A DNA stretch of 64,000 nt, taken from positions 186,001 to 250,000 of the forward strand of contig NW_027117350.1 in NCBI RefSeq assembly GCF_038025025.1. The letters run 5' to 3'. Positions 1 through 64,000 of the stretch are shown one piece after another (within the stretch, counting starts at the first letter, position 1; every line of letters begins with the position of its first letter). Position numbers and translations under genes: made by a program. The notes below the pieces were generated by a model. It saw nothing but the letters and a program-made list of their open reading frames with translations, was not told the DNA's origin and ran no database searches. The stretch comes from Phyllosticta citribraziliensis. Taxonomy: Eukaryota.

Positions 1-626
1 ACAATACTGCAACGCCGTTCGAAGAATTCCAGAATCAGCTTGAGGAACTTGTCCGCATCACCGGGGAATACCTGCCGCAAGAGGAGGGATACACACGTGA
101 GCAAATCGCAGAGATTTTGGACGTTTCTGTCGACGAGCTGAACCAACGCTTCACTTCCCAATTCCCCGTCCGCGCGGAGCGCTTCAAGCTGCGGCAGCGC
201 GCCCTCCACGTTTTCAACGAGGCTGTTCGCGTGGGCAAGTTTTTGACACTTCTCGACCACCCGCCGGAGCCCAAGAATGGCAACACGAAGGAGCTGCTGC
301 AAGATCTTGGAGCATTGATGAATGAAACCCAGGAATCGTGCCGCGACCTCTACGAGTGCAGTTGTCCGGAGCTCGACGAGCTGTGCCAGCTGGCCGTCGG
401 TGCTGGCGCATTGGGAAGCCGACTCACTGGTGCTGGCTGGGGTGGTTGCAGTGTACACCTCGTGCCAAAGGACAAGGTGGAGAAGGTTAGGGAGACGTGG
501 ATCAACAAGTACTACAAGAAGAAGTTCCCCAACATCACAGACGAGAAGTTGGAAGAGGCCATCGTGGTCAGCAAGCCCGGATCTGGCAGCTCAGTGTTCA
601 AGGTCACCGGAGATAGTGTGCTCTGA
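1..626 (+). CDS. GAL1: Galactokinase, 3' portion (gene starts before the window)
   Basis: GHMP-kinase C-terminal motifs RALHVFNEA, YECSCPELD and GSRLTGAGWGG; stop at 624-626. Confidence 0.93.
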   Translation, partial: NTATPFEEFQNQLEELVRITGEYLPQEEGYTREQIAEILDVSVDELNQRFTSQFPVRAERFKLRQRALHVFNEAVRVGKFLTLLDHPPEPKNGNTKELLQDLGALMNETQESCRDLYECSCPELDELCQLAVGAGALGSRLTGAGWGGCSVHLVPKDKVEKVRETWINKYYKKKFPNITDEKLEEAIVVSKPGSGSSVFKVTGDSVL

Positions 627-849
627 ACCACTGGCTCCTGAAATACCCTCGAGCAATCCCCTTTGCATCAATCTACTCTTGGATTTGCTCCAGCATAGTA
701 AATAATTAAACTTGCTCATATAAATAGGATGGCGGCAGCACCACCGCATGTCAAAAATTGGTATTCTCTGATGATTCAGGCCTTGCCGCGCCTCCTTAAG
801 CCCCAACGCCGATTTTCAATGCCAGCGACATTTCCCTTTTTCCACCTAC

Positions 850-1729
<880 letters not shown>

Positions 1730-2148
1730 TCAAGGAGCGAGGAGGAGCACTGGCTGGATGGTCATCCAAAAGTGTTGGAGCTGGACAGGGTTGAGCTCAA
1801 GCAGCGAGGGACGGGAGCAAGGTGTCCCGACACGTGATGGACTTGGTAGGTGTCCGTGCCAAGCCACCGGAGGGTCCCGCCAGTCGCCCAGTCGGATAGC
1901 ATCCAGCCGTCGCAACGGTCCACTGCGAACCACTTTCACAACCATCTTCACTTCACTTTGTTTCTTCATTTGATTCACACGCCCCCCGTCCACATGCCTT
2001 GACACGCCCTCATCGGCCGCTCTGATCTTTCCACCGCCAAACACGAATGTCCGCGTCGAACATTTCCCTGCAATCGGCTTCGCCAACACCTCCGCAACCT
2101 TACTGATTCGCGACCCAACGCGCCATCTCTCTCCACTTTAAACTCGAC

Positions 2149-3479
2149 ATGCCTTCGACGCAGACCATGGCCGCACGCCCGCGCGAACGAGTTGAACGCC
2201 CCCGACCGCCGAATCCCGTCGCCGCGCGAGCAGAACAACAATGGATTTTCACCGAGGAGGAGCTGCTGCACACGCCGTCGATTGAGGATGGAATGTCGCC
2301 CGCCGACGAGCGGGAGCTTCGCCGAAAAGGCATGAACTTTGTTGTCCAGGTTGGCGTTATGCTCAAGCTCCCGCAACTCACGCTTTCCACCGCCGGCGTC
2401 TTTCTCCACCGCTTCATAACGCGCAAATCACTGGTCAACAAGGATGGACACAAGGCGCTACACCACTATGTGAGTTGGGCCAATGCTTCTTGTCGGCGCA
2501 CCTAACGCGACGTTAGCAAATCGCCGCGACATCGCTGTTCCTCGCCACCAAAGTTGAGGAGAACTGTCGCAAAATGAAGGAGCTAGTCATTGCCTGCTGC
2601 AGGGTTGCGCAAAAGAACCCCAACCTGCTCGTCGACGAACAGACCAAGGACTTTTGGCGCTGGAGAGATACGATTCTGTACCACGAGGACGTGCTGCTGG
2701 AGACGATTTGTTTCGACCTGACGATCGAGTCACCCTACAAACTACTGTTCGACATGCTCAAGTACTTTGGGTTGGAGCATAACAAGCGGGTACGAAATGC
2801 TGCCTGGACATTCATTAACGACAGTCACGCAACACAGCTGTGCCTCCTGTTCACCTCGCGCACCATCGCGGCGGCAGCGCTCTACTGCGGTGCCCGGCTG
2901 TGTGACGTCAGCCTTCCCGACGAAGACGGCAGACCGTGGTGGGAGTCGCAGTACGTCAAGCTCAAGGACATGAGGCGCGCATGCAACTACATGGCAAGCA
3001 TCTACGAAAAGGCACCGGTCAAGGAGGGCATGGAGAACATTTACGTAGGTCTACGGACCCCCGAACACGGCGACTCGATGAGCGCAGCAACTAGACTAAG
3101 GACATCCCAGACGCCAATGAGTCCTGCAGCAAGCTCCGTCAGCGTCGACCTCACCGGCAGCGAGCAGGGGGTCAAGAGGTCGCGCGAGGAGCACGTCAAG
3201 GGAGACGACGACAACGCGGCCAATGGCGAAAAGGAGCGGCACGCCCAATCGGAGACGGACAGGAAGGATGACGGTGCAGCCGAAGGAGAACCAGGGCCGA
3301 AACGTCTCAAGACGGCGTCGAATGGTGGATCTGCAGAGGGCGAGCCGGGCCCGAAACATCACCAAGCCGAGTCCAACGGGGCATCGGTCGAACGGACGCA
3401 GGGTTCTGCAGGAGCAGCAGCGAAAAAGACGGCCGGAGCGGACGATGACCTCAGCGAGGAGGGCGAAGTGGAGGAGTAG
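2149..3479 (+). CDS. Transcriptional cyclin (cyclin T/K, Pch1/Bur2-like)
   Basis: Cyclin box: WIFTEEELLHTPS, LKLPQLTLSTAGVFLHRF, intron 2470-2516, then LFLATKVEENCRKMKEL; acidic tail SEEGEVEE. Confidence 0.88.
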
Positions 3480-4056
3480 TGCTCCCCCGCGGGGTACGGG
3501 TGCAAGAAGCTTCTTTTTTGGATGGAAGACAAGATCCAGACAACAAGGTGTTGAGGGTTTTGTCAGCGATTCCGTGGGGTGTCGGGCGATGAGTTATCAG
3601 GATCAGTCAACATTTTGGCATCAGCGCTGGCGTTTGTCTTTTTTTTTGGGGGGGGATGGGTGCGATGGGTTTGGCGTCCATGCAAGAGGCACGGAGCGAC
3701 AGTTGGCGAGGATGGCGAGCAGTGAGTATGGTCTCATTATTGATTTCCATGCTTTTTGGATGCAGTCGGTCACTCTGGTGGTGAGCATCACCTACATAAC
3801 CGATGCGCCAGGGGCACCGACCAATGGGGGTGGAGAGGTTGTCGTCATTGGGGCACCCTGATGGAGCAACAGGGGCCGGGTCGCGGTCGCGGCCTCGCCC
3901 GCAGTAGTTCCACTTCCGTTCGCTCTTCGTTCCGCCCACTCAGATCCACTCTGCTGTTTTCGTTATGCTGGCTTATCGCTCAGACAGATTCTTGTAAAAC
4001 TGCCCGCGCTCGCTGCTGCTGCTGTCGGCCGTGGTGAGTTTGCAAAATCCTCCACC

Positions 4057-5220
4057 ATGTCGATGCTTGCCCAAGACTCCATGGCTGCCTCTCCAAACCC
4101 TTCTCCCTTCCTCCGCCTGCCCACGGAAATCCGCCTCATGATTTACGAGCTCCTGCTGCTGCCAGCGACCGCCGACATGCCTCTTCCGCGCAACAAAAAC
4201 ACCACCACGGCCCAGGACTCGCAAGACAACGCCGACGACCCCAACCCCCTCGTCCCTCCCCGTACCCTTCAAATCCGCACCATCGATCCGCAGCACCTCC
4301 ACAAGCACGTCCACACCAACAGGTCGCGTTCCACCCGGCCCGCGTACCACGCGCGCAGCACCGCCATTGGCGCCTCGCGTTTTTCCACCAGCGGCACGCA
4401 GCCAACGACATACACGCTGCGGACGAACCCAGGACTGCAGGGCGCGACGGGGCTGCTGGGGGCGTGCCGGCAGGTGCACGACGAGGCGGCGGCGGTGCTG
4501 TACTCTAGCTACGCCTTCGACTTTGACACGCACATCGAGGCCGTGGAGCCGTTCCTGTCGGCGCTGACGCCCATCGCGCGCCGCAGCGTGACGCGCCTCG
4601 CGCTCGTCAAGGGCGCGCTGCCCGGCGAGAAGGAGTGGGACCGCGCCGAGTGGAAGAGCGCCTGCGAGTACATGGCGCGCGAGCTGCGCCGCGAGGAACT
4701 CGTGCTCGAGCTGGGCGTCGTCGCGGGGAAGCCTGAGAGCAGGGGGCGCAGGGAGAGCAACTCAGACGCGGGGGAAGACGACGATGATGGAGCTGTCGAT
4801 GGCGACGGCGACGGCGACAGCGGGGGCGATGGCTGGGACGGCGTGCCCGAGCTGTCCGTCGACCACTTCCGCCTCGTGCAACCGCGTCGCGTTGCAAGCA
4901 GAGCCGACAGCGGCATCGCGACGCCCACGTCACCCGTCTCGGAGGCTGGCGGCAGGAGCAGCTCCCCCTCTTCTTCCCCTCAGCAGCTCCAACCGCATCT
5001 CGTCTACGGGCTGGGCCTCAAGGCTCTGGCTGGCATTGACTTCGAGTGGGTTGAGCAGCTGGTCGTCGCGTTGCGCGGCTGTCGCGACGTGCGGGTGCGC
5101 GCTGTCGTCGAGCGCTGCGCGCCGCCCGGCGCCAACGAGATGGTGGCCTTTTGGGTTAGCTTTAGCAAGAGCGTCGAGCGCGCATTCCGTGTGTGGTTGA
5201 GGAGTATGATGGTGGCGTAG
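4057..5220 (+). CDS. Fungal hypothetical protein with N-terminal F-box-like motif
   Basis: 387-aa intronless GC-rich ORF; SPFLRLPTEIRLMIYELL and LLGACRQVHDEAAAVLY motifs typical of Pezizomycotina F-box-like proteins. Confidence 0.7.
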   Translation: MSMLAQDSMAASPNPSPFLRLPTEIRLMIYELLLLPATADMPLPRNKNTTTAQDSQDNADDPNPLVPPRTLQIRTIDPQHLHKHVHTNRSRSTRPAYHARSTAIGASRFSTSGTQPTTYTLRTNPGLQGATGLLGACRQVHDEAAAVLYSSYAFDFDTHIEAVEPFLSALTPIARRSVTRLALVKGALPGEKEWDRAEWKSACEYMARELRREELVLELGVVAGKPESRGRRESNSDAGEDDDDGAVDGDGDGDSGGDGWDGVPELSVDHFRLVQPRRVASRADSGIATPTSPVSEAGGRSSSPSSSPQQLQPHLVYGLGLKALAGIDFEWVEQLVVALRGCRDVRVRAVVERCAPPGANEMVAFWVSFSKSVERAFRVWLRSMMVA

Positions 5221-5844
5221 TGGAAAAGAAAGCGGGGGAAGGCGGAGACTGCTCAAGCCGTAATGTGTAATGGCAGGCCGGCGGGCAGATGGACGGAGAG
5301 CCAGGTAACAAGTGTCTCTCTGTCTATCTGCATGCCTGTCAAAGACATGCCAGCGCCATGTCTACTGAGAACGGGTGGCCTTGTCGAAGTGTCTTCTTCC
5401 TCAGCGAAGATCACAGCAACCAGACAAACCCACCACCCACAGGAATCAAGAGAAGCGAGGTCGATTTAAAGTTTGGAACTCCCAAACCAAAAAAGCGGAG
5501 GAAGATGTCGGGGTCGATTGGACGGTGCGCAGCGTTTCGTGGAGAAGTGGTACCACATCATTCGAGGTGGTTCGACCGCACTTCACTTGCCACCCACGAG
5601 GGCAAGTCGGTCCGGTCCGGATGAGATGCAATGCGTTGGCGTCGGTGTCGTTGAACTTGGTTCACAACTCTCCGCCCTTTCATTGTGCCGTATGTCGGGT
5701 TTTGGTCTAGCGACAGCGGCTAGGGGAGGAAGAGGAGCCAGAAACGCGGCGACAGGCATTTGTTTTCCGTTCTGGAACGCTGCTCTTCGAGTCTTTGTTT
5801 CGGTTTCATCACTAAATACCTTCCCTACCTTGGGACAGCGAGAC

Positions 5845-6010
5845 CGCAGCGGGTGTCGAAAGAAATGAGGCCTCCTGGCAATATGGGTGCGTCTAGGGAA
5901 CAGTCATTCGCTGGTACAGCTGCGTTCAAGGAGCATTCGTTTACCGCCACAGCTGCGGCTAAGAAGCATTCATGCGCTGCCATAGCTACGCATAGGAAGC
6001 TGTCATTCAA
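5845..6010 (-). mobile_element. Truncated copy of the CACAGTG-ended MITE family, in opposite orientation to the other copies
   Basis: One TIR (CGCAGCGGGTGTCGAAAGAAATGAGG) followed by internal units read as GAGCATTC; second TIR not found. Confidence 0.75.
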
Positions 6011-6481
6011 GCAGCGGGAGGTGGGAGTAGCTGGTAGGTGTTTTGGTTGGAGTATCTGTCGTGGGCAAGCGCTGGAGTAGGTATGGGAACTGAAAATTTG
6101 ATTACTCGACTTTTGTGTTCGCTTGTTGGATTGTCTGTCTGTCTGTCTGTTTGTCGCCCTCAAGCTCTTTCACGATTTCTTTGCACAACTTGTTCATGAG
6201 CCACTCGCGGAGGATTCGAGGTGACTGCCCGGACTCTCCCTCTTCAGCAACAGACTGCGATATTCGCCGGTGTTCAACGGAAGTGGGTGCAAAAAAGCCT
6301 TCGCCCGAGTGTCGCAGGCACCTACCTCTTCAACAGCCGCGAGATCACCGACCGATTCCACTACCTACTTATTTCTCCAGGCGCTTCTCGTTTCTCCCTC
6401 AGCCTCACAACCATCCTCCCTTCGAATCTGCCAGATCATCGACATTACATCCTTGCCAGCATCAATCGTCCAGCAATCGCC

Positions 6482-7111
6482 ATGAAGCAAGATGGCGACA
6501 ACACCAACAGCGTGAGGTTCTTGCCATAGTGCTACGCTCTATTCTAACCAGGCGCAGCAGGTCGGCAACTCTGTTTCATGTGCATCGAGCAGAGATGAGC
6601 AGGAATACTACGAGAAACTTGGCGAGGTAAGTGCGCGTAGTCGCAATGGAGAGGTCTGTCAAAGATGGAGATTTTGCTGATCAATTGCGCGTAGCTTCAG
6701 AAAAAGCTCCGCCTCAAGTGGCGCTACGAGCGGGCGTACCGCCTCACGCGGGAGCGGGTTCGGCAGGATGTCAAGGCGATGGATGAGGACATTGCCACCT
6801 GCCGTCGTTTGGAGGCAGACATCAAGTTACTGAAGCTCCAGCGCGAAGCTCATGCGAAGAGCAGTGAAAACTACAGCAAGATGTTGGATGCAGGTGTCGC
6901 AAGGATCTTCCAGATTCGAGACGACATTCCCCGCATCAAGATGGTCGCAGAACTTGTAGAGGAAGGTGAGTACAGAAACAGAATGTGCCTTTTATGAATG
7001 GATGTCCTCCTCGGAGCGTTAGGCTGGCTCGCAGTCTTCAATGCTGATATTCGCATTTTCATAGGTGTTCTAGAGCCTTGGACAGCCGACAGTGAACTCA
7101 AACGGGAGTAA
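6482..7111 (+). CDS. Small 4-exon orphan protein (about 140 aa, predicted helical/coiled-coil)
   Basis: Exons 6482-6511, 6552-6626, 6695-6965 and 7065-7111 join in frame through GT..AG introns with CTAAC/CTGAT branch sites. Confidence 0.5.
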
Positions 7112-7309
7112 AGTGCAGGTGCATCATCTGAGGGCGCCGCCAGCAGGCCATCAGGCAGTCACATACCAAGATTGGCCATGTAAGCACATCTTCGGGTCAC
7201 CCATCATCTGCAAAATACAACATCACAACGCCTCAATCCTTGATCTTGTATCATTCTCATCCTTCTTCATCCCATCTCACTCGAGCAAGCCCTGCAATCT
7301 CCCAAACAC

Positions 7310-8053
7310 ATGTCACTTCCGGAAAGGTGAACGATTCTGGACACTTCACGCTGAACGCCATTGAAAGTGAGAAACTCTCATCTTCGGTAATCCGCGCAAT
7401 ATGACTAACGGTTTCAGTCACATCACATCCACACGCTTGAAGGATCTCCACCTCAACGACAGATCCTTGATCAGTTTGATCTGGCAACTCGTTTCATTGT
7501 GAGTCTGATTTGCTAAGTGAAATCCGACCGCATGGCTGACAACCTTCTTAGCTGCTTTTGGAACACACGACGAGAGCTCTATCCTATCAATATGTCGGTC
7601 GCTTGGAAAGCGATAAACAGAGAGCTTGGAAAGCAACTCCGAGTAGTGGGGAAACAAATTGAGCTGGACCGCAAGAAGCTTGACAAGCTTAAAGCCAAGG
7701 AAATCAAGGTCGCAGAGATGAGGAGAGACACGAATGACAACAAGATCAGACTGGCGTAGCAGCAGAAGGCAGACATTGGCCGCACTTTCCACAATCTGAC
7801 CACTCTTGAGGGTGTGAAAGGCGAGCTGGACGAATGCGAAAGGTGGTTCGTGGCGATATTGCGGAAGAACCCGTATCCAAAGTCCGCAGCCCTCTTCCGG
7901 AAGTACCTTAACGAGATCAGAGAGTTGTGGGACGACGGCAAAGCAGGCTGCCCTCGCGACCTTTACGAAGAGATCCAAGAAATGTTTGCAGCTCTCGATG
8001 AGGCTGCGGAAGCTGCGGGCGTCTCCTTGGATTATGAGCCTGAACAGAGATAG
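7310..8053 (+). pseudogene. Possible disrupted spliced gene for a coiled-coil protein
   Basis: ORFs 7517-7759 and 7814-8053 share one frame, interrupted by a single TAG at 7757-7759; intron-like segments lie upstream (about 7327-7417 and 7499-7551). Confidence 0.35.
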
Positions 8054-8769
8054 GCCAGGAGTGGTCTCGATGATTTCTTTACACATGGTCTTTCAAGTTG
8101 GGAAGGTTTCGGATTGGAAGGCACGACTTCACACAAAAGTCTTTGGTTTTGGGTATCTGCAAGACGGTTGGGGGCACTCTTCAAAAGTTCACCACGGCGG
8201 GGGGCTGCGAAAAGGGTCATTTGGTCACTGGATAGTCCTTTAGTCTGCATTTCGGACAGCTACTCATGATCCAAAATTCAATGGAAAATTGTCTCCACAG
8301 AACTGGTGTCGTAATTACAGAGGATGCATGCCTTTCTGAATTGATCAGGGAAGCTTTCTAGAGATTGGCGCTAAACAAAAGTGCACATGCTGCGGCGCTT
8401 GAGTGTGGCTTTTCTGGAAGGTTTCCACAAGTGTTGGCGTGACATCACTTCAAGTGAGAGCTCCATTGTCAATAGTTTTGGACTCAAGCAAGACGTAGTT
8501 CGATCAGGTTGGATGAAACCAGTCTTGAGAAAGAAGAATTTAGAGTGCGGCTATTGAAATGTCTTTTCGGCCTTGACAAAGTGTGGGGCAAAAAACGGCT
8601 CGCTCTCGGCCTAAAATAATTTTTCGTAGATCAACAACCATCCAAAATTACAGTTTGATGGCCATGAGAGATCAAAGAATGGTCGAACCATGCAACTGAG
8701 CCTTCCGAAAGCTTTTTTAATAAGTATATAACTTGCAAAAGCTCAGTAAATCCCAACAACAACACAGCT

Positions 8770-8862
8770 GCCTGGCTAGCTCAATCGGTAGAGCGTGAGA
8801 CTCTTAAATCACCTCCAAAAGGCGATATCTCAAGGCTGCGGGTTCGACCCCCGCGTTGGGCT
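8770..8862 (+). tRNA. tRNA-Lys(CTT) with 20-nt intron (8807-8826)
   Basis: Acceptor stem GCCTGGC/GTTGGGC, D-arm GCTCAATCGGTAGAGC, anticodon arm TGAGA-CTCTTA/A-TCTCA, T-arm GCGGGTTCGACCCCCGC. Confidence 0.95.
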
Positions 8863-9645
8863 CAATTCCCTCATCTTTTGGATCAGTTTTATACTGTTTG
8901 TGGCGGCGTGGAGAAGCTTTTTTGGTGTTTTGTTGCAGAGTCTGACAATGTCACGTGACGACGGAGATACATCGGGCCACGTGCCGCGGCTCCGCCGACG
9001 CAAATCCCCGGCCAATCCCACGCGTCGCGACTGCCTCTTTTTGCAAAGACAAGCCCAGTCGACAATTTGGCAGGCCGTGGCGAGAGTTGTCGGCGTCGAA
9101 TTCTACCTCCGACACTTGGCTGCAAAGTGGCATACACAATTCGGCATCCATTACTTCGCGCTTTCGAATGCTCTTCAACACCGTTCTTCGAAGATTTTAA
9201 ATATTCTCCAGTGCCTTCTGCCCCAACGGTGTCAGATTGATTACTTGTTCCAGCGGACGAACACTGTCCATCGACTTTACTGTGTGCCGCTACCTTTACT
9301 ATCGAGCCTTCTCCGCACAAAAAAAATACGATTGGCTCGCTTCAACGACTGTCCAGAGCGCACGGCGCAGAGGCGGGGCTTTGCGCCAACTTCGAACGTC
9401 GCGTGGGATGACACGGGGGGACGGAAATTTTTGAGATGCCTAACTGGGGTTGCGCTGCAACGAGGCAGCAGAGAATCTTTTGTGGTGGTTTGGAGGGAAA
9501 TGGCTACGACGGCTACTCTTGCATTGAAAAGACTAGATTCAGGGATTGCGGGCAGAGGTCTGGAGGGAGATGATGGATGTGATCTGTGTACTGCACATTG
9601 AAAGAAGTGGTTGCTGAAATGCGGCCACTACTTTCAAGTCGGTGC

Positions 9646-9893
9646 CACAGTGGGTGTCAAAAGAAATGAGGCTCTCCTGGTCTGTCTGCCGCAATAAACG
9701 ACCACTTCCTAAGCGCATGTATAGGTGTATGAATGCTCCTTAAGCGCAGGCGGAGTAGCGAATGAATGCTCCTTGAGCGCAGGCGAAGCAGCGAATGAAT
9801 GCTCCTTGAGCGCAGGCGAAGCAGCGAATGAACGCTCCCTAGACACACTTGTTGTATTGCCAGGAGTTGTAATTTCTTTCGACACCCACTGTG
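9646..9893 (+). mobile_element. MITE, full copy (248 bp), GTGC target duplication
   Basis: TIRs CACAGTGGGTGTCAAAAGAAAT / ATTTCTTTCGACACCCACTGTG; GTGC at 9642-9645 and 9894-9897; three tandem 33-bp units starting at 9729, 9762 and 9795. Confidence 0.9.
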
Positions 9894-10221
9894 GTGCTGG
9901 AAGAAGTATGCGAGGCGAAAGAAGTCGTGACGCAAGCCAAAGAGAGAGAAAAGGGTTCAAGATGTTCATCAGTACATCAAAATGTCGACGAATTCGACTC
10001 TGTTTCTTTGCCAGAATCAGAGCATGCAATAGGTCGCCCATGACTACAGCAACGTCTCAAGCCAGCAACTGGTGACGTCTCCGAGTTGGCTCCGGCAGCG
10101 GCAGGCAGGCGCGTGCGCGTCTCACCCCATGCCACCATTCTCTTCCATATCACCATTCCTCGACCAATTGCTGCGTGGGCCAGCTTGACTCCAGCACCGC
10201 CAGAAAAGAAAATTCCACGCC

Positions 10222-12237
10222 ATGGGCCAACAAAGAATTCTGGTGATAGCGGGCTCGGACAGCTCTGGCGGCGCGTAAGTCCCCCCAAATCCGGCACTCC
10301 CACAGCGCAACCACAGCAGCTTCGACTCGTACCTGCCCCTCCACGTGCATGCCTGCTTTCCCCCCGCTCTGCAAAAGTAGATGCAACGAGGTGCTGCATG
10401 TTCCTGAATTGTGCCTTGTCCGGGATTGAGTTCGAGTTTGCTGATCAGCATGTTTTGTGCGTAGCGGGCTGGAAGCAGACCAAAAAGTTATCGCGTCGCA
10501 TGGATGCTATGCAATGACGGCAACGACGGCGCTGACGGCACAAAACACGCTCGGAGTGCACGGCATCCATGTAACACCGTCTAGCTTTGTGCGCAAGCAG
10601 ATTGAAGCATGCCTAGACGATGTGGGTGTGGATGTGGTCAAGACTGGTAGGTAGGAGTGTCTCTTTCCAAGCCATTTTTCCTTTTCGTCAGCGTCATCAT
10701 GGCCGGGTTTTGATTCGACTTGTTGCAAGGCATGCTGGCTTCGGCCTCGACTGTAGAGGTGGTGGCCGAGGCGCTCAAGAGGTACAACGTGCCCGTTTCC
10801 GTCATCGATCCTGTAAGCGTTTCCTTGTCCGTGGGAAACATTTTCTCACGTCCGCCAGGTCATGGTCGCAACGTCAGGGGCACAGTTGCTCCATGAAGAT
10901 GCCGTGGAGACGCTCATCTCTCAACTCCTGCCGCTCGCCACCGTCGTGACGCCAAATGTGCCAGAGGCCCTGATGATACTCATGCATCGGGACGGCCAGG
11001 GAGCCCCACGGCCAGAACCAACGACGGTGAAAGAGCTGATTGCCATCGCCCAAGCCGTTCGCGAATTGGGCCCTAAGTACGTTCTGCTCAAGGGCGGACA
11101 TGTCCCCCTTAGCAAAGACCACACTGCTCCGGCCAGCGAGGCGGACCGTCACGTGGTGGTCAACGTCCTGGTAGGACCGGGCGAGCCCATCATCATGGAG
11201 ACTGGGTATCAGAAGAGCAGAAACACGCATGGCACCGGCTGCTCGCTCGCATCTGCCATTGCCTCGCGGCTGGGTTTGGGCATGACCATGGAGCAGGCAG
11301 TCAAGACGGCCAACTACTACATCGAAGCCGGAATCCGAACGAGCAAGGACCTCGGGAGCGGGAGCGGCCCAATCAACCACTTCCACTCGACATACATGCT
11401 GCCCTTTGCGCCGGGCCGCTTCATCGAATATCTCCTGGACAGAGAAGACGTGCGGGGGCCGTGGAGAGAGCACACGCATCACGACTTTGTCAAGCAATTG
11501 GCAGACGGGACGCTTCCTCTCTCCAAGTTCCAAAACTACTTGGTCCAGGACTACTTGTTCTTGGTGCGTGGATGCGTATGAGACGAGAGAGACGCTGACC
11601 TTGGCAGATACAATTCTCGAGAGCAAACTCGCTGGCAGCATACAAGGCCAAGGACTTGGACGACATCAACAAGTCGGCGAGGATAGTGTTGCATATTCAG
11701 GAGGAAATGGGGTTGCATGTAAGGTACTGCCAGGGGTTCGGGCTGACCAAGGAGGACATTGAAAGCCACGAGGAGCACCAAGGTGAGTGACGGAGAGACA
11801 AGGAGCGGTACGACATGTCAAGCGGTTTGTTGCTGACGATGGTGCCGGCAGCGTGCACAGCGTACACGCGGTACGTGCTGGACATTGGGCAGTCGGAGGA
11901 CTGGTTTGCGCTGCAGGTGGCGCTGGCGCCGTGCCTGCTCGGCTACGGACACATTGCACGCAGGCTGTTTGACGATCCGGCAACGAAGCGCGAGGGCAAC
12001 CCGTACTGGGATTGGGTTTTGCAATACGTGGCAGACGACTACACCGCCGCGGTGCGAACGGGCGCGGAGCTGCTGGAGAAGCACGCGGAGCGCCAGTCGC
12101 CGGCGCGGATCGAGGAGCTGGCGCGGATATTCATCCACGCGACCAAGGTGAGTTTACGTCCTGTGGTAATGGATGGAGTTTGCATGCTGAGAAGAGTTTA
12201 GATGGAGACGGGGTTCTGGGACATGGGGTCACTGTAG
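10222..12237 (+). CDS. THI20: Hydroxymethylpyrimidine(-phosphate) kinase fused to TenA/thiaminase II
   Basis: ILVIAGSDSSGGAGLEAD, TALTAQNT, VLLKGGH, NTHGTGC and GPINHF; TenA part YLVQDYLFL, ALAPCLLGY, METGFWDM; 6 introns. Confidence 0.9.
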
Positions 12238-12312
12238 AAAGGGATGCGGCTGAGGGAGATGAACCGAGGGATGGCGGTTGTAGTAGGCGATGGTTCGTCC
12301 GGAATAGAAGAT

Positions 12313-12368
12313 GGACAGGACAGGGTGGACAGGGTGGACAGAGAGGACAGAGAGGACAGAGAGAGACA
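12313..12368 (+). repeat. Short tandem repeat (GGACAGGGT/GGACAGAGA units)
   Basis: About five 9-bp units directly visible downstream of the THI20 stop. Confidence 0.8.
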
Positions 12369-12783
12369 ATGTGAATAGGTCAATCATTGCACACGGTCGA
12401 CATGATCGGGCGGCGATGCGACCGTGTGGGTGGCGGGTGGCCAGGAAACCCTGCGCAGACAATTTTTCCTGGCGGTAGGGCGGACCAATGGCCGTGGCGC
12501 GCAAAAAACCCAGCGCGGCCTGGTCTCGGCCCGAAGTTGCCTCCTAGCGGACGTAGAAGGCCCAGGTCTGCGCTTTCCGCTTTTTCTCTCAAAAACATCG
12601 CCCTCACCACTTCCTCCATCCCACTCCCTCCACTCGCCCTCTCATCGCCTCTGACGCGACCAAATCCTCATCTCCCTCTCTCATCTCCATCCCGACTCTC
12701 TCGCGCGACGCTGCTCTCAAGCCGCGCCTAATTTCACGCTCTTTATCACCCTTCTCCGGTCCCTACTGAACCCGCCTGCGACC

Positions 12784-15351
<2,568 letters not shown>

Positions 15352-16676
15352 ACACCCCAGCATGATCAAGTCCATGGCTATCCCGTCTGCGACGCCCGCA
15401 ACCGGTGCCGACTGCACGTAGGCTTCGAACATTTTGTGTTGAAATGTCCTGCGGGTTCTGCGTCCAAGACGACGGTGGTAGGCCTCGATTTTACGGCAAA
15501 AATCACGGCGTCGGAGTGATGGTGTTCAGGCATAGATAGGCGGTCTGCTTTGTTCTTTGCTTTTTCTCTTTCTTTTTTTCAAAGTCCTACTCACGTGAGT
15601 GGGTGTCCCTTTTCACAAGATCGGGCGGCCGTCATGGGGAAAAAGATGGGTGGTGTTTACTACTACCAGCGGGCAGCATCAAACGGTCCTGGATCGGACG
15701 GAATCACCTTTTCACTTTTCACTTTTCGTTTTTCCTTTCCCATCCCCTTGAGTCTTAATTACTACAAGGTGGACGTGTCGGAGAAATCATGAGCCCAGTT
15801 TCGGTCTCGGTGCACACAAAATCATACAACTACAACACAACACACATGCCCCCCCAAAAAAATCATTTCTGCGATGAGGCGGGAAGCTTGTTTTGTTATC
15901 GGAGAGAATGATGGCTAGACGGCGGTTGACGCTACAGTATGGGCTTGCATTATTTCCTTGACGCTTTTTTGTTTTCGTTGTTGCTCTTTTCCTTGCCTGG
16001 CTCTGCTACTACCACGACCACACCACCATCACCATACGCACATGAACTTTGTTACGGCAAACACACGGACCTCTGGGAATAGAATCGAACCGACATTTTG
16101 CTGCTGAAGTGCCTCTTGTTTTCGGTGTGCGCGCGCTTTGCTTCGTTTCGCGGGTTTGACGATAATTGCGTCTGTCCGATCGCCCTGGACATCTGTGCTA
16201 CATGTCCCTCTTCCCCGTTAGTCTATTCGTCCCTTCGCCTCGCCTTCCGCATCATCAAGCTGTCGCTCACTACATCTACTGCCTCACCACTTGCCAGTCT
16301 TCCCAGGGCAGTTTGTCTGCTAGTCTGCCAAACCACTGCTTGCTCCCTCTCCCACTTCCACCACCACTTCTTCTGTGCAACCTTCCTTCGCCAGGTCTAC
16401 GGTATCCCATGTGTCTTGCACACTACACACGGTCCGCTCGCCCATCCACCTGGGGCATTCTTCCGATTTCAAGCAGCCGGCCGGGTACGACGGCTTCTCG
16501 AATCGATGAGTCGGAGAGCTTTAATGTGGCTAACGGCAGACGGAAAGGACATGGAGGAAACGGTGCATCCGATGTTCGTGGAGCCGGGGAGATGGTGAGT
16601 GCATCGGTCCTGCCGATTCGTTGCGGTCAGGGAGCAGTATTCGACCTCTCTGGGACAGACGTATGAGCAGGAACGG

Positions 16677-16810
16677 ATGAATGCTCCGAGAGCATAGCTG
16701 CAGCAATGGATTGAATGATCGGTGAATGAATGCTCCTCGAGCGCAACCGTAGCAGTGAATGGACGCTCCCTAAGCGCGCTCACAGTGCCAGAAGACCTTA
16801 GTTCTTGCGG
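16677..16810 (+). mobile_element. Degenerate relic of the CACAGTG MITE family
   Basis: Internal units ATGAATGCTCC...GAGCGC...GTAGCAGTGAATGGACGCTCCCT and an eroded right subterminal region; TIRs not recognisable. Confidence 0.65.
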
Positions 16811-16929
16811 AATTTGCAAACCCAGCAAATGCAAGCAAGGTTTCTGTTTCATCAACACGCTCGCAGGGGGTATCAAATCTACCTATCCTCCAGCATCCTG
16901 AGTACCCTATTCAGCTCCCACCCAGACAG

Positions 16930-18994
16930 TCAGCTCCCCTGCTGCATCCGCCTGATGCGCTCCTCGGCAGCCCTCGCCCGGCGCTCCCTCTCCAGCCTCT
17001 GCCGCATCTCCGGCGTCAAGCCCCGCGCCTCGTCCTCCCTCCTCTCGCCTGCCGTCTTCTCCAACCCGGCAGCGCCCAGCCCCAGCGTCTTGCCCTTTCC
17101 AACCCTCTTCTCCCGCTGCTCCTGTGCCCGCTCGTCCTCTTCCTTCCGCAGCCGCTCGACCTCGTTCTTCCTGCGTTCCGACTCCTTGGCCGCCTCGGAT
17201 GCCTTGTCCGCGCTCTGTTGCTTTTCCACATCAGCGCGCGAGATCCCTGCGGGAACGTTGGCCTTGTCCCAATCGAAGGCTGCGTCTCCAAGCTCATGGC
17301 GCGCGATGCGGAAAGCATCTCGGGTGGCCCGGTCGCCGGCAAGATCAAATGCTGTCTTGCCGTCGAGGTTCGTGAGGGTCGGGTCTGACTTAGTTTTGGA
17401 GAGGAGGGCGAGGACGACGGCTGGACTGTTGAGGTGCGCGGCGAGGTGCAGTGGAGTTGGCGCGTGATAATTCTTTTCGCCGTCCTTTGGATAGAAACGA
17501 AAGTCTGGAGGCAGGTTGTTACTTTGAATGTATGAGACGACGCCAGGCGCTTTCGAGCGTCGGATGAGCGCTTGGAGCTGTGAGGTGTGGAGTGTTGCTT
17601 CTTCTTCCTCGGGCGAGGGTTTCGGTTTGGCTGGTTTGGCGGGTGCCGGTGTCCGCGATGGTGCTTCTGTAGGCTTTTGGGCTGCTTCGGCGGCGGCAGC
17701 CAGGGCCGCAGCGTCAATTCGGCTGACCTTTACGCGAGTGAGCTCGATGAAAGAGCGCATGAGCTCGGCCTGCGTGGCTCGGCGCGTGCTGAATGGAAAT
17801 CCCCGGATGCGCGGGTCGTTGTGTCGAAGCACCTGGCCATCGTACGGTCCGTAAAGCGTGCGCCGATTCGTCGAGCCAGTTGCCCGGATGAACAGCAGCT
17901 CGGAAGTATCAATCATGTCCTTCCATTCCGCAAGCAGAGCTCGCACCTCGGACGTAAGCGCAGCCTCGTTGTATCTTCTCAGAGAAGAACCAGCGGAATG
18001 TGCGTTGCCCTTGGACTGGTCGTTTGCTGATTGCGAACCACCCTGCTTCCGCCTGGTTGTATACCTGTGGAAAGTCTTGTGTGCCACCACCGAAGCTTGC
18101 CTTTCATCCACCCCTGTGTGCTTCTTTCCAACCTTGGGCCTGAGCGAAACAATCATTGCCGCAAAATGACCACCACCAATCATGCACAGAAAGTAGTGCG
18201 GTCCAATTTCCGGGGCAGATGGAAGCCTGACACCGCCCTCGTCCTCCTCATCCGCCGCCTTCTTTGCATTCTTTTCAGGTGGAGGCAGCTGCTTCTGCTT
18301 GAGCGCATCGACTATGCCTCCCTCGTTGTCTTGCTCTGCATCCGAAAGAATGGCCCGGTAGACTCCCAGATTGATTTCCTCCGGCAACACGGTACTGTTG
18401 AACCACAGCATCGGTGCCTTTCCGCCGCCTCTCCTCTTTCTCCTCCTCCCAACTTCCTCGGCCTCCTCTGGCCCCGCGATCTTGGCTTGCTTCTTGAGGA
18501 GTGCGCTCAGTGTGGTATCTCCTTTCTTGCCTTCGCCATCAACCTCGTCATCAGATTCTGACTCGGACGATTCTGAACCGCTGATACTCTCGTCCAGCTC
18601 CCCAACTAGCTTTTCAAACTCGACCTCTGTTACGGGTTTCACGCCGCGCATCTTTTGCTTGAGGTTGTAGCTATGCAGGTCTGACCGAACGTGGTCGCGC
18701 TGCTCTTGCAGGGTCGGGAACGTGAGGTTGCAGAGGCCGCATGATGTCGCTGTCGCCGGAGCGCTGTCTTGCTTCTCGGCGTCGGTAGATGACGGCGTTT
18801 GCGCTCCGGAGTCTGGTTCAGCGTCGGCGGGCTCGGGTGCACTGCTCTGCTGTCGTAGCGTGATCGTGTCGAGGAGTTCGCGGGGGAGATCAAAAACTGA
18901 TCCAGGTCAGCCGTCTCGATGTCGTGTTGCATGTCGTAGTTTGCTTACCGTAGAGCGGCTTTTGAAGTAGAGGATGCTCTTCCTTGTGCGCCAT
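16930..18994 (-). CDS. VMS1: Vms1/ANKZF1 ribosome quality-control factor (VLRF1 domain, C2H2 finger, ankyrin repeats)
   Basis: GGGHFAA, HKTFHRYTTRRKQGGSQS and SAGSSLRRYNE; VIM-like tail RERRARAAEERIRR; intron 18897-18948. Confidence 0.93.
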
Positions 18995-19655
18995 GACGAA
19001 GAATGTGGAAAGGAAAGGAGGAACACAGGTGGATTACTGGACTGCAAAGCGCTTAAAGAATTGTGCTGGAGCAAGGCGAGAGGTGAGATCGGTTGTGGCT
19101 GAGAGCTGTTGGGCAATATGTCAGAGTACGAAGTTCCGTCGCTCAGTGAGTCAAGCGCGGTCCGATAAGATTAGATCTGTAAACTGCAGATGAATTCTTT
19201 TAGAACTACACTGCAGCATTCAACCGATGATATATTGGCGGAATTGGCGGACAAACACTTCTTTTCATAGTTATACTCTCAAATATATGGCTGGCTTGGA
19301 AAGCCTTGTTTTCGAGCAGAATGAGACCAAGTGTCAACAGCCAACGTCGCTACAGTTGCAGTCCCGTCCATATGCTGGGAAGAGCATATCAGACTGCCGT
19401 CAGTCATGTTATCCTAGTCATTCCAGCAGTAAAGTCATGAATGCACTCGAGTTGAGTCAAAGGAGCCGCGGCAAAACGAGCGTTGAAGTTGAAGTGCAGA
19501 TAGACCTCAGCACGAGCCACCAAACGGGCTCGACCATTCCCAAAACAGTCTAACGCGGATGGTAATGCTCTATTTCATCACGACTCGCAGCATCAAACCT
19601 CCCGCCTTCTCTCCAACCCGTCTTCACCACCCGAGGCCTCAAGCTTTCACACGCT

Positions 19656-20525
19656 ATGCTCAGAATGGCGCCCTCACACGTCGACATCCTCATTCTCGGC
19701 GCCGGCTGGACATCGACATTCCTCACGCCGCTGCTCCAGCAAAGAGGCATCACCTACGCCGCAACCACGACCACCGGCCGCGACGGCACGCTACTATTCC
19801 GCTTCGACCCGGACAGCGACGACGAGGCGCCGTACGCCGCGCTGCCGCGCGCGCGCACCGTGCTCATCACGTTTCCCCTGCTCGGCCGCGGCCAGTCATC
19901 ACATCTGGTCGACATGTACCGCAAAGCGCACAGCAGCAGTGACGACGGCGCGGCCAACTGGATCCAACTGGGCTCATCCGGCGCCTTCGCCTCCGACGCG
20001 CACTGGGTCACCTCGGCGACCCCCGTAGATGCCAGCATCGCGCGGGTCGTGGCGGAAGAGGAGCTCCTCGCCGCGCCGCTCAATGGCAGCGTGCTCAACC
20101 TGTGCGGGCTGTACGGCGGCGCGCGCGACCCGCGCGGCTGGATCAGTCGCGTGGCCCGTAGCAAGGAGCAGGTTGCGGGCAGAAAGGCGCTGCACGTTGT
20201 GCATGGCGACGACGTTGCGCGCGCCATTGTCGCCCTGCACGAGGCGTTTACGCCAGGTCGCCGCTGGCTGGTTACCGATTTGCATGTGTACGATTGGTGG
20301 GATCTCATGTACGCGTGGGGACCCGAGGCCGAGGCGAAGGCGAGGGAGAGGTTGGGTGCGGAGGAGGCGGCAGGGCTGGAGTATAGGAGGTGGGTGAGAG
20401 AGTTGATGGACGAGCAGGACGTGAGGGCTCTGCCGCGGGATACTAAGATGTTGGGCAGGGTGCTGGATGGGAGAGAGTTTTGGCGGCACTTTGGCCTGTG
20501 GCCGGAAAGGGGAAGAGTCGTTTGA
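19656..20525 (+). CDS. NAD(P)-binding Rossmann-fold protein (atypical SDR/epimerase-like)
   Basis: ILILGAGW nucleotide-binding start, LCGLYG and VHGDDVARAI motifs; intronless 289-aa ORF. Confidence 0.75.
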   Translation: MLRMAPSHVDILILGAGWTSTFLTPLLQQRGITYAATTTTGRDGTLLFRFDPDSDDEAPYAALPRARTVLITFPLLGRGQSSHLVDMYRKAHSSSDDGAANWIQLGSSGAFASDAHWVTSATPVDASIARVVAEEELLAAPLNGSVLNLCGLYGGARDPRGWISRVARSKEQVAGRKALHVVHGDDVARAIVALHEAFTPGRRWLVTDLHVYDWWDLMYAWGPEAEAKARERLGAEEAAGLEYRRWVRELMDEQDVRALPRDTKMLGRVLDGREFWRHFGLWPERGRVV

Positions 20526-21207
20526 CCTGCTGAAAAATCAACGTCACCTTGACACCCTTTCTGAGGACTGAACGCTAGCTTCAAACCCAATCAAGCTCTA
20601 TCTCAGATGTTCAACACCAGACGTAATACAAGCGACTACCAACCCAGACACGCACCTCAAATACCCGCATGTAGCTTTGTGCACAGTAAATATCTACATT
20701 TGTGTCTGTTCTTTTCTCTTTACTCTTCCCAGCACAATATACGCCGGGACATGTACAGTACATGCAAGGAGCAGCCGTATCACCCAAGCGCGCCCCATCC
20801 GCATCCAGTATGATGAAACCCAAGCGCATGCAATCTTGAGATGCTGTAGAATCTGAACAACGGCCGTCCATTCCATCCAGGCCAATAAAGGTGCGCCGAA
20901 ACCAAAAAACAAGGAGAAAAACAACATGACCCAGGGCAAATGTGAAGAGGAGGAAATTCGCCAATCCGTCCGCCATCCGCCACGCAATGCATGCAAGCTA
21001 AAGAAGGAGAAGATGCTGGGAGCCGTGATGCGCAATGAGGAAGCGAAAGGAGGAAAGAAAAAAGGTGTTCAGCGATGTCGAAAGATCGATGCGCTGACAC
21101 CAAAGAGTATTAGATACAAGTACGAACGAAAGTAAAGCTCCATACTGATCGTAAATGCGGCACTCAGGGCGAGCCATGAATGTTCTTGAAATGGCGACTC
21201 ATCATGT

Positions 21208-24200
21208 TCAGACTTTGCTGGACTTCACCTCACCTGTACTGGCAGTGCTACTGCTCTCTCCATTCATTGCAGACGCGTCTCCCAGGCTCAACCGCGCGAC
21301 CTCTTCCACGACACCAGCACTGTTGCTATCGCCGACCGGGACGTCGAGACTGTTGCGCAGGCCAACGGATTCGGTTCCCGTGGTGCCCGGGCCAACGGAC
21401 TTTGATGGTGAGCTATGTGTGCTGTCGTCATTCTTGGCCGGTACACGCGGAGGCGAGTCTGTCGGGTCCGCTTCCGGAGCGTGAGTCTCGCCTTTTGAAG
21501 GTTTCGAAGGCTCCCAGTCCTCAGCCGGGACACTGGTGGGCCCCAAGCCGCGATGATACTCTACAGGCCGAGGAAAGCGGGGAGAGGCCAGCGGCGACGA
21601 GGAGGCGGATGAGTCCTCGTACGAGTAGTTGAGACCCAAAGCTTCAGCTTGAGCAAGGGCAGCAGGGGTAGGAGGTAGCTTCTTGTTGAGGTCGATGCTG
21701 CCTGAGCTTGATTTGGGAGCGTGAGCGGAAGGCTTAGCAGCATCTCCTGCTGTTCCACTCGCGCTGTTTTTTCCTTTGGGAGCTGGGGCGAGGAAGCGCT
21801 GGAGGGACCAACGGTTGTTGGTTCCCTCGTTACCCGAGCTCAGCGAGTCGTCTTCGTCCGTATCGTCCTCTGTGCCCTCAAAGTACGAGTCGTCCCATAC
21901 AGTGCTCACTTCACGCCTGATCCGTTGCTGGGCCTCCGCTTGAGTTTCTGTCCGTGGAGGAGAGCCATTAGCACTGCTGGTGCCGCTTCCTGTTCCACTG
22001 TCACTGCCCGTCCGCACAGGCAGTGGACGCAGAGGTGCAAGTTCGTCTGCCGCCTCGCGCAGCTCTGTGGGGCTGACAGCTGGTTGATCCTTGGAACTCT
22101 GGTCCTTGACCTCCTCGCCTTTGGCGGTGACGCCTGGTTTGACTCCTTGAGCACGGTCTCGGTTCGACTCACGCTCGTCTCGCGTGTGCGCCGTGTACGT
22201 ATCCGCAAAGTGAGTATCGCACAAGTGCTTGACGACCGGCCATCCATACGCGTTGGCAAACATGCGCCGCACGATAATGTTGTTGTGGGCGTCGGGCTCG
22301 AGACGGACGAGAACTTTGCGCCAGGAGAGGTCTTTGTGATAGGAACGAGCGATTTTCTCTTCGACACGCATACTACTCGAGTCGACAGTCTCCGTTGTTG
22401 AGACGCTCTTAACGCTTTGATCGCTAGAGCCCGTCCGAGTAACTTTTGAGGGGCGGCGAATGGGAGGCGGAGGAATGTCTTCGGGGTGGTAAACTCGGTC
22501 ATGGAAAATGGTGCGTGCGCGGACTGAAGGATCGATGATCCATGAGACTGGGGGAATAGGCGGATTGAGTAGGTCGCCAGCAGATTCGAAGAACGAAGTC
22601 TTTGGCGGGTGGTCATGGTCGTCCACCATGGAGCTCTCCCGAGAATGATTAGTCTGTCCCAGGGAGTCGCTTGTGTCCGCTGGGGGTTCCTCGTTGGATG
22701 AAGCTTGCAAAGTTTGGCTTCTTTTGAACATCTTCTTGTCCTTTGGTGTTGTCGTCGCTCCCTTCAGATAATTAAAGAAGTCGGTGAGAAAGTTGACATT
22801 CGTCGGGCTTTTGGGCGACTTCTTCGCGCCTGTTGCGGCTTGGACCGCTTGCCTTTGCGAGTCGGATAGGAATTGAGTCACCTGTGGTTCGCTGGATGTC
22901 TGGGCCGTTGTATCTTCATTGACAGCGTTCTCGCCTGGCTGTGGTACGGTATGTTCGGTGCTTCCCGATAGAGGTGTACTAGTGCCACTGTTCCCATTGT
23001 TGTCTTCGCCTTCGGGTAGGGCAAGTTTGGATGGCATAGGGGATGAGTTTTGTCCGGTCAACTCGGCATAGCCCCAATTGGCTAGTGTGCCTACAAGACC
23101 GTTTTCTCGTCTTGCCTTTTCCACCTTCCCAAGTCCTTTCCAGTCCAGGAATAAGAGGCAGCTTGTCCGCAACGGCACAATTCCGTCGTTGACAACGTTG
23201 CCATACACGGTTCGGTTCCTGAACATTCTCAACACTTGGTGCGCAGGACCTGATGGTAGTATTCGCAGAAGCGGCTTCGTCCGGGGATCCTGTGGCTTTT
23301 TCTGTTCCTTTTGACTTGCACCTCCCAAACCATTGACCATGGCTGCCCACCCACCTCTTGCAAGGGTCGGCGCTCTCCACGTCAAACCAAGGTCTTGCCC
23401 GGTCCGTCCAATCAGACCAAAGTCCAGAGCAAACTTGACATACATTGGATTTTCGTTGCTGAGTCCAAGAAGAGGCGAAGCCATGGTGATGAAATTGACG
23501 GGCTTGATTTTGGAGAAGAATTCTGGAGAGTGCTTGTGGATGTACGCGATCGCATATGTCTGAATCAAACCGCCCAGCGAATGGCCGATGAAACTTATGC
23601 TCGTGTATCGGTAAGCTTTCTTCTTGATTGCCGCATCGGGCTGGTAATGCACGCTGCTGCCAGCATGCACGGGGATTCCGTCGGTGACGGGGGATTTGTC
23701 CTTTTTCTGGATTGAATCGCTCATGGCCTTCTTAAGGCCCTTTTTGACAGGAAAGTAGGGCGGTTCCGGGTGCGCTAGTCCGAGCACGTACTTTGCTAAT
23801 CGCTTTCCTAGGAACTGGATCCCACGTTCGGTCCGGACCGCATTTCCAGGATAGCCTCTTACAACCACCTCTTCATCATCCGAGTCATCGTCCTCGATTT
23901 CGCCCTCATCAATATCAGCTTGGCCACCGGAGAGTGGGGCGGTCGAGTAATCTCCCGCTTCCCCGTTATCAGATTGTGTGGTGTTGGTGTTGGTGGTGGT
24001 TTCAGATGATGCCGCCTTTGAGGCCGCCTTTCTTGCAGCTCTCCTCTCCTTTCTTCTTTCTTCCCGCGCTTGAGCTGCGGCTGCATCGATGCTTTCCTTG
24101 AGGTAGAGCATATCAGCACCCAAGTTGCTGTGCAAACCATGGGTCAGAATGACTAGGTGCAACTTCTTTTGCTTCTTGGTCTTGGCCCTTTTCGGGACTT

Positions 24201-24951
24201 CAGCCTCGTTTTCGCCAGCATCGCCTTCATCCTCCTCCCACTCGGGCAGTGCCGGTTTGTTCCACAGTGCCTCGGTGTCTTCCACCACCAGCTTGACAGA
24301 CTTGGAGTAGACGCCCTTGTGCTGCGCACGATGCCGGCCCTCGTGTCCATTCTTGCCTTGCTGATGATCCTCGACCTGTCCAGGAGCCGACTGCCCCTGC
24401 GCTGCCGCGGCGGCAAATCCATACTCTAGACTCCGCTCATCCCTGCCGACGAGAACCTCGAAGTGTACGCACGCCGAATTCGAAAAGAGGATTTGGCTGT
24501 GAACCTCGATAATCCAGGTGACGATCTCAGGCTGGCCATCGGAATTGGGGCTGACGCTAGCCTTGCCACCGGACTCTCTTATATCCTCTGGTATCAACAG
24601 CTGGGTCGTCCAGGAGCCTCCGGCTTTCAGGAACGGCTCAAAGTCTGGTATTCCCTCCTTCTTCGGGTTCTCGACCTTTCGGTTCGGGTTGAAGGTGGAA
24701 GGATACGCGGCGACATGAAGGGTATAAGGGCCATGGAGATAGGCGGCGCGGAGAGGAATGGCAGAGGTGTTTTTGATTTTCAGGTGGAGGTGAGACGGCG
24801 AAGGGAGGATGCGGTCAGCCGAGGGGGTGTAGGTGAGGGTGTAGCTGGGCCCAACAAGTCAGTCTCGTGAGGTGGGCAGGCGGAAAAGGGTGGCAGCATA
24901 CCGGACAACCTCTCCGACCTTTACACTGCCGGCTTGGTGCACGAGCAGCAT
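21208..24951 (-). CDS. DUF676 serine esterase/lipase, Rog1-like
   Basis: MLLVHQAGSVKVGEVVR|YT start (intron 24845-24901), HLVILTHGLHSN, nucleophile elbow GHSLGG, NDGIVPLRTS, DAHNNIIVRR. Confidence 0.87.
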
Positions 24952-25424
24952 CTTGCGGGCGGAGCGCTCCGCGGCGGGCGAATCGTTCCACGCCGGAGTC
25001 CAGTCTAAAAAGGGCGAGACTGGATGGGTGGTGCCGCGGTCGGGGATCTGGGAGAGTCTGTAGGTTCGGGGTGGGAGGAGCATTCACGCGCGACCTTTTT
25101 GGACGGCGATGATGGGCGGAGGAGCGGCGCTGGGGGCGGAGGGCGCGCGTGGCGGTCATCTACCGCGACGCATGGATGGATCTGTGGACGACGAATAAGG
25201 CAACAATCCTCAGGTGCCGATAGGCCCGGACGTCAACGGCAGCATTTCTCGTAAAACGGTGGAGCAGACGGCGGTGATGCGAGAGCGGGCAGCAGTACTC
25301 GGGTTCCGCTCTGGCTGGGGTGAGGCTTGCAATGCCCTGAAGCTTTGCTCGACGTCCAGGTCCATGTCGCCCTGGGGGCCCCCGGCCGTCACGCGCGTCG
25401 CCGCCATTGCGTCACTGGCCGGAC

Positions 25425-25585
25425 CCTAGGGAGAGAGTAACCATGGGATTTGTAAATCAGCGCCCCTATACACATTCCGGAATGGTTGAATGCTCCCTGT
25501 ACGAGTGCTCTGGCCCAAAGTACATGTACTCAACCAGCTCCGGTACGAAATGCTCTCCCAGAATTACTGGAAACGCCATTCTAAG
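25425..25585 (+). mobile_element. Highly degenerate relic resembling the CACAGTG MITE interior
   Basis: TGAATGCTCCC core plus weak similarity to both subterminal regions; no TIR or target duplication. Confidence 0.3.
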
Positions 25586-25673
25586 CTTGTCCTCAACCTC
25601 TAAACTCTCGTCCGTGTTTCGGTCTACTCTGTCCACTCCTTCTCGCCTTTCGCAACATGGGAAACACAGCTGC

Positions 25674-27149
25674 CTAACTCCCAAGCCTCTGCAATTCCAC
25701 AACGTGCTCCTTGACCTTGCGCACCTCGGCCCACCCCTGCTTCTCTACCCGCACAATCTTGCCGTCGACACAGAAGCGCCGCCATCTTTCAGCCTCTTCC
25801 GCGCCGTCCAAGTCTATGCGAAATCCCTCGACATCCTCGTACCCTACCTCTGTTTCTTGCACGTGCTTGCCGCCTTGGTACGCCAGACCCATGATTTGCA
25901 TGATCCTGTCACTGGCTATTGGCCCGAAATGGACCAGCCTTAGGGTCCCATCCAGTGGTCGCGAAGCTGGCGAGATGTTGAACTTCTTTTCCAGGTTGGA
26001 GACCATGGTTCCCAGCACGTACGCGTGCTCATCCCTGTCAATCTGCTGCCAGCTCCCGTCGGCCCTCATGAATTTGACTTCTGCCTTGTACCGATGCGCC
26101 TCGGTCCCATCCGCTGGGAACAGGGCCTCTTTGGCCGCCATTTGGAACCTCTCGACGCCGTATTGGCGATATTCTGTCGTGTCGCTATCCGCGACCAGGC
26201 TGGCATGCATCGCCCAACTGCACACCACTGCTCCATACATGACCGGGGTGCCTCCACCGTTCTTGTCAGGCAGCTTCTCTTCGCTGTTGCCTTCGTCTAC
26301 GAGCAGCCTGGCGCCGGGTGAGAATAGAACCCTGAATAGCGGTAGCTTGGACGCTGTTCCGCGCGCAAGAGCTGCCAATCCGAGCGTCTTGTCCCTCGCA
26401 ATCCCGGAAGAGTGCGCCAACGCATTGCCAGTGCCCATTGGTATGAGTGAGACAGACGGAGCCACGAACAACTCGGTCCTCTGATTGATGCGTAGTCCAT
26501 TGATAATGTCTACGATCCCACCATCGCCCGAGAGCAGTATTATCCATTGGGGCAAGCCTTGATTTGCGCGAGGGAGAAAGATGTCGTTCGTGAGCTCGGA
26601 GATGGTCTTTGCAGAAGTCGTTCGATGGACGTCAAAGTGTTGGTCTTCGCGGAGATCTAGGCTGTCCAAGAGCGGCTTCAAACTGCTCTTGTAGAAGTCC
26701 TCTGCCAGGCCCATCCCAGACAGCACCGAAATGATGATGTGGATTCTTGCGAGACCGTCCCCGTTGCTCCGACTGCCGGGCTGGACAAGGTTGCCATGTT
26801 GGACGGTATACTCGGAGACAAAGGCATCTGGCAGATTCTCCGCTACGGCCGACCTGAAGAGTGGCACGCTCTGGTCTGTCTTTGCTTCTGGTGACTCGTT
26901 GGCGTCGTCGACGTAGAGAAGCTTGTGGCCAGCAGTCTCGCGCAGCTTAACACAGCCTATGACGCTATCCCCGTCGATTTCTAGGTTTCGTTTGCTGTCG
27001 TTGAGCTGACAATGGAGGGCCGTCTTATCGCCGTTCCGGGTGAATTTGAAATCGGCAATCTCGCCGTTGAACTTGGAGGGCCGGGGCTCAAGGGATGGCG
27101 AGTGAGACTGAGAGCCGCCCATGGCTTGTTTTTCGAAAACAAGCGTCAT
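25674..27149 (-). CDS. Diacylglycerol/sphingoid-base kinase family protein (DAGKc domain)
   Basis: ILLSGDGGIVDIING, IPMGTGNALA and CVDG motifs. Confidence 0.85.
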   Translation of the reverse strand: MTLVFEKQAMGGSQSHSPSLEPRPSKFNGEIADFKFTRNGDKTALHCQLNDSKRNLEIDGDSVIGCVKLRETAGHKLLYVDDANESPEAKTDQSVPLFRSAVAENLPDAFVSEYTVQHGNLVQPGSRSNGDGLARIHIIISVLSGMGLAEDFYKSSLKPLLDSLDLREDQHFDVHRTTSAKTISELTNDIFLPRANQGLPQWIILLSGDGGIVDIINGLRINQRTELFVAPSVSLIPMGTGNALAHSSGIARDKTLGLAALARGTASKLPLFRVLFSPGARLLVDEGNSEEKLPDKNGGGTPVMYGAVVCSWAMHASLVADSDTTEYRQYGVERFQMAAKEALFPADGTEAHRYKAEVKFMRADGSWQQIDRDEHAYVLGTMVSNLEKKFNISPASRPLDGTLRLVHFGPIASDRIMQIMGLAYQGGKHVQETEVGYEDVEGFRIDLDGAEEAERWRRFCVDGKIVRVEKQGWAEVRKVKEHVVELQRLGS

Positions 27150-27966
27150 GTCGACGGGAGCGTATCATGGTAATGGAGCGGAGGCGGTGGGGTTGTTGAT
27201 AATATAAGACAAGGAGTGGCAGAGGGGCAAGCACCATTGCGCCTGAACTGACGTGCCCGTGCCAGGGCTGAGGGCTGAGAGGTCCGGGTGCAGGGCATCT
27301 GACAGGAAGTCGTGGCCGCTGTCAATCAACTCCACGGCGGTGCCGGCCGCGTCCTCCAGACTTTGTTCCAGTGTCATATGCGCCGCCTGGTGAGCATTCA
27401 ACAGCCACCAGCCTCACGCATCTCTGGCCCTCTGGCCAAGAACCCATGGCCTGGCCCTCATGACCCCGGAATGCGCGCTAGCTGCCCGCGTCTTGCCCTT
27501 TGCCTCGGCTTCCGTTCTCGACGAACTGCGCTGTCTTCGAATCCACACATTTACATTGCAACTGCCCGTGTTGCTGCTCGACGATAAGCTTTCAAATCAG
27601 AGACCCTGCTCCGTTCCCGAGTCCTGCCGTCTCCACCCTCTGGCCGCCGGCGGGTTCGGAGGTGGCCGAGGCGGCGCGAGCGAACAAAGCCCCATTCCGC
27701 CAATGAGGCCCAGTTGGGCCGCCCCGGACCGCCTACGTGAACCGCAGTTTGACGGCTGTGTGACAGGGGCTGTTGGTGCCAGATAACCTTCAGCCTGTAC
27801 ATATAAGCCGCATTCACTTCTCGTACATTGGTCTTTGGATTCGGAATTCTGCGTCTTCCGTTTCGTCGTTGGTCCTAACGTCCTGCGTCAGTTTCTGTCC
27901 TTTGGTTGGTCCACAGTCCCCTTGCTTTCCGTCATGGGAGATTGCTCTGTTGGTCTTGTTCAAGAG

Positions 27967-29532
27967 ATGCAAAAGACGGTGTACGTTGGTACTTTCGTCC
28001 AATCCAAGTCGCTACAAGAGTTGGATATTTGTGCAAAGGGAGCTGTTGGGGTGGACGAGAATGGAAGAATTGCTTTTACAAGCCGAGGGTTCGACAACCT
28101 GGAAGCTGTCTTGAAAGAGCATGAGGGCTGGTCAGGCGCAAAGGTCATCGAGGGACAGAAAAACGGCTTCTTCTTCCCCGGCTTCATAGGTTTGTTTGAA
28201 ACGAGAATCCAGATCCAAGAGACGGCTCAACTGACTTCATATCTAGATACACACATCCACGCCCCGCAATATCCCAATGCTGGCATTTTTGGCAAATCAA
28301 CTCTCCTCGACTGGCTCAACACCTATACCTTTCCCACCGAGTCGTCCTTCTCGTCCCTCTCCAAAGCCCGCCTGATCTACAACCGCGTTGTACGCCGCAC
28401 TCTTTCCCATGGCACCACCACCGCCGCCTATTACGCCACCATCCACGTTGATTCAACGAACCTGCTGGCCTCCATCTGCCTCTCAAACGGTCAACGCGCC
28501 TTCATCGGGCGCGTATGCATGGACGCAGACCTCAGCCCGCCGACGTACCGGGACGTCTCGGCCGCAGACAGCGTCACATCGACGCTTGCCGTCATCAACT
28601 ACATTCGGCAGCTGGACCCGCAAGGCGCCCTCATCGCACCCATCATCACGCCGCGCTTCGCGCCATCCTGCACCGCGCACGCCCTTTCCCTTCTCGGTGC
28701 CCTCCAGCACGAACACAACCTCCTCGCGCAAACCCACATCTCCGAGAACCCGTCCGAAGTCGAGCTCGTGGCATCTCTGTTTCCGTCTGCGTCATCGTAT
28801 GCCGACGTCTACGACGCCGCCGGCCTCCTCAACCCGCGCACCATCCTCGCCCACGCCGTGCACCTGACGCCGGAAGAGACGGCCCTGGTGCGCGCGCGCG
28901 GAGCCAAGGTCGCCCACTGCCCGGCCAGCAACTCGGCGCTGACCAGCGGCGTCGCGCCCGTCCGCGCGCTGCTCGACCACGGCATCGACGTCGGCCTCGG
29001 CACCGACGTCAGCGGCGGGTACAGCCCCAGCGTCCTCGAGGCCGCGCGCCAGGCCGTTCTCGTCTCGCGGCTGCGCAGCGTCATCGTCGCTGCGGATAGA
29101 GAGCGCGAGCAGCGGGAGAAGAAGGGGAGTGGAGCAGAGGGCGAGACGGAGGGCTGCGATGACGCAGAGCACGCCAAGCTGTCGACTGAAGAGGCGCTGT
29201 TCCTGGCGACGCGCGGCGGCGCGCAGGTCGTTGGGCTGGCTGACCGCATTGGCGCGTTCGAGGTTGGCATGGAGTGGGATGCGCAGATGATCGGGCTGGG
29301 GGCGCTCGTCGGAGGAGGAAACCACGGCCAAGATAGCACAGAGGACGTGGAAGCTGAGGGGGCAGAGTCTGAGACGGTCGAAGATGTAGAGACTTCGCCC
29401 GTGGATATCTTTGGGTGGGAGAGCTGGGCCGAGAGAGTCGACAAGTGGGTCTTCAACGGCGACGACAGGAACACGCTGGCTGTATGGGTCAAGGGGCGGT
29501 TAGTGCACAAGAGGGAGGGTGTCGAGGTGTAA
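27967..29532 (+). CDS. GUD1: Guanine deaminase
   Basis: FFPGFI|DTHIHAPQY, GTTTAAYYATIH, ITPRFAPSC, QTHISEN, HCPASN, GLGTDVSGG and GDDRN motifs; intron 28190-28246. Confidence 0.93.
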   Translation: MQKTVYVGTFVQSKSLQELDICAKGAVGVDENGRIAFTSRGFDNLEAVLKEHEGWSGAKVIEGQKNGFFFPGFIGLFETRIQIQETAQLTSYLDTHIHAPQYPNAGIFGKSTLLDWLNTYTFPTESSFSSLSKARLIYNRVVRRTLSHGTTTAAYYATIHVDSTNLLASICLSNGQRAFIGRVCMDADLSPPTYRDVSAADSVTSTLAVINYIRQLDPQGALIAPIITPRFAPSCTAHALSLLGALQHEHNLLAQTHISENPSEVELVASLFPSASSYADVYDAAGLLNPRTILAHAVHLTPEETALVRARGAKVAHCPASNSALTSGVAPVRALLDHGIDVGLGTDVSGGYSPSVLEAARQAVLVSRLRSVIVAADREREQREKKGSGAEGETEGCDDAEHAKLSTEEALFLATRGGAQVVGLADRIGAFEVGMEWDAQMIGLGALVGGGNHGQDSTEDVEAEGAESETVEDVETSPVDIFGWESWAERVDKWVFNGDDRNTLAVWVKGRLVHKREGVEV

Positions 29533-29765
29533 GTCTTGCTGTTTGTCCAGGGCGCTGGGCTCGTGGATCAAAGACATTTACTCTGCGCGAGCGACGGTCC
29601 ACAAAACTTCAAATCCAACGTAAACAAAAAGTTAGTGTGGCACGCAACCAAAGGTTCTCTATCCCTCAACCAAGATTCATGGCAACGAGCCCATTCATCT
29701 ATTAAAACGCTCGTAGCCTGTCTGCCTATCATGCCCGTGCAACGCAACCTCCAATCTCCATCCCT

Positions 29766-31284
29766 CTATGCAAACATGTTGATCGTCTCCTTCTTCTTGG
29801 CCTGCACCTCCAAGATGGCGTCGACGTAGTGCTCGTGGATGATCTTGGACTGGCCGGAACGCAGGGCAATCATACCCGCCTCGACGCAGACGGCCTTGAG
29901 CTGGGCGCCACCAAACTCGTCCGTGCTGCGCGCCAACTCGCCCCAGTTGACATTGTCATCGACGGCCATCTTGCGGCTGTGGATGCGCAGAATCTGGGCG
30001 CGCGCCTCCTCGTTGGGCAGCGGGAATTCAATCTTGCGGTCCAGACGACCCGAACGCAGCAGGGCCGGGTCGAGCACGTCGACGCGGTTGGTGGCCGCCA
30101 GAACCTTGACGCGGTCGTCCGAGGCGAAACCGTCGAGCTGGTTCAGCAGCTCCAACATGGTGCGCTGCACTTCTCTGTCTCCCGACTTCTCCGAGTCAAA
30201 ACGCTTAGTGCCGACGGCGTCGAGTTCGTCGATGAAGATGATGGACGGGGCCTTTTCCTTGGCGAGAGCGAAGCAGTCTCGAACCAACTTGGCACCGTCT
30301 CCGATGAACATTTGCACGAGCTGGGGCCCGGCGAGCTTGAGGAAGGTTGCGTCGGTTTGAGCAGCGCAAGCTCTGGCGAGCAAAGTCTTGCCGGTTCCCG
30401 GGGGTCCGTACATGAGAGCACCTGTTTCAAATCAGTCAGACAGAGCCGTGATGTTGCCAAACCCGCATCAACTTACCCTTCGGCGCCTTGATTCCAATCT
30501 TCTTGAACCGCTCGGCCTCCTTCATCGGCCACACGACTGCTTCCACCAGCTCCTCGATCTGCTTGTCCAGGCCTCCAACGTCCGTGTACTTTTCCGTCGG
30601 CTTTTCGTCTACCTCCATGGCCTTGACTCTGCTGTCGTACTCTGCCGGCAGGGTATCCAAGACCAGGTAGGAATCCTTGTTCACACCAATGAGGTCGCCA
30701 GGCTTGAGCTTTTCGTGGTCCACGAGGCCGATGAGAGGAAGGAATATGGTCTGACGGGTCGACGTCTTGATGACTGCAGACTTGCCCACGCGTGTAGCGT
30801 CCAGGTCGATGTTAGCACCCTCCTCGGCAGCTTCCGCAGCCACGTCCAAGTCGAGGATCTCGACAACGTTGCCAACGAGATAGGGTAGTTGTCTGTGAGG
30901 AGATGGTTAGCGGGAGCAAGAGGCGTGCCGCGAAGCGGCCAGCCAGTGGTGTCGATGGTGACGTTACCTGTTGTTCTCGATCTTGTCCATGTTGTCCTTG
31001 ATCTTCTCGTGCATGGTTGCCTTCTCGTGCGTTAACCGCTGAAACTCGCTCTTCATGATGCGCATGTCGTTTTCGAGAAGCCGCCTTCTGGCGATGATGT
31101 CGCGCGTGCTCAGGCCCAGGATCTCGGCGTCCAGAACGTCATCCTCCTTTGAATCTTCTGCATCCTTCATGTCGGCATCGCCATTCTGGTTGCCCTTGCC
31201 ACCGTCCTGATCCTTGTCGCCATCCTTCTTGCCCTCGTCCTTGCCGGAGCGCTCAATGTCGTCGAGGTCCTCTAGTGTCGACAT
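29766..31284 (-). CDS. RPT5: 26S proteasome AAA-ATPase subunit 6A
   Basis: [52 protein letters not shown]; introns 30422-30476 and 30893-30967. Confidence 0.96.
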
Positions 31285-31895
31285 GGTGGCGTAGAGATGT
31301 CGGTAAAGCGGGGTGGAAGCCTTTGCAACTGCGTCGTTCCGACCGAGTTATCGATGAGATTCGAAGAGGTTGAGGGATGTGACGAATGGTGGAGGTGGAA
31401 GGGTGTGAGGTTGACAGCTGGTGCTGATGGTTGCTGGTGGATAGAAGCTCCCCGGCACTGGCATGGCGCTAGCGGCGCACGGCGATTATGTCATCACCCT
31501 CCGGTCCGCGTGTCAATCAACGCTTAAGGATGTATTTCGCATCCATGGTCTATGTCGAATGGAATTTCGAAGAGACAAAGAGCATTCAGGCTTTGTCCTT
31601 CTACTACTGCCCTTCTTGGGTTTCACAATTTACATGCGATACTCCGCAGATTACACTCCCGTTTAACGCAGACTTCTTCAACTCAATGCATTCTACGGCA
31701 CCTATTAAGTGGGCTTTGCCGGAAAAGCCAGCAAAACCATCAACTTCATGCGCACTGTATGCATCTACAAGTAGCAGACTCGGTCGCACTTTCAAAGTTT
31801 GTGGACCACAACTCGACCTCCTGTATCCACGTCCTTTCGATTCGACTTCTGTAGGATACTTGCCGCTGTCATCTCCATCCCATGGCTACCGTCTC

Positions 31896-34005
31896 TCACA
31901 TTTGCCAATGCATTAGGCCATTATTCGGAAAGTTGAGGGATCTGTACCGCGCCAGAAAATCGTCGCCGTTGACTGCATATGGTGTCAATTGTCGCCCATC
32001 GATTCTGGATTACAAACTCACTGTAGCCGCCACACAGTCTACGCTGACCGGTAAACGCCGATCGACCATGGAGAACGCGCCAATTGTCAAAGACTGCCAA
32101 AGTTAGCAAAGTCAAAGGAAGACAAGCCAGAAAGTGAAGTCGTACTCAGTGGCCGTCCGGGCTTGAGCTGCTCCCAGTATTCGTTCACAGGACTCTTCAG
32201 CAAATGGTTCCACTTCCTTCGTATCGTCAGTCGACGGCTCGTCTGATCATGGTGGAGATGGACTTACTTGGCTCCCATGTACCAATGAGGCCAGCTTTCC
32301 ACCGGTGGTTGCAGTCCATCTCGGTCATAGTTGTTCCATCGGATTTGAACCAGCTGGCGGCCGTGGTGTGTGAATGCAGGCTGGGGCTCGAGAGGGAAAA
32401 TACTATTTCCGTTGTTTCCACTGGCGTGACCGTAAGACTTGTATCGCGATAAGACTTCGTAGTACGCGTTATTCCTCTTGTGCAGGTCCATGGCAACCTT
32501 GAAGCCATCTACGAGCAGCGAAGCGCCGCCCTCGCCCCCTTCGTGGGAAAGTAGGTGGAACATCTGCAGGCGCGCCGGGTCCGTGAAGTACGTCGTGTCG
32601 GTGTGGGCATCGAGCCCAAGGTTAGTATATGCAGTGTCGTTCGAAGCCATGTCAGCCGTAAAGTCCCAGAAACCACCTGCGCTTGTGTCAGTCAGTCCAA
32701 AGGCCAGTAAGGGAAGGATCCGGACCATAGTGGGTGTGTCGTATGAAGGAGATTCTTTCGAGAAGTTCTTGCGTCGCCTCGGGCGATACTGGGCAGCCGT
32801 CAACATAGCAAAAGCCGTAGCGTTTCTGTGCATGGTTAACACTGTGGTTGCACCAGGAGTTGTTTTGCTTACAATCAGATAGGTCCATTCTTTGACACCT
32901 TCATCGGAAGCCATAACCTTGTCATAGTCCACCATCGGTGGCTTCTCCTTGATTTCGCGTCCCCACAGTATTGGACTGAACATATAGTCAGCACATGAGA
33001 GAAAAGCTTGAGGTGTATGTTCTCACTCGTGGTCGCCTTGTCTTGCTGACCACTCGTGGTCAGGCAACAGTCTTGCAACTAGAGCTTCGGGCTTGAACGT
33101 GCTTTCATGGCCATCGCTAACTGCAAAATCAATCAGTCGACACCCAAGGCTTGAATGGATGGCGCTTGGCTCTTACAGAGCACGCGTATTTCATCGTCGG
33201 TTACATCGGCCTTGATTATGGTTATTGTTTTCGGGATCTGTGACCAGTCAGATAAAGCTCCAAGAAACGAAACATAAGCCTCACCGAGAAAGTGTCGACT
33301 TCGCGCTGCCTGGTCACGGGATGGACGCATTGCTTGCATTGGCAAGAGTCCCTGGCACACTCAATTTCTGACCTTGGTCGAGTCCGGTCGGATTTGGCAT
33401 TACCTTAACCATATCGCAGGACTTGTTCGATCAGTTTCTGGGTTCAAAACTGAGTGCTAGTACGGAAGAGGCTCACATAGTCCGGCAAATCTCGTTTCCG
33501 TCAACATTGGGGCCTGTCAATTCCAGCCTCACGCCTGAGCCCTCGGGTCTTTTGGGAATGAAGGCGAACTTCTTGGTTGCGTTTGGATTGGGTTTGGGGG
33601 TATGCACAATGGGGTGCCACTAGCTCGGTCAAAGTTGATCTGGTGGTGTGATGTTTTGCGAACTTACCGGCTCATTGTGATTCTTCTGGTTTTGCCCGCG
33701 CTTCTTGGGCTGTGCTCTTCTACGCAAGGATAGGTCGTGCTCAACTTTAGGGCTGGGCTGATCCTCTTGTTCATTCTATCATCGTGTCAGGTTGCAAGAA
33801 ATTTGGCGACCTGAAGCGAACATACAAAGCTCGCCTTTGTCGCAGCTAACGCATCCCCGGCATAAGATCGCGTGAGACGTGGCAGCTGTGCCGCTGAAGC
33901 TATCGCAGTCCTGGGGGTGAAAATGTTAGATTCCGACGCGTAGGAAACAGGTGGAAAGACTTGCCATGGAATGCCTGTGGACAGACGGAGCGCGCGCCGT
34001 ATCAT
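31896..34005 (-). CDS. Trimethyllysine dioxygenase (carnitine biosynthesis; TauD-like Fe/2OG enzyme), multi-exon
   Basis: LRDKCQG...HP, GGFWDFT, AHTDTTYFTDP, LLVDGF, IRWNNYDR and FDNWRVLHGRSAFTGKRRLCGGY; Arg-rich presequence-like N-terminus; about 11 introns. Confidence 0.87.
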
Positions 34006-34239
34006 GATGAGGTTGCAAAAGTTCCAGTCGCGTTGATGGAGCAGTAGCGGACAAGTAAACAGTTGGAGGTTACTGCCGTCACACCCCACACCCCGGATAT
34101 AGCTAGCCAAAAGTGGTCTAGTGCCGGTCCTGCGCTGATGCTCGGATACCTGCTAGCCGACGAGGACTTGCTGTTCGTCCATTGATGCCGAAGCAGGCAC
34201 TCGGTTGCGAGAAAGCACAAGTCCTGAATCTAGTGCTCT

Positions 34240-34452
34240 CGCAGTGGGTGTCGAAAGAAATGAGACTCCCATGGTCTATCTGCAGTAATAATTGACGGCT
34301 TCCAAGCGCGAGTATTACGCTTCACGAATGCTCCTTGAGCGCAGGCGTAGCAGCGAACAAATGCTCCTTAAGGACAATCGTGGGAGCAAATGAACGCTCC
34401 CCAGACGCACTCATACTTCCAGGAGGTCTCATTTCTTTTGACGCTTACTGTG
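34240..34452 (+). mobile_element. MITE, full copy (213 bp)
   Basis: CGCAGTGGGTGTCGAAAGAAATGAG / CTCATTTCTTTTGACGCTTACTGTG; flanks CTCT and GTCT (3/4 match); two internal 33-bp units. Confidence 0.85.
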
Positions 34453-34583
34453 GTCTCAAAAGTAACGTTTGAATTTCCCGGCATACAAGGAACCACACGT
34501 TCTTAGGTATATAATGACTACAGTGCACCTCCATCTCCAATACAAGCGCAGCTACTCCCAAGCAGCTTCTGCCCCGTTACACC

Positions 34584-34682
34584 GGTGAGGTGGCCGAGTT
34601 GGTTATGGCGCCAGGTTAAGGTTACCGTAATATCTGTTTCCTGGTGGGGCAACCCGCGCGAGTTCGAGTCTCGTCCTCATCA
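34584..34682 (+). tRNA. tRNA-Leu(AAG) with short intron
   Basis: GGTGAGG/CCTCATC acceptor stem, TGGCCGAGTTGGTT D-loop, CCAGG-TTAAGG...CCTGG anticodon arm, long variable arm GGG-CAA-CCC, GTTCGAGTC, downstream T-run terminator. Confidence 0.92.
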
Positions 34683-35145
34683 CTATCTTTTTTGCCTTTT
34701 CCCGCATCGTTTTGTCGCTGTGGAGAGGCTGGGAGGCTGGTGTTGAAAAATTGATAGAGTCCGTGCGTCGCGTGCGTCGCGTGCGCCCGGCCCGGCGCGA
34801 GGCTCTCTCGGCCACGAGGAGAGTACTGTAAGAGCGTACCGTACTTGCCTTGATTGTGCCGTCTCAGTCTAAGTCTTCTGTTTTGTCATGTGCCATCTTT
34901 ATTGGCTGAAATTCAAAGCCCGCCATGGTCCGACCACGGAAATGAAGAGAGCATTCGCCCTTTTGCTTTGGCGAGGTGTGAAGGGACGAGTATTCCGCAG
35001 CATCCAAGTTCTCCAGAAAAGGTTTGAAGGATGAATTTATGGAATGATTTTACGTTTGCGTCATTATCAATCAACTGCCCTACATAAAACATCAAGATTA
35101 CGCAAGACCACTTCTCTGTACCTACCTCTGCGACCAGCCACATTC

Positions 35146-36187
35146 TCAATCCACGTCTGGCACGGGCAAGCCATTGTACATTTTCATGTGACGTCCCTGA
35201 GCCTCCATGGCCTCCATGGCCTTCTTCTCGCGCAGTCCAGCCGCCTCTTTATCCGACACCAGCACAAAGTCATACGTGATGAGCTTGCCGCCCTCGGGAA
35301 AGTCGTAGCGCTCGGCCTGCTCTTTGGACACGGTGCCCAGATCGATCAAGAGCGACTCTTTGACGCCAAACACGGCGTCGGACGTCTCGTAGGGGTCGTT
35401 TCGGAGGTACAGCGCACTGCAGTTCTACGGTCAGCGGGTTGAAGGCGGTTGGGCAGTGAGCAACTTGCGTGATCAAATGGTCGTAGCCCTCCTTTGCAAA
35501 CATAAAGTGCATGTGGCTCGGGCGGTACGGGTGTCTCTTCAACACCTTCAACAGCTTGCCCACCGGCCCGTCGTGGGGGATGGGGTACGGCACGGGCACA
35601 ATGGCCTTGAACCAGAAAAGGCCGTCGTCGTCACTGCGCAATATCGCGCGTCCATCCGGCCCTTCGCGCCCTGCGTACTGCACGTCGTAGAAGCCCTTGG
35701 AGTCTGTCTCCCAGACGTCAATCTTGACGCTGGGGATGGGCCGGCCCGCCGTGTCCTTGATGGTGCAAAGCACCAGACAGGGCTCCCCTTGGGGGTCATG
35801 CGAAATGGTACTTCCGCCGGGCTCCTCATGAGCATCGAGGGTGTGGAAGGGGCCGAGCACGGTGCCTTCGGTGCTGAGCGGCGGCTTGGGGTGATCGATC
35901 GAGTCGATGAGGAGGGACAGCCCAAGTATATCGGACAGCAGAATGTACTCTTGCCGCACGTCGCTGCAGATTTGGCCAACTTCGGTCAGGAATTGGAGGC
36001 CCGTCATCCATTCGTTGGTGCTGAGGCGCGTCTCGCGCGCAAAGTCGTGGAGATGCACGACAGCGCGCTCGAGGATGTACTTGAGACGGGGGTCTGGAGC
36101 GCGCGAGTTGATGAGGTGGACATTTTCAGTGATGTTGTCGATTGTCAAGTCCTTGAGAGGCGGAATGTCGACGGCAGAGGGATCCAT
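35146..36187 (-). CDS. Intradiol ring-cleavage dioxygenase, hydroxyquinol/catechol 1,2-dioxygenase type
   Basis: HLHDFARETRL, ILLSDILGLS, TVLGPF, GFYDVQ, YPIPHDGPVG, RPSHMHF and SDAVFGVK; GC-AG intron 35417-35468. Confidence 0.9.
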
Positions 36188-36634
36188 TGTGCAGATTGAC
36201 GAACAGGCGCACTGATTTGGCAACTTTGGACGGGCTCAGTTGTTTATCAATCGGATATAAGTAGCTGGAGAGGTCGGACTTGTCATTGATTTATCACTCG
36301 CAGCGGGACGCGTACTAAACGGCTTCGTCCTAAAGGCTGTTTCGACCCCGCGATCACCCTCCCCGCACCTGGCACTTGGTTCGGCGAGCTTGGTCGGTAC
36401 ATGGGAGTAGTGTGGTTGAACATGTTCGGCATGGGTCCACTTGGGGCGGGCGAAGAGTGCAAAGTCAAATGATGATGAGAGGACGTCAGGAGATGATAAA
36501 TGCTGATGAATTGGATGGTCCAATGGCGAACGAGACATTTCGTTCTATGCGATGGAATCTGGGGGCTGGGGCTGGGGCTGGGGCTGGGGGCCCGCTGCGA
36601 CCCCGCCGGAACCGTTCCGCTCTGGCCTCCGCCC

Positions 36635-36828
36635 CACAGTGGGTGTAGACAGAAATGAGGGAGACACCCTAGGTCTGGCAGCAGCACATGTGGCAGCGCA
36701 CGCATGAATGCTTCCTAAGCGCGACTGTAGCAGTGAATGGATGCTCCCTAAGCGTGGCTGTAATAGCAGATTAGGTATTGCTCTTGAATTGTTGCCAGGA
36801 AGTCTCATTTCTTTCGACACCCACTGTG
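36635..36828 (+). mobile_element. MITE, full copy (194 bp)
   Basis: CACAGTGGGTGTAGACAGAAATGAG / CTCATTTCTTTCGACACCCACTGTG; flanks GCCC and CCCC (3/4 match). Confidence 0.87.
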
Positions 36829-36861
36829 CCCCTCGCTGCTCAACCAAACGACCTCCCTCTC

Positions 36862-37314
36862 CTACAACCTGCTCTTCACCTTCAAATGCTTCGCCGCAAA
36901 ATCAATCGCCGCAGTATACCCATACGTTCCCAGCCCACATATCACCGCCTCCGCCTTGTCGCTCAAGTAGCTGTGGTGCCGAAACGGCTCTCTTTTGTGG
37001 ACGTTTGAAATGTGCACCTCGAAAAACGGCACGTCGATTCCCACCAGCGCGTCCCTCAGCGCAACGCTCGTGTGTGTCAGGGCTCCAGGATTGATGATGA
37101 CGGCGTCAATTCTCCCACGGGCCTCGTGAATCCGGTCGATAATGGCGCCCTCCCAGTTGGATTGGTAATCTTCGACCTCGACCTCGAGCTCCGCAGCCTG
37201 TTGTTTCGCGAGGTCGACCACGTCGCTCAGTGTGGTACTTCCGTAAATATGCGGCTCTCGTGTTCCAAGGAGGTTGAGGTTGGGCCCGTTGATGAGGAGA
37301 ATGCGCTTGGCCAT
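36862..37314 (-). CDS. qa-2: Catabolic type II 3-dehydroquinase
   Basis: [51 protein letters not shown] (qutE orthologue). Confidence 0.96.
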
Positions 37315-37892
37315 GGCTGCTTGTTCGAATCGCGTGGTTTCACGGAGAGAGGGTTGGTAATACTTGACCGGTGGGTGGTCGTATGTTTGTCGGTTGTCGA
37401 GTCGAGAGAGCTGCTGCTTTCAAACATGATGTGCGGACACGGCGAAGAAAAGCATCCTGCAGACTGCACATCTTCACGACTCAGGGAAAACATTCTTCCC
37501 AGACTGGAATAAAGCCCGACGACTTCATGCTTGTTTGAGGCCTTGAAGAAACGGGCATTCTATCAAAGAAGCAAACAATAGCGCCTTTGAGACCCAGAGT
37601 CAGTTCTCGCAGCGTTTGCATGACGGTCCACTCCGAGCATGTTTTGAAGATGGCGAGGTAGCTTCTTTTCAGCCTGGCACGGGCTCTTTGGCGGCCATCA
37701 GAGCGCTGCGGGACATGCCCGGCGAACTGTGCGCTTTGTGGCGGTCAGATGCGGGTCAGGACATTCATTCGAGCTGCGAGGCTGCGTACCTAGCAGGGGG
37801 ACAGCTATAACCGAAGCGACAATGACTGCAAGGGCTCTCTTCGTCTTATCAAGCCTCCTCCGAGTCCCCTTCACAGCTCACAAGACACCAAC

Positions 37893-39372
37893 ATGACAGC
37901 AATCGAAATCGGACAGGCGGAGCTGGACGACATTTATGCCTTTGCTGTGCAACTGGGCAAAGATGCCGGTAAAATGCTGCTCGACGCGGCCATGTCGAGG
38001 TGCTCGGCTGGAAGACCGGAAGAGAAGGAACATGTGGAGAAGATGAACGCCGTCGACCTGGTAACTCAAACGGATGAAGGTACGTCGGTTTGTTGCCTCG
38101 AAACGGCAATTGAGGCTTGCTGGCGAAATGGCTTTGGATGCACAGCTACACGTGTTGGTCGTTGCGACGAGAAGAAACATGCAGCCCTGGAAGCCATGCC
38201 TTGACGCTTGCCCCTGTCGCTAGTGGTTTTGTTGCTAAATGCTCGAGCAGACGTCGAAGCATTTGTCAAAAAGAGCATTGTCAAGAAATATCCCTCGCAC
38301 AAGTCAGTTGCAGCTTTCTCGTCACCTTTAGTGGCTCGTCGACACAAAACTCACCCGAAAACTAACTAAATCGCTATCCAGATTCATTGGCGAAGAAACA
38401 TACTCCAAGGGCGCATCAAAAGACTATCTAGTCGACAAATCGCCCACATGGATCGTCGACCCGCTCGACGGGACCGTCAACTACATCCACCTTTTCCCCA
38501 TGTTCTGCGTCAGCATCGGCTTCGTGGTTGATCACAAACCGACCATTGGCGTCATCTACGCTCCATTTCTTAACCAACTTTTCACCGCGTGCCGCGGGCG
38601 CGGCGCCTGGCTCAACGACACGCAGCAGCTGCCGCTTATGCGTAACCCGGTGCCGCCCATGCCGGCCAATGCGCCCTCGGGCTGCGTGCTGAGCTGCGAG
38701 TGGGGCAAGGACCGGCGCGACCGCCCCGACGGCAACATGTGGCGCAAGGTTGAGAGTTTTGTGAATTTGGCAGCCGAGAGAGGCGGCAGGGGTGGCAAGG
38801 GGGGCATGGTGCACGGCGTGAGGAGCTTGGGGAGGTGAGTAGAGCCCAACTCCGACGGAACTTGTTCCGATAGCTTGCTGTACGTGGCTGACTTGTAATC
38901 AGCGCAACACTTGACCTGGCATATTGTGCCATGGGCTCGTTTGATATCTGGTGGGAGGGCGGCTGTTGGGAGTGGGACGTTGCAGCCGGCATCTGCATCT
39001 TGCTGGAAGCGGGCGGCTTGGTCACCACCGCCAATCCACCTGCAGACCCTGCCACCGCGCCGATCGAGGAAGTTCGCTTGGGAAGCAGACTGTATTTGGC
39101 TGTGAGGTAAGTGACGACGACTCTCACATCCACTTCAAAAACAAAAAGCAGATGTGGCGAGCTTTTACCCGCTCGGTTGCCATGGAGGGGAGCGCCCAAT
39201 GGAGACGCAGTGGAGAAACAGTGGAGTTATTGATTCTTTGACGTGGAAGCTGACGTTCATCAGACCCGCCGGGCCGTCCGAGAATGAGACTGGCAGACAG
39301 AGCCAGGAGCGCACTGTCCGAGAAGTGTGGAAGCGGGTCATGGAACTGGACTATTCCCGACCTGGTGCATGA
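37893..39372 (+). CDS. qa-x: Inositol-monophosphatase-family protein of the qa cluster
   Basis: [23 protein letters not shown] and WEWDVAAG motifs; 4 introns; divergent from qa-2 (qutG orthologue). Confidence 0.9.
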
Positions 39373-39384
39373 GTAGGACACGTC

Positions 39385-39563
39385 CACAGCGGGTGTGGGA
39401 AGGAATGAGGCTCTCCAGGTCTAGCTGCCGCAACAAACCACAGCTCTGCGCGCATCTGCGATGGCAGGCGACTGCTCCTTAGGTGTCACGGCAAGAGCAG
39501 AGGACTGCTCCCTAGACGCAAACACCGCAGTGACCGAGGTCCCATTTCTTTTGACACACTGTG
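39385..39563 (+). mobile_element. MITE, full diverged copy (179 bp), CGTC target duplication
   Basis: CACAGCGGGTGTGGGAAGGAATGAGG / CCCATTTCTTTTGACACACTGTG; CGTC at 39381-39384 and 39564-39567. Confidence 0.85.
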
Positions 39564-39877
39564 CGTCGGTTCGTAAGCATCGGATTGCATCTGCTAAACG
39601 GAAGACAGGCAGGGGAGCCTTATCATCAGGCGTCATCATCTAGAAATCCATTTCAAGTCTATCTATACGAAATGTGCAGTATCTGTGCAGGTCGTTCCGA
39701 CTGTCGTGTCTGGAATTTTCCGTCGCCTGGCTTCTTCCAGTACGCGTCATGGAGAAATCGTCTCGTTTGTTGTGCTCTGGCGTCCTCAACAATCGGATGC
39801 CGAGTTCCGCTGGTCAACGTTGCAAGCTGTTGACGAGAATGACAAGCAGCTTCTAGAGACCTCTTCCAGCCCCACAC

Positions 39878-41208
39878 TCAATGGCCGTTTGTTCCGTTGA
39901 CCCCATTGGACCCATTCGATCCGTTGGATCCATTCACAGCCGGCTTGCTTGACTCGGCCAGCTTCGCAGCGATGACGGTCTTGACCTTCTCCACAGGAAG
40001 CTCGGCCAAGGCCTTGCCCGTCCAGTACTTGTCCTGCTGATTGTCAGAAGGCGGTGGCTTGCTGACATCTGGGGAAAAGCTCAGATCCGGGGCCCTGACA
40101 CCGCACAGCGCAGTGGAGCCTCCGCGGGGAAACTGGGGAAAGGCTGGAGGCTTGTCCACAAGACTGCCCAGCAACGGAAGGACCGAGTCGAGTGCGCCAC
40201 ACCTGGAGGGCCGCGGCTGCATGGTGCAATCTCTTGGCTACATGGAACTTTCAACGTACCTGCTCTAGCCCCTGGTAAATCATTGCTTCGGTGCCCAGTA
40301 CGATTTGCCAGTCTTCTCGCTGGCCTATCTCGGCAATCTCGGTCCAAGGACTAGGGTGGTAGCACATTTCGAGCATTGCGCCTTTTTGCGGCTTTTGCAG
40401 AAACGTCTCAAGCACCGCGCGAGCCTGTCTTTCGGTTACAGTGATGGGGGGAAAGTTGGGAACGCATGCGACGATTGCTCCTGGTGCTTCGAGCGCTTCG
40501 GCTTGCTCAACCGTCTCCACGTGCACCAAACCGTCGCCAAAACCGCGCGCTTGACACTCGCTAATGACGGCCGCGACTTCGCTGGCGTCGCGGTTCACCA
40601 GGTAAATTTGGGTTGCCTGCATAAACTTGCGCAGAGCGTAGACAGCGGAGCGGGCCGCGCCGCCGCCGCCTACGACGAGACCTGGACGACCATGGTAGAC
40701 TGTTGATGGCGAGGCGACGTTTTGAACAAAGGCGTCGCGGATACCGATGACGTCCGTGTTGGTGCCCGTGAAGATGCGGCGGCCTGTGTCGGGGTCGGTG
40801 CGGATGAAGAGCGTGTTGCAGGCGCCTACGTCCTTGCCTTCGGGTGTGACAGCGTCGAGGTGCTTGAGAATGGCCACCTTATGGGGCATGGTGACCGATG
40901 CGCCTACGCGGTGTTACCAATGGGAGGCTTTTTGGTTTGCCAATTCTTTTACCAAGACCGGGGCACCTTCCACTTTACATGGAGGAGATACGGGAGCGCA
41001 GCTTGCCCTACATACCGTAGAATTTGGGGTCTTTGATTCGCTCGAGAAAGTCGGCCATGTCGGTCGAGTCGAGTGGTAGTTGTGACCAATTCAGGCCAAG
41101 GTCGTTGTAGACGGTCTGGTGCAGCAAAGGAGACATGGAATGGGCAATTGGGTGCCCAAAAAGGTAGCCATGACGCTCAAGATGGTCAGGAATGGGAGTG
41201 ATCGTCAT
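39878..41208 (-). CDS. qa-3: Quinate/shikimate dehydrogenase
   Basis: [46 protein letters not shown]; introns 40904-41015 and 40034-40259 (qutB orthologue). Confidence 0.92.
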
Positions 41209-41857
41209 GACTGCTGTAGATTGCTGTAGAAAAATATCCAAGAGAGAGGGGATATCAAGAATGCTGGGACGCGTTTAGCGGGAGCGATTGCGCCTAGAAA
41301 AAGGGCCCGACAAACCTGTGCGTTGGAGGGAATTGGCACAGCAAGCAGCAAAAGGATTCTGCCGTGTATAACTACTCTGACGACGGTTGACAGGTTGGAC
41401 CCTGGCGTAGTAGCACTGGTCAGGATTCGCCAATCGCTTGGCTCGGGTAGAAGATGACGGTGGGCGAGGGCTGCGACCTGGGGGGGTTTTCATTCATCCC
41501 TCGGAAAACCAAACTCCGACACCGCTTCCAACGTCTCCAACTCGTCTTTTTCCCCACAAACATGCATCATGCGCCCCAGATGGCCGAAAGGGCGCCGCCC
41601 AGGCGACGCTCTGGCCCACACGCTGCCCTGGACTATTCCCCGGCGCCGCACGTGGGCCCGACGCCAGGAAGAACACAGTCAACCTACTCATTCTCCAACC
41701 CACCGGCCTTGGGATAAAAAAGACTCTGCGCTCCCCGCCCCAGGCCTCTCAGTCCACTCTTTGACTCATTCTCCTCGACCTGCGCGAGATCTCTGTCCAC
41801 CCTGGCGCCAACCACGGAACCTCGTTGAGTCTTGAAAAAAAGTCTTCCTAGGCCACC

Positions 41858-43770
41858 ATGGCCATCCTCAAAGTCGTCGAGGACCGCCCTACGCCGTCCG
41901 CCGTCTACAACTGGCGAGTCTACGCATTGGCCGCCGTTGCTTCCTTTGCATCATGCATGATTGGTTACGACAGCTCCTTCATTGGTACCACGATCAGCCT
42001 CTCCTCCTTCAAGTCTGAATTCGGACTGGACAAGTTGAGCTCCTCGCGCCTCGCCATGGTCCAGGAAAACATCGTCTCCGTCTTTCAGGCCGGCGCATTC
42101 TTCGGATCCCTCTTCGCCTACGTCAGCAGCTACTACTTCGGCCGCAAAATTTCGCTGCAGATTTTCTCGATGGTCTTCGTCGTCGGTTCCGCTCTGATGC
42201 TCGGCGCCAACGGTGACCGAGGCCTCGGGCTAATCTACGCTGGACGCGTCCTCGCTGGCATCGGTACTGGTGGTGCGTCGAACATGACGCCCATCTACAT
42301 CTCCGAACTCGCTCCGCCTGCTGTTCGCGGTCGTCTTGTTGGAATCTACGAGGTTGGCTGGCAGATTGGCGGTCTCGTCGGCTTCTGGATCAACTATGGC
42401 CTGACCGAGACCATGGCCCCGAGTCATACGCAATGGCTCATTCCCTTTGCCATTCAGCTCATTCCCGGTGGTATGCTCTTCTTGGGTGCTTTGTGGCTCA
42501 AGGAGTCACCCAGGTGGCTGTTTTCTCAGTACAGGAGGGACGAAGCGTTGAAAAACCTTTGCTGGATTCGCAACCTTCCTGTCGATGATGTCTACATGAT
42601 CGAAGAGGTCACCTTTATTGAGAATGCCATTGAGGAGCAACGTGCCAATCTTGGTCGTGGCTTCTGGAAGCCCTTCAAGGTAAGTCGGATTCTGTCGCAT
42701 ACGAGCCGCTCCATATTGACCTATTGTTCCAGGCTGTTGGCCGCTCGCGCTCGATCCAGTGGCGCTTTATTCTCGGTGGATCGTTGTTCATGTGGCAAAA
42801 TGGATCTGGGTATGCACCCTTTTCCCCCTCTTCCACCCCCTCTTCCCCACACCCCCTCCCCCAACGACAACCACTATCACTCATCACCTTTACAACGTTT
42901 TATTAATTGCATTAATACTAGTATCAATGCTATCAACTACTATTCGCCAACTGTCTTCAAATCTATCGGTCTGACAGGAGAAAATTCATCTTTCTTGACG
43001 ACCGGAATCTTCGGAGTCGTCAAAACGGTCGTAACTTTCATCTGGCTTTTTTTCCTCATCGACAACGTTGGCCGACGCAATATGCTCCTCATCGGTGCAA
43101 CCGGCGGGAGTCTTTGCATGTGGTTCATTGGTGCCTACATCAAGATCGCCAACGTCAGCGGCAACACCGCAAGCGAGAATGCCGGAAAGGGACTGGACAG
43201 CGGTGGCATTGCAGCCATCTTCTTCTTCTACCTTTGGACCGTCTTTTACACGCCTTCCTGGAACGGAACTCCTTGGGGTGAGTTGGAATCAATGATCGAA
43301 TGTTTCCGATCAACGGCTAACAACACCACCAGTCTACAACTCTGAAATGTTCCCACAAGAAGTTCGGTCTCTTGGTCAAGCTTCAGCTGCCGCAAACAAC
43401 TGGCTCTGGAACTTCATCATCTCCCGCTTCACGTAAGTTGCCCTCCCAAAGTCAAAGAATCGCCACTGACAAATTATTCAGCGCCCAAATGTTCCTCAAG
43501 ATGGAGTATGGTGTCTACTTCTTCTTCGCCAGCCTAATGATCTTCTCTGTCGTCTACGTATGGTTTCTTGTGCCAGAAACCAAGTCTGTCCCACTCGAGT
43601 TCATGGATAGACTGTTCGAGATCAAGCCAGTCCGAAAAGCCAACAAGGTTGTCATGGGCGAGCTGCGCGAGACCGACGAGAGGCTCCGACACGATGTCGA
43701 AGACACAGGACTCTCGGTGCAAAAGCCGGAGGAAAGGTACATCGAGAAGGTGCGCGACGATGAAGATTGA
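41858..43770 (+). CDS. qa-y: Quinate permease (MFS sugar-porter family)
   Basis: VEDRPTPSAVYNWR, YISELAPPAVRG, ESPRWL, INYYSPTVF and PETK motifs; 4 introns (qutD orthologue). Confidence 0.94.
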
Positions 43771-44310
43771 GAACAATCACCACGCTACGATTTTGACGCG
43801 AAATTAACGTTGATGAAATAGGAAGGAGGATCAAGCTCGGAAGAGCTTGGAGGGTGACAGATGTGTACAGTCGATTGTGTTTCATACTTTGGGATGATAG
43901 ATTCAGCCGCCCTCTGTAAATCAGCGCGGCTTTTACGACACGAAATGTACAAATTCATTCAAAAGAAATCTACGAAGCCTATACATCCCAGTCGATGAGC
44001 AAGCTGAGAGGAACCCCCTGATTTTCCAAGTCGCAAGCGGACGAGGATTAGCTGCTGCTCTGGAAACACCATGCATGTTTCTACAACTCCCCTTACCGGT
44101 ACTTGGAACACGACGAAAGCTCCATGTCTTCACATTTGAAGATGCAGTGAAGACATCCATTCTCCAATGATGGCAAGCATATGCATCCTCCTTGCTTCAC
44201 AGTTGGAATCAGATGTAAGAAAGACAAAGCTTGAAATTTTCGGAAATCGCTGACAGTCAGTCATTTCTAGAAAATGTTCGAAATTGAATTTTTACTAAAC
44301 TCAAAAGCTC

Positions 44311-45500
44311 TCAGAGCATGCTGCGGACTTCCACAGTCCTGTCCAAGCCCTTCGACCCCAAAGCTTTCTTGATAGCGACAGCAACTTTGACGGCGGAGAG
44401 ACCATCTGCACCTGTGCATCGCGCTTTCCCTTCCCTTCTCAACACGCTGACGAGGTTCTCCACTTGCAAGTCGAACGGTGCCTTGGCCTCCGCCTCAGAC
44501 AGCAGGGTATCAAGCGCAATCGTTTTCTCAGTAAGCGGGCTGGACCACGACTTCTCCACGGCCGGCGCATACGACGTCATGCGCAGATCCGGAACGCTCA
44601 ACGAGGCGTCGGTGCCAAAAATACGGTAAAAGTCTCTCCCCGTGCGTGGGATGAGCGGGTTTTCGCCTACAATCACATAATCAACATCATGTCGTCACTT
44701 TCTTGTCTCAAGCGCTGCAATCCACCATTGACGACGCGCGTAGGGAAGGATTTTTGACACTTACCCGTGCCCATCTCAAACCCATGTCCGCTGACGACGG
44801 CATCACAGCACACAAATGTCCCAACGACCCCACTCTCAAACCGCAGCAGCACGGCTGCCCCCTCATCCGCCTCGAAGCCCCTCGTCTTCGCCGTCTCCTC
44901 CGCACTGACGCGCTCAACCGGGCCAAACAGGTACTGCAGCACGTCGACGTCGTGGATCAGATTGATCCAAACGGCGCCAGCGCTGCGGCGCCAGTCGGTT
45001 GGCGGGTCGAAGTAGCCTGGCGGCTTGAACAGTGTCCACAGACCGGACACGGCGATGACTCGGCCGAGCCGGCCAGACGCAATGATGCGCTGAGCTGCAG
45101 TGACGAACGGATTGAAGCGTCGATGGTGCCCTGTGAGCAAGTGCAGGTTGAGTTGTTCTGCGTGGCGGACTAGGGCTGAGCCGCTGGCGACGTCGATTGA
45201 CAGTGGCTTCTCGCACACGACGTGTATTCCAGCGTCGAGCAGCTCGGTCGACACGGCCACATGTGTGTGGTTGGGAGTGCACACAATGGCGGCCACTGGC
45301 TTGTCCTGAGACGAGACCATTGCCTGGATCGAAGGATAAAGTGGGACGCCCAGATCCGAGGCCACCTTGGCCGCCGACGGATTGGGGTCTACGATGCAGG
45401 CGAGCGTGGTCGAGGTGTTGGATATGACCGACTGGGCGTGGCGTGGACCAATCAACCCAGTCCCCACAACGGCGACAGGAAACGGATTTAGTGAAGGCAT
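44311..45500 (-). CDS. Gfo/Idh/MocA NAD-dependent oxidoreductase, QutH-like
   Basis: VVGTGLIG, TPNHTH, CEKP, GHHRRFNP, INLIHDVD; intron 44667-44764; lies inside the qa cluster. Confidence 0.85.
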
Positions 45501-45837
45501 CTTCAGAGGCTGCATGAATCCTTGTTCCAAGAAACTTTAATCAGTAGATGACAATTCTGTATGTCTACTCCAAGCAACTCTGTGTCTCCGTCGATGATTG
45601 CGCCAAGAAAGCTGACAAGCCAAAAGTGACATCCACCCGACACGACCGAAATAGGCAAGTGTGTGGAGTTGAGATTTCGCGGACTCCACGGGAATTGCAG
45701 AAATTACTCATCTTTATTATATGCGCGCAGACTCATCGTGGGGAAGCAAGTGATCAACTTTAGGACTCCCATTTCCCCAGAGTGCAGGACTATTGCTTGC
45801 GGGGCCGCGAGGTGATCATGAAGGGAGTTGGGTAATA

Positions 45838-46271
45838 GAGGTCATTAGCTACTTGGAATCAGGACCTGACAACGCCGATTATCCCTTAATTAGGCAAGAA
45901 CAAGGCACTAGCGCATTACCTTTACAGGTAAAGCGTAAAAAAGTTGTCGGTGGGTCCGACAAGTTTGTCAGACCCACCGACAACTTTTAGCGCCAAAAAA
46001 CTTTCCTAAGCAGGCTTAGCGCAGCTAAACGCGGCTTAGTATAACTCTACATAGTTAAAAAACTACTATTCTAGTAGTTTACACCTACCAGCACCTCTGA
46101 AAGTAAAAAGTAAGACACATAATATACTTTAATACCCCTAATATTTCACCCAAAGTCTTTTTTTCCCTGTAATTTTAGGGTCATATTTTAGCTGCCAAGA
46201 GTTCTGCACTAGGCCAATTTAGGACAGTTCGTAAGGTCTCTTGTCAGTGGGTCCAAGTAGCTAATGACCTC
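45838..46271. mobile_element. Non-autonomous TIR element (434 bp) with TA flanks and AT-rich interior
   Basis: Perfect 20-bp TIR GAGGTCATTAGCTACTTGGA at 45838-45857 and 46252-46271; TA on both sides. Confidence 0.88.
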
Positions 46272-46897
46272 TAATTGGGCCGAGCGGACCGGCAACCGAC
46301 GCGAGGCATCCGGGGACCGAGCGGGATGTGACCAATTGGGCTGACATCTCGGAACAATCTTTAACCCTCTGCACCTCCCCCGGCCTGAAGTGCGCAGTGC
46401 CTGCTGACATCACTGCACACCTAACACCATGACATTTTCCAGGTCGTTGGAATTACGGTTTGTCTGCCCCTGGATGATGGACCTGTGTGCGCAGCGGAGT
46501 AATGATTGCCAGGCTGCTCCTGCCAGCCGGAACGGCCCAAAGGCTGCATTCCGCTGAGCTCGTGTTTCTACAGCATACTTTTGGCGCAGATATATCTCTC
46601 AGCTCTTTCGCCTCTTGGTTGGGAAAGAGGAAGGCCACTTGATTTGTCGACGGGAAAAAAAAAGAAGTACTCAGGCCCCTTTTTCAATTCAGCCAGGCCA
46701 GCTAGACACCACGTCTCGAAATCCACCGAGCTGATCTGGACTCTTGAGATTCCATCCAACGCAAGCATTAAAAAACACCCGACGTCCAGACATTCCGCAA
46801 ACAAATCATCGAAAAGAGAGCTCCACTTCTTCGACCATCGACCTCTCCACCACCAGCCATCACTGCTCTTTCAGTTATCGATCACGACTCACCAACC

Positions 46898-47962
46898 ATG
46901 CCGTGTCGCGCCGCCATATCGAGCATGTCGCTCGGCCGCGCCTGGGTGCACTCGTTAAACGCCAAACTCGACCAATGCGCGGCCCACGGAATAAAAGGAA
47001 TCGAATTCTTCTACGAGGACCTCGAGTATCTGGCGCGCGAATTCCCCGGCGGCGCGACTGCCGCCAACCAGCTGCGCGCCGCCATGCTGATCCGCCAATG
47101 GTGCGACGTGCGCGGCATCACCATCATCTGCCTCCAGCCGTTCATGCACTACGAAGGGCTCCGAGACCGCAGCGAGCACGCGTCGCGGATCGAGCAGATG
47201 CGGCTGTGGATCCGGCTGGCCAAGGTGCTGGAAACGGACCTGATAGCGATTCCGTCTTCGTTCCTGCCGGCCTCGCAGGTCTCGGGCGACGTGGACCTCA
47301 TGGTCGACGACCTGCGCGAGGTCGCCGACATGGGCGCCCGCGAGTATCCCCCCATGCGCTTCTGCTACGAGGCCCTCGGCTGGGGCACCCGCGTCGACAG
47401 GTGGGAGCAGAGCTGGGACATTGTCCAGCGCGTCGACCGCCACAACTTTGGCCTCTGCCTCGACACGTTCAACATTGCGGCGCGCATCTACGCGGACCCG
47501 GCGGCAGAGAGTGGCAAGACGCCCAACGCCGATGCCGAGGTGCATGCCTCGATACAGCGCCTCGTCGCCGACGTCGACGTCAGGAAGTTGTTCATGGTGC
47601 AGCTGGTCGACGCCGAGAGACTCGCCAGTCCGCTACGCGAAGGGCACGAGTTCTACAATGCAGAGCAGCCGGCCCGCATGAGCTGGTCACGAAACTGCCG
47701 CCTCTTTTACGGCGAGAAGAACGAGGGCGCCTATCTGCCTGCCAAAGAGATCGCCGAAGCCATCATCCACGGCCTGAAGTACGAGGGCTGGGTCAGCGCG
47801 GAGCTTTTCAACCGTTGCATGGCGTACGAGGACCCAGAGACGCCTGCGAAGCTTGCGCAGAGGGCGGCCGTGTCGTGGAAGAAATTTGTGCGGGACTTGG
47901 GCATCGAGGACGGCGACGCGGTACCGACACATCACTTTTCTGAGCCCCATCATCGGTTGTGA
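46898..47962 (+). CDS. qa-4: 3-dehydroshikimate dehydratase
   Basis: AISSMSLGRAW, GIEFFYEDL, CLQPFMHYEG, YEALGWGT, LCLDTFNI and RMSWSRNCRLF (qutC orthologue). Confidence 0.93.
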   Translation: MPCRAAISSMSLGRAWVHSLNAKLDQCAAHGIKGIEFFYEDLEYLAREFPGGATAANQLRAAMLIRQWCDVRGITIICLQPFMHYEGLRDRSEHASRIEQMRLWIRLAKVLETDLIAIPSSFLPASQVSGDVDLMVDDLREVADMGAREYPPMRFCYEALGWGTRVDRWEQSWDIVQRVDRHNFGLCLDTFNIAARIYADPAAESGKTPNADAEVHASIQRLVADVDVRKLFMVQLVDAERLASPLREGHEFYNAEQPARMSWSRNCRLFYGEKNEGAYLPAKEIAEAIIHGLKYEGWVSAELFNRCMAYEDPETPAKLAQRAAVSWKKFVRDLGIEDGDAVPTHHFSEPHHRL

Positions 47963-48670
47963 TAGGGCTGTGGTATGGCTGTGGCAATTTTAGCGTTCTT
48001 TTCTTTTACAAGATACCACGTGAAGCAAGCACACTTTCAACTCATGCCGGCTATGATTTCCCTGTCTGTGACATCAACTGCTGTGCGTGCTCATGATCAT
48101 CCAGAAACGCCAGAAAATATGTCTCAGAGACTCTCCTACCCGCTCCATGCAGACGAATTACAAGCAATGCAACCCAAACGATCTCCTGTGATGCCAAAAT
48201 GACTTGATCCGAAAGGCATTGATGCAGACAATATCTCAAAGGGGTACCATGCGTCCGTTACAACTGCAAAATTACACAGTCCTGAAACTCCCACACAAGG
48301 AAACCTTGCACCTTCGTGGGCCAGAAATGCTGCATCCTCGGAAGACTGAATGAACATGAAGATTTGTGGAAAGTGGATGAGGAGGATGATGATGAGCAGG
48401 GTTTGATTGTCGAGGATGGGGCTGATGAGGAGCGTTCCAGCTCGACGAGCAGCCACCCAAATCCTGAGGTGTATTACGGTCGAATGTTCTGAGTCTTTCC
48501 GTCAAGCTCACTCGCGAGATCGTTCGAAACTATTGGGGTCTATGTGTCATCACTTCTTTCATGAATACAAGAGTCCATAGGCGAAGATTCCGAATTGCGC
48601 CAGACTTTTGAAGTTGTCGTGAATTGAGTTGGATTAGGTTTTAGTTCTAGCTTCAGGCGGCGGCATCAAA

Positions 48671-51091
48671 TCATGTCGACTCAGACGGTCTTCTCTGATC
48701 ACCGACGGGAGGCTCCAGATTGCCGGAGTGCGACGTATTACCGCGTCCCATGAAAGATCCGAACACCGAATCGAGGCCGCTGTAATCCGGCGTCAACACG
48801 TCGGACAGGCTCATGTCTGGCGCAAAGCCGAGATTTTGCATGAACTGCGGCTGTCGATCCAAGCGCTCCGGCCCCTCGAGCGTGGCGAGCTCATCGAATA
48901 GCGCGTCGAGGTCGTTTGGGCTCGTGGCGGTAAAGCGCTCCATGCTGGATGGCTGGTCGTTGGTGAGGCTGGCTGCAGGCTGCTTGTCCGGCGGAGCGAG
49001 GGACTGGATTGTGTTGCGGCGCGTTGGGAAGCCCGTCTGCTGCTGGACGTTGCCGAGGACTTGAGTGTACTCGGGGCTCATGAGGTCGACGGCGTTGTTC
49101 TTCAAAGTGAACGACTGCGGACTGTACGATGCGGATATGGAAGACTGGTTCTGCGAGGCGGGCGAGGGGTAGGGAAAGGCATGCGATGTTGATGAAATTG
49201 CGCTCAAGGTTGAGTCGTTTGCAGCCTGAGCTTGGGTGTTGTTGCCTCTAGGGTTTGTTCGTGGCTTCTCGTAACTTCGCCATAGACTTCTGTAGTTGGT
49301 CAAGAGCGAGGTCCACTTGCTTCTAATCTCCGGTGGAAGTGCCTCGAAAGCGCCGCTCCGTCCAGCCAAGCTGATCATGGGACTGAAGATGGGGAGCATC
49401 GCCGGCGTGCCGAATGCGTTGGCATATCTGAGCAAGGTCTCGACAACTGCTTCGACCGGTACTGCTGTGGGAACGGCAAAGGCCATGCTAGCCAAAAGGT
49501 AAATGAGGCGGAGACCAAAAAGAGTGGGAGTGGGAGCCGGAAGCTGTTGGTTCGTGTAGACAGCTTTCAGAGATGGAGGTATGCTGGAAATCCACTGTTG
49601 CAGGTGCATTGATGCGGCGTGGCCATCCAGTGAGCCCCTGAGGACGTCGTTGATGACAGTCAAAATCCTGACAATGTTGTTGAATGTGCTGATTGTGTGG
49701 ACAGGACTACGATTGTATTGAGCTGGATTCGAGGTGCTTGGTTTGAAGTCAGGGCAGCCCACCCATGGATGCCATTCTTCCAGGCCATCTTCAGCAAGAA
49801 GGCCTACGCGAGTGACATGCTCTCTCTTCAGAATTGGCTCTCGGCCCAAGTGCGCCGATACGATTGTGTCAAGCGCGAAACATGCCAGAAAGACGTGCTT
49901 CTCCCGAGGATTCCGCTCTTCTGAGAATGGGAAATTGTCCGCCCGTTGAGTGCTGTTGTGCAGGCCGAGGAGCATTCCGATGCGAATAGCATATCCAATC
50001 TGTAACCAAGCTGCTCGTGACCGGTCTGCTCCAATGTTGACCAGCGCAAGTAGCAAAAGTGCTTTGACGTGGCCTATTTCATGAGACCCTTGCTCGGTGG
50101 GAATCAAGTCTCGTGCTGCGTTGTAAATGTCGTTGGGTTGTAACTGGGAGTTGTCGTTTGTCGGTTCCGGATTTGAGTTGTTCGAAGTGGCAGCGCATTC
50201 CTGGACTGAAGCTATTGCAAGAATCGCCCAAAGTTCAGCGTGGTCGCCCGTCCCCATTCCTTTCGAGCTCAATTCGAGCCCCTCCTCCGGATAGGAATAA
50301 GATATCTTGAGTATGTCGTGCTTTTCGGCGATAGGAAACCAGCTGTGGGTGTATGCGAAATAAACATCAAAGAGTCTCCATAAGTTGGATGGTAACCTGA
50401 GTTTGGTGGGATTGGTGAGTGAAAATGAGGACCTAATCTCAAACCCCTGATACTTGCTCGGGGACCCCAAATGCGAAGCAGCATCACCAAAGTTTTTTGG
50501 GGCCGCCGGGTTCAAAGAAAGGCTCTGCGTTGCTCCGTTCGGCGACTGAACAGAATTGTCGGCTGCAAAGTCGTCGTCATCTGGCTTTTCGTCGTCTGGC
50601 GATGTCGGCGAAAGCGGTCTATCTGTGTCCGGGGCCACGTCTGTGCCAGACAAGACTTTGTCGATGTTCTTGCAAAAGCTGCTTCTTCTCCATTTTCTAT
50701 GCAGCTTATTGGAGCTGTCACTGTCTTTGCCGAGGAGGAGGGCGCGCCCATCGGACTGGTTGAGGAAGGATACCAGAGAATCTTCGGCTTTTGGATTGTT
50801 CGAAAAGGTCCAGGCCAGGGCTAGCTCCAGTGTTCGTATGTATCCGGGTTGGATGCCCCTTTTCTTGGGATTCGCCGTGTAGGAGCAGTTGCGGTTTGAA
50901 GATGCGCAAGTAAAACAAATGGGCTGGATGCCATCGCACTTTTCGCGAGCAGCTCGACACTGGTCGCAGGCTCTTGATACGCGCTGGCGTTTTGCGGGAG
51001 CTGGGTTTTCTTGCCTGGCTTGTGCATCCGTGGGTCCAGTGGCATTGGTGCCTTTCCTTTTCCCTCTTTCCACGCCGTCAGTGCCTGCCAT
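48671..51091 (-). CDS. qa-1F: Zn(II)2Cys6 quinate-utilisation activator
   Basis: KRQRVSRACDQCRAAREKCDGIQPICFTC...KKRGIQPGYIRTLE; C-terminal FMQNLGF activation motif (qutA orthologue). Confidence 0.93.
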   Translation of the reverse strand: MAGTDGVERGKRKGTNATGPTDAQARQENPAPAKRQRVSRACDQCRAAREKCDGIQPICFTCASSNRNCSYTANPKKRGIQPGYIRTLELALAWTFSNNPKAEDSLVSFLNQSDGRALLLGKDSDSSNKLHRKWRRSSFCKNIDKVLSGTDVAPDTDRPLSPTSPDDEKPDDDDFAADNSVQSPNGATQSLSLNPAAPKNFGDAASHLGSPSKYQGFEIRSSFSLTNPTKLRLPSNLWRLFDVYFAYTHSWFPIAEKHDILKISYSYPEEGLELSSKGMGTGDHAELWAILAIASVQECAATSNNSNPEPTNDNSQLQPNDIYNAARDLIPTEQGSHEIGHVKALLLLALVNIGADRSRAAWLQIGYAIRIGMLLGLHNSTQRADNFPFSEERNPREKHVFLACFALDTIVSAHLGREPILKREHVTRVGLLAEDGLEEWHPWVGCPDFKPSTSNPAQYNRSPVHTISTFNNIVRILTVINDVLRGSLDGHAASMHLQQWISSIPPSLKAVYTNQQLPAPTPTLFGLRLIYLLASMAFAVPTAVPVEAVVETLLRYANAFGTPAMLPIFSPMISLAGRSGAFEALPPEIRSKWTSLLTNYRSLWRSYEKPRTNPRGNNTQAQAANDSTLSAISSTSHAFPYPSPASQNQSSISASYSPQSFTLKNNAVDLMSPEYTQVLGNVQQQTGFPTRRNTIQSLAPPDKQPAASLTNDQPSSMERFTATSPNDLDALFDELATLEGPERLDRQPQFMQNLGFAPDMSLSDVLTPDYSGLDSVFGSFMGRGNTSHSGNLEPPVGDQRRPSEST

Positions 51092-51720
51092 GGTGCACCT
51101 GTGATACTAATGACAGGCGCCAAGAACATGCGGTTGCAATTGCGGGTGTTTGCTGTGGTATGGCCTTCTACCCAGCTTTTCAGAAGTGGGCGGCTGGCAG
51201 AATGTTGGATGCTGGTGGACTGGGTCAGCAAGATTTGCCTGGGCTCAATTGGAGATACGCGGCTTGCCATTGGTTGAGGAGAGTGGGCATCACGGGGATG
51301 GTGGAGAGTCGGGGTCAGCTTGGCTGTGGTGATTCCATCATGCGGGGTGAAGAGTGGAGACCTGGGGAAGCCGACGCTGCTTGGACGGGCCGTTGTGCGC
51401 CACGGCCACCCCCGGCGGCTATTGTCTTTTCCACCCACTCAGCTCCCCTCAGCTCTCCATCTCGCGCCTGGCCTTCCCTTTTCTGCTCTGCATACCTTAC
51501 CTTTCTGACAGGCCTTGCGTCTGTGCCATCGCCAACCCTGATGCTCCATACGAAGTCTTGCTTTGCCGAATGCCCCGTCTTGCTCCCCAGGTGACCACAG
51601 CTGCGACCGACAGACTGGGCGCCTTTTGTTACGCCAGACTGGAAATGAGGCCGTAGACCATGCGGATTTCTCTTCCGACGACCTCGCGCACAAGTTTCCG
51701 ACTCAAACTGCTTCCTCACC

Positions 51721-54414
51721 ATGGACGCCATCGGCACTGGCGCCAAGCGGCTGCATTCAACAACATTGAGCAACGAGCCCACCAAAAAGAAGTGCCTCGG
51801 ACTGCAGCACCACCACTCGCCAGTGTACCAACGGACCCCTCATAAGTCTGGTCAGGATGAAGACGATGTCGAGGAACATAGCCAAGAACAGCCCCGCCAA
51901 GTGCCCAGCAGCAGACCTCCAAGCACTCCACCAGAGGCTCTCAAGGAGCAGACGTCGACGCCGCCAGCAACTTGTTTCTCTCTAGATGCCTCAATCGTTC
52001 TTGTCGGTTTCCGGGGAACAGGAAAATCTACTCTCGCAGTCATCGCCTCCCGTGCGTATCAGAGACGAGTCATTGACGTCGACCAAACCTTTCACGATGC
52101 AACCGGAGAAAGTGGCTCTAGCTACAGAAAAAGACATGGCGCCTCCCAGCATGGCCTGCTATATCTGCAAATTATGACGTCTCTGTTCGAAGCCTACGAC
52201 AAAGAGAGCATCCTCGTCTGTAGCATGAGCTCGATGGAACAAAATGTTCAGAAATACTTGCAGCAATACGCGACGACCCACCCCGTCATCCACGTCGTCA
52301 GAGATTCGCAGAGCATTCAAGAATACCTGTCAATCTCGGACAATGCGAGATTCCAAAACATTCTCCGTGCTGCAGAGGAAGTCATGAGGTCCTGCTCCAG
52401 TTTTGAGTTCTACAACGCACCTTCCCAACTGCCACCCCTTCCACACCACGGTGACTTCCACGCGGAACCACCAAGAGCCGTCGCAACCTCCCATTCTGCT
52501 CGATCCTCTCTTCCACCATTTCTGGCGCTCAAGAACGTGGAAACGCATTTTTTGAAATTTCTTTCGCTGATCACCCCTGGAGCTACATCACATCACATGG
52601 ATCACCCCCTCTCCAGCGTCCCCGTCCACCTACGGCCATGGACATACGCTGCCTCTGTCCGACTTTCAGCATTTGAGGATATCCTGGATTTGGATGCCCT
52701 GACCGTAGGCGCTGATGCCGTGGAGATCGTTGTGGACGAGAATTATCGGGAATGCCACGACCCCAAAAACATACAACGCCTCAACGACTTCGTAAAACCT
52801 GTTGTGAAAGCGTTTTCGCGCATCCGGAAGAGCAGCAATCCTCTCCCCATACTCTTTCATGTCGATCCAGCCATCCTCACACACGACGCGATATGTTATT
52901 TCGGGTTCGCTACCAGTACTACGAGAGGTTGCCCCGAATATATCACCTTCGATATTGGACAGACAAGTATGCTGAGGGGCGGTATGAAACACCTCAAAAA
53001 ACTCAGTGCAACCAAAAAGAAGACAAAAATCATTGGGCATGTTGGTGCGCACGACATGGAAGGAAGGCCATGGAATGACGAGAGTCTGGTCGAAGCTTAC
53101 AAACGGGCTCAGGACGTTGGATGCGATCTGGTGCGGTTCACGAAAAAGGGTGAATCCTTGGATGATACCTTCGCCATCCATGAGTTTACTCGTAGACTCG
53201 AATGCCTACCTGGTCCCAAGCTGCCGGTTATTGCATATGCGACCCATGAACGCGGACGGACCTCTGCATGTTTCAATCGAATTCTCACCGCAGTCACAGT
53301 ATCTGCGGACCAGACAAATCAGTCCAGGGCTGGTTTCTCTGTCATAACCGCCAAATCCGCTACTCAAGCGCTTTACAGCAGTTTTGTACTCGACCCTTTA
53401 CGATTCTTCATCATTGGAGCCAGCGCCAACTACAGTTTGTCACCTGCCATGCACAATGCGGCGTACAGCGCCTTGGGACTGCCTCATCATTATGACATCC
53501 ATCAGATTCCGGAACTGGAAGGCGTTGGAATCGTCATCAAGGACGAATGTTTTGGAGGCTCGAGCATTAGCCAGCCGTTCAAAGTCGAAATCATGGACCA
53601 CTTGGACGATCTGAGCCAGCATGCGCGAGCCATTGGCGCAGTCAACACGGTCCTTCCAGTGCGCCGGCTCAGCAAGGATGGAAAATTCCCGGACGTCGTC
53701 GAATTGTTCGCCGAACGCAGCGTGGCGGGGCCAGTCAAAAAGCTCTATGGCGAGAACACTGACTGGATCGGCATCACTGCCTGCATCAGCAATGGCCTCT
53801 CTCCTGCCAACGCCGTCGGACCTTCAACGACAGCCTTGATCATCGGTGCAGGCGGCATGGCAAGAGCTGCCGTCTATGCGCTCATCCACATGGGCGTGCG
53901 AAAAATTGGCATTTACAACCGGACGCAGGCCAACGCCGGGCGCCTCGTCGACCACTTCGTCGAGAAGTCCAAAGATGGCACGCCTCCTTGCACATTCTTC
54001 TTGCTCCGGTCTGTCGACCAACCCTGGCCATCGCACCACAGCCAGCCCACCATCGTCGTCTCATGCATTCCGACGCACGCCGTGGGCGACTCTCCGGCGC
54101 CTTACTTTACGCTGCCGCAGCAGTGGATGGGGTCCAAGACGGGCGGTGTCGTGCTCGAACTAGGCTACAAGACGCTCAACACGCCGCTGCTGCAACAGAT
54201 ACGCGCCTCAAGACGCCACAACTGGGTTGCCATGGATGGTCTGGACCTCCTTCCCGAACAGGGGTTCGCTCAATTTGAGCTATTCACTGGCAGGAGGGCA
54301 CCGCGCAGACTGATGCGTTACGAGGTATTGAACTGCTACATGCAGAGGATGAGCGAGAACGATGAGGCATTCGATTTGGTCAAAAGGCGCTTGTTGGAGC
54401 TCGAATCACGGTGA
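51721..54414 (+). CDS. qa-1S: Quinate repressor (shikimate kinase-like, type I dehydroquinase-like and shikimate dehydrogenase-like domains)
   Basis: LVGFRGTGKSTL, SLSPAMHNAAY, IGAVNT, NTDWIGI, IGAGGMARAA and QFELFTGRRAP; divergent from the activator (qutR orthologue). Confidence 0.92.
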   Translation: MDAIGTGAKRLHSTTLSNEPTKKKCLGLQHHHSPVYQRTPHKSGQDEDDVEEHSQEQPRQVPSSRPPSTPPEALKEQTSTPPATCFSLDASIVLVGFRGTGKSTLAVIASRAYQRRVIDVDQTFHDATGESGSSYRKRHGASQHGLLYLQIMTSLFEAYDKESILVCSMSSMEQNVQKYLQQYATTHPVIHVVRDSQSIQEYLSISDNARFQNILRAAEEVMRSCSSFEFYNAPSQLPPLPHHGDFHAEPPRAVATSHSARSSLPPFLALKNVETHFLKFLSLITPGATSHHMDHPLSSVPVHLRPWTYAASVRLSAFEDILDLDALTVGADAVEIVVDENYRECHDPKNIQRLNDFVKPVVKAFSRIRKSSNPLPILFHVDPAILTHDAICYFGFATSTTRGCPEYITFDIGQTSMLRGGMKHLKKLSATKKKTKIIGHVGAHDMEGRPWNDESLVEAYKRAQDVGCDLVRFTKKGESLDDTFAIHEFTRRLECLPGPKLPVIAYATHERGRTSACFNRILTAVTVSADQTNQSRAGFSVITAKSATQALYSSFVLDPLRFFIIGASANYSLSPAMHNAAYSALGLPHHYDIHQIPELEGVGIVIKDECFGGSSISQPFKVEIMDHLDDLSQHARAIGAVNTVLPVRRLSKDGKFPDVVELFAERSVAGPVKKLYGENTDWIGITACISNGLSPANAVGPSTTALIIGAGGMARAAVYALIHMGVRKIGIYNRTQANAGRLVDHFVEKSKDGTPPCTFFLLRSVDQPWPSHHSQPTIVVSCIPTHAVGDSPAPYFTLPQQWMGSKTGGVVLELGYKTLNTPLLQQIRASRRHNWVAMDGLDLLPEQGFAQFELFTGRRAPRRLMRYEVLNCYMQRMSENDEAFDLVKRRLLELESR

Positions 54415-57282
54415 AGCGTTTGCGAAGTCAGTCTTTGGCAAGTTTTGGAGTTTGCATTCCTAGGAGGCGAGGCGTGTGCTTCATCATTCCAATGAAATCG
54501 GAAGTTTGTCAAAACCATCCTTGGATGCGCCTGGAAGCTCCTCAACTGTGTCCCTGGGGTCAAACGATGCTGGTTATTTCTACCCTGGACACGGTCGGAT
54601 GCTGCAAAATCCTCGGAGACGCCTCGTCACTGTACCGAGTATTTGGAACGGAAAGAGGACCCAGTCTCCTTTGCCGAAAATTGAACGAGGGCGAGTAGAT
54701 GCTTGTGTTGAAGACTTCTCCTACTCCTCCTTCTTCACCTTCTGCTGTACTCATTCTTATCAGAGCCCTCCGACGGTGCCCCATGAATATAGCCTGAAGT
54801 GACCTAATCGTGAGTTAGCCCTGCCTTTTTTTTTGTTTTTTTTTACGTGCCACTTGTATCCCGTGCTTTTTCGGTTGTTGGAGGCCGAGAGGGGCGACAG
54901 AAGGCGACTCGCTTGGTTACTGTCCACCAGCGCCAATTTATCAACCTGGACAATTCCACGCCACAGAACCAGCGAAGGTAAGGTCCACATGAGTCCGTTG
55001 TGTGAACAAGGAGCACGGCGGAAGCCGCTGGTAGAGTCGCAAAGCTAGCAAGGACTTGAGGGGAGTTAGCTTGACACGCTAGCCAGATGAGGCATGCTGG
55101 ATATCTTGTTGTCAGTGGGACGTTTTGCTTCCTTGCTAGCGGTCGATGTGCCTGTGCTCATTGGAGCCAAAGATGACGAAGAGAGTCTTTAAGCAATTAG
55201 CCCCGCGGACATGCTGCAGTTCCCCGCATTCGAGTCAATTGGTATAGCATGTTTTGTTTTGCCCACGGCTCCACTGGAGTTTTGTTGAAAACCTTGGGCA
55301 GCTGAAGCGCAAAGAATCGGTGACACGAAAAAGAAATGCCAAACGAATTCTTCCGCAGAGCCTGCCGCCGAAACGCCCTTGGTCTTGATCTCAAACACCA
55401 ATGAGCGAATACGAGGGGGGGGGACACGGCTGGTTGAGTTCACATAAACTTTCCCAACGCAGAGGAAAGTTCGCAGTGTTCCTGAATGCATCCGCACCCG
55501 CCTGCCGCCTTGGCTGTGGGGATCGTGACCAATCAAGCGGCCACTTATTCAACCGGAGAGACAACCAAGCTCTGGTTGCTAAAGCGAGCAAATGCCGGCG
55601 TGCTGTTCTCCGGATGCGAAAGCGCACTGTTTCAAGTCATGATGACGCCTTGGAGCGGCAGCGGTGGCAGGAGACAGCGGAGGAGAGGGCGACTGGCAAA
55701 CGAGGCCTGGGCCGTCGGCCGTGGGTCTTTTGGGAATGCTCGCGGAACCATGTTTGGAGACCGGTCGTGCGACCTCGGCAGAATTCCGTCGAAGTGCAAG
55801 GTTTGTCTCCACGGCGAAGGTTCCACGTCAAAGACGGCAGTCGATTGCCTCTTCGAACGGATGACGAGAGCATGCCGTGAGGTGTACATATAATATAGCA
55901 CAAGTATTTGAAGGAAAGAGACACGGCGATGCGAAACACGCACGACAAGTGTTGGCAACGACGTCATCCCGTCAGAACAACGAGCCGCGTCGCGGACCAG
56001 CGGCGGCGGAAGCGTCTTGGCGGACCAAATGCTGGTGCAAGCGCGCTAAGCCGTGGCGTTGAGGATGGACTGGCGACTCTGGCGCTCCTGCCGCGACGCA
56101 GCCTTGTGTCCGAGAGGAGACAGGGCGGAGGATTTTGTTTGACAAGCCAGGACGGCGTTGGTGGTGTGCAAGGCACCTGGAGGCAAGTCTTAGCTCCGGA
56201 CTTGGCGGAAGCTTCGCTGCCATGCCTTTCTTTTTGTAGTTATGTATGTTGAGCGATTTTGAGGGGGGTCCTGGTGCTAATGCAGACGCAAGCTGTGGCG
56301 TGATTGGACAAGGTCAAGCATGGCCATTCCAGCCGTCGGCTTCCTGAGCTGAGCGAATAAAGGACAGAGGGCGGAAAAGAATTGGTTGACGCAAGTGGTC
56401 AGCGGCGATGAAACATGTTATACACGTTGCAAGAAATGGGCGTTTCCTCGACGATGCAGAGTGGTATCCTGGTAGGCACATCAGCTCAGGCACGCCGACC
56501 GGCCAGCCAGCGGATCCGACGGACGGAGAAGAGTGGAGGTGACGATCCACCTAGTGATGACGTGCAGATGGGAGCGGTAGTGGTTGTTTTGGTTGGAGCA
56601 GAGTGCGCAGGACGAGTGATGGACAAGCTGCATCCCCGCACCGCACATGTGTGTGGTCGGAAGTCGGATGGACGAGTGCCGACATGGGGTTGGAGTTGGC
56701 CTGGGGCGATGCAAATAAAATGGGAGCGAGCAGAGAATGGCTGTGCAGCAGAGTACGAGAGGCGCTGCTCGTGCTGACGACCACCTAGTGCACCCAGTTG
56801 CGCCGGTGACGTGCCCATATCCGGCAACAGAAGCATCCAATCCATTTCAGTCGTTCCAACCCCCATCTGCCATCGTCTGCCTGAGCCTGGGACTGCGACT
56901 GGGACCCTTGCCAAGCCCTCTCTCTCATTTGCCCCCCCCTGTCCTGTCCTGTTGCTTCTTTGACATCCATCCATCCCTTCGACGCGCCATCCTTCAACAC
57001 CAATTCTCCTGCTCTTCCTACCAGCCTACTCGTACGCATTCCTCCCACCCTCCCTCCTCCCGAGTCCCGACACGCTCGCCGCGGGAACTGGTGGCCGCAA
57101 TCAAGCTCCTTGGTCCGGGCTTCCCGCACTTGGCTCGCACTCGCACCACTGGCCTCTGACTCGCTCGCATCCCAGTCGCCAGCTCCCTGATCTAGATCCT
57201 CGATTGTCCTCTGCCATCCACTGCCGCTGGCTGCTCTTCGTCCTGTTGTACCTCGCTCGCTGCAGCCGGCCTTCCCCTCACC

Positions 57283-60200
57283 ATGGTCCACCTTTCCTCC
57301 CGACTCAGCCTCCCCAACCGCCTTAAGAGCACCGCTTCTCTACACTCGTCGTCTGCTACCATCGCTCCTACCGCCCCCACTACGGAACAGCCGCAGCCGC
57401 AGACCAGTCGCAGCACCAGCCCCAGACCCGCAATGGCCGGAGACGCCAAGAACTCGAACCTCGTGCTGCGCGTCAAGGTGCTCAAAGGCCACAACCTGGC
57501 CGCCAAAGATAAAGGCGGCACTAGCGATCCGGTGAGTGCTGCCTTCGTCAAGGGGGTGGCCCGCGCCTGCGGCCACGCCAGATTGCTGAACCGCCTCGCT
57601 GACGGACATAACCGCACAGTATTTGGTCCTCACCCTCGGCGACGCCAAAGAGGCAACTCCCGCAATCACAAAGACCCTCAATCCGGAATGGAATCAGACC
57701 TTCGACCTGCCCATCGCGGGCTCCCAGAGCCTGTTGCTTGAGGGCGTGTGCTGGGACAAGGACCGCTTCAGCAAGGACTACATGGGCGAGTTCGGAGTTG
57801 CCCTCGAGGACATCTTTGCCGCCGGCTTTGGAGAACAAGAACCCAGATGGTTCGCTCTCGAAAGTAGGAGAAGCGGTCGCAAGAGCAGTCACGTCACTGG
57901 TGAGGTGCTGCTGCAGTTCCAGATTCTAGACCTCGCCAATCCTTCCGCCACGCCGGATCAGCTGCAACAGAAGCTGATGGGGACGCTGGGCTTCTCCTCC
58001 GACGAAGACGAGGAACTGGAGCGCTTGAGTAGCGGCGAGCTGGACGAGGAGTCCGAGGACGAGTCTGACGAGACTGACGACTCGAAAAAGTCGGACAAGA
58101 AGGAGAAGAAGAAGCGGCGCCTACGAATGGCCAAGCTACGGAGAAAGGCAAAGCAGCGCTCCTACGAGTTCAATGGCAACTCGGACATTGCCGGCGTTCT
58201 CTTCCTAGAGATTCAGAAGATCACGGATCTACCCCCAGAAAAGAACCGTAGGTTCCGTGGTTCATACGCGATGGGCCATGAACTAACACGAACATAGTGA
58301 CCCGAACCGGATTTGACATGGACCCTTTTGTCGTCACTTCGCTGGGGAAGCGAACGTACCGAACTCGCGCAATCCGCCATAACTTGAACCCCGTTTTCGA
58401 CGAAAAGCTGGTCTTCCAGGTCATGAAGCACGAGACCAAATTCTCTCTCAATTTCCAAGTCGTGGACAAGGATAAGCTGTCCAACCACGACTACGTTGGT
58501 GCGGCGAATTTTCCACTGGAGAACTGCACTTTGGTCGCTCCCGAAGCCGATGCGGCCACTGGTCTGTACAAACTGCCGGAGCCCCAGGAAGCTGGCTCAG
58601 CTGTGGCGCAAGTGCAAGATGGACCTCGAAAGTCCCGATTCCGATTACCATTGTCTAGATCATCTTCAGCCGCAAGTTTGCAGCGTGCGGCTAAACCGCC
58701 GCTGAAAAAGGAAAGCTCCTTCACATCATTATCATCAAGTCTCAACGGTTCCGAAGTCAGGCCTACTGCGGATGCGGCGACCAGCACTCCATCTGGAAGC
58801 ACTCCAAACCGAAGTCAAAGGGACATCCCTGCAATTAATGTTGACCCGTCGCCGGCGCAGGGAGGGCCTGCGCAAGACGACGACGGCTTCCGGCTCTACA
58901 CGATACCCCTGGAACTGAAGAAGAGTGACCGTTGGGAGGGAAAGCATTCTCCACAACTTTACATTAAGGCCAAGTACATGCCGTACCGGGCGTTGAGGCA
59001 GCAATTTTGGCGCGCCATGCTTAAGCATTATGACGCGGACGACAGTGGCCGAATCGACAAGATTGAGCTCAGCACGATGCTGGACACGTTGGGCTCTACT
59101 CTGCACGACGCTACGATTGACAGTTTCTTTGAGCGGTTCGCCCAGGAGAACAACGGAGAGTACGAATTGACCTTTGACCAGGCAGTCATTTGCCTCGAGG
59201 ATCAGATCCAACAGACCCAGGAGCGCGCGGCAAGAGTACGGGGCCAATTGACTCCAACGCTTTCGTCTTCTATCGGCCAACAATCTGACCCGCCAACGCC
59301 GTCAATGTCGTCTAGTTCCGGAACTCCGCTCAACAATTTGTCCCACACTTCTGTGATCCCGACCATAGAGCAAGAGCATATGGGCGAAGAAGGCGAAGAG
59401 GGTTATTTCTTGGACAAGGACGATCTCGCCGACGACAAGGGCGAGGAGCACGTGGTGGAGATTCGAGAATGTCCCATTTGTCACCAGCCGCGCCTGAACA
59501 AGAGGACAGAGGCTGATATTATCACCCATGTCGCTACTTGCGCCAGTCAGGACTGGAGACAGGTGAACAACATCGTCATGGCCGGCTTCGTCACTTCCAG
59601 CCAAGCACAGCGCAAGTGGTACTCCAAGGTCATCACCAAGGTCTCCTACGGTGGCTACAAGCTGGGTGCCAACTCAGCGAACATTCTTGTCCAGGATCGC
59701 ATTACTGGTCAGATAAATGAGGAGCGTATGAGCGTTTATGTACGACTTGGCATTCGATTGCTCTACAAGGGCCTGAAGAGGGGAGAGATGGAGGGCAAAA
59801 AAGGTAGGATTCACAAGACCTCCGAACGATTACATGCTAATTTTCCACAGCACGAAAGCTTCTCAAGTCTCTGAGTATCAAACAAGGCAAAAAGTACGAC
59901 GATCCTGCTTCTGCAGCCGAAATTCCCGGCTTTATCGCTTTCCATCAACTGGATATGTCAGAAGTCTTGAAGCCCATCGAGGAGTTCAAGACTTTCAACG
60001 AGTTCTTCTACCGCGCTCTGAAACCGGAAGCACGACCTTGCTCTGCTCCTGACGACCCGCAAATCATCACATCGCCCGCAGACTGCCGGAGCGTAGTATT
60101 CAACGAGATGAAGCGCGCGCAGGAAGTATGGGTCAAGGGTCGTGGCTTCACCATTGAACGCCTGCTCGGCAAGGCTTACCCAGAGGACGTGTCTCGGTTC

Positions 60201-60815
60201 GAGGGTGGTGCTCTTGGAATCTTCCGACTGGCGCCCCAAGACTACCATAGGTTCCATATACCGGTTGATGGCGTCATGGGCGAACCCAAGACAATTGAGG
60301 GAGAGTACTACACAGTCAACCCTATGGCCATCCGTTCAGCTCTCGACGTATACGGTGAGAACGTGAGAGTATGCGTCCCCATCGATTCTGTCTGTCATGG
60401 AAGAGTCATGGTCATTTGCGTTGGCGCCATGATGGTTGGCAGCACCGTCATTACCCGCGAGGCTGGGGAGCACGTTTCAAGGGCAGAGGAGCTGGGTTAC
60501 TTCAAATTTGGAGGCAGCACGATCCTCCTCCTCTTCGAGCCAGGTGTGATGCAGTGGGATGATGATCTTGCCGAAAACTCAAATGGCGCGCTCGAGACGC
60601 TGGTAAGTCTTGCCACTCAATCTTAGTTTCGACCCTTCTGACATGTATAGATTCGCGTCGGCATGTCAATAGGTCACAGCATTGGACGTGCCCCATACAC
60701 GCCAGACATGCGTAAGAGTAACCCAACCGTGGACGAAAAGCAGGACGCAAAGCGCCGCATTGAAGGCAACTTGGCGCCGCAAATGGACCTGCCGTTGGGC
60801 CCCAGCCTCAAATAG
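57283..60815 (+). CDS. PSD2: Phosphatidylserine decarboxylase 2 (two C2 domains, EF-hand-like region)
   Basis: C2 motif GHNLAAKDKGGTSDP, FNEFFYR, RLAPQDYHRFH, autocleavage motif FGGST; 4 introns. Confidence 0.94.
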
Positions 60816-61565
60816 ATAGGGGAGTCTCAAGCCATGGATGCATAATGATGATACGAATGCTTGTGCCTTGAGCGAGCGATTGGAAGATTTGATCGAGCGA
60901 GATTCACCCTGTACGGGAACTAGACTACACATACTAGCTGAGAGACATATTGCTTGGGGAGCAGGAGCTCAGAATGATGAGCCGCTCCATGTACAAATTT
61001 CAACATTGCATTGTGCCGTGGATGTGTGAATGTTCGTGGATGTATAAATGTCCCTGGAAGCGGAGGAGCGGGGATGCCACTTTCGGAATGGTCACGTGCT
61101 TGTTGTTTTGATTTTCCGCTTCTTGGCGGGGTGCGCATGCAAGCCGGTCAACACCAAAGCACCGACACCGACTTCCCTCACAGCGCATATCGCGTTCGGA
61201 CCACGCCCAACCGCCCAACAACCTCTATCCATTAGCCGCGGGCTCGCAATCATTATCTCCAACGCGTCCCTTTTCCCCACGACGCCTGAGGACCTTTCCG
61301 AATCCCGCAACGCGCGTCAAGGATAGCTCCAGCGCGCGCATCGAGCCCAGGAGCACCACATTAGTCCAACACCAGGACAACATCGAAGCGGTGCATCGAA
61401 CACCGCGTGTCGGTCTTTGGCTTTCCCAACCGCGACGACCACGGAGCCTACCCGCGCTGCGGCGAGCAGCCTTTGCTCGCATACCGACCTTGCCATCGAC
61501 GCAATCGCCCTCCGCCCCCTCCGCCCGAGCGCGCAATAGATCCCTCGGAGCGACGCGCCGCGTCC

Positions 61566-63788
61566 ATGACTGCCTTGGTCGTGCGCTCGCCCTTGCAGTC
61601 CTTGAGCATGACGTCGACCCAGCGCGCATCGGGGAGACGGCGCAGCGCGCGCCTCGCTTTCCAGGATGACGAACCGGTGGTGGTGGCCCCTGTGAAGAGG
61701 GCAAAGACTGGGCCGAGTGGGGGTGCAAAATTGAATGAATCGGAGGAGGTGAATGGGGTTAATGGAGTGGGGAATAAGGTGGAGAGCAAGGGAAAAGCTG
61801 GTGCGGCACGAGGAAGGGCGGCAAAGAGTGGTGAGTCGAATATTCCATCACGGAGAATTCCTTGTGGGAAGAGTGCTCTGGGAAACTGGCGATAGCTCGC
61901 TTGGATTTGGGTGCGGAATACATTTACTGACGATCGCGAGCAGCGTCGTATGAAGAGGAAGACGATGGCTTCACTTTTTCAAGAGGACGTTCATGGAAAA
62001 CGGCGAAGAAACCAACAACCGCGCCTGTTCGAGAAGAGCCCGAACCCGAACCTGCACCACCGAAAGCCACCAACGCTGCAAAACCCGCCCCGGCCAAGCC
62101 CGCCCCAAGCGAGCCCGCAAAGAAGTCGAAGACCACAAAAAAGTCACTGGCCGCGATTGCACCTGCTGTAGCGGACGAGATTGAGCCAGGTCCGAAGAGG
62201 CGGAGGTCGGCAAGGCTGTCCGGTGATAACGTCGCTCCAAATCAACCCCACCCTGTCGCAACGCCAGCTGCCGAAAAGCCCAAGAGGACCCGCAAGAGCG
62301 CCGTTGAGAAGGGGGCGCAAACACCCAAAAGCCGTACGGAGGACGAAGAGGGCTTAGCTCTTGTGGGCGAAAACGGCGCGCAACCCCAATCGGACCAGCC
62401 CAGCCGTGAGGGTACGAAAATTGCGCTTCCGTTCGCCGACACACCCATTATAAAACGGAACAAGGAGCTGCGGAAAGGTGGAGGTTCGGGGCACCGGCGG
62501 AGTAGCACCGGTCTACGCGGTAGGCGGGCCAGCTCTCTAATTGACAGCGGCACTTCAAACGGTAAGCATCCTTTGCTCCAGGAGAGCCGAAAGTTGGATT
62601 TTGTAACTCAGGATGCTAACGATGATCCAGCTGTCCCGCACGCCGAGGTGGCCACGGAGGAGTTTTACAAGCTCATCGAAGACAGCCTGCCTGAACCTCG
62701 ACGAATGAAGCAATTGCTGGTATGGTGCGGAACAAGAGCTTTACCAGAAAAGCCGAGCGGCGATGTACAGGATTCGAGCGCCATCATGGCAGGTAAGTGG
62801 CTTGGCGGGCTCTGTGCGGCTCAGCGGAGCGGGCCGCGGAGGCTAACTCGGAGTCGCAGCACGTGCAATACAACAAGAGCTCCTCAATGATTTTGCCAGC
62901 AAGTCGGAAATGTCGAATTGGTTTGATCGCGAGGACGTCGAGCCAACTGCCATTGTCAAGAAGCCAAACCCACGGAACGAAGACAATGCTAAGAGGCTGG
63001 AAGAACTCGAGGCAGAGGTCAAGCGGTAAGTTGAGAAGTGACAACGACTGGGCGGCATGGATGCTGATTGGGGTAACAGATTGCAAGAAGAAAAGAAGTC
63101 TTGGGAAAAGCTTCTCAAGAAACCAGAAGCACTATCATCGCGAGATACGGAGACGTTGCCAGACGCGCCGCCTTCAGATCTTGCGCCGGGCAACAGCCTC
63201 GAGATCAACCCATCTTTGCTCGATCCAGAGCAAGCAAGCATACTTCAGCAACTCAAAGATCTCAGCCTGAACCTGAATCTCTCCGCCGACGCCGCATTAT
63301 CCTCGAAACCCGCCGCCTCAGCACCAGAACCTTCCACCTCCAAACCAGAATCACCAGACGAGCCTCCCGAAACAGCACCACCCACTGCTGCCGACCCAGC
63401 CCAACCATCGACCTCCTCGCAAGACCCATCATCAGCCTCGACTGCGCCGCAACCTACCACCTCGACAACCCCTGCGCCCTCCACACAACAACAATCTGAC
63501 ATCCATACCCGCCTGCGCACCATCGCTGTCTCCCTTCCTGCACAAGCCGACCTCTTCGCCGACGGCGTCCACAAGCTCGCCCAGTACCGTGCCGCTGCCG
63601 ACCGCGTCGCCGACGCCGTCCTCGCGTCCGCTGCGCAACGTCTCGAACAGCGCGACCGCGAGGCCCGGGAGCGCGCTGGCACGGCGGCCGTTGGAGGACT
63701 TGACGTTCTCAGGGGTTTGGCTGGTGTGCTCAGTGGAGGCACGGGCAATGGTCATGGGGACGGTGAAGGGGCTAGCGAGAAGAGATGA
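61566..63788 (+). CDS. DSN1: Mis12-complex kinetochore subunit Dsn1/Mis13
   Basis: IALPFADTPIIKRN, RRSSTGLRGRRASSL, PHAEV..EEFYKLI and LPEPRRMKQLLVWCG; 4 introns. Confidence 0.85.
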
Positions 63789-63959
63789 GAAGAGGTGACA
63801 AGAATGAGACGTGTTTGTTTGACCCTGTCGAGCTCTTGCTCTCTGAGGCTCTGAGGCATCTGGGGTGTGCTCCGTTCAGCTGGCGCGGCTTTCGTGCACC
63901 CGACAAACCTCTAGGGAAAGACGACTTGTGATGAGACAGGAGCAACAAGAAGCCCTCCC

Positions 63960-63978
63960 CGCATCGCATCGCATCGCA
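63960..63978 (+). repeat. (CGCAT)n microsatellite
   Basis: About four tandem pentamer units directly visible. Confidence 0.75.
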
Positions 63979-64000
63979 GCATTCATTGATGCAGCCCTGA

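Follow-up and report, generated by a model that had tools for sequence, protein, structure and literature searches.

A non-autonomous MITE family of Phyllosticta with CAC..GTG ends and 4-bp target duplications, probably moved by a transposase of the CMC/Transib clade

The window analysed here, a 64-kb stretch of DNA from the plant-associated Dothideomycete Phyllosticta citribraziliensis, contains several copies of a dispersed family of short elements, non-autonomous cut-and-paste MITEs of Phyllosticta that were probably moved by a DDE transposase from the CMC/Transib (CMCT) clade, since lost or destroyed by RIP. That CAC..GTG ends mark here a family of non-autonomous DNA transposons had already been proposed in the original prediction, and it is supported by the termini, the duplications and the dispersed copies. 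When the TIR pattern was searched genome-wide, 158 sites were found (none with the reversed pattern as a control), and an exact 4-bp duplication flanks 28 of 58 tested copies, against a permutation mean of 0.38 and a maximum of 4, which excludes a chance origin. What had been set in advance as the contrary outcome (TA, or no consistent duplication) did not occur.

Architecture of the elements and their copies in the window

In general terms, a copy consists of a TIR of about 34 bp, some 2-6 direct units of 33 bp and a second TIR, with a total length of 108-266 bp and no coding content (58-60 two-ended copies examined). The two ends of the consensus match each other in 32 positions out of 34, so that the TIR is longer than the 25 bp or so first ascribed to it, and the terminal C, A and C deviate in 11, 6 and 13 of 116 ends, respectively, which gives the CAC..GTG termini. 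Of 76 intervals between internal motifs (a total summed from the listed counts), 62 measure 33 bp, and the motif CTCCYTRR is common to the inner TIR and every 33-bp unit; the tandem interior had no place in the earlier description. The motif probably provided repeated protein-binding sites, and slippage or unequal exchange probably altered the number of units.

LTRs end in TG..CA, and the elements in the inverse of this, 5'-CA..TG-3'. Furthermore, their inverted repeat of about 34 bp folds up as one long stem (z = -4.09), and neither direct terminal repeats nor a poly-A tail were seen in the copies. An origin as solo LTRs, as TRIM-like retroelements or as a dispersed minisatellite unrelated to transposons is therefore very improbable, in spite of an interior that is itself a minisatellite and of the 4-5-bp duplications that LTR elements of one Dothideomycete also make (PMC4522978).

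The four full elements originally predicted in the window were all recovered where they had been placed, on the plus strand, with their TIRs and near-exact flanks (two target duplications exact, two with one mismatch). The copy at 9646..9893 (248 bp) belongs to a young subfamily, with both TIRs and one additional 33-bp unit, and is 98.1% identical over aligned columns to another genomic copy (G000:C9:1484937). It lies between exactly matching GTGC duplications at 9642..9645 and 9894..9897 (both plus strand), and encloses a tandem array at 9729..9838 (plus strand; TRF period 33, 94% matches; repeat family D2) of 3.3 well-conserved 33-bp units, with more degenerate units upstream. The copy at 34240..34452 (213 bp) is old, has the flanks CTCT/GTCT (one mismatch) and shares 77% identity with its closest sampled copy; for that at 36635..36828 (194 bp), with GCCC/CCCC (one mismatch), the corresponding value is 85%, and for the most diverged one, at 39385..39563 (179 bp), with CGTC/CGTC and a 2-bp deletion in the right TIR, it is 74%.

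Two of the three relics proposed at the same time were upheld by a family profile built from 49 genomic copies and used on the window with a cut-off of 25 bits. The first, at 5845..6009 on the minus strand, has kept the right TIR and 33-bp units and lost its left end (profile positions 45-179, 112.6 bits, match 5847-6009), and the second, at 16666..16806 on the plus strand, retains 33-bp units of the interior along with some of the right subterminal segment, with no intact TIR (profile positions 42-166, 69.6 bits). The reversed window gave no match at that cut-off. Nor did the supposed third relic, at 25480, where only some 10 bp match an internal motif, so the window total is six copies and not seven. 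The Rfam search gave no match to the element. Two of the window copies lie near tRNA genes; tRNA targeting is unsupported, as a hand count of noisy ARAGORN calls gave about 8 short-intron calls in 229 kb of copy flanks versus 4 in 200 kb of random DNA.

Target duplication and choice of insertion site

An exact 4-bp duplication is present in 29 of the 60 two-ended copies, versus an exact 3-bp one in four, three of which sit in C or G runs; duplications of 5-10 bp were found in none of the 60. The 31 copies devoid of an exact 4-bp duplication count against this picture; its absence tracks the decay of the TIR: across the TIR mismatch classes the exact duplications number 11/15, 13/26 and 4/17, and among copies with both heptamers perfect they reach 15/20. 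With 71% GC in the duplication versus 47% in the adjoining flank, and TA in none of 58 tested copies, the GC-rich 4-bp duplication originally read from the window, as opposed to TA, has been borne out. The central step of the duplication is YR in 15 cases and RY in one (n=28; sign test p=0.0005), and the positions -3/+3, -2/+2 and -1/+1 are biased symmetrically; the target sites are GC-rich and loosely palindromic, with the consensus A-Y-V / S-Y-R-S / B-R-T. A CMCT-clade DDE transposase encoded elsewhere would have bound both CAC ends, excised the element and joined it to the two target strands at points 4 bp apart, around a bendable central pyrimidine-purine step.

A preference for YR at the centre comes generally with target bending by 4-bp DDE transposases and integrases, and would also suit a mobiliser from another 4-bp DDE superfamily (Sola, Ginger, Academ, Kolobok, piggyBac) or from an unnamed one, with the CAC..GTG ends being a coincidence; besides, the family is not linked to CMCT by any transposase. 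However, piggyBac and Kolobok duplicate TTAA, which is absent from the 28 listed duplications, Sola1 favours 4-mers rich in AT and the termini of Ginger are TG..CA, so that GC-rich 4-mers together with CAC..GTG ends fit none of these four and such an origin is unlikely.

Another conceivable mobiliser is a genuine Transib/RAG-like transposase with its spacing of strand transfer shifted from 5 to 4 bp. The terminal CACAGTG is identical to the heptamer of the V(D)J RSS and the targets are GC-rich, both Transib traits; in addition, PMC1131882 describes occasional 4-bp duplications in RAG transposition and a Transib transposase in soybean rust. Nevertheless, the 5-bp duplication and the nonamer that characterise Transib and the RSS in that source are missing from the MITE: no copy out of 60 shows the former, the two essential A's of the latter (A5-A6) occur in no more than 6, 4 and 3 ends out of 120 for the three offsets tested, and PF12940 has no match in the genome, all of which renders this mobiliser quite improbable. 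From the RSS/Transib likeness pointed out at the outset, the heptamer is thus what stands. An RSS function (the heptamer followed, at the spacing of the RSS, by a [13 protein letters not shown] nonamer) was likewise discarded on the nonamer counts.

Abundance, age and orthologous sites

A random sample of the genome leads to an estimate of about 300 copies (38-1,130), which makes the window unusually dense, as its own density would imply about 2,900; the large genome-wide number first suggested is thereby lowered to a few hundred. Mean identity among copies is 69%, with 98% in two young pairs; most of the family is old, and it was inserted in several waves. Related genomes also carry it. In runs X10 and X4, contigs pass straight from 9644 to 9948, so that these putative empty-site alignments resume on the right 54 bp beyond the element end, and the alignment of an X3 contig begins at 9892; related genomes appear to be devoid of the 9646 copy, which agrees with the empty orthologous sites anticipated, in alignments where the junction letters are not displayed. 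In metagenomes, a 22-mer of the element gave no match, and the matches of a 17-mer (48) and of a viral scan (5), 53 in total, all seem to be chance hits, since none is accompanied by a partner TIR and the highest profile score among them is 10.7 bits.

The autonomous partner and the effect of RIP

The transposase families PF02992 (Tnp2), PF20231, PF18759 (the Plavaka test), PF12940 and PF03184 have no match in the genome, where a control search with DEAD gave 43, though RIP would hide a Tnp2 relic. None of the TIR pairs more than 400 bp apart (27 rows, 19 distinct) has matching 4-bp flanks; the 787-bp TIR-to-TIR span G000:C4:1684691-1685477 was rejected as a long element, for its flanks are unmatched, its interior is single-copy and no Pfam family hits it. 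The long elements with the same TIRs around a DDE transposase that the original prediction had proposed to look for were, hence, not found. Inward of TIR sites, 40 stretches, each of about 10 kb, were read and gave no autonomous partner with matching flanks, 58 two-mismatch sites lying outside this reading and a few one-mismatch sites (e.g., C9:806262 and C12:588341) being covered by their table entries only. RIP-tolerant patterns for the TIR and the 33-bp unit returned only MITE-like sites, and the eight loci inspected were all in normal-GC DNA. The genome shows heavy RIP, with AT-rich blocks in which GC is down to 22-32%; a Pfam scan of about 14 kb of AT-rich sequence gave only retrotransposon relics. 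Since even the reverse transcriptases within these blocks barely score, a RIP-mutated transposase would be missed. Short copies may largely escape RIP, while a long autonomous partner would be mutated beyond recognition or lost.

As neither a transposase nor a long element was found, the superfamily is assigned from the ends and the duplication length, and a CMC/Transib-clade mobiliser is the best inference from them. Within the clade, a Chapaev-like, a Sly/fungal EnSpm-like or an unnamed lineage are all open candidates. More tentatively, the MITEs could be the footprint of an undescribed fungal CMC/Transib-clade lineage, or of the first fungal one of Chapaev type; activity recent enough to leave copies 98% alike suggests that an intact transposase may survive in related Phyllosticta or Botryosphaeriales. 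This reading combines the RSS-heptamer ends, the phased 33-bp subterminal units and the 4-bp palindromic target. Without its transposase the family is well characterised yet mostly fossil. Even so, its ends, 4-bp duplication, target motif and subterminal unit are a specification for tracing a transposase of the clade ancestral to RAG1; its copies amount to several hundred presence/absence markers for comparing Phyllosticta species, and they exemplify short elements outlasting a RIP-killed master.

Comparison with known systems

The CMC type was first thought to be poorly described in ascomycetes, but it is already known in fungi, including the ascomycete element Sly1-1 (PMC4592977, PMC12730594). 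Members of the CMCT clade have CA..TG ends in common and 2-5-bp duplications (PMC12730594). Among the fungal lineages, EnSpm shares the CAC..GTG ends and makes a 3-bp duplication, ESTA duplicates TA, and Plavaka differs from the MITE in both its ends (TGT..ACA or CATCA..TGATG) and its 2-3-bp duplication (PMC12730594). CNEST, from Cryptococcus, has 33-bp TIRs starting with CACGG, but a TA duplication (10.1101/2025.05.19.654958), and TA is also what Tc1/mariner/pogo MITEs duplicate. The MITEs of Zymoseptoria tritici are, as here, short elements with TIRs, lying in the gene-rich regions of a Dothideomycete with active RIP, although their 13 families are given 2-bp (nine), 5-6-bp (two) and 8-9-bp (one) duplications, with no 4 bp listed (PMC4522978). 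No such 4-bp CAC..GTG family was found in the literature searched for fungi, the group concerned included, Repbase, Dfam and the duplication length of Sly1-1 being outside the comparison.

Chapaev, a CMC group known mainly from animals, shares with this ascomycete family its hallmark CAC..GTG ends and, among its 3-4-bp duplications, that of 4 bp (PMC4079192, PMC4411706), in a comparison of ends and duplication only. The Chapaev transposase is a DDE enzyme that carries a Chapa domain in addition to C(2)C, LH and H(4)H motifs, and for the MITE family no transposase or autonomous element was recovered; the 3-bp TWA target of Chapaev3 does not agree with 4-bp duplications of 71% GC. Sly1-1, from Neurospora crassa with homologs in Chaetomium and Coccidioides, likewise has TIRs and an ascomycete host, is placed in the clade inferred for the MITE and has long copies that are destroyed by RIP; it could be the closest relative of the family. 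It differs in being a coding element of 11.5 kb with a two-gene layout, and with a duplication of at least 3 bp as its description implies (PMC4592977). Altogether, the duplication length fails for Transib, fungal EnSpm, ESTA/CNEST and Plavaka, and it is Chapaev that the ends and the duplication length fit.

Copies in the window and element structure

A profile built from 49 two-ended genomic copies finds the MITE family at exactly six places in the window, and gives no match in the reversed window, used as a control. Four are full copies, at 9646-9893 (flanks GTGC/GTGC), 34240-34452 (CTCT/GTCT), 36635-36828 (GCCC/CCCC) and 39385-39563 (CGTC/CGTC, the right TIR with a 2-bp deletion), and two are relics, at 5847-6009 (reverse orientation, one TIR kept) and 16666-16806 (interior only). 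All four full elements of the original prediction are therefore present with their flanks, as are its relics near 5845 and 16680; its seventh, near 25480, has no match with this profile. None of the six copies is overlapped by an ATG ORF of at least 330 aa in the window.

The TIRs are about 34 bp long, the consensus ends matching at 32 of 34 positions, and the interior between them is made of direct 33-bp units (62 of 76 motif intervals measure 33 bp and 5 measure 66 bp, the total being summed from the listed counts). Lengths group near 148, 181, 214 and 248 bp, within a range of 108-266 bp. Every unit carries the motif CTCCYTRR, and so does each TIR at its inner end; the layout is therefore essentially TIR, units, TIR. 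By analogy with the subterminal repeats of CACTA elements, which are protein-binding sites, this motif is a putative site bound by the transposase or by a helper protein. On folding, the copy at 9646 forms a terminal stem (z = -4.09), as expected from its TIR. One copy elsewhere in the genome (L011:1437-1794, on contig C8 near 1411127) is flanked by a direct duplication of about 64 bp, 89% identical, instead of 4 bp, which is either an aberrant long duplication or an insertion into a tandem repeat.

Other features were seen as well. An Rfam search of the window returned two tRNA genes and nothing else; both contain introns (8770-8862, Lys, and 34584-34682, Leu, by ARAGORN) and have a MITE copy nearby, at distances of about 780 and 130 bp, with no clear enrichment of tRNA genes near copies compared with random DNA. 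A gene at 12780-15235 with a PF00270 match and Gly-rich repeats at both ends encodes a DEAD-box helicase, presumably DBP2-like. Within 41858-54414, database look-up named 3-dehydroshikimate dehydratase and fungal transcription factor genes, and this region resembles a quinate-utilisation cluster, its first gene presumably a sugar-transporter-like permease and its last an AROM-like repressor. A near-perfect 50-bp palindrome at 45939-45988 (24-bp arms, 96% complementary), beside a short AT-shifted stretch, is possibly a relic of another small TIR element. On contig C7, a long run of nested tandem repeats of several periods (L063:2189-9877) is probably a repetitive protein-coding gene.

Target site and mechanism

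Among 60 distinct two-ended copies, a set tilted to the better-preserved ones since copies were picked by TIR similarity, exact duplications are of 1 bp in 21, 2 bp in 8, 3 bp in 4 and 4 bp in 29, and none is of 5-10 bp. In an earlier set of 58, the counts for 1-4 bp were 21, 8, 4 and 28, versus permutation means of 17.0, 5.1, 0.83 and 0.38, and no TA duplication was present; the 4-bp duplications claimed from the window thus hold genome-wide. An exact 4-bp match is seen in 15 of the 20 copies with both heptamers perfect, and the duplication is intact in 11/15, 13/26 and 4/17 copies, dropping as the TIR decays. The 28 duplications have a GC content of 71%, versus 47% in the adjoining 6 bp, and at their centre YR steps outnumber RY steps by 15 to 1 (p = 0.0005, for a test picked after viewing the matrix and uncorrected). 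Around them, also post hoc and uncorrected, A/T occupies -3/+3 in 25/56, Y/R occupies -2/+2 in 42/56, and T/A is avoided at -1/+1 (3/56). The target site is a loose palindrome, AYV|SYRS|BRT.

The family is real and well defined: elements with TIR-defined ends inserted at dispersed places, in several waves, into symmetric GC-rich targets through a joint staggered by 4 bp. That the copies stem from LTRs, or have no transposon origin, is highly improbable. By the known chemistry of DDE enzymes, a transposase dimer provided in trans would cut at both CAC ends and attack the target strands 4 bp apart, preferring the bendable YR step. This mobiliser is probably a transposase of the CMC/Transib (CMCT) clade, as the original prediction had proposed; one from another superfamily with 4-bp duplications is unlikely. 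A true Transib shares the GC-rich target, but its 5-bp duplication and nonamer (described in the portions consulted of PMC1131882) are both lacking in the 60 two-ended copies, which makes it a quite unlikely mobiliser.

Abundance and age

The window is C13:186001-250000 of the genome assembly (31.35 Mb, 22 contigs). Of five window proteins looked up, three had database entries, and every named member of their 90% clusters is a Phyllosticta protein, which identifies the host genus. In this assembly, a 23-bp TIR pattern allowing up to 2 mismatches hits 158 sites, against none for the control, and 2 copies in twenty evenly spread 10-kb samples extrapolate to about 310 genome-wide (95% interval 38-1,130). 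With 15 more copies in 358 kb of DNA within 10 kb of known ones, and 6 in the 64 kb of the window, the copies are clustered, and copies are about nine times as dense in the window as in the genome on average. Contig C9 holds 15 of the 62 best-preserved elements versus 3.8 expected (about fourfold; Monte Carlo p ~1e-5), which suggests local hopping or regional preference.

Most copies are old, with a mean pairwise identity of 69% and a nearest-neighbour median of 81%; two pairs, one including the copy at 9646, reach 98%. In a young subfamily of eight copies, changes from the consensus comprise C>T at CpA (31), CpG (18) and CpT (1), and 31 others, a damage of mild RIP or methylation, unlike the saturation in AT-rich blocks.

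Related genomes

Window positions 4001-20000 were compared, at 80% likeness, with contigs of four public sequencing runs of related genomes. X10 comes from a relative with a likeness of about 98% in a conserved gene. Its depth reaches 2,346 in the bin with most of the copy at 9646, whereas bins lacking a well-preserved copy have 25-443, and 22 + 15 of its contigs run into unrelated loose ends precisely at 9893/9894; X10 therefore has the family in multiple copies, with the same terminus. Depth in this bin is raised in X1 too, and X3 has unrelated loose ends at 5847 and 9644. Empty orthologous sites are hinted at, not proven: one X10 and one X4 contig join 9644 to 9948, ending within the left 4-mer, and one X3 contig starts aligning at 9892, which fits an empty site, but on the right the alignment picks up again only 54 bp beyond the element, and the junction letters are unseen. 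Likewise, an X10 contig with 95 letters in place of 5755-6002 hints at absence of the relic near 5845.

Search for the mobiliser

Searches with PF02992, PF20231, PF18759, PF12940 and PF03184 across the genome gave no candidates; the control PF00270 gave 43 matches, so the Pfam search works here. The long elements with the same TIRs around a DDE transposase that the original prediction envisaged did not appear: no span with matching flanks was found in forty 10-kb stretches inward from TIR sites (58 two-mismatch sites left out) or among all TIR pairs separated by over 400 bp (19 distinct pairs in 27 rows), and three RIP-tolerant patterns hit MITE-like sites only. A 787-bp TIR-to-TIR span was rejected as a long element, its interior being unique and Pfam-negative. 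Metagenome and viral scans for the family gave chance matches only.

The mobiliser was thus not found in the genome, of whose AT-rich DNA a small part was read. AT-rich blocks of 22-32% GC occur there, and in about 14 kb of such DNA the sole readable matches were to a Copia-type RT (E 1.9e-10) and, weakly, to RT-RNase H (E 0.002-0.005), which is read as heavy RIP. Blocks with heavily RIP-mutated retrotransposons lie at C10:510001-527800 (L198, L079), C13:1-10000 (L204) and C19:1-4300 (L202); L198 shares a 3.5-kb part with contig C21 at 94% identity, and a Cys-rich motif readable in L198 presumably resembles DUF3716. Repeats shorter than about 400 bp mostly escape RIP, which would be why the MITEs persist and their long partner is gone.

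Comparison with known systems

In the excerpts consulted, fungal EnSpm has CAC..GTG ends with a 3-bp duplication, ESTA a TA duplication and Plavaka one of 2-3 bp (PMC12730594, Kojima 2025), and CNEST has CACGG ends and TA (10.1101/2025.05.19.654958). The 193,142 characters searched of the PMC12730594 supplement contain neither the terminal 9-mer, nor Phyllosticta, nor 4 bp; the portions consulted list no Zymoseptoria MITE with 4 bp (PMC4522978) and no further fungal 4-bp case (PMC4411706, PMC11969663, 10.1101/2021.09.26.461848). Within this literature, with Repbase, Dfam and most subscription papers outside the search, neither this family nor a fungal CAC..GTG family with 4 bp is reported. The ascomycete CMC element Sly1-1 (PMC4592977, in part) may be the closest relative, which bears directly on novelty. 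Interest is limited by the failure to find a transposase and by the age of most copies.

What is notable, within the literature covered, is a 4-bp duplication together with CAC..GTG ends in a Dothideomycete, as the host, of the genus Phyllosticta, is. A relative may yield an intact transposase that defines a new CMCT lineage, though this is less likely than not. Chapaev is marked by CAC..GTG ends and 3-4-bp duplications (PMC4079192, in the portions consulted), and the MITE family works like Chapaev in that both end type and duplication length agree, a likeness that does not by itself establish membership, which is defined by the transposase.
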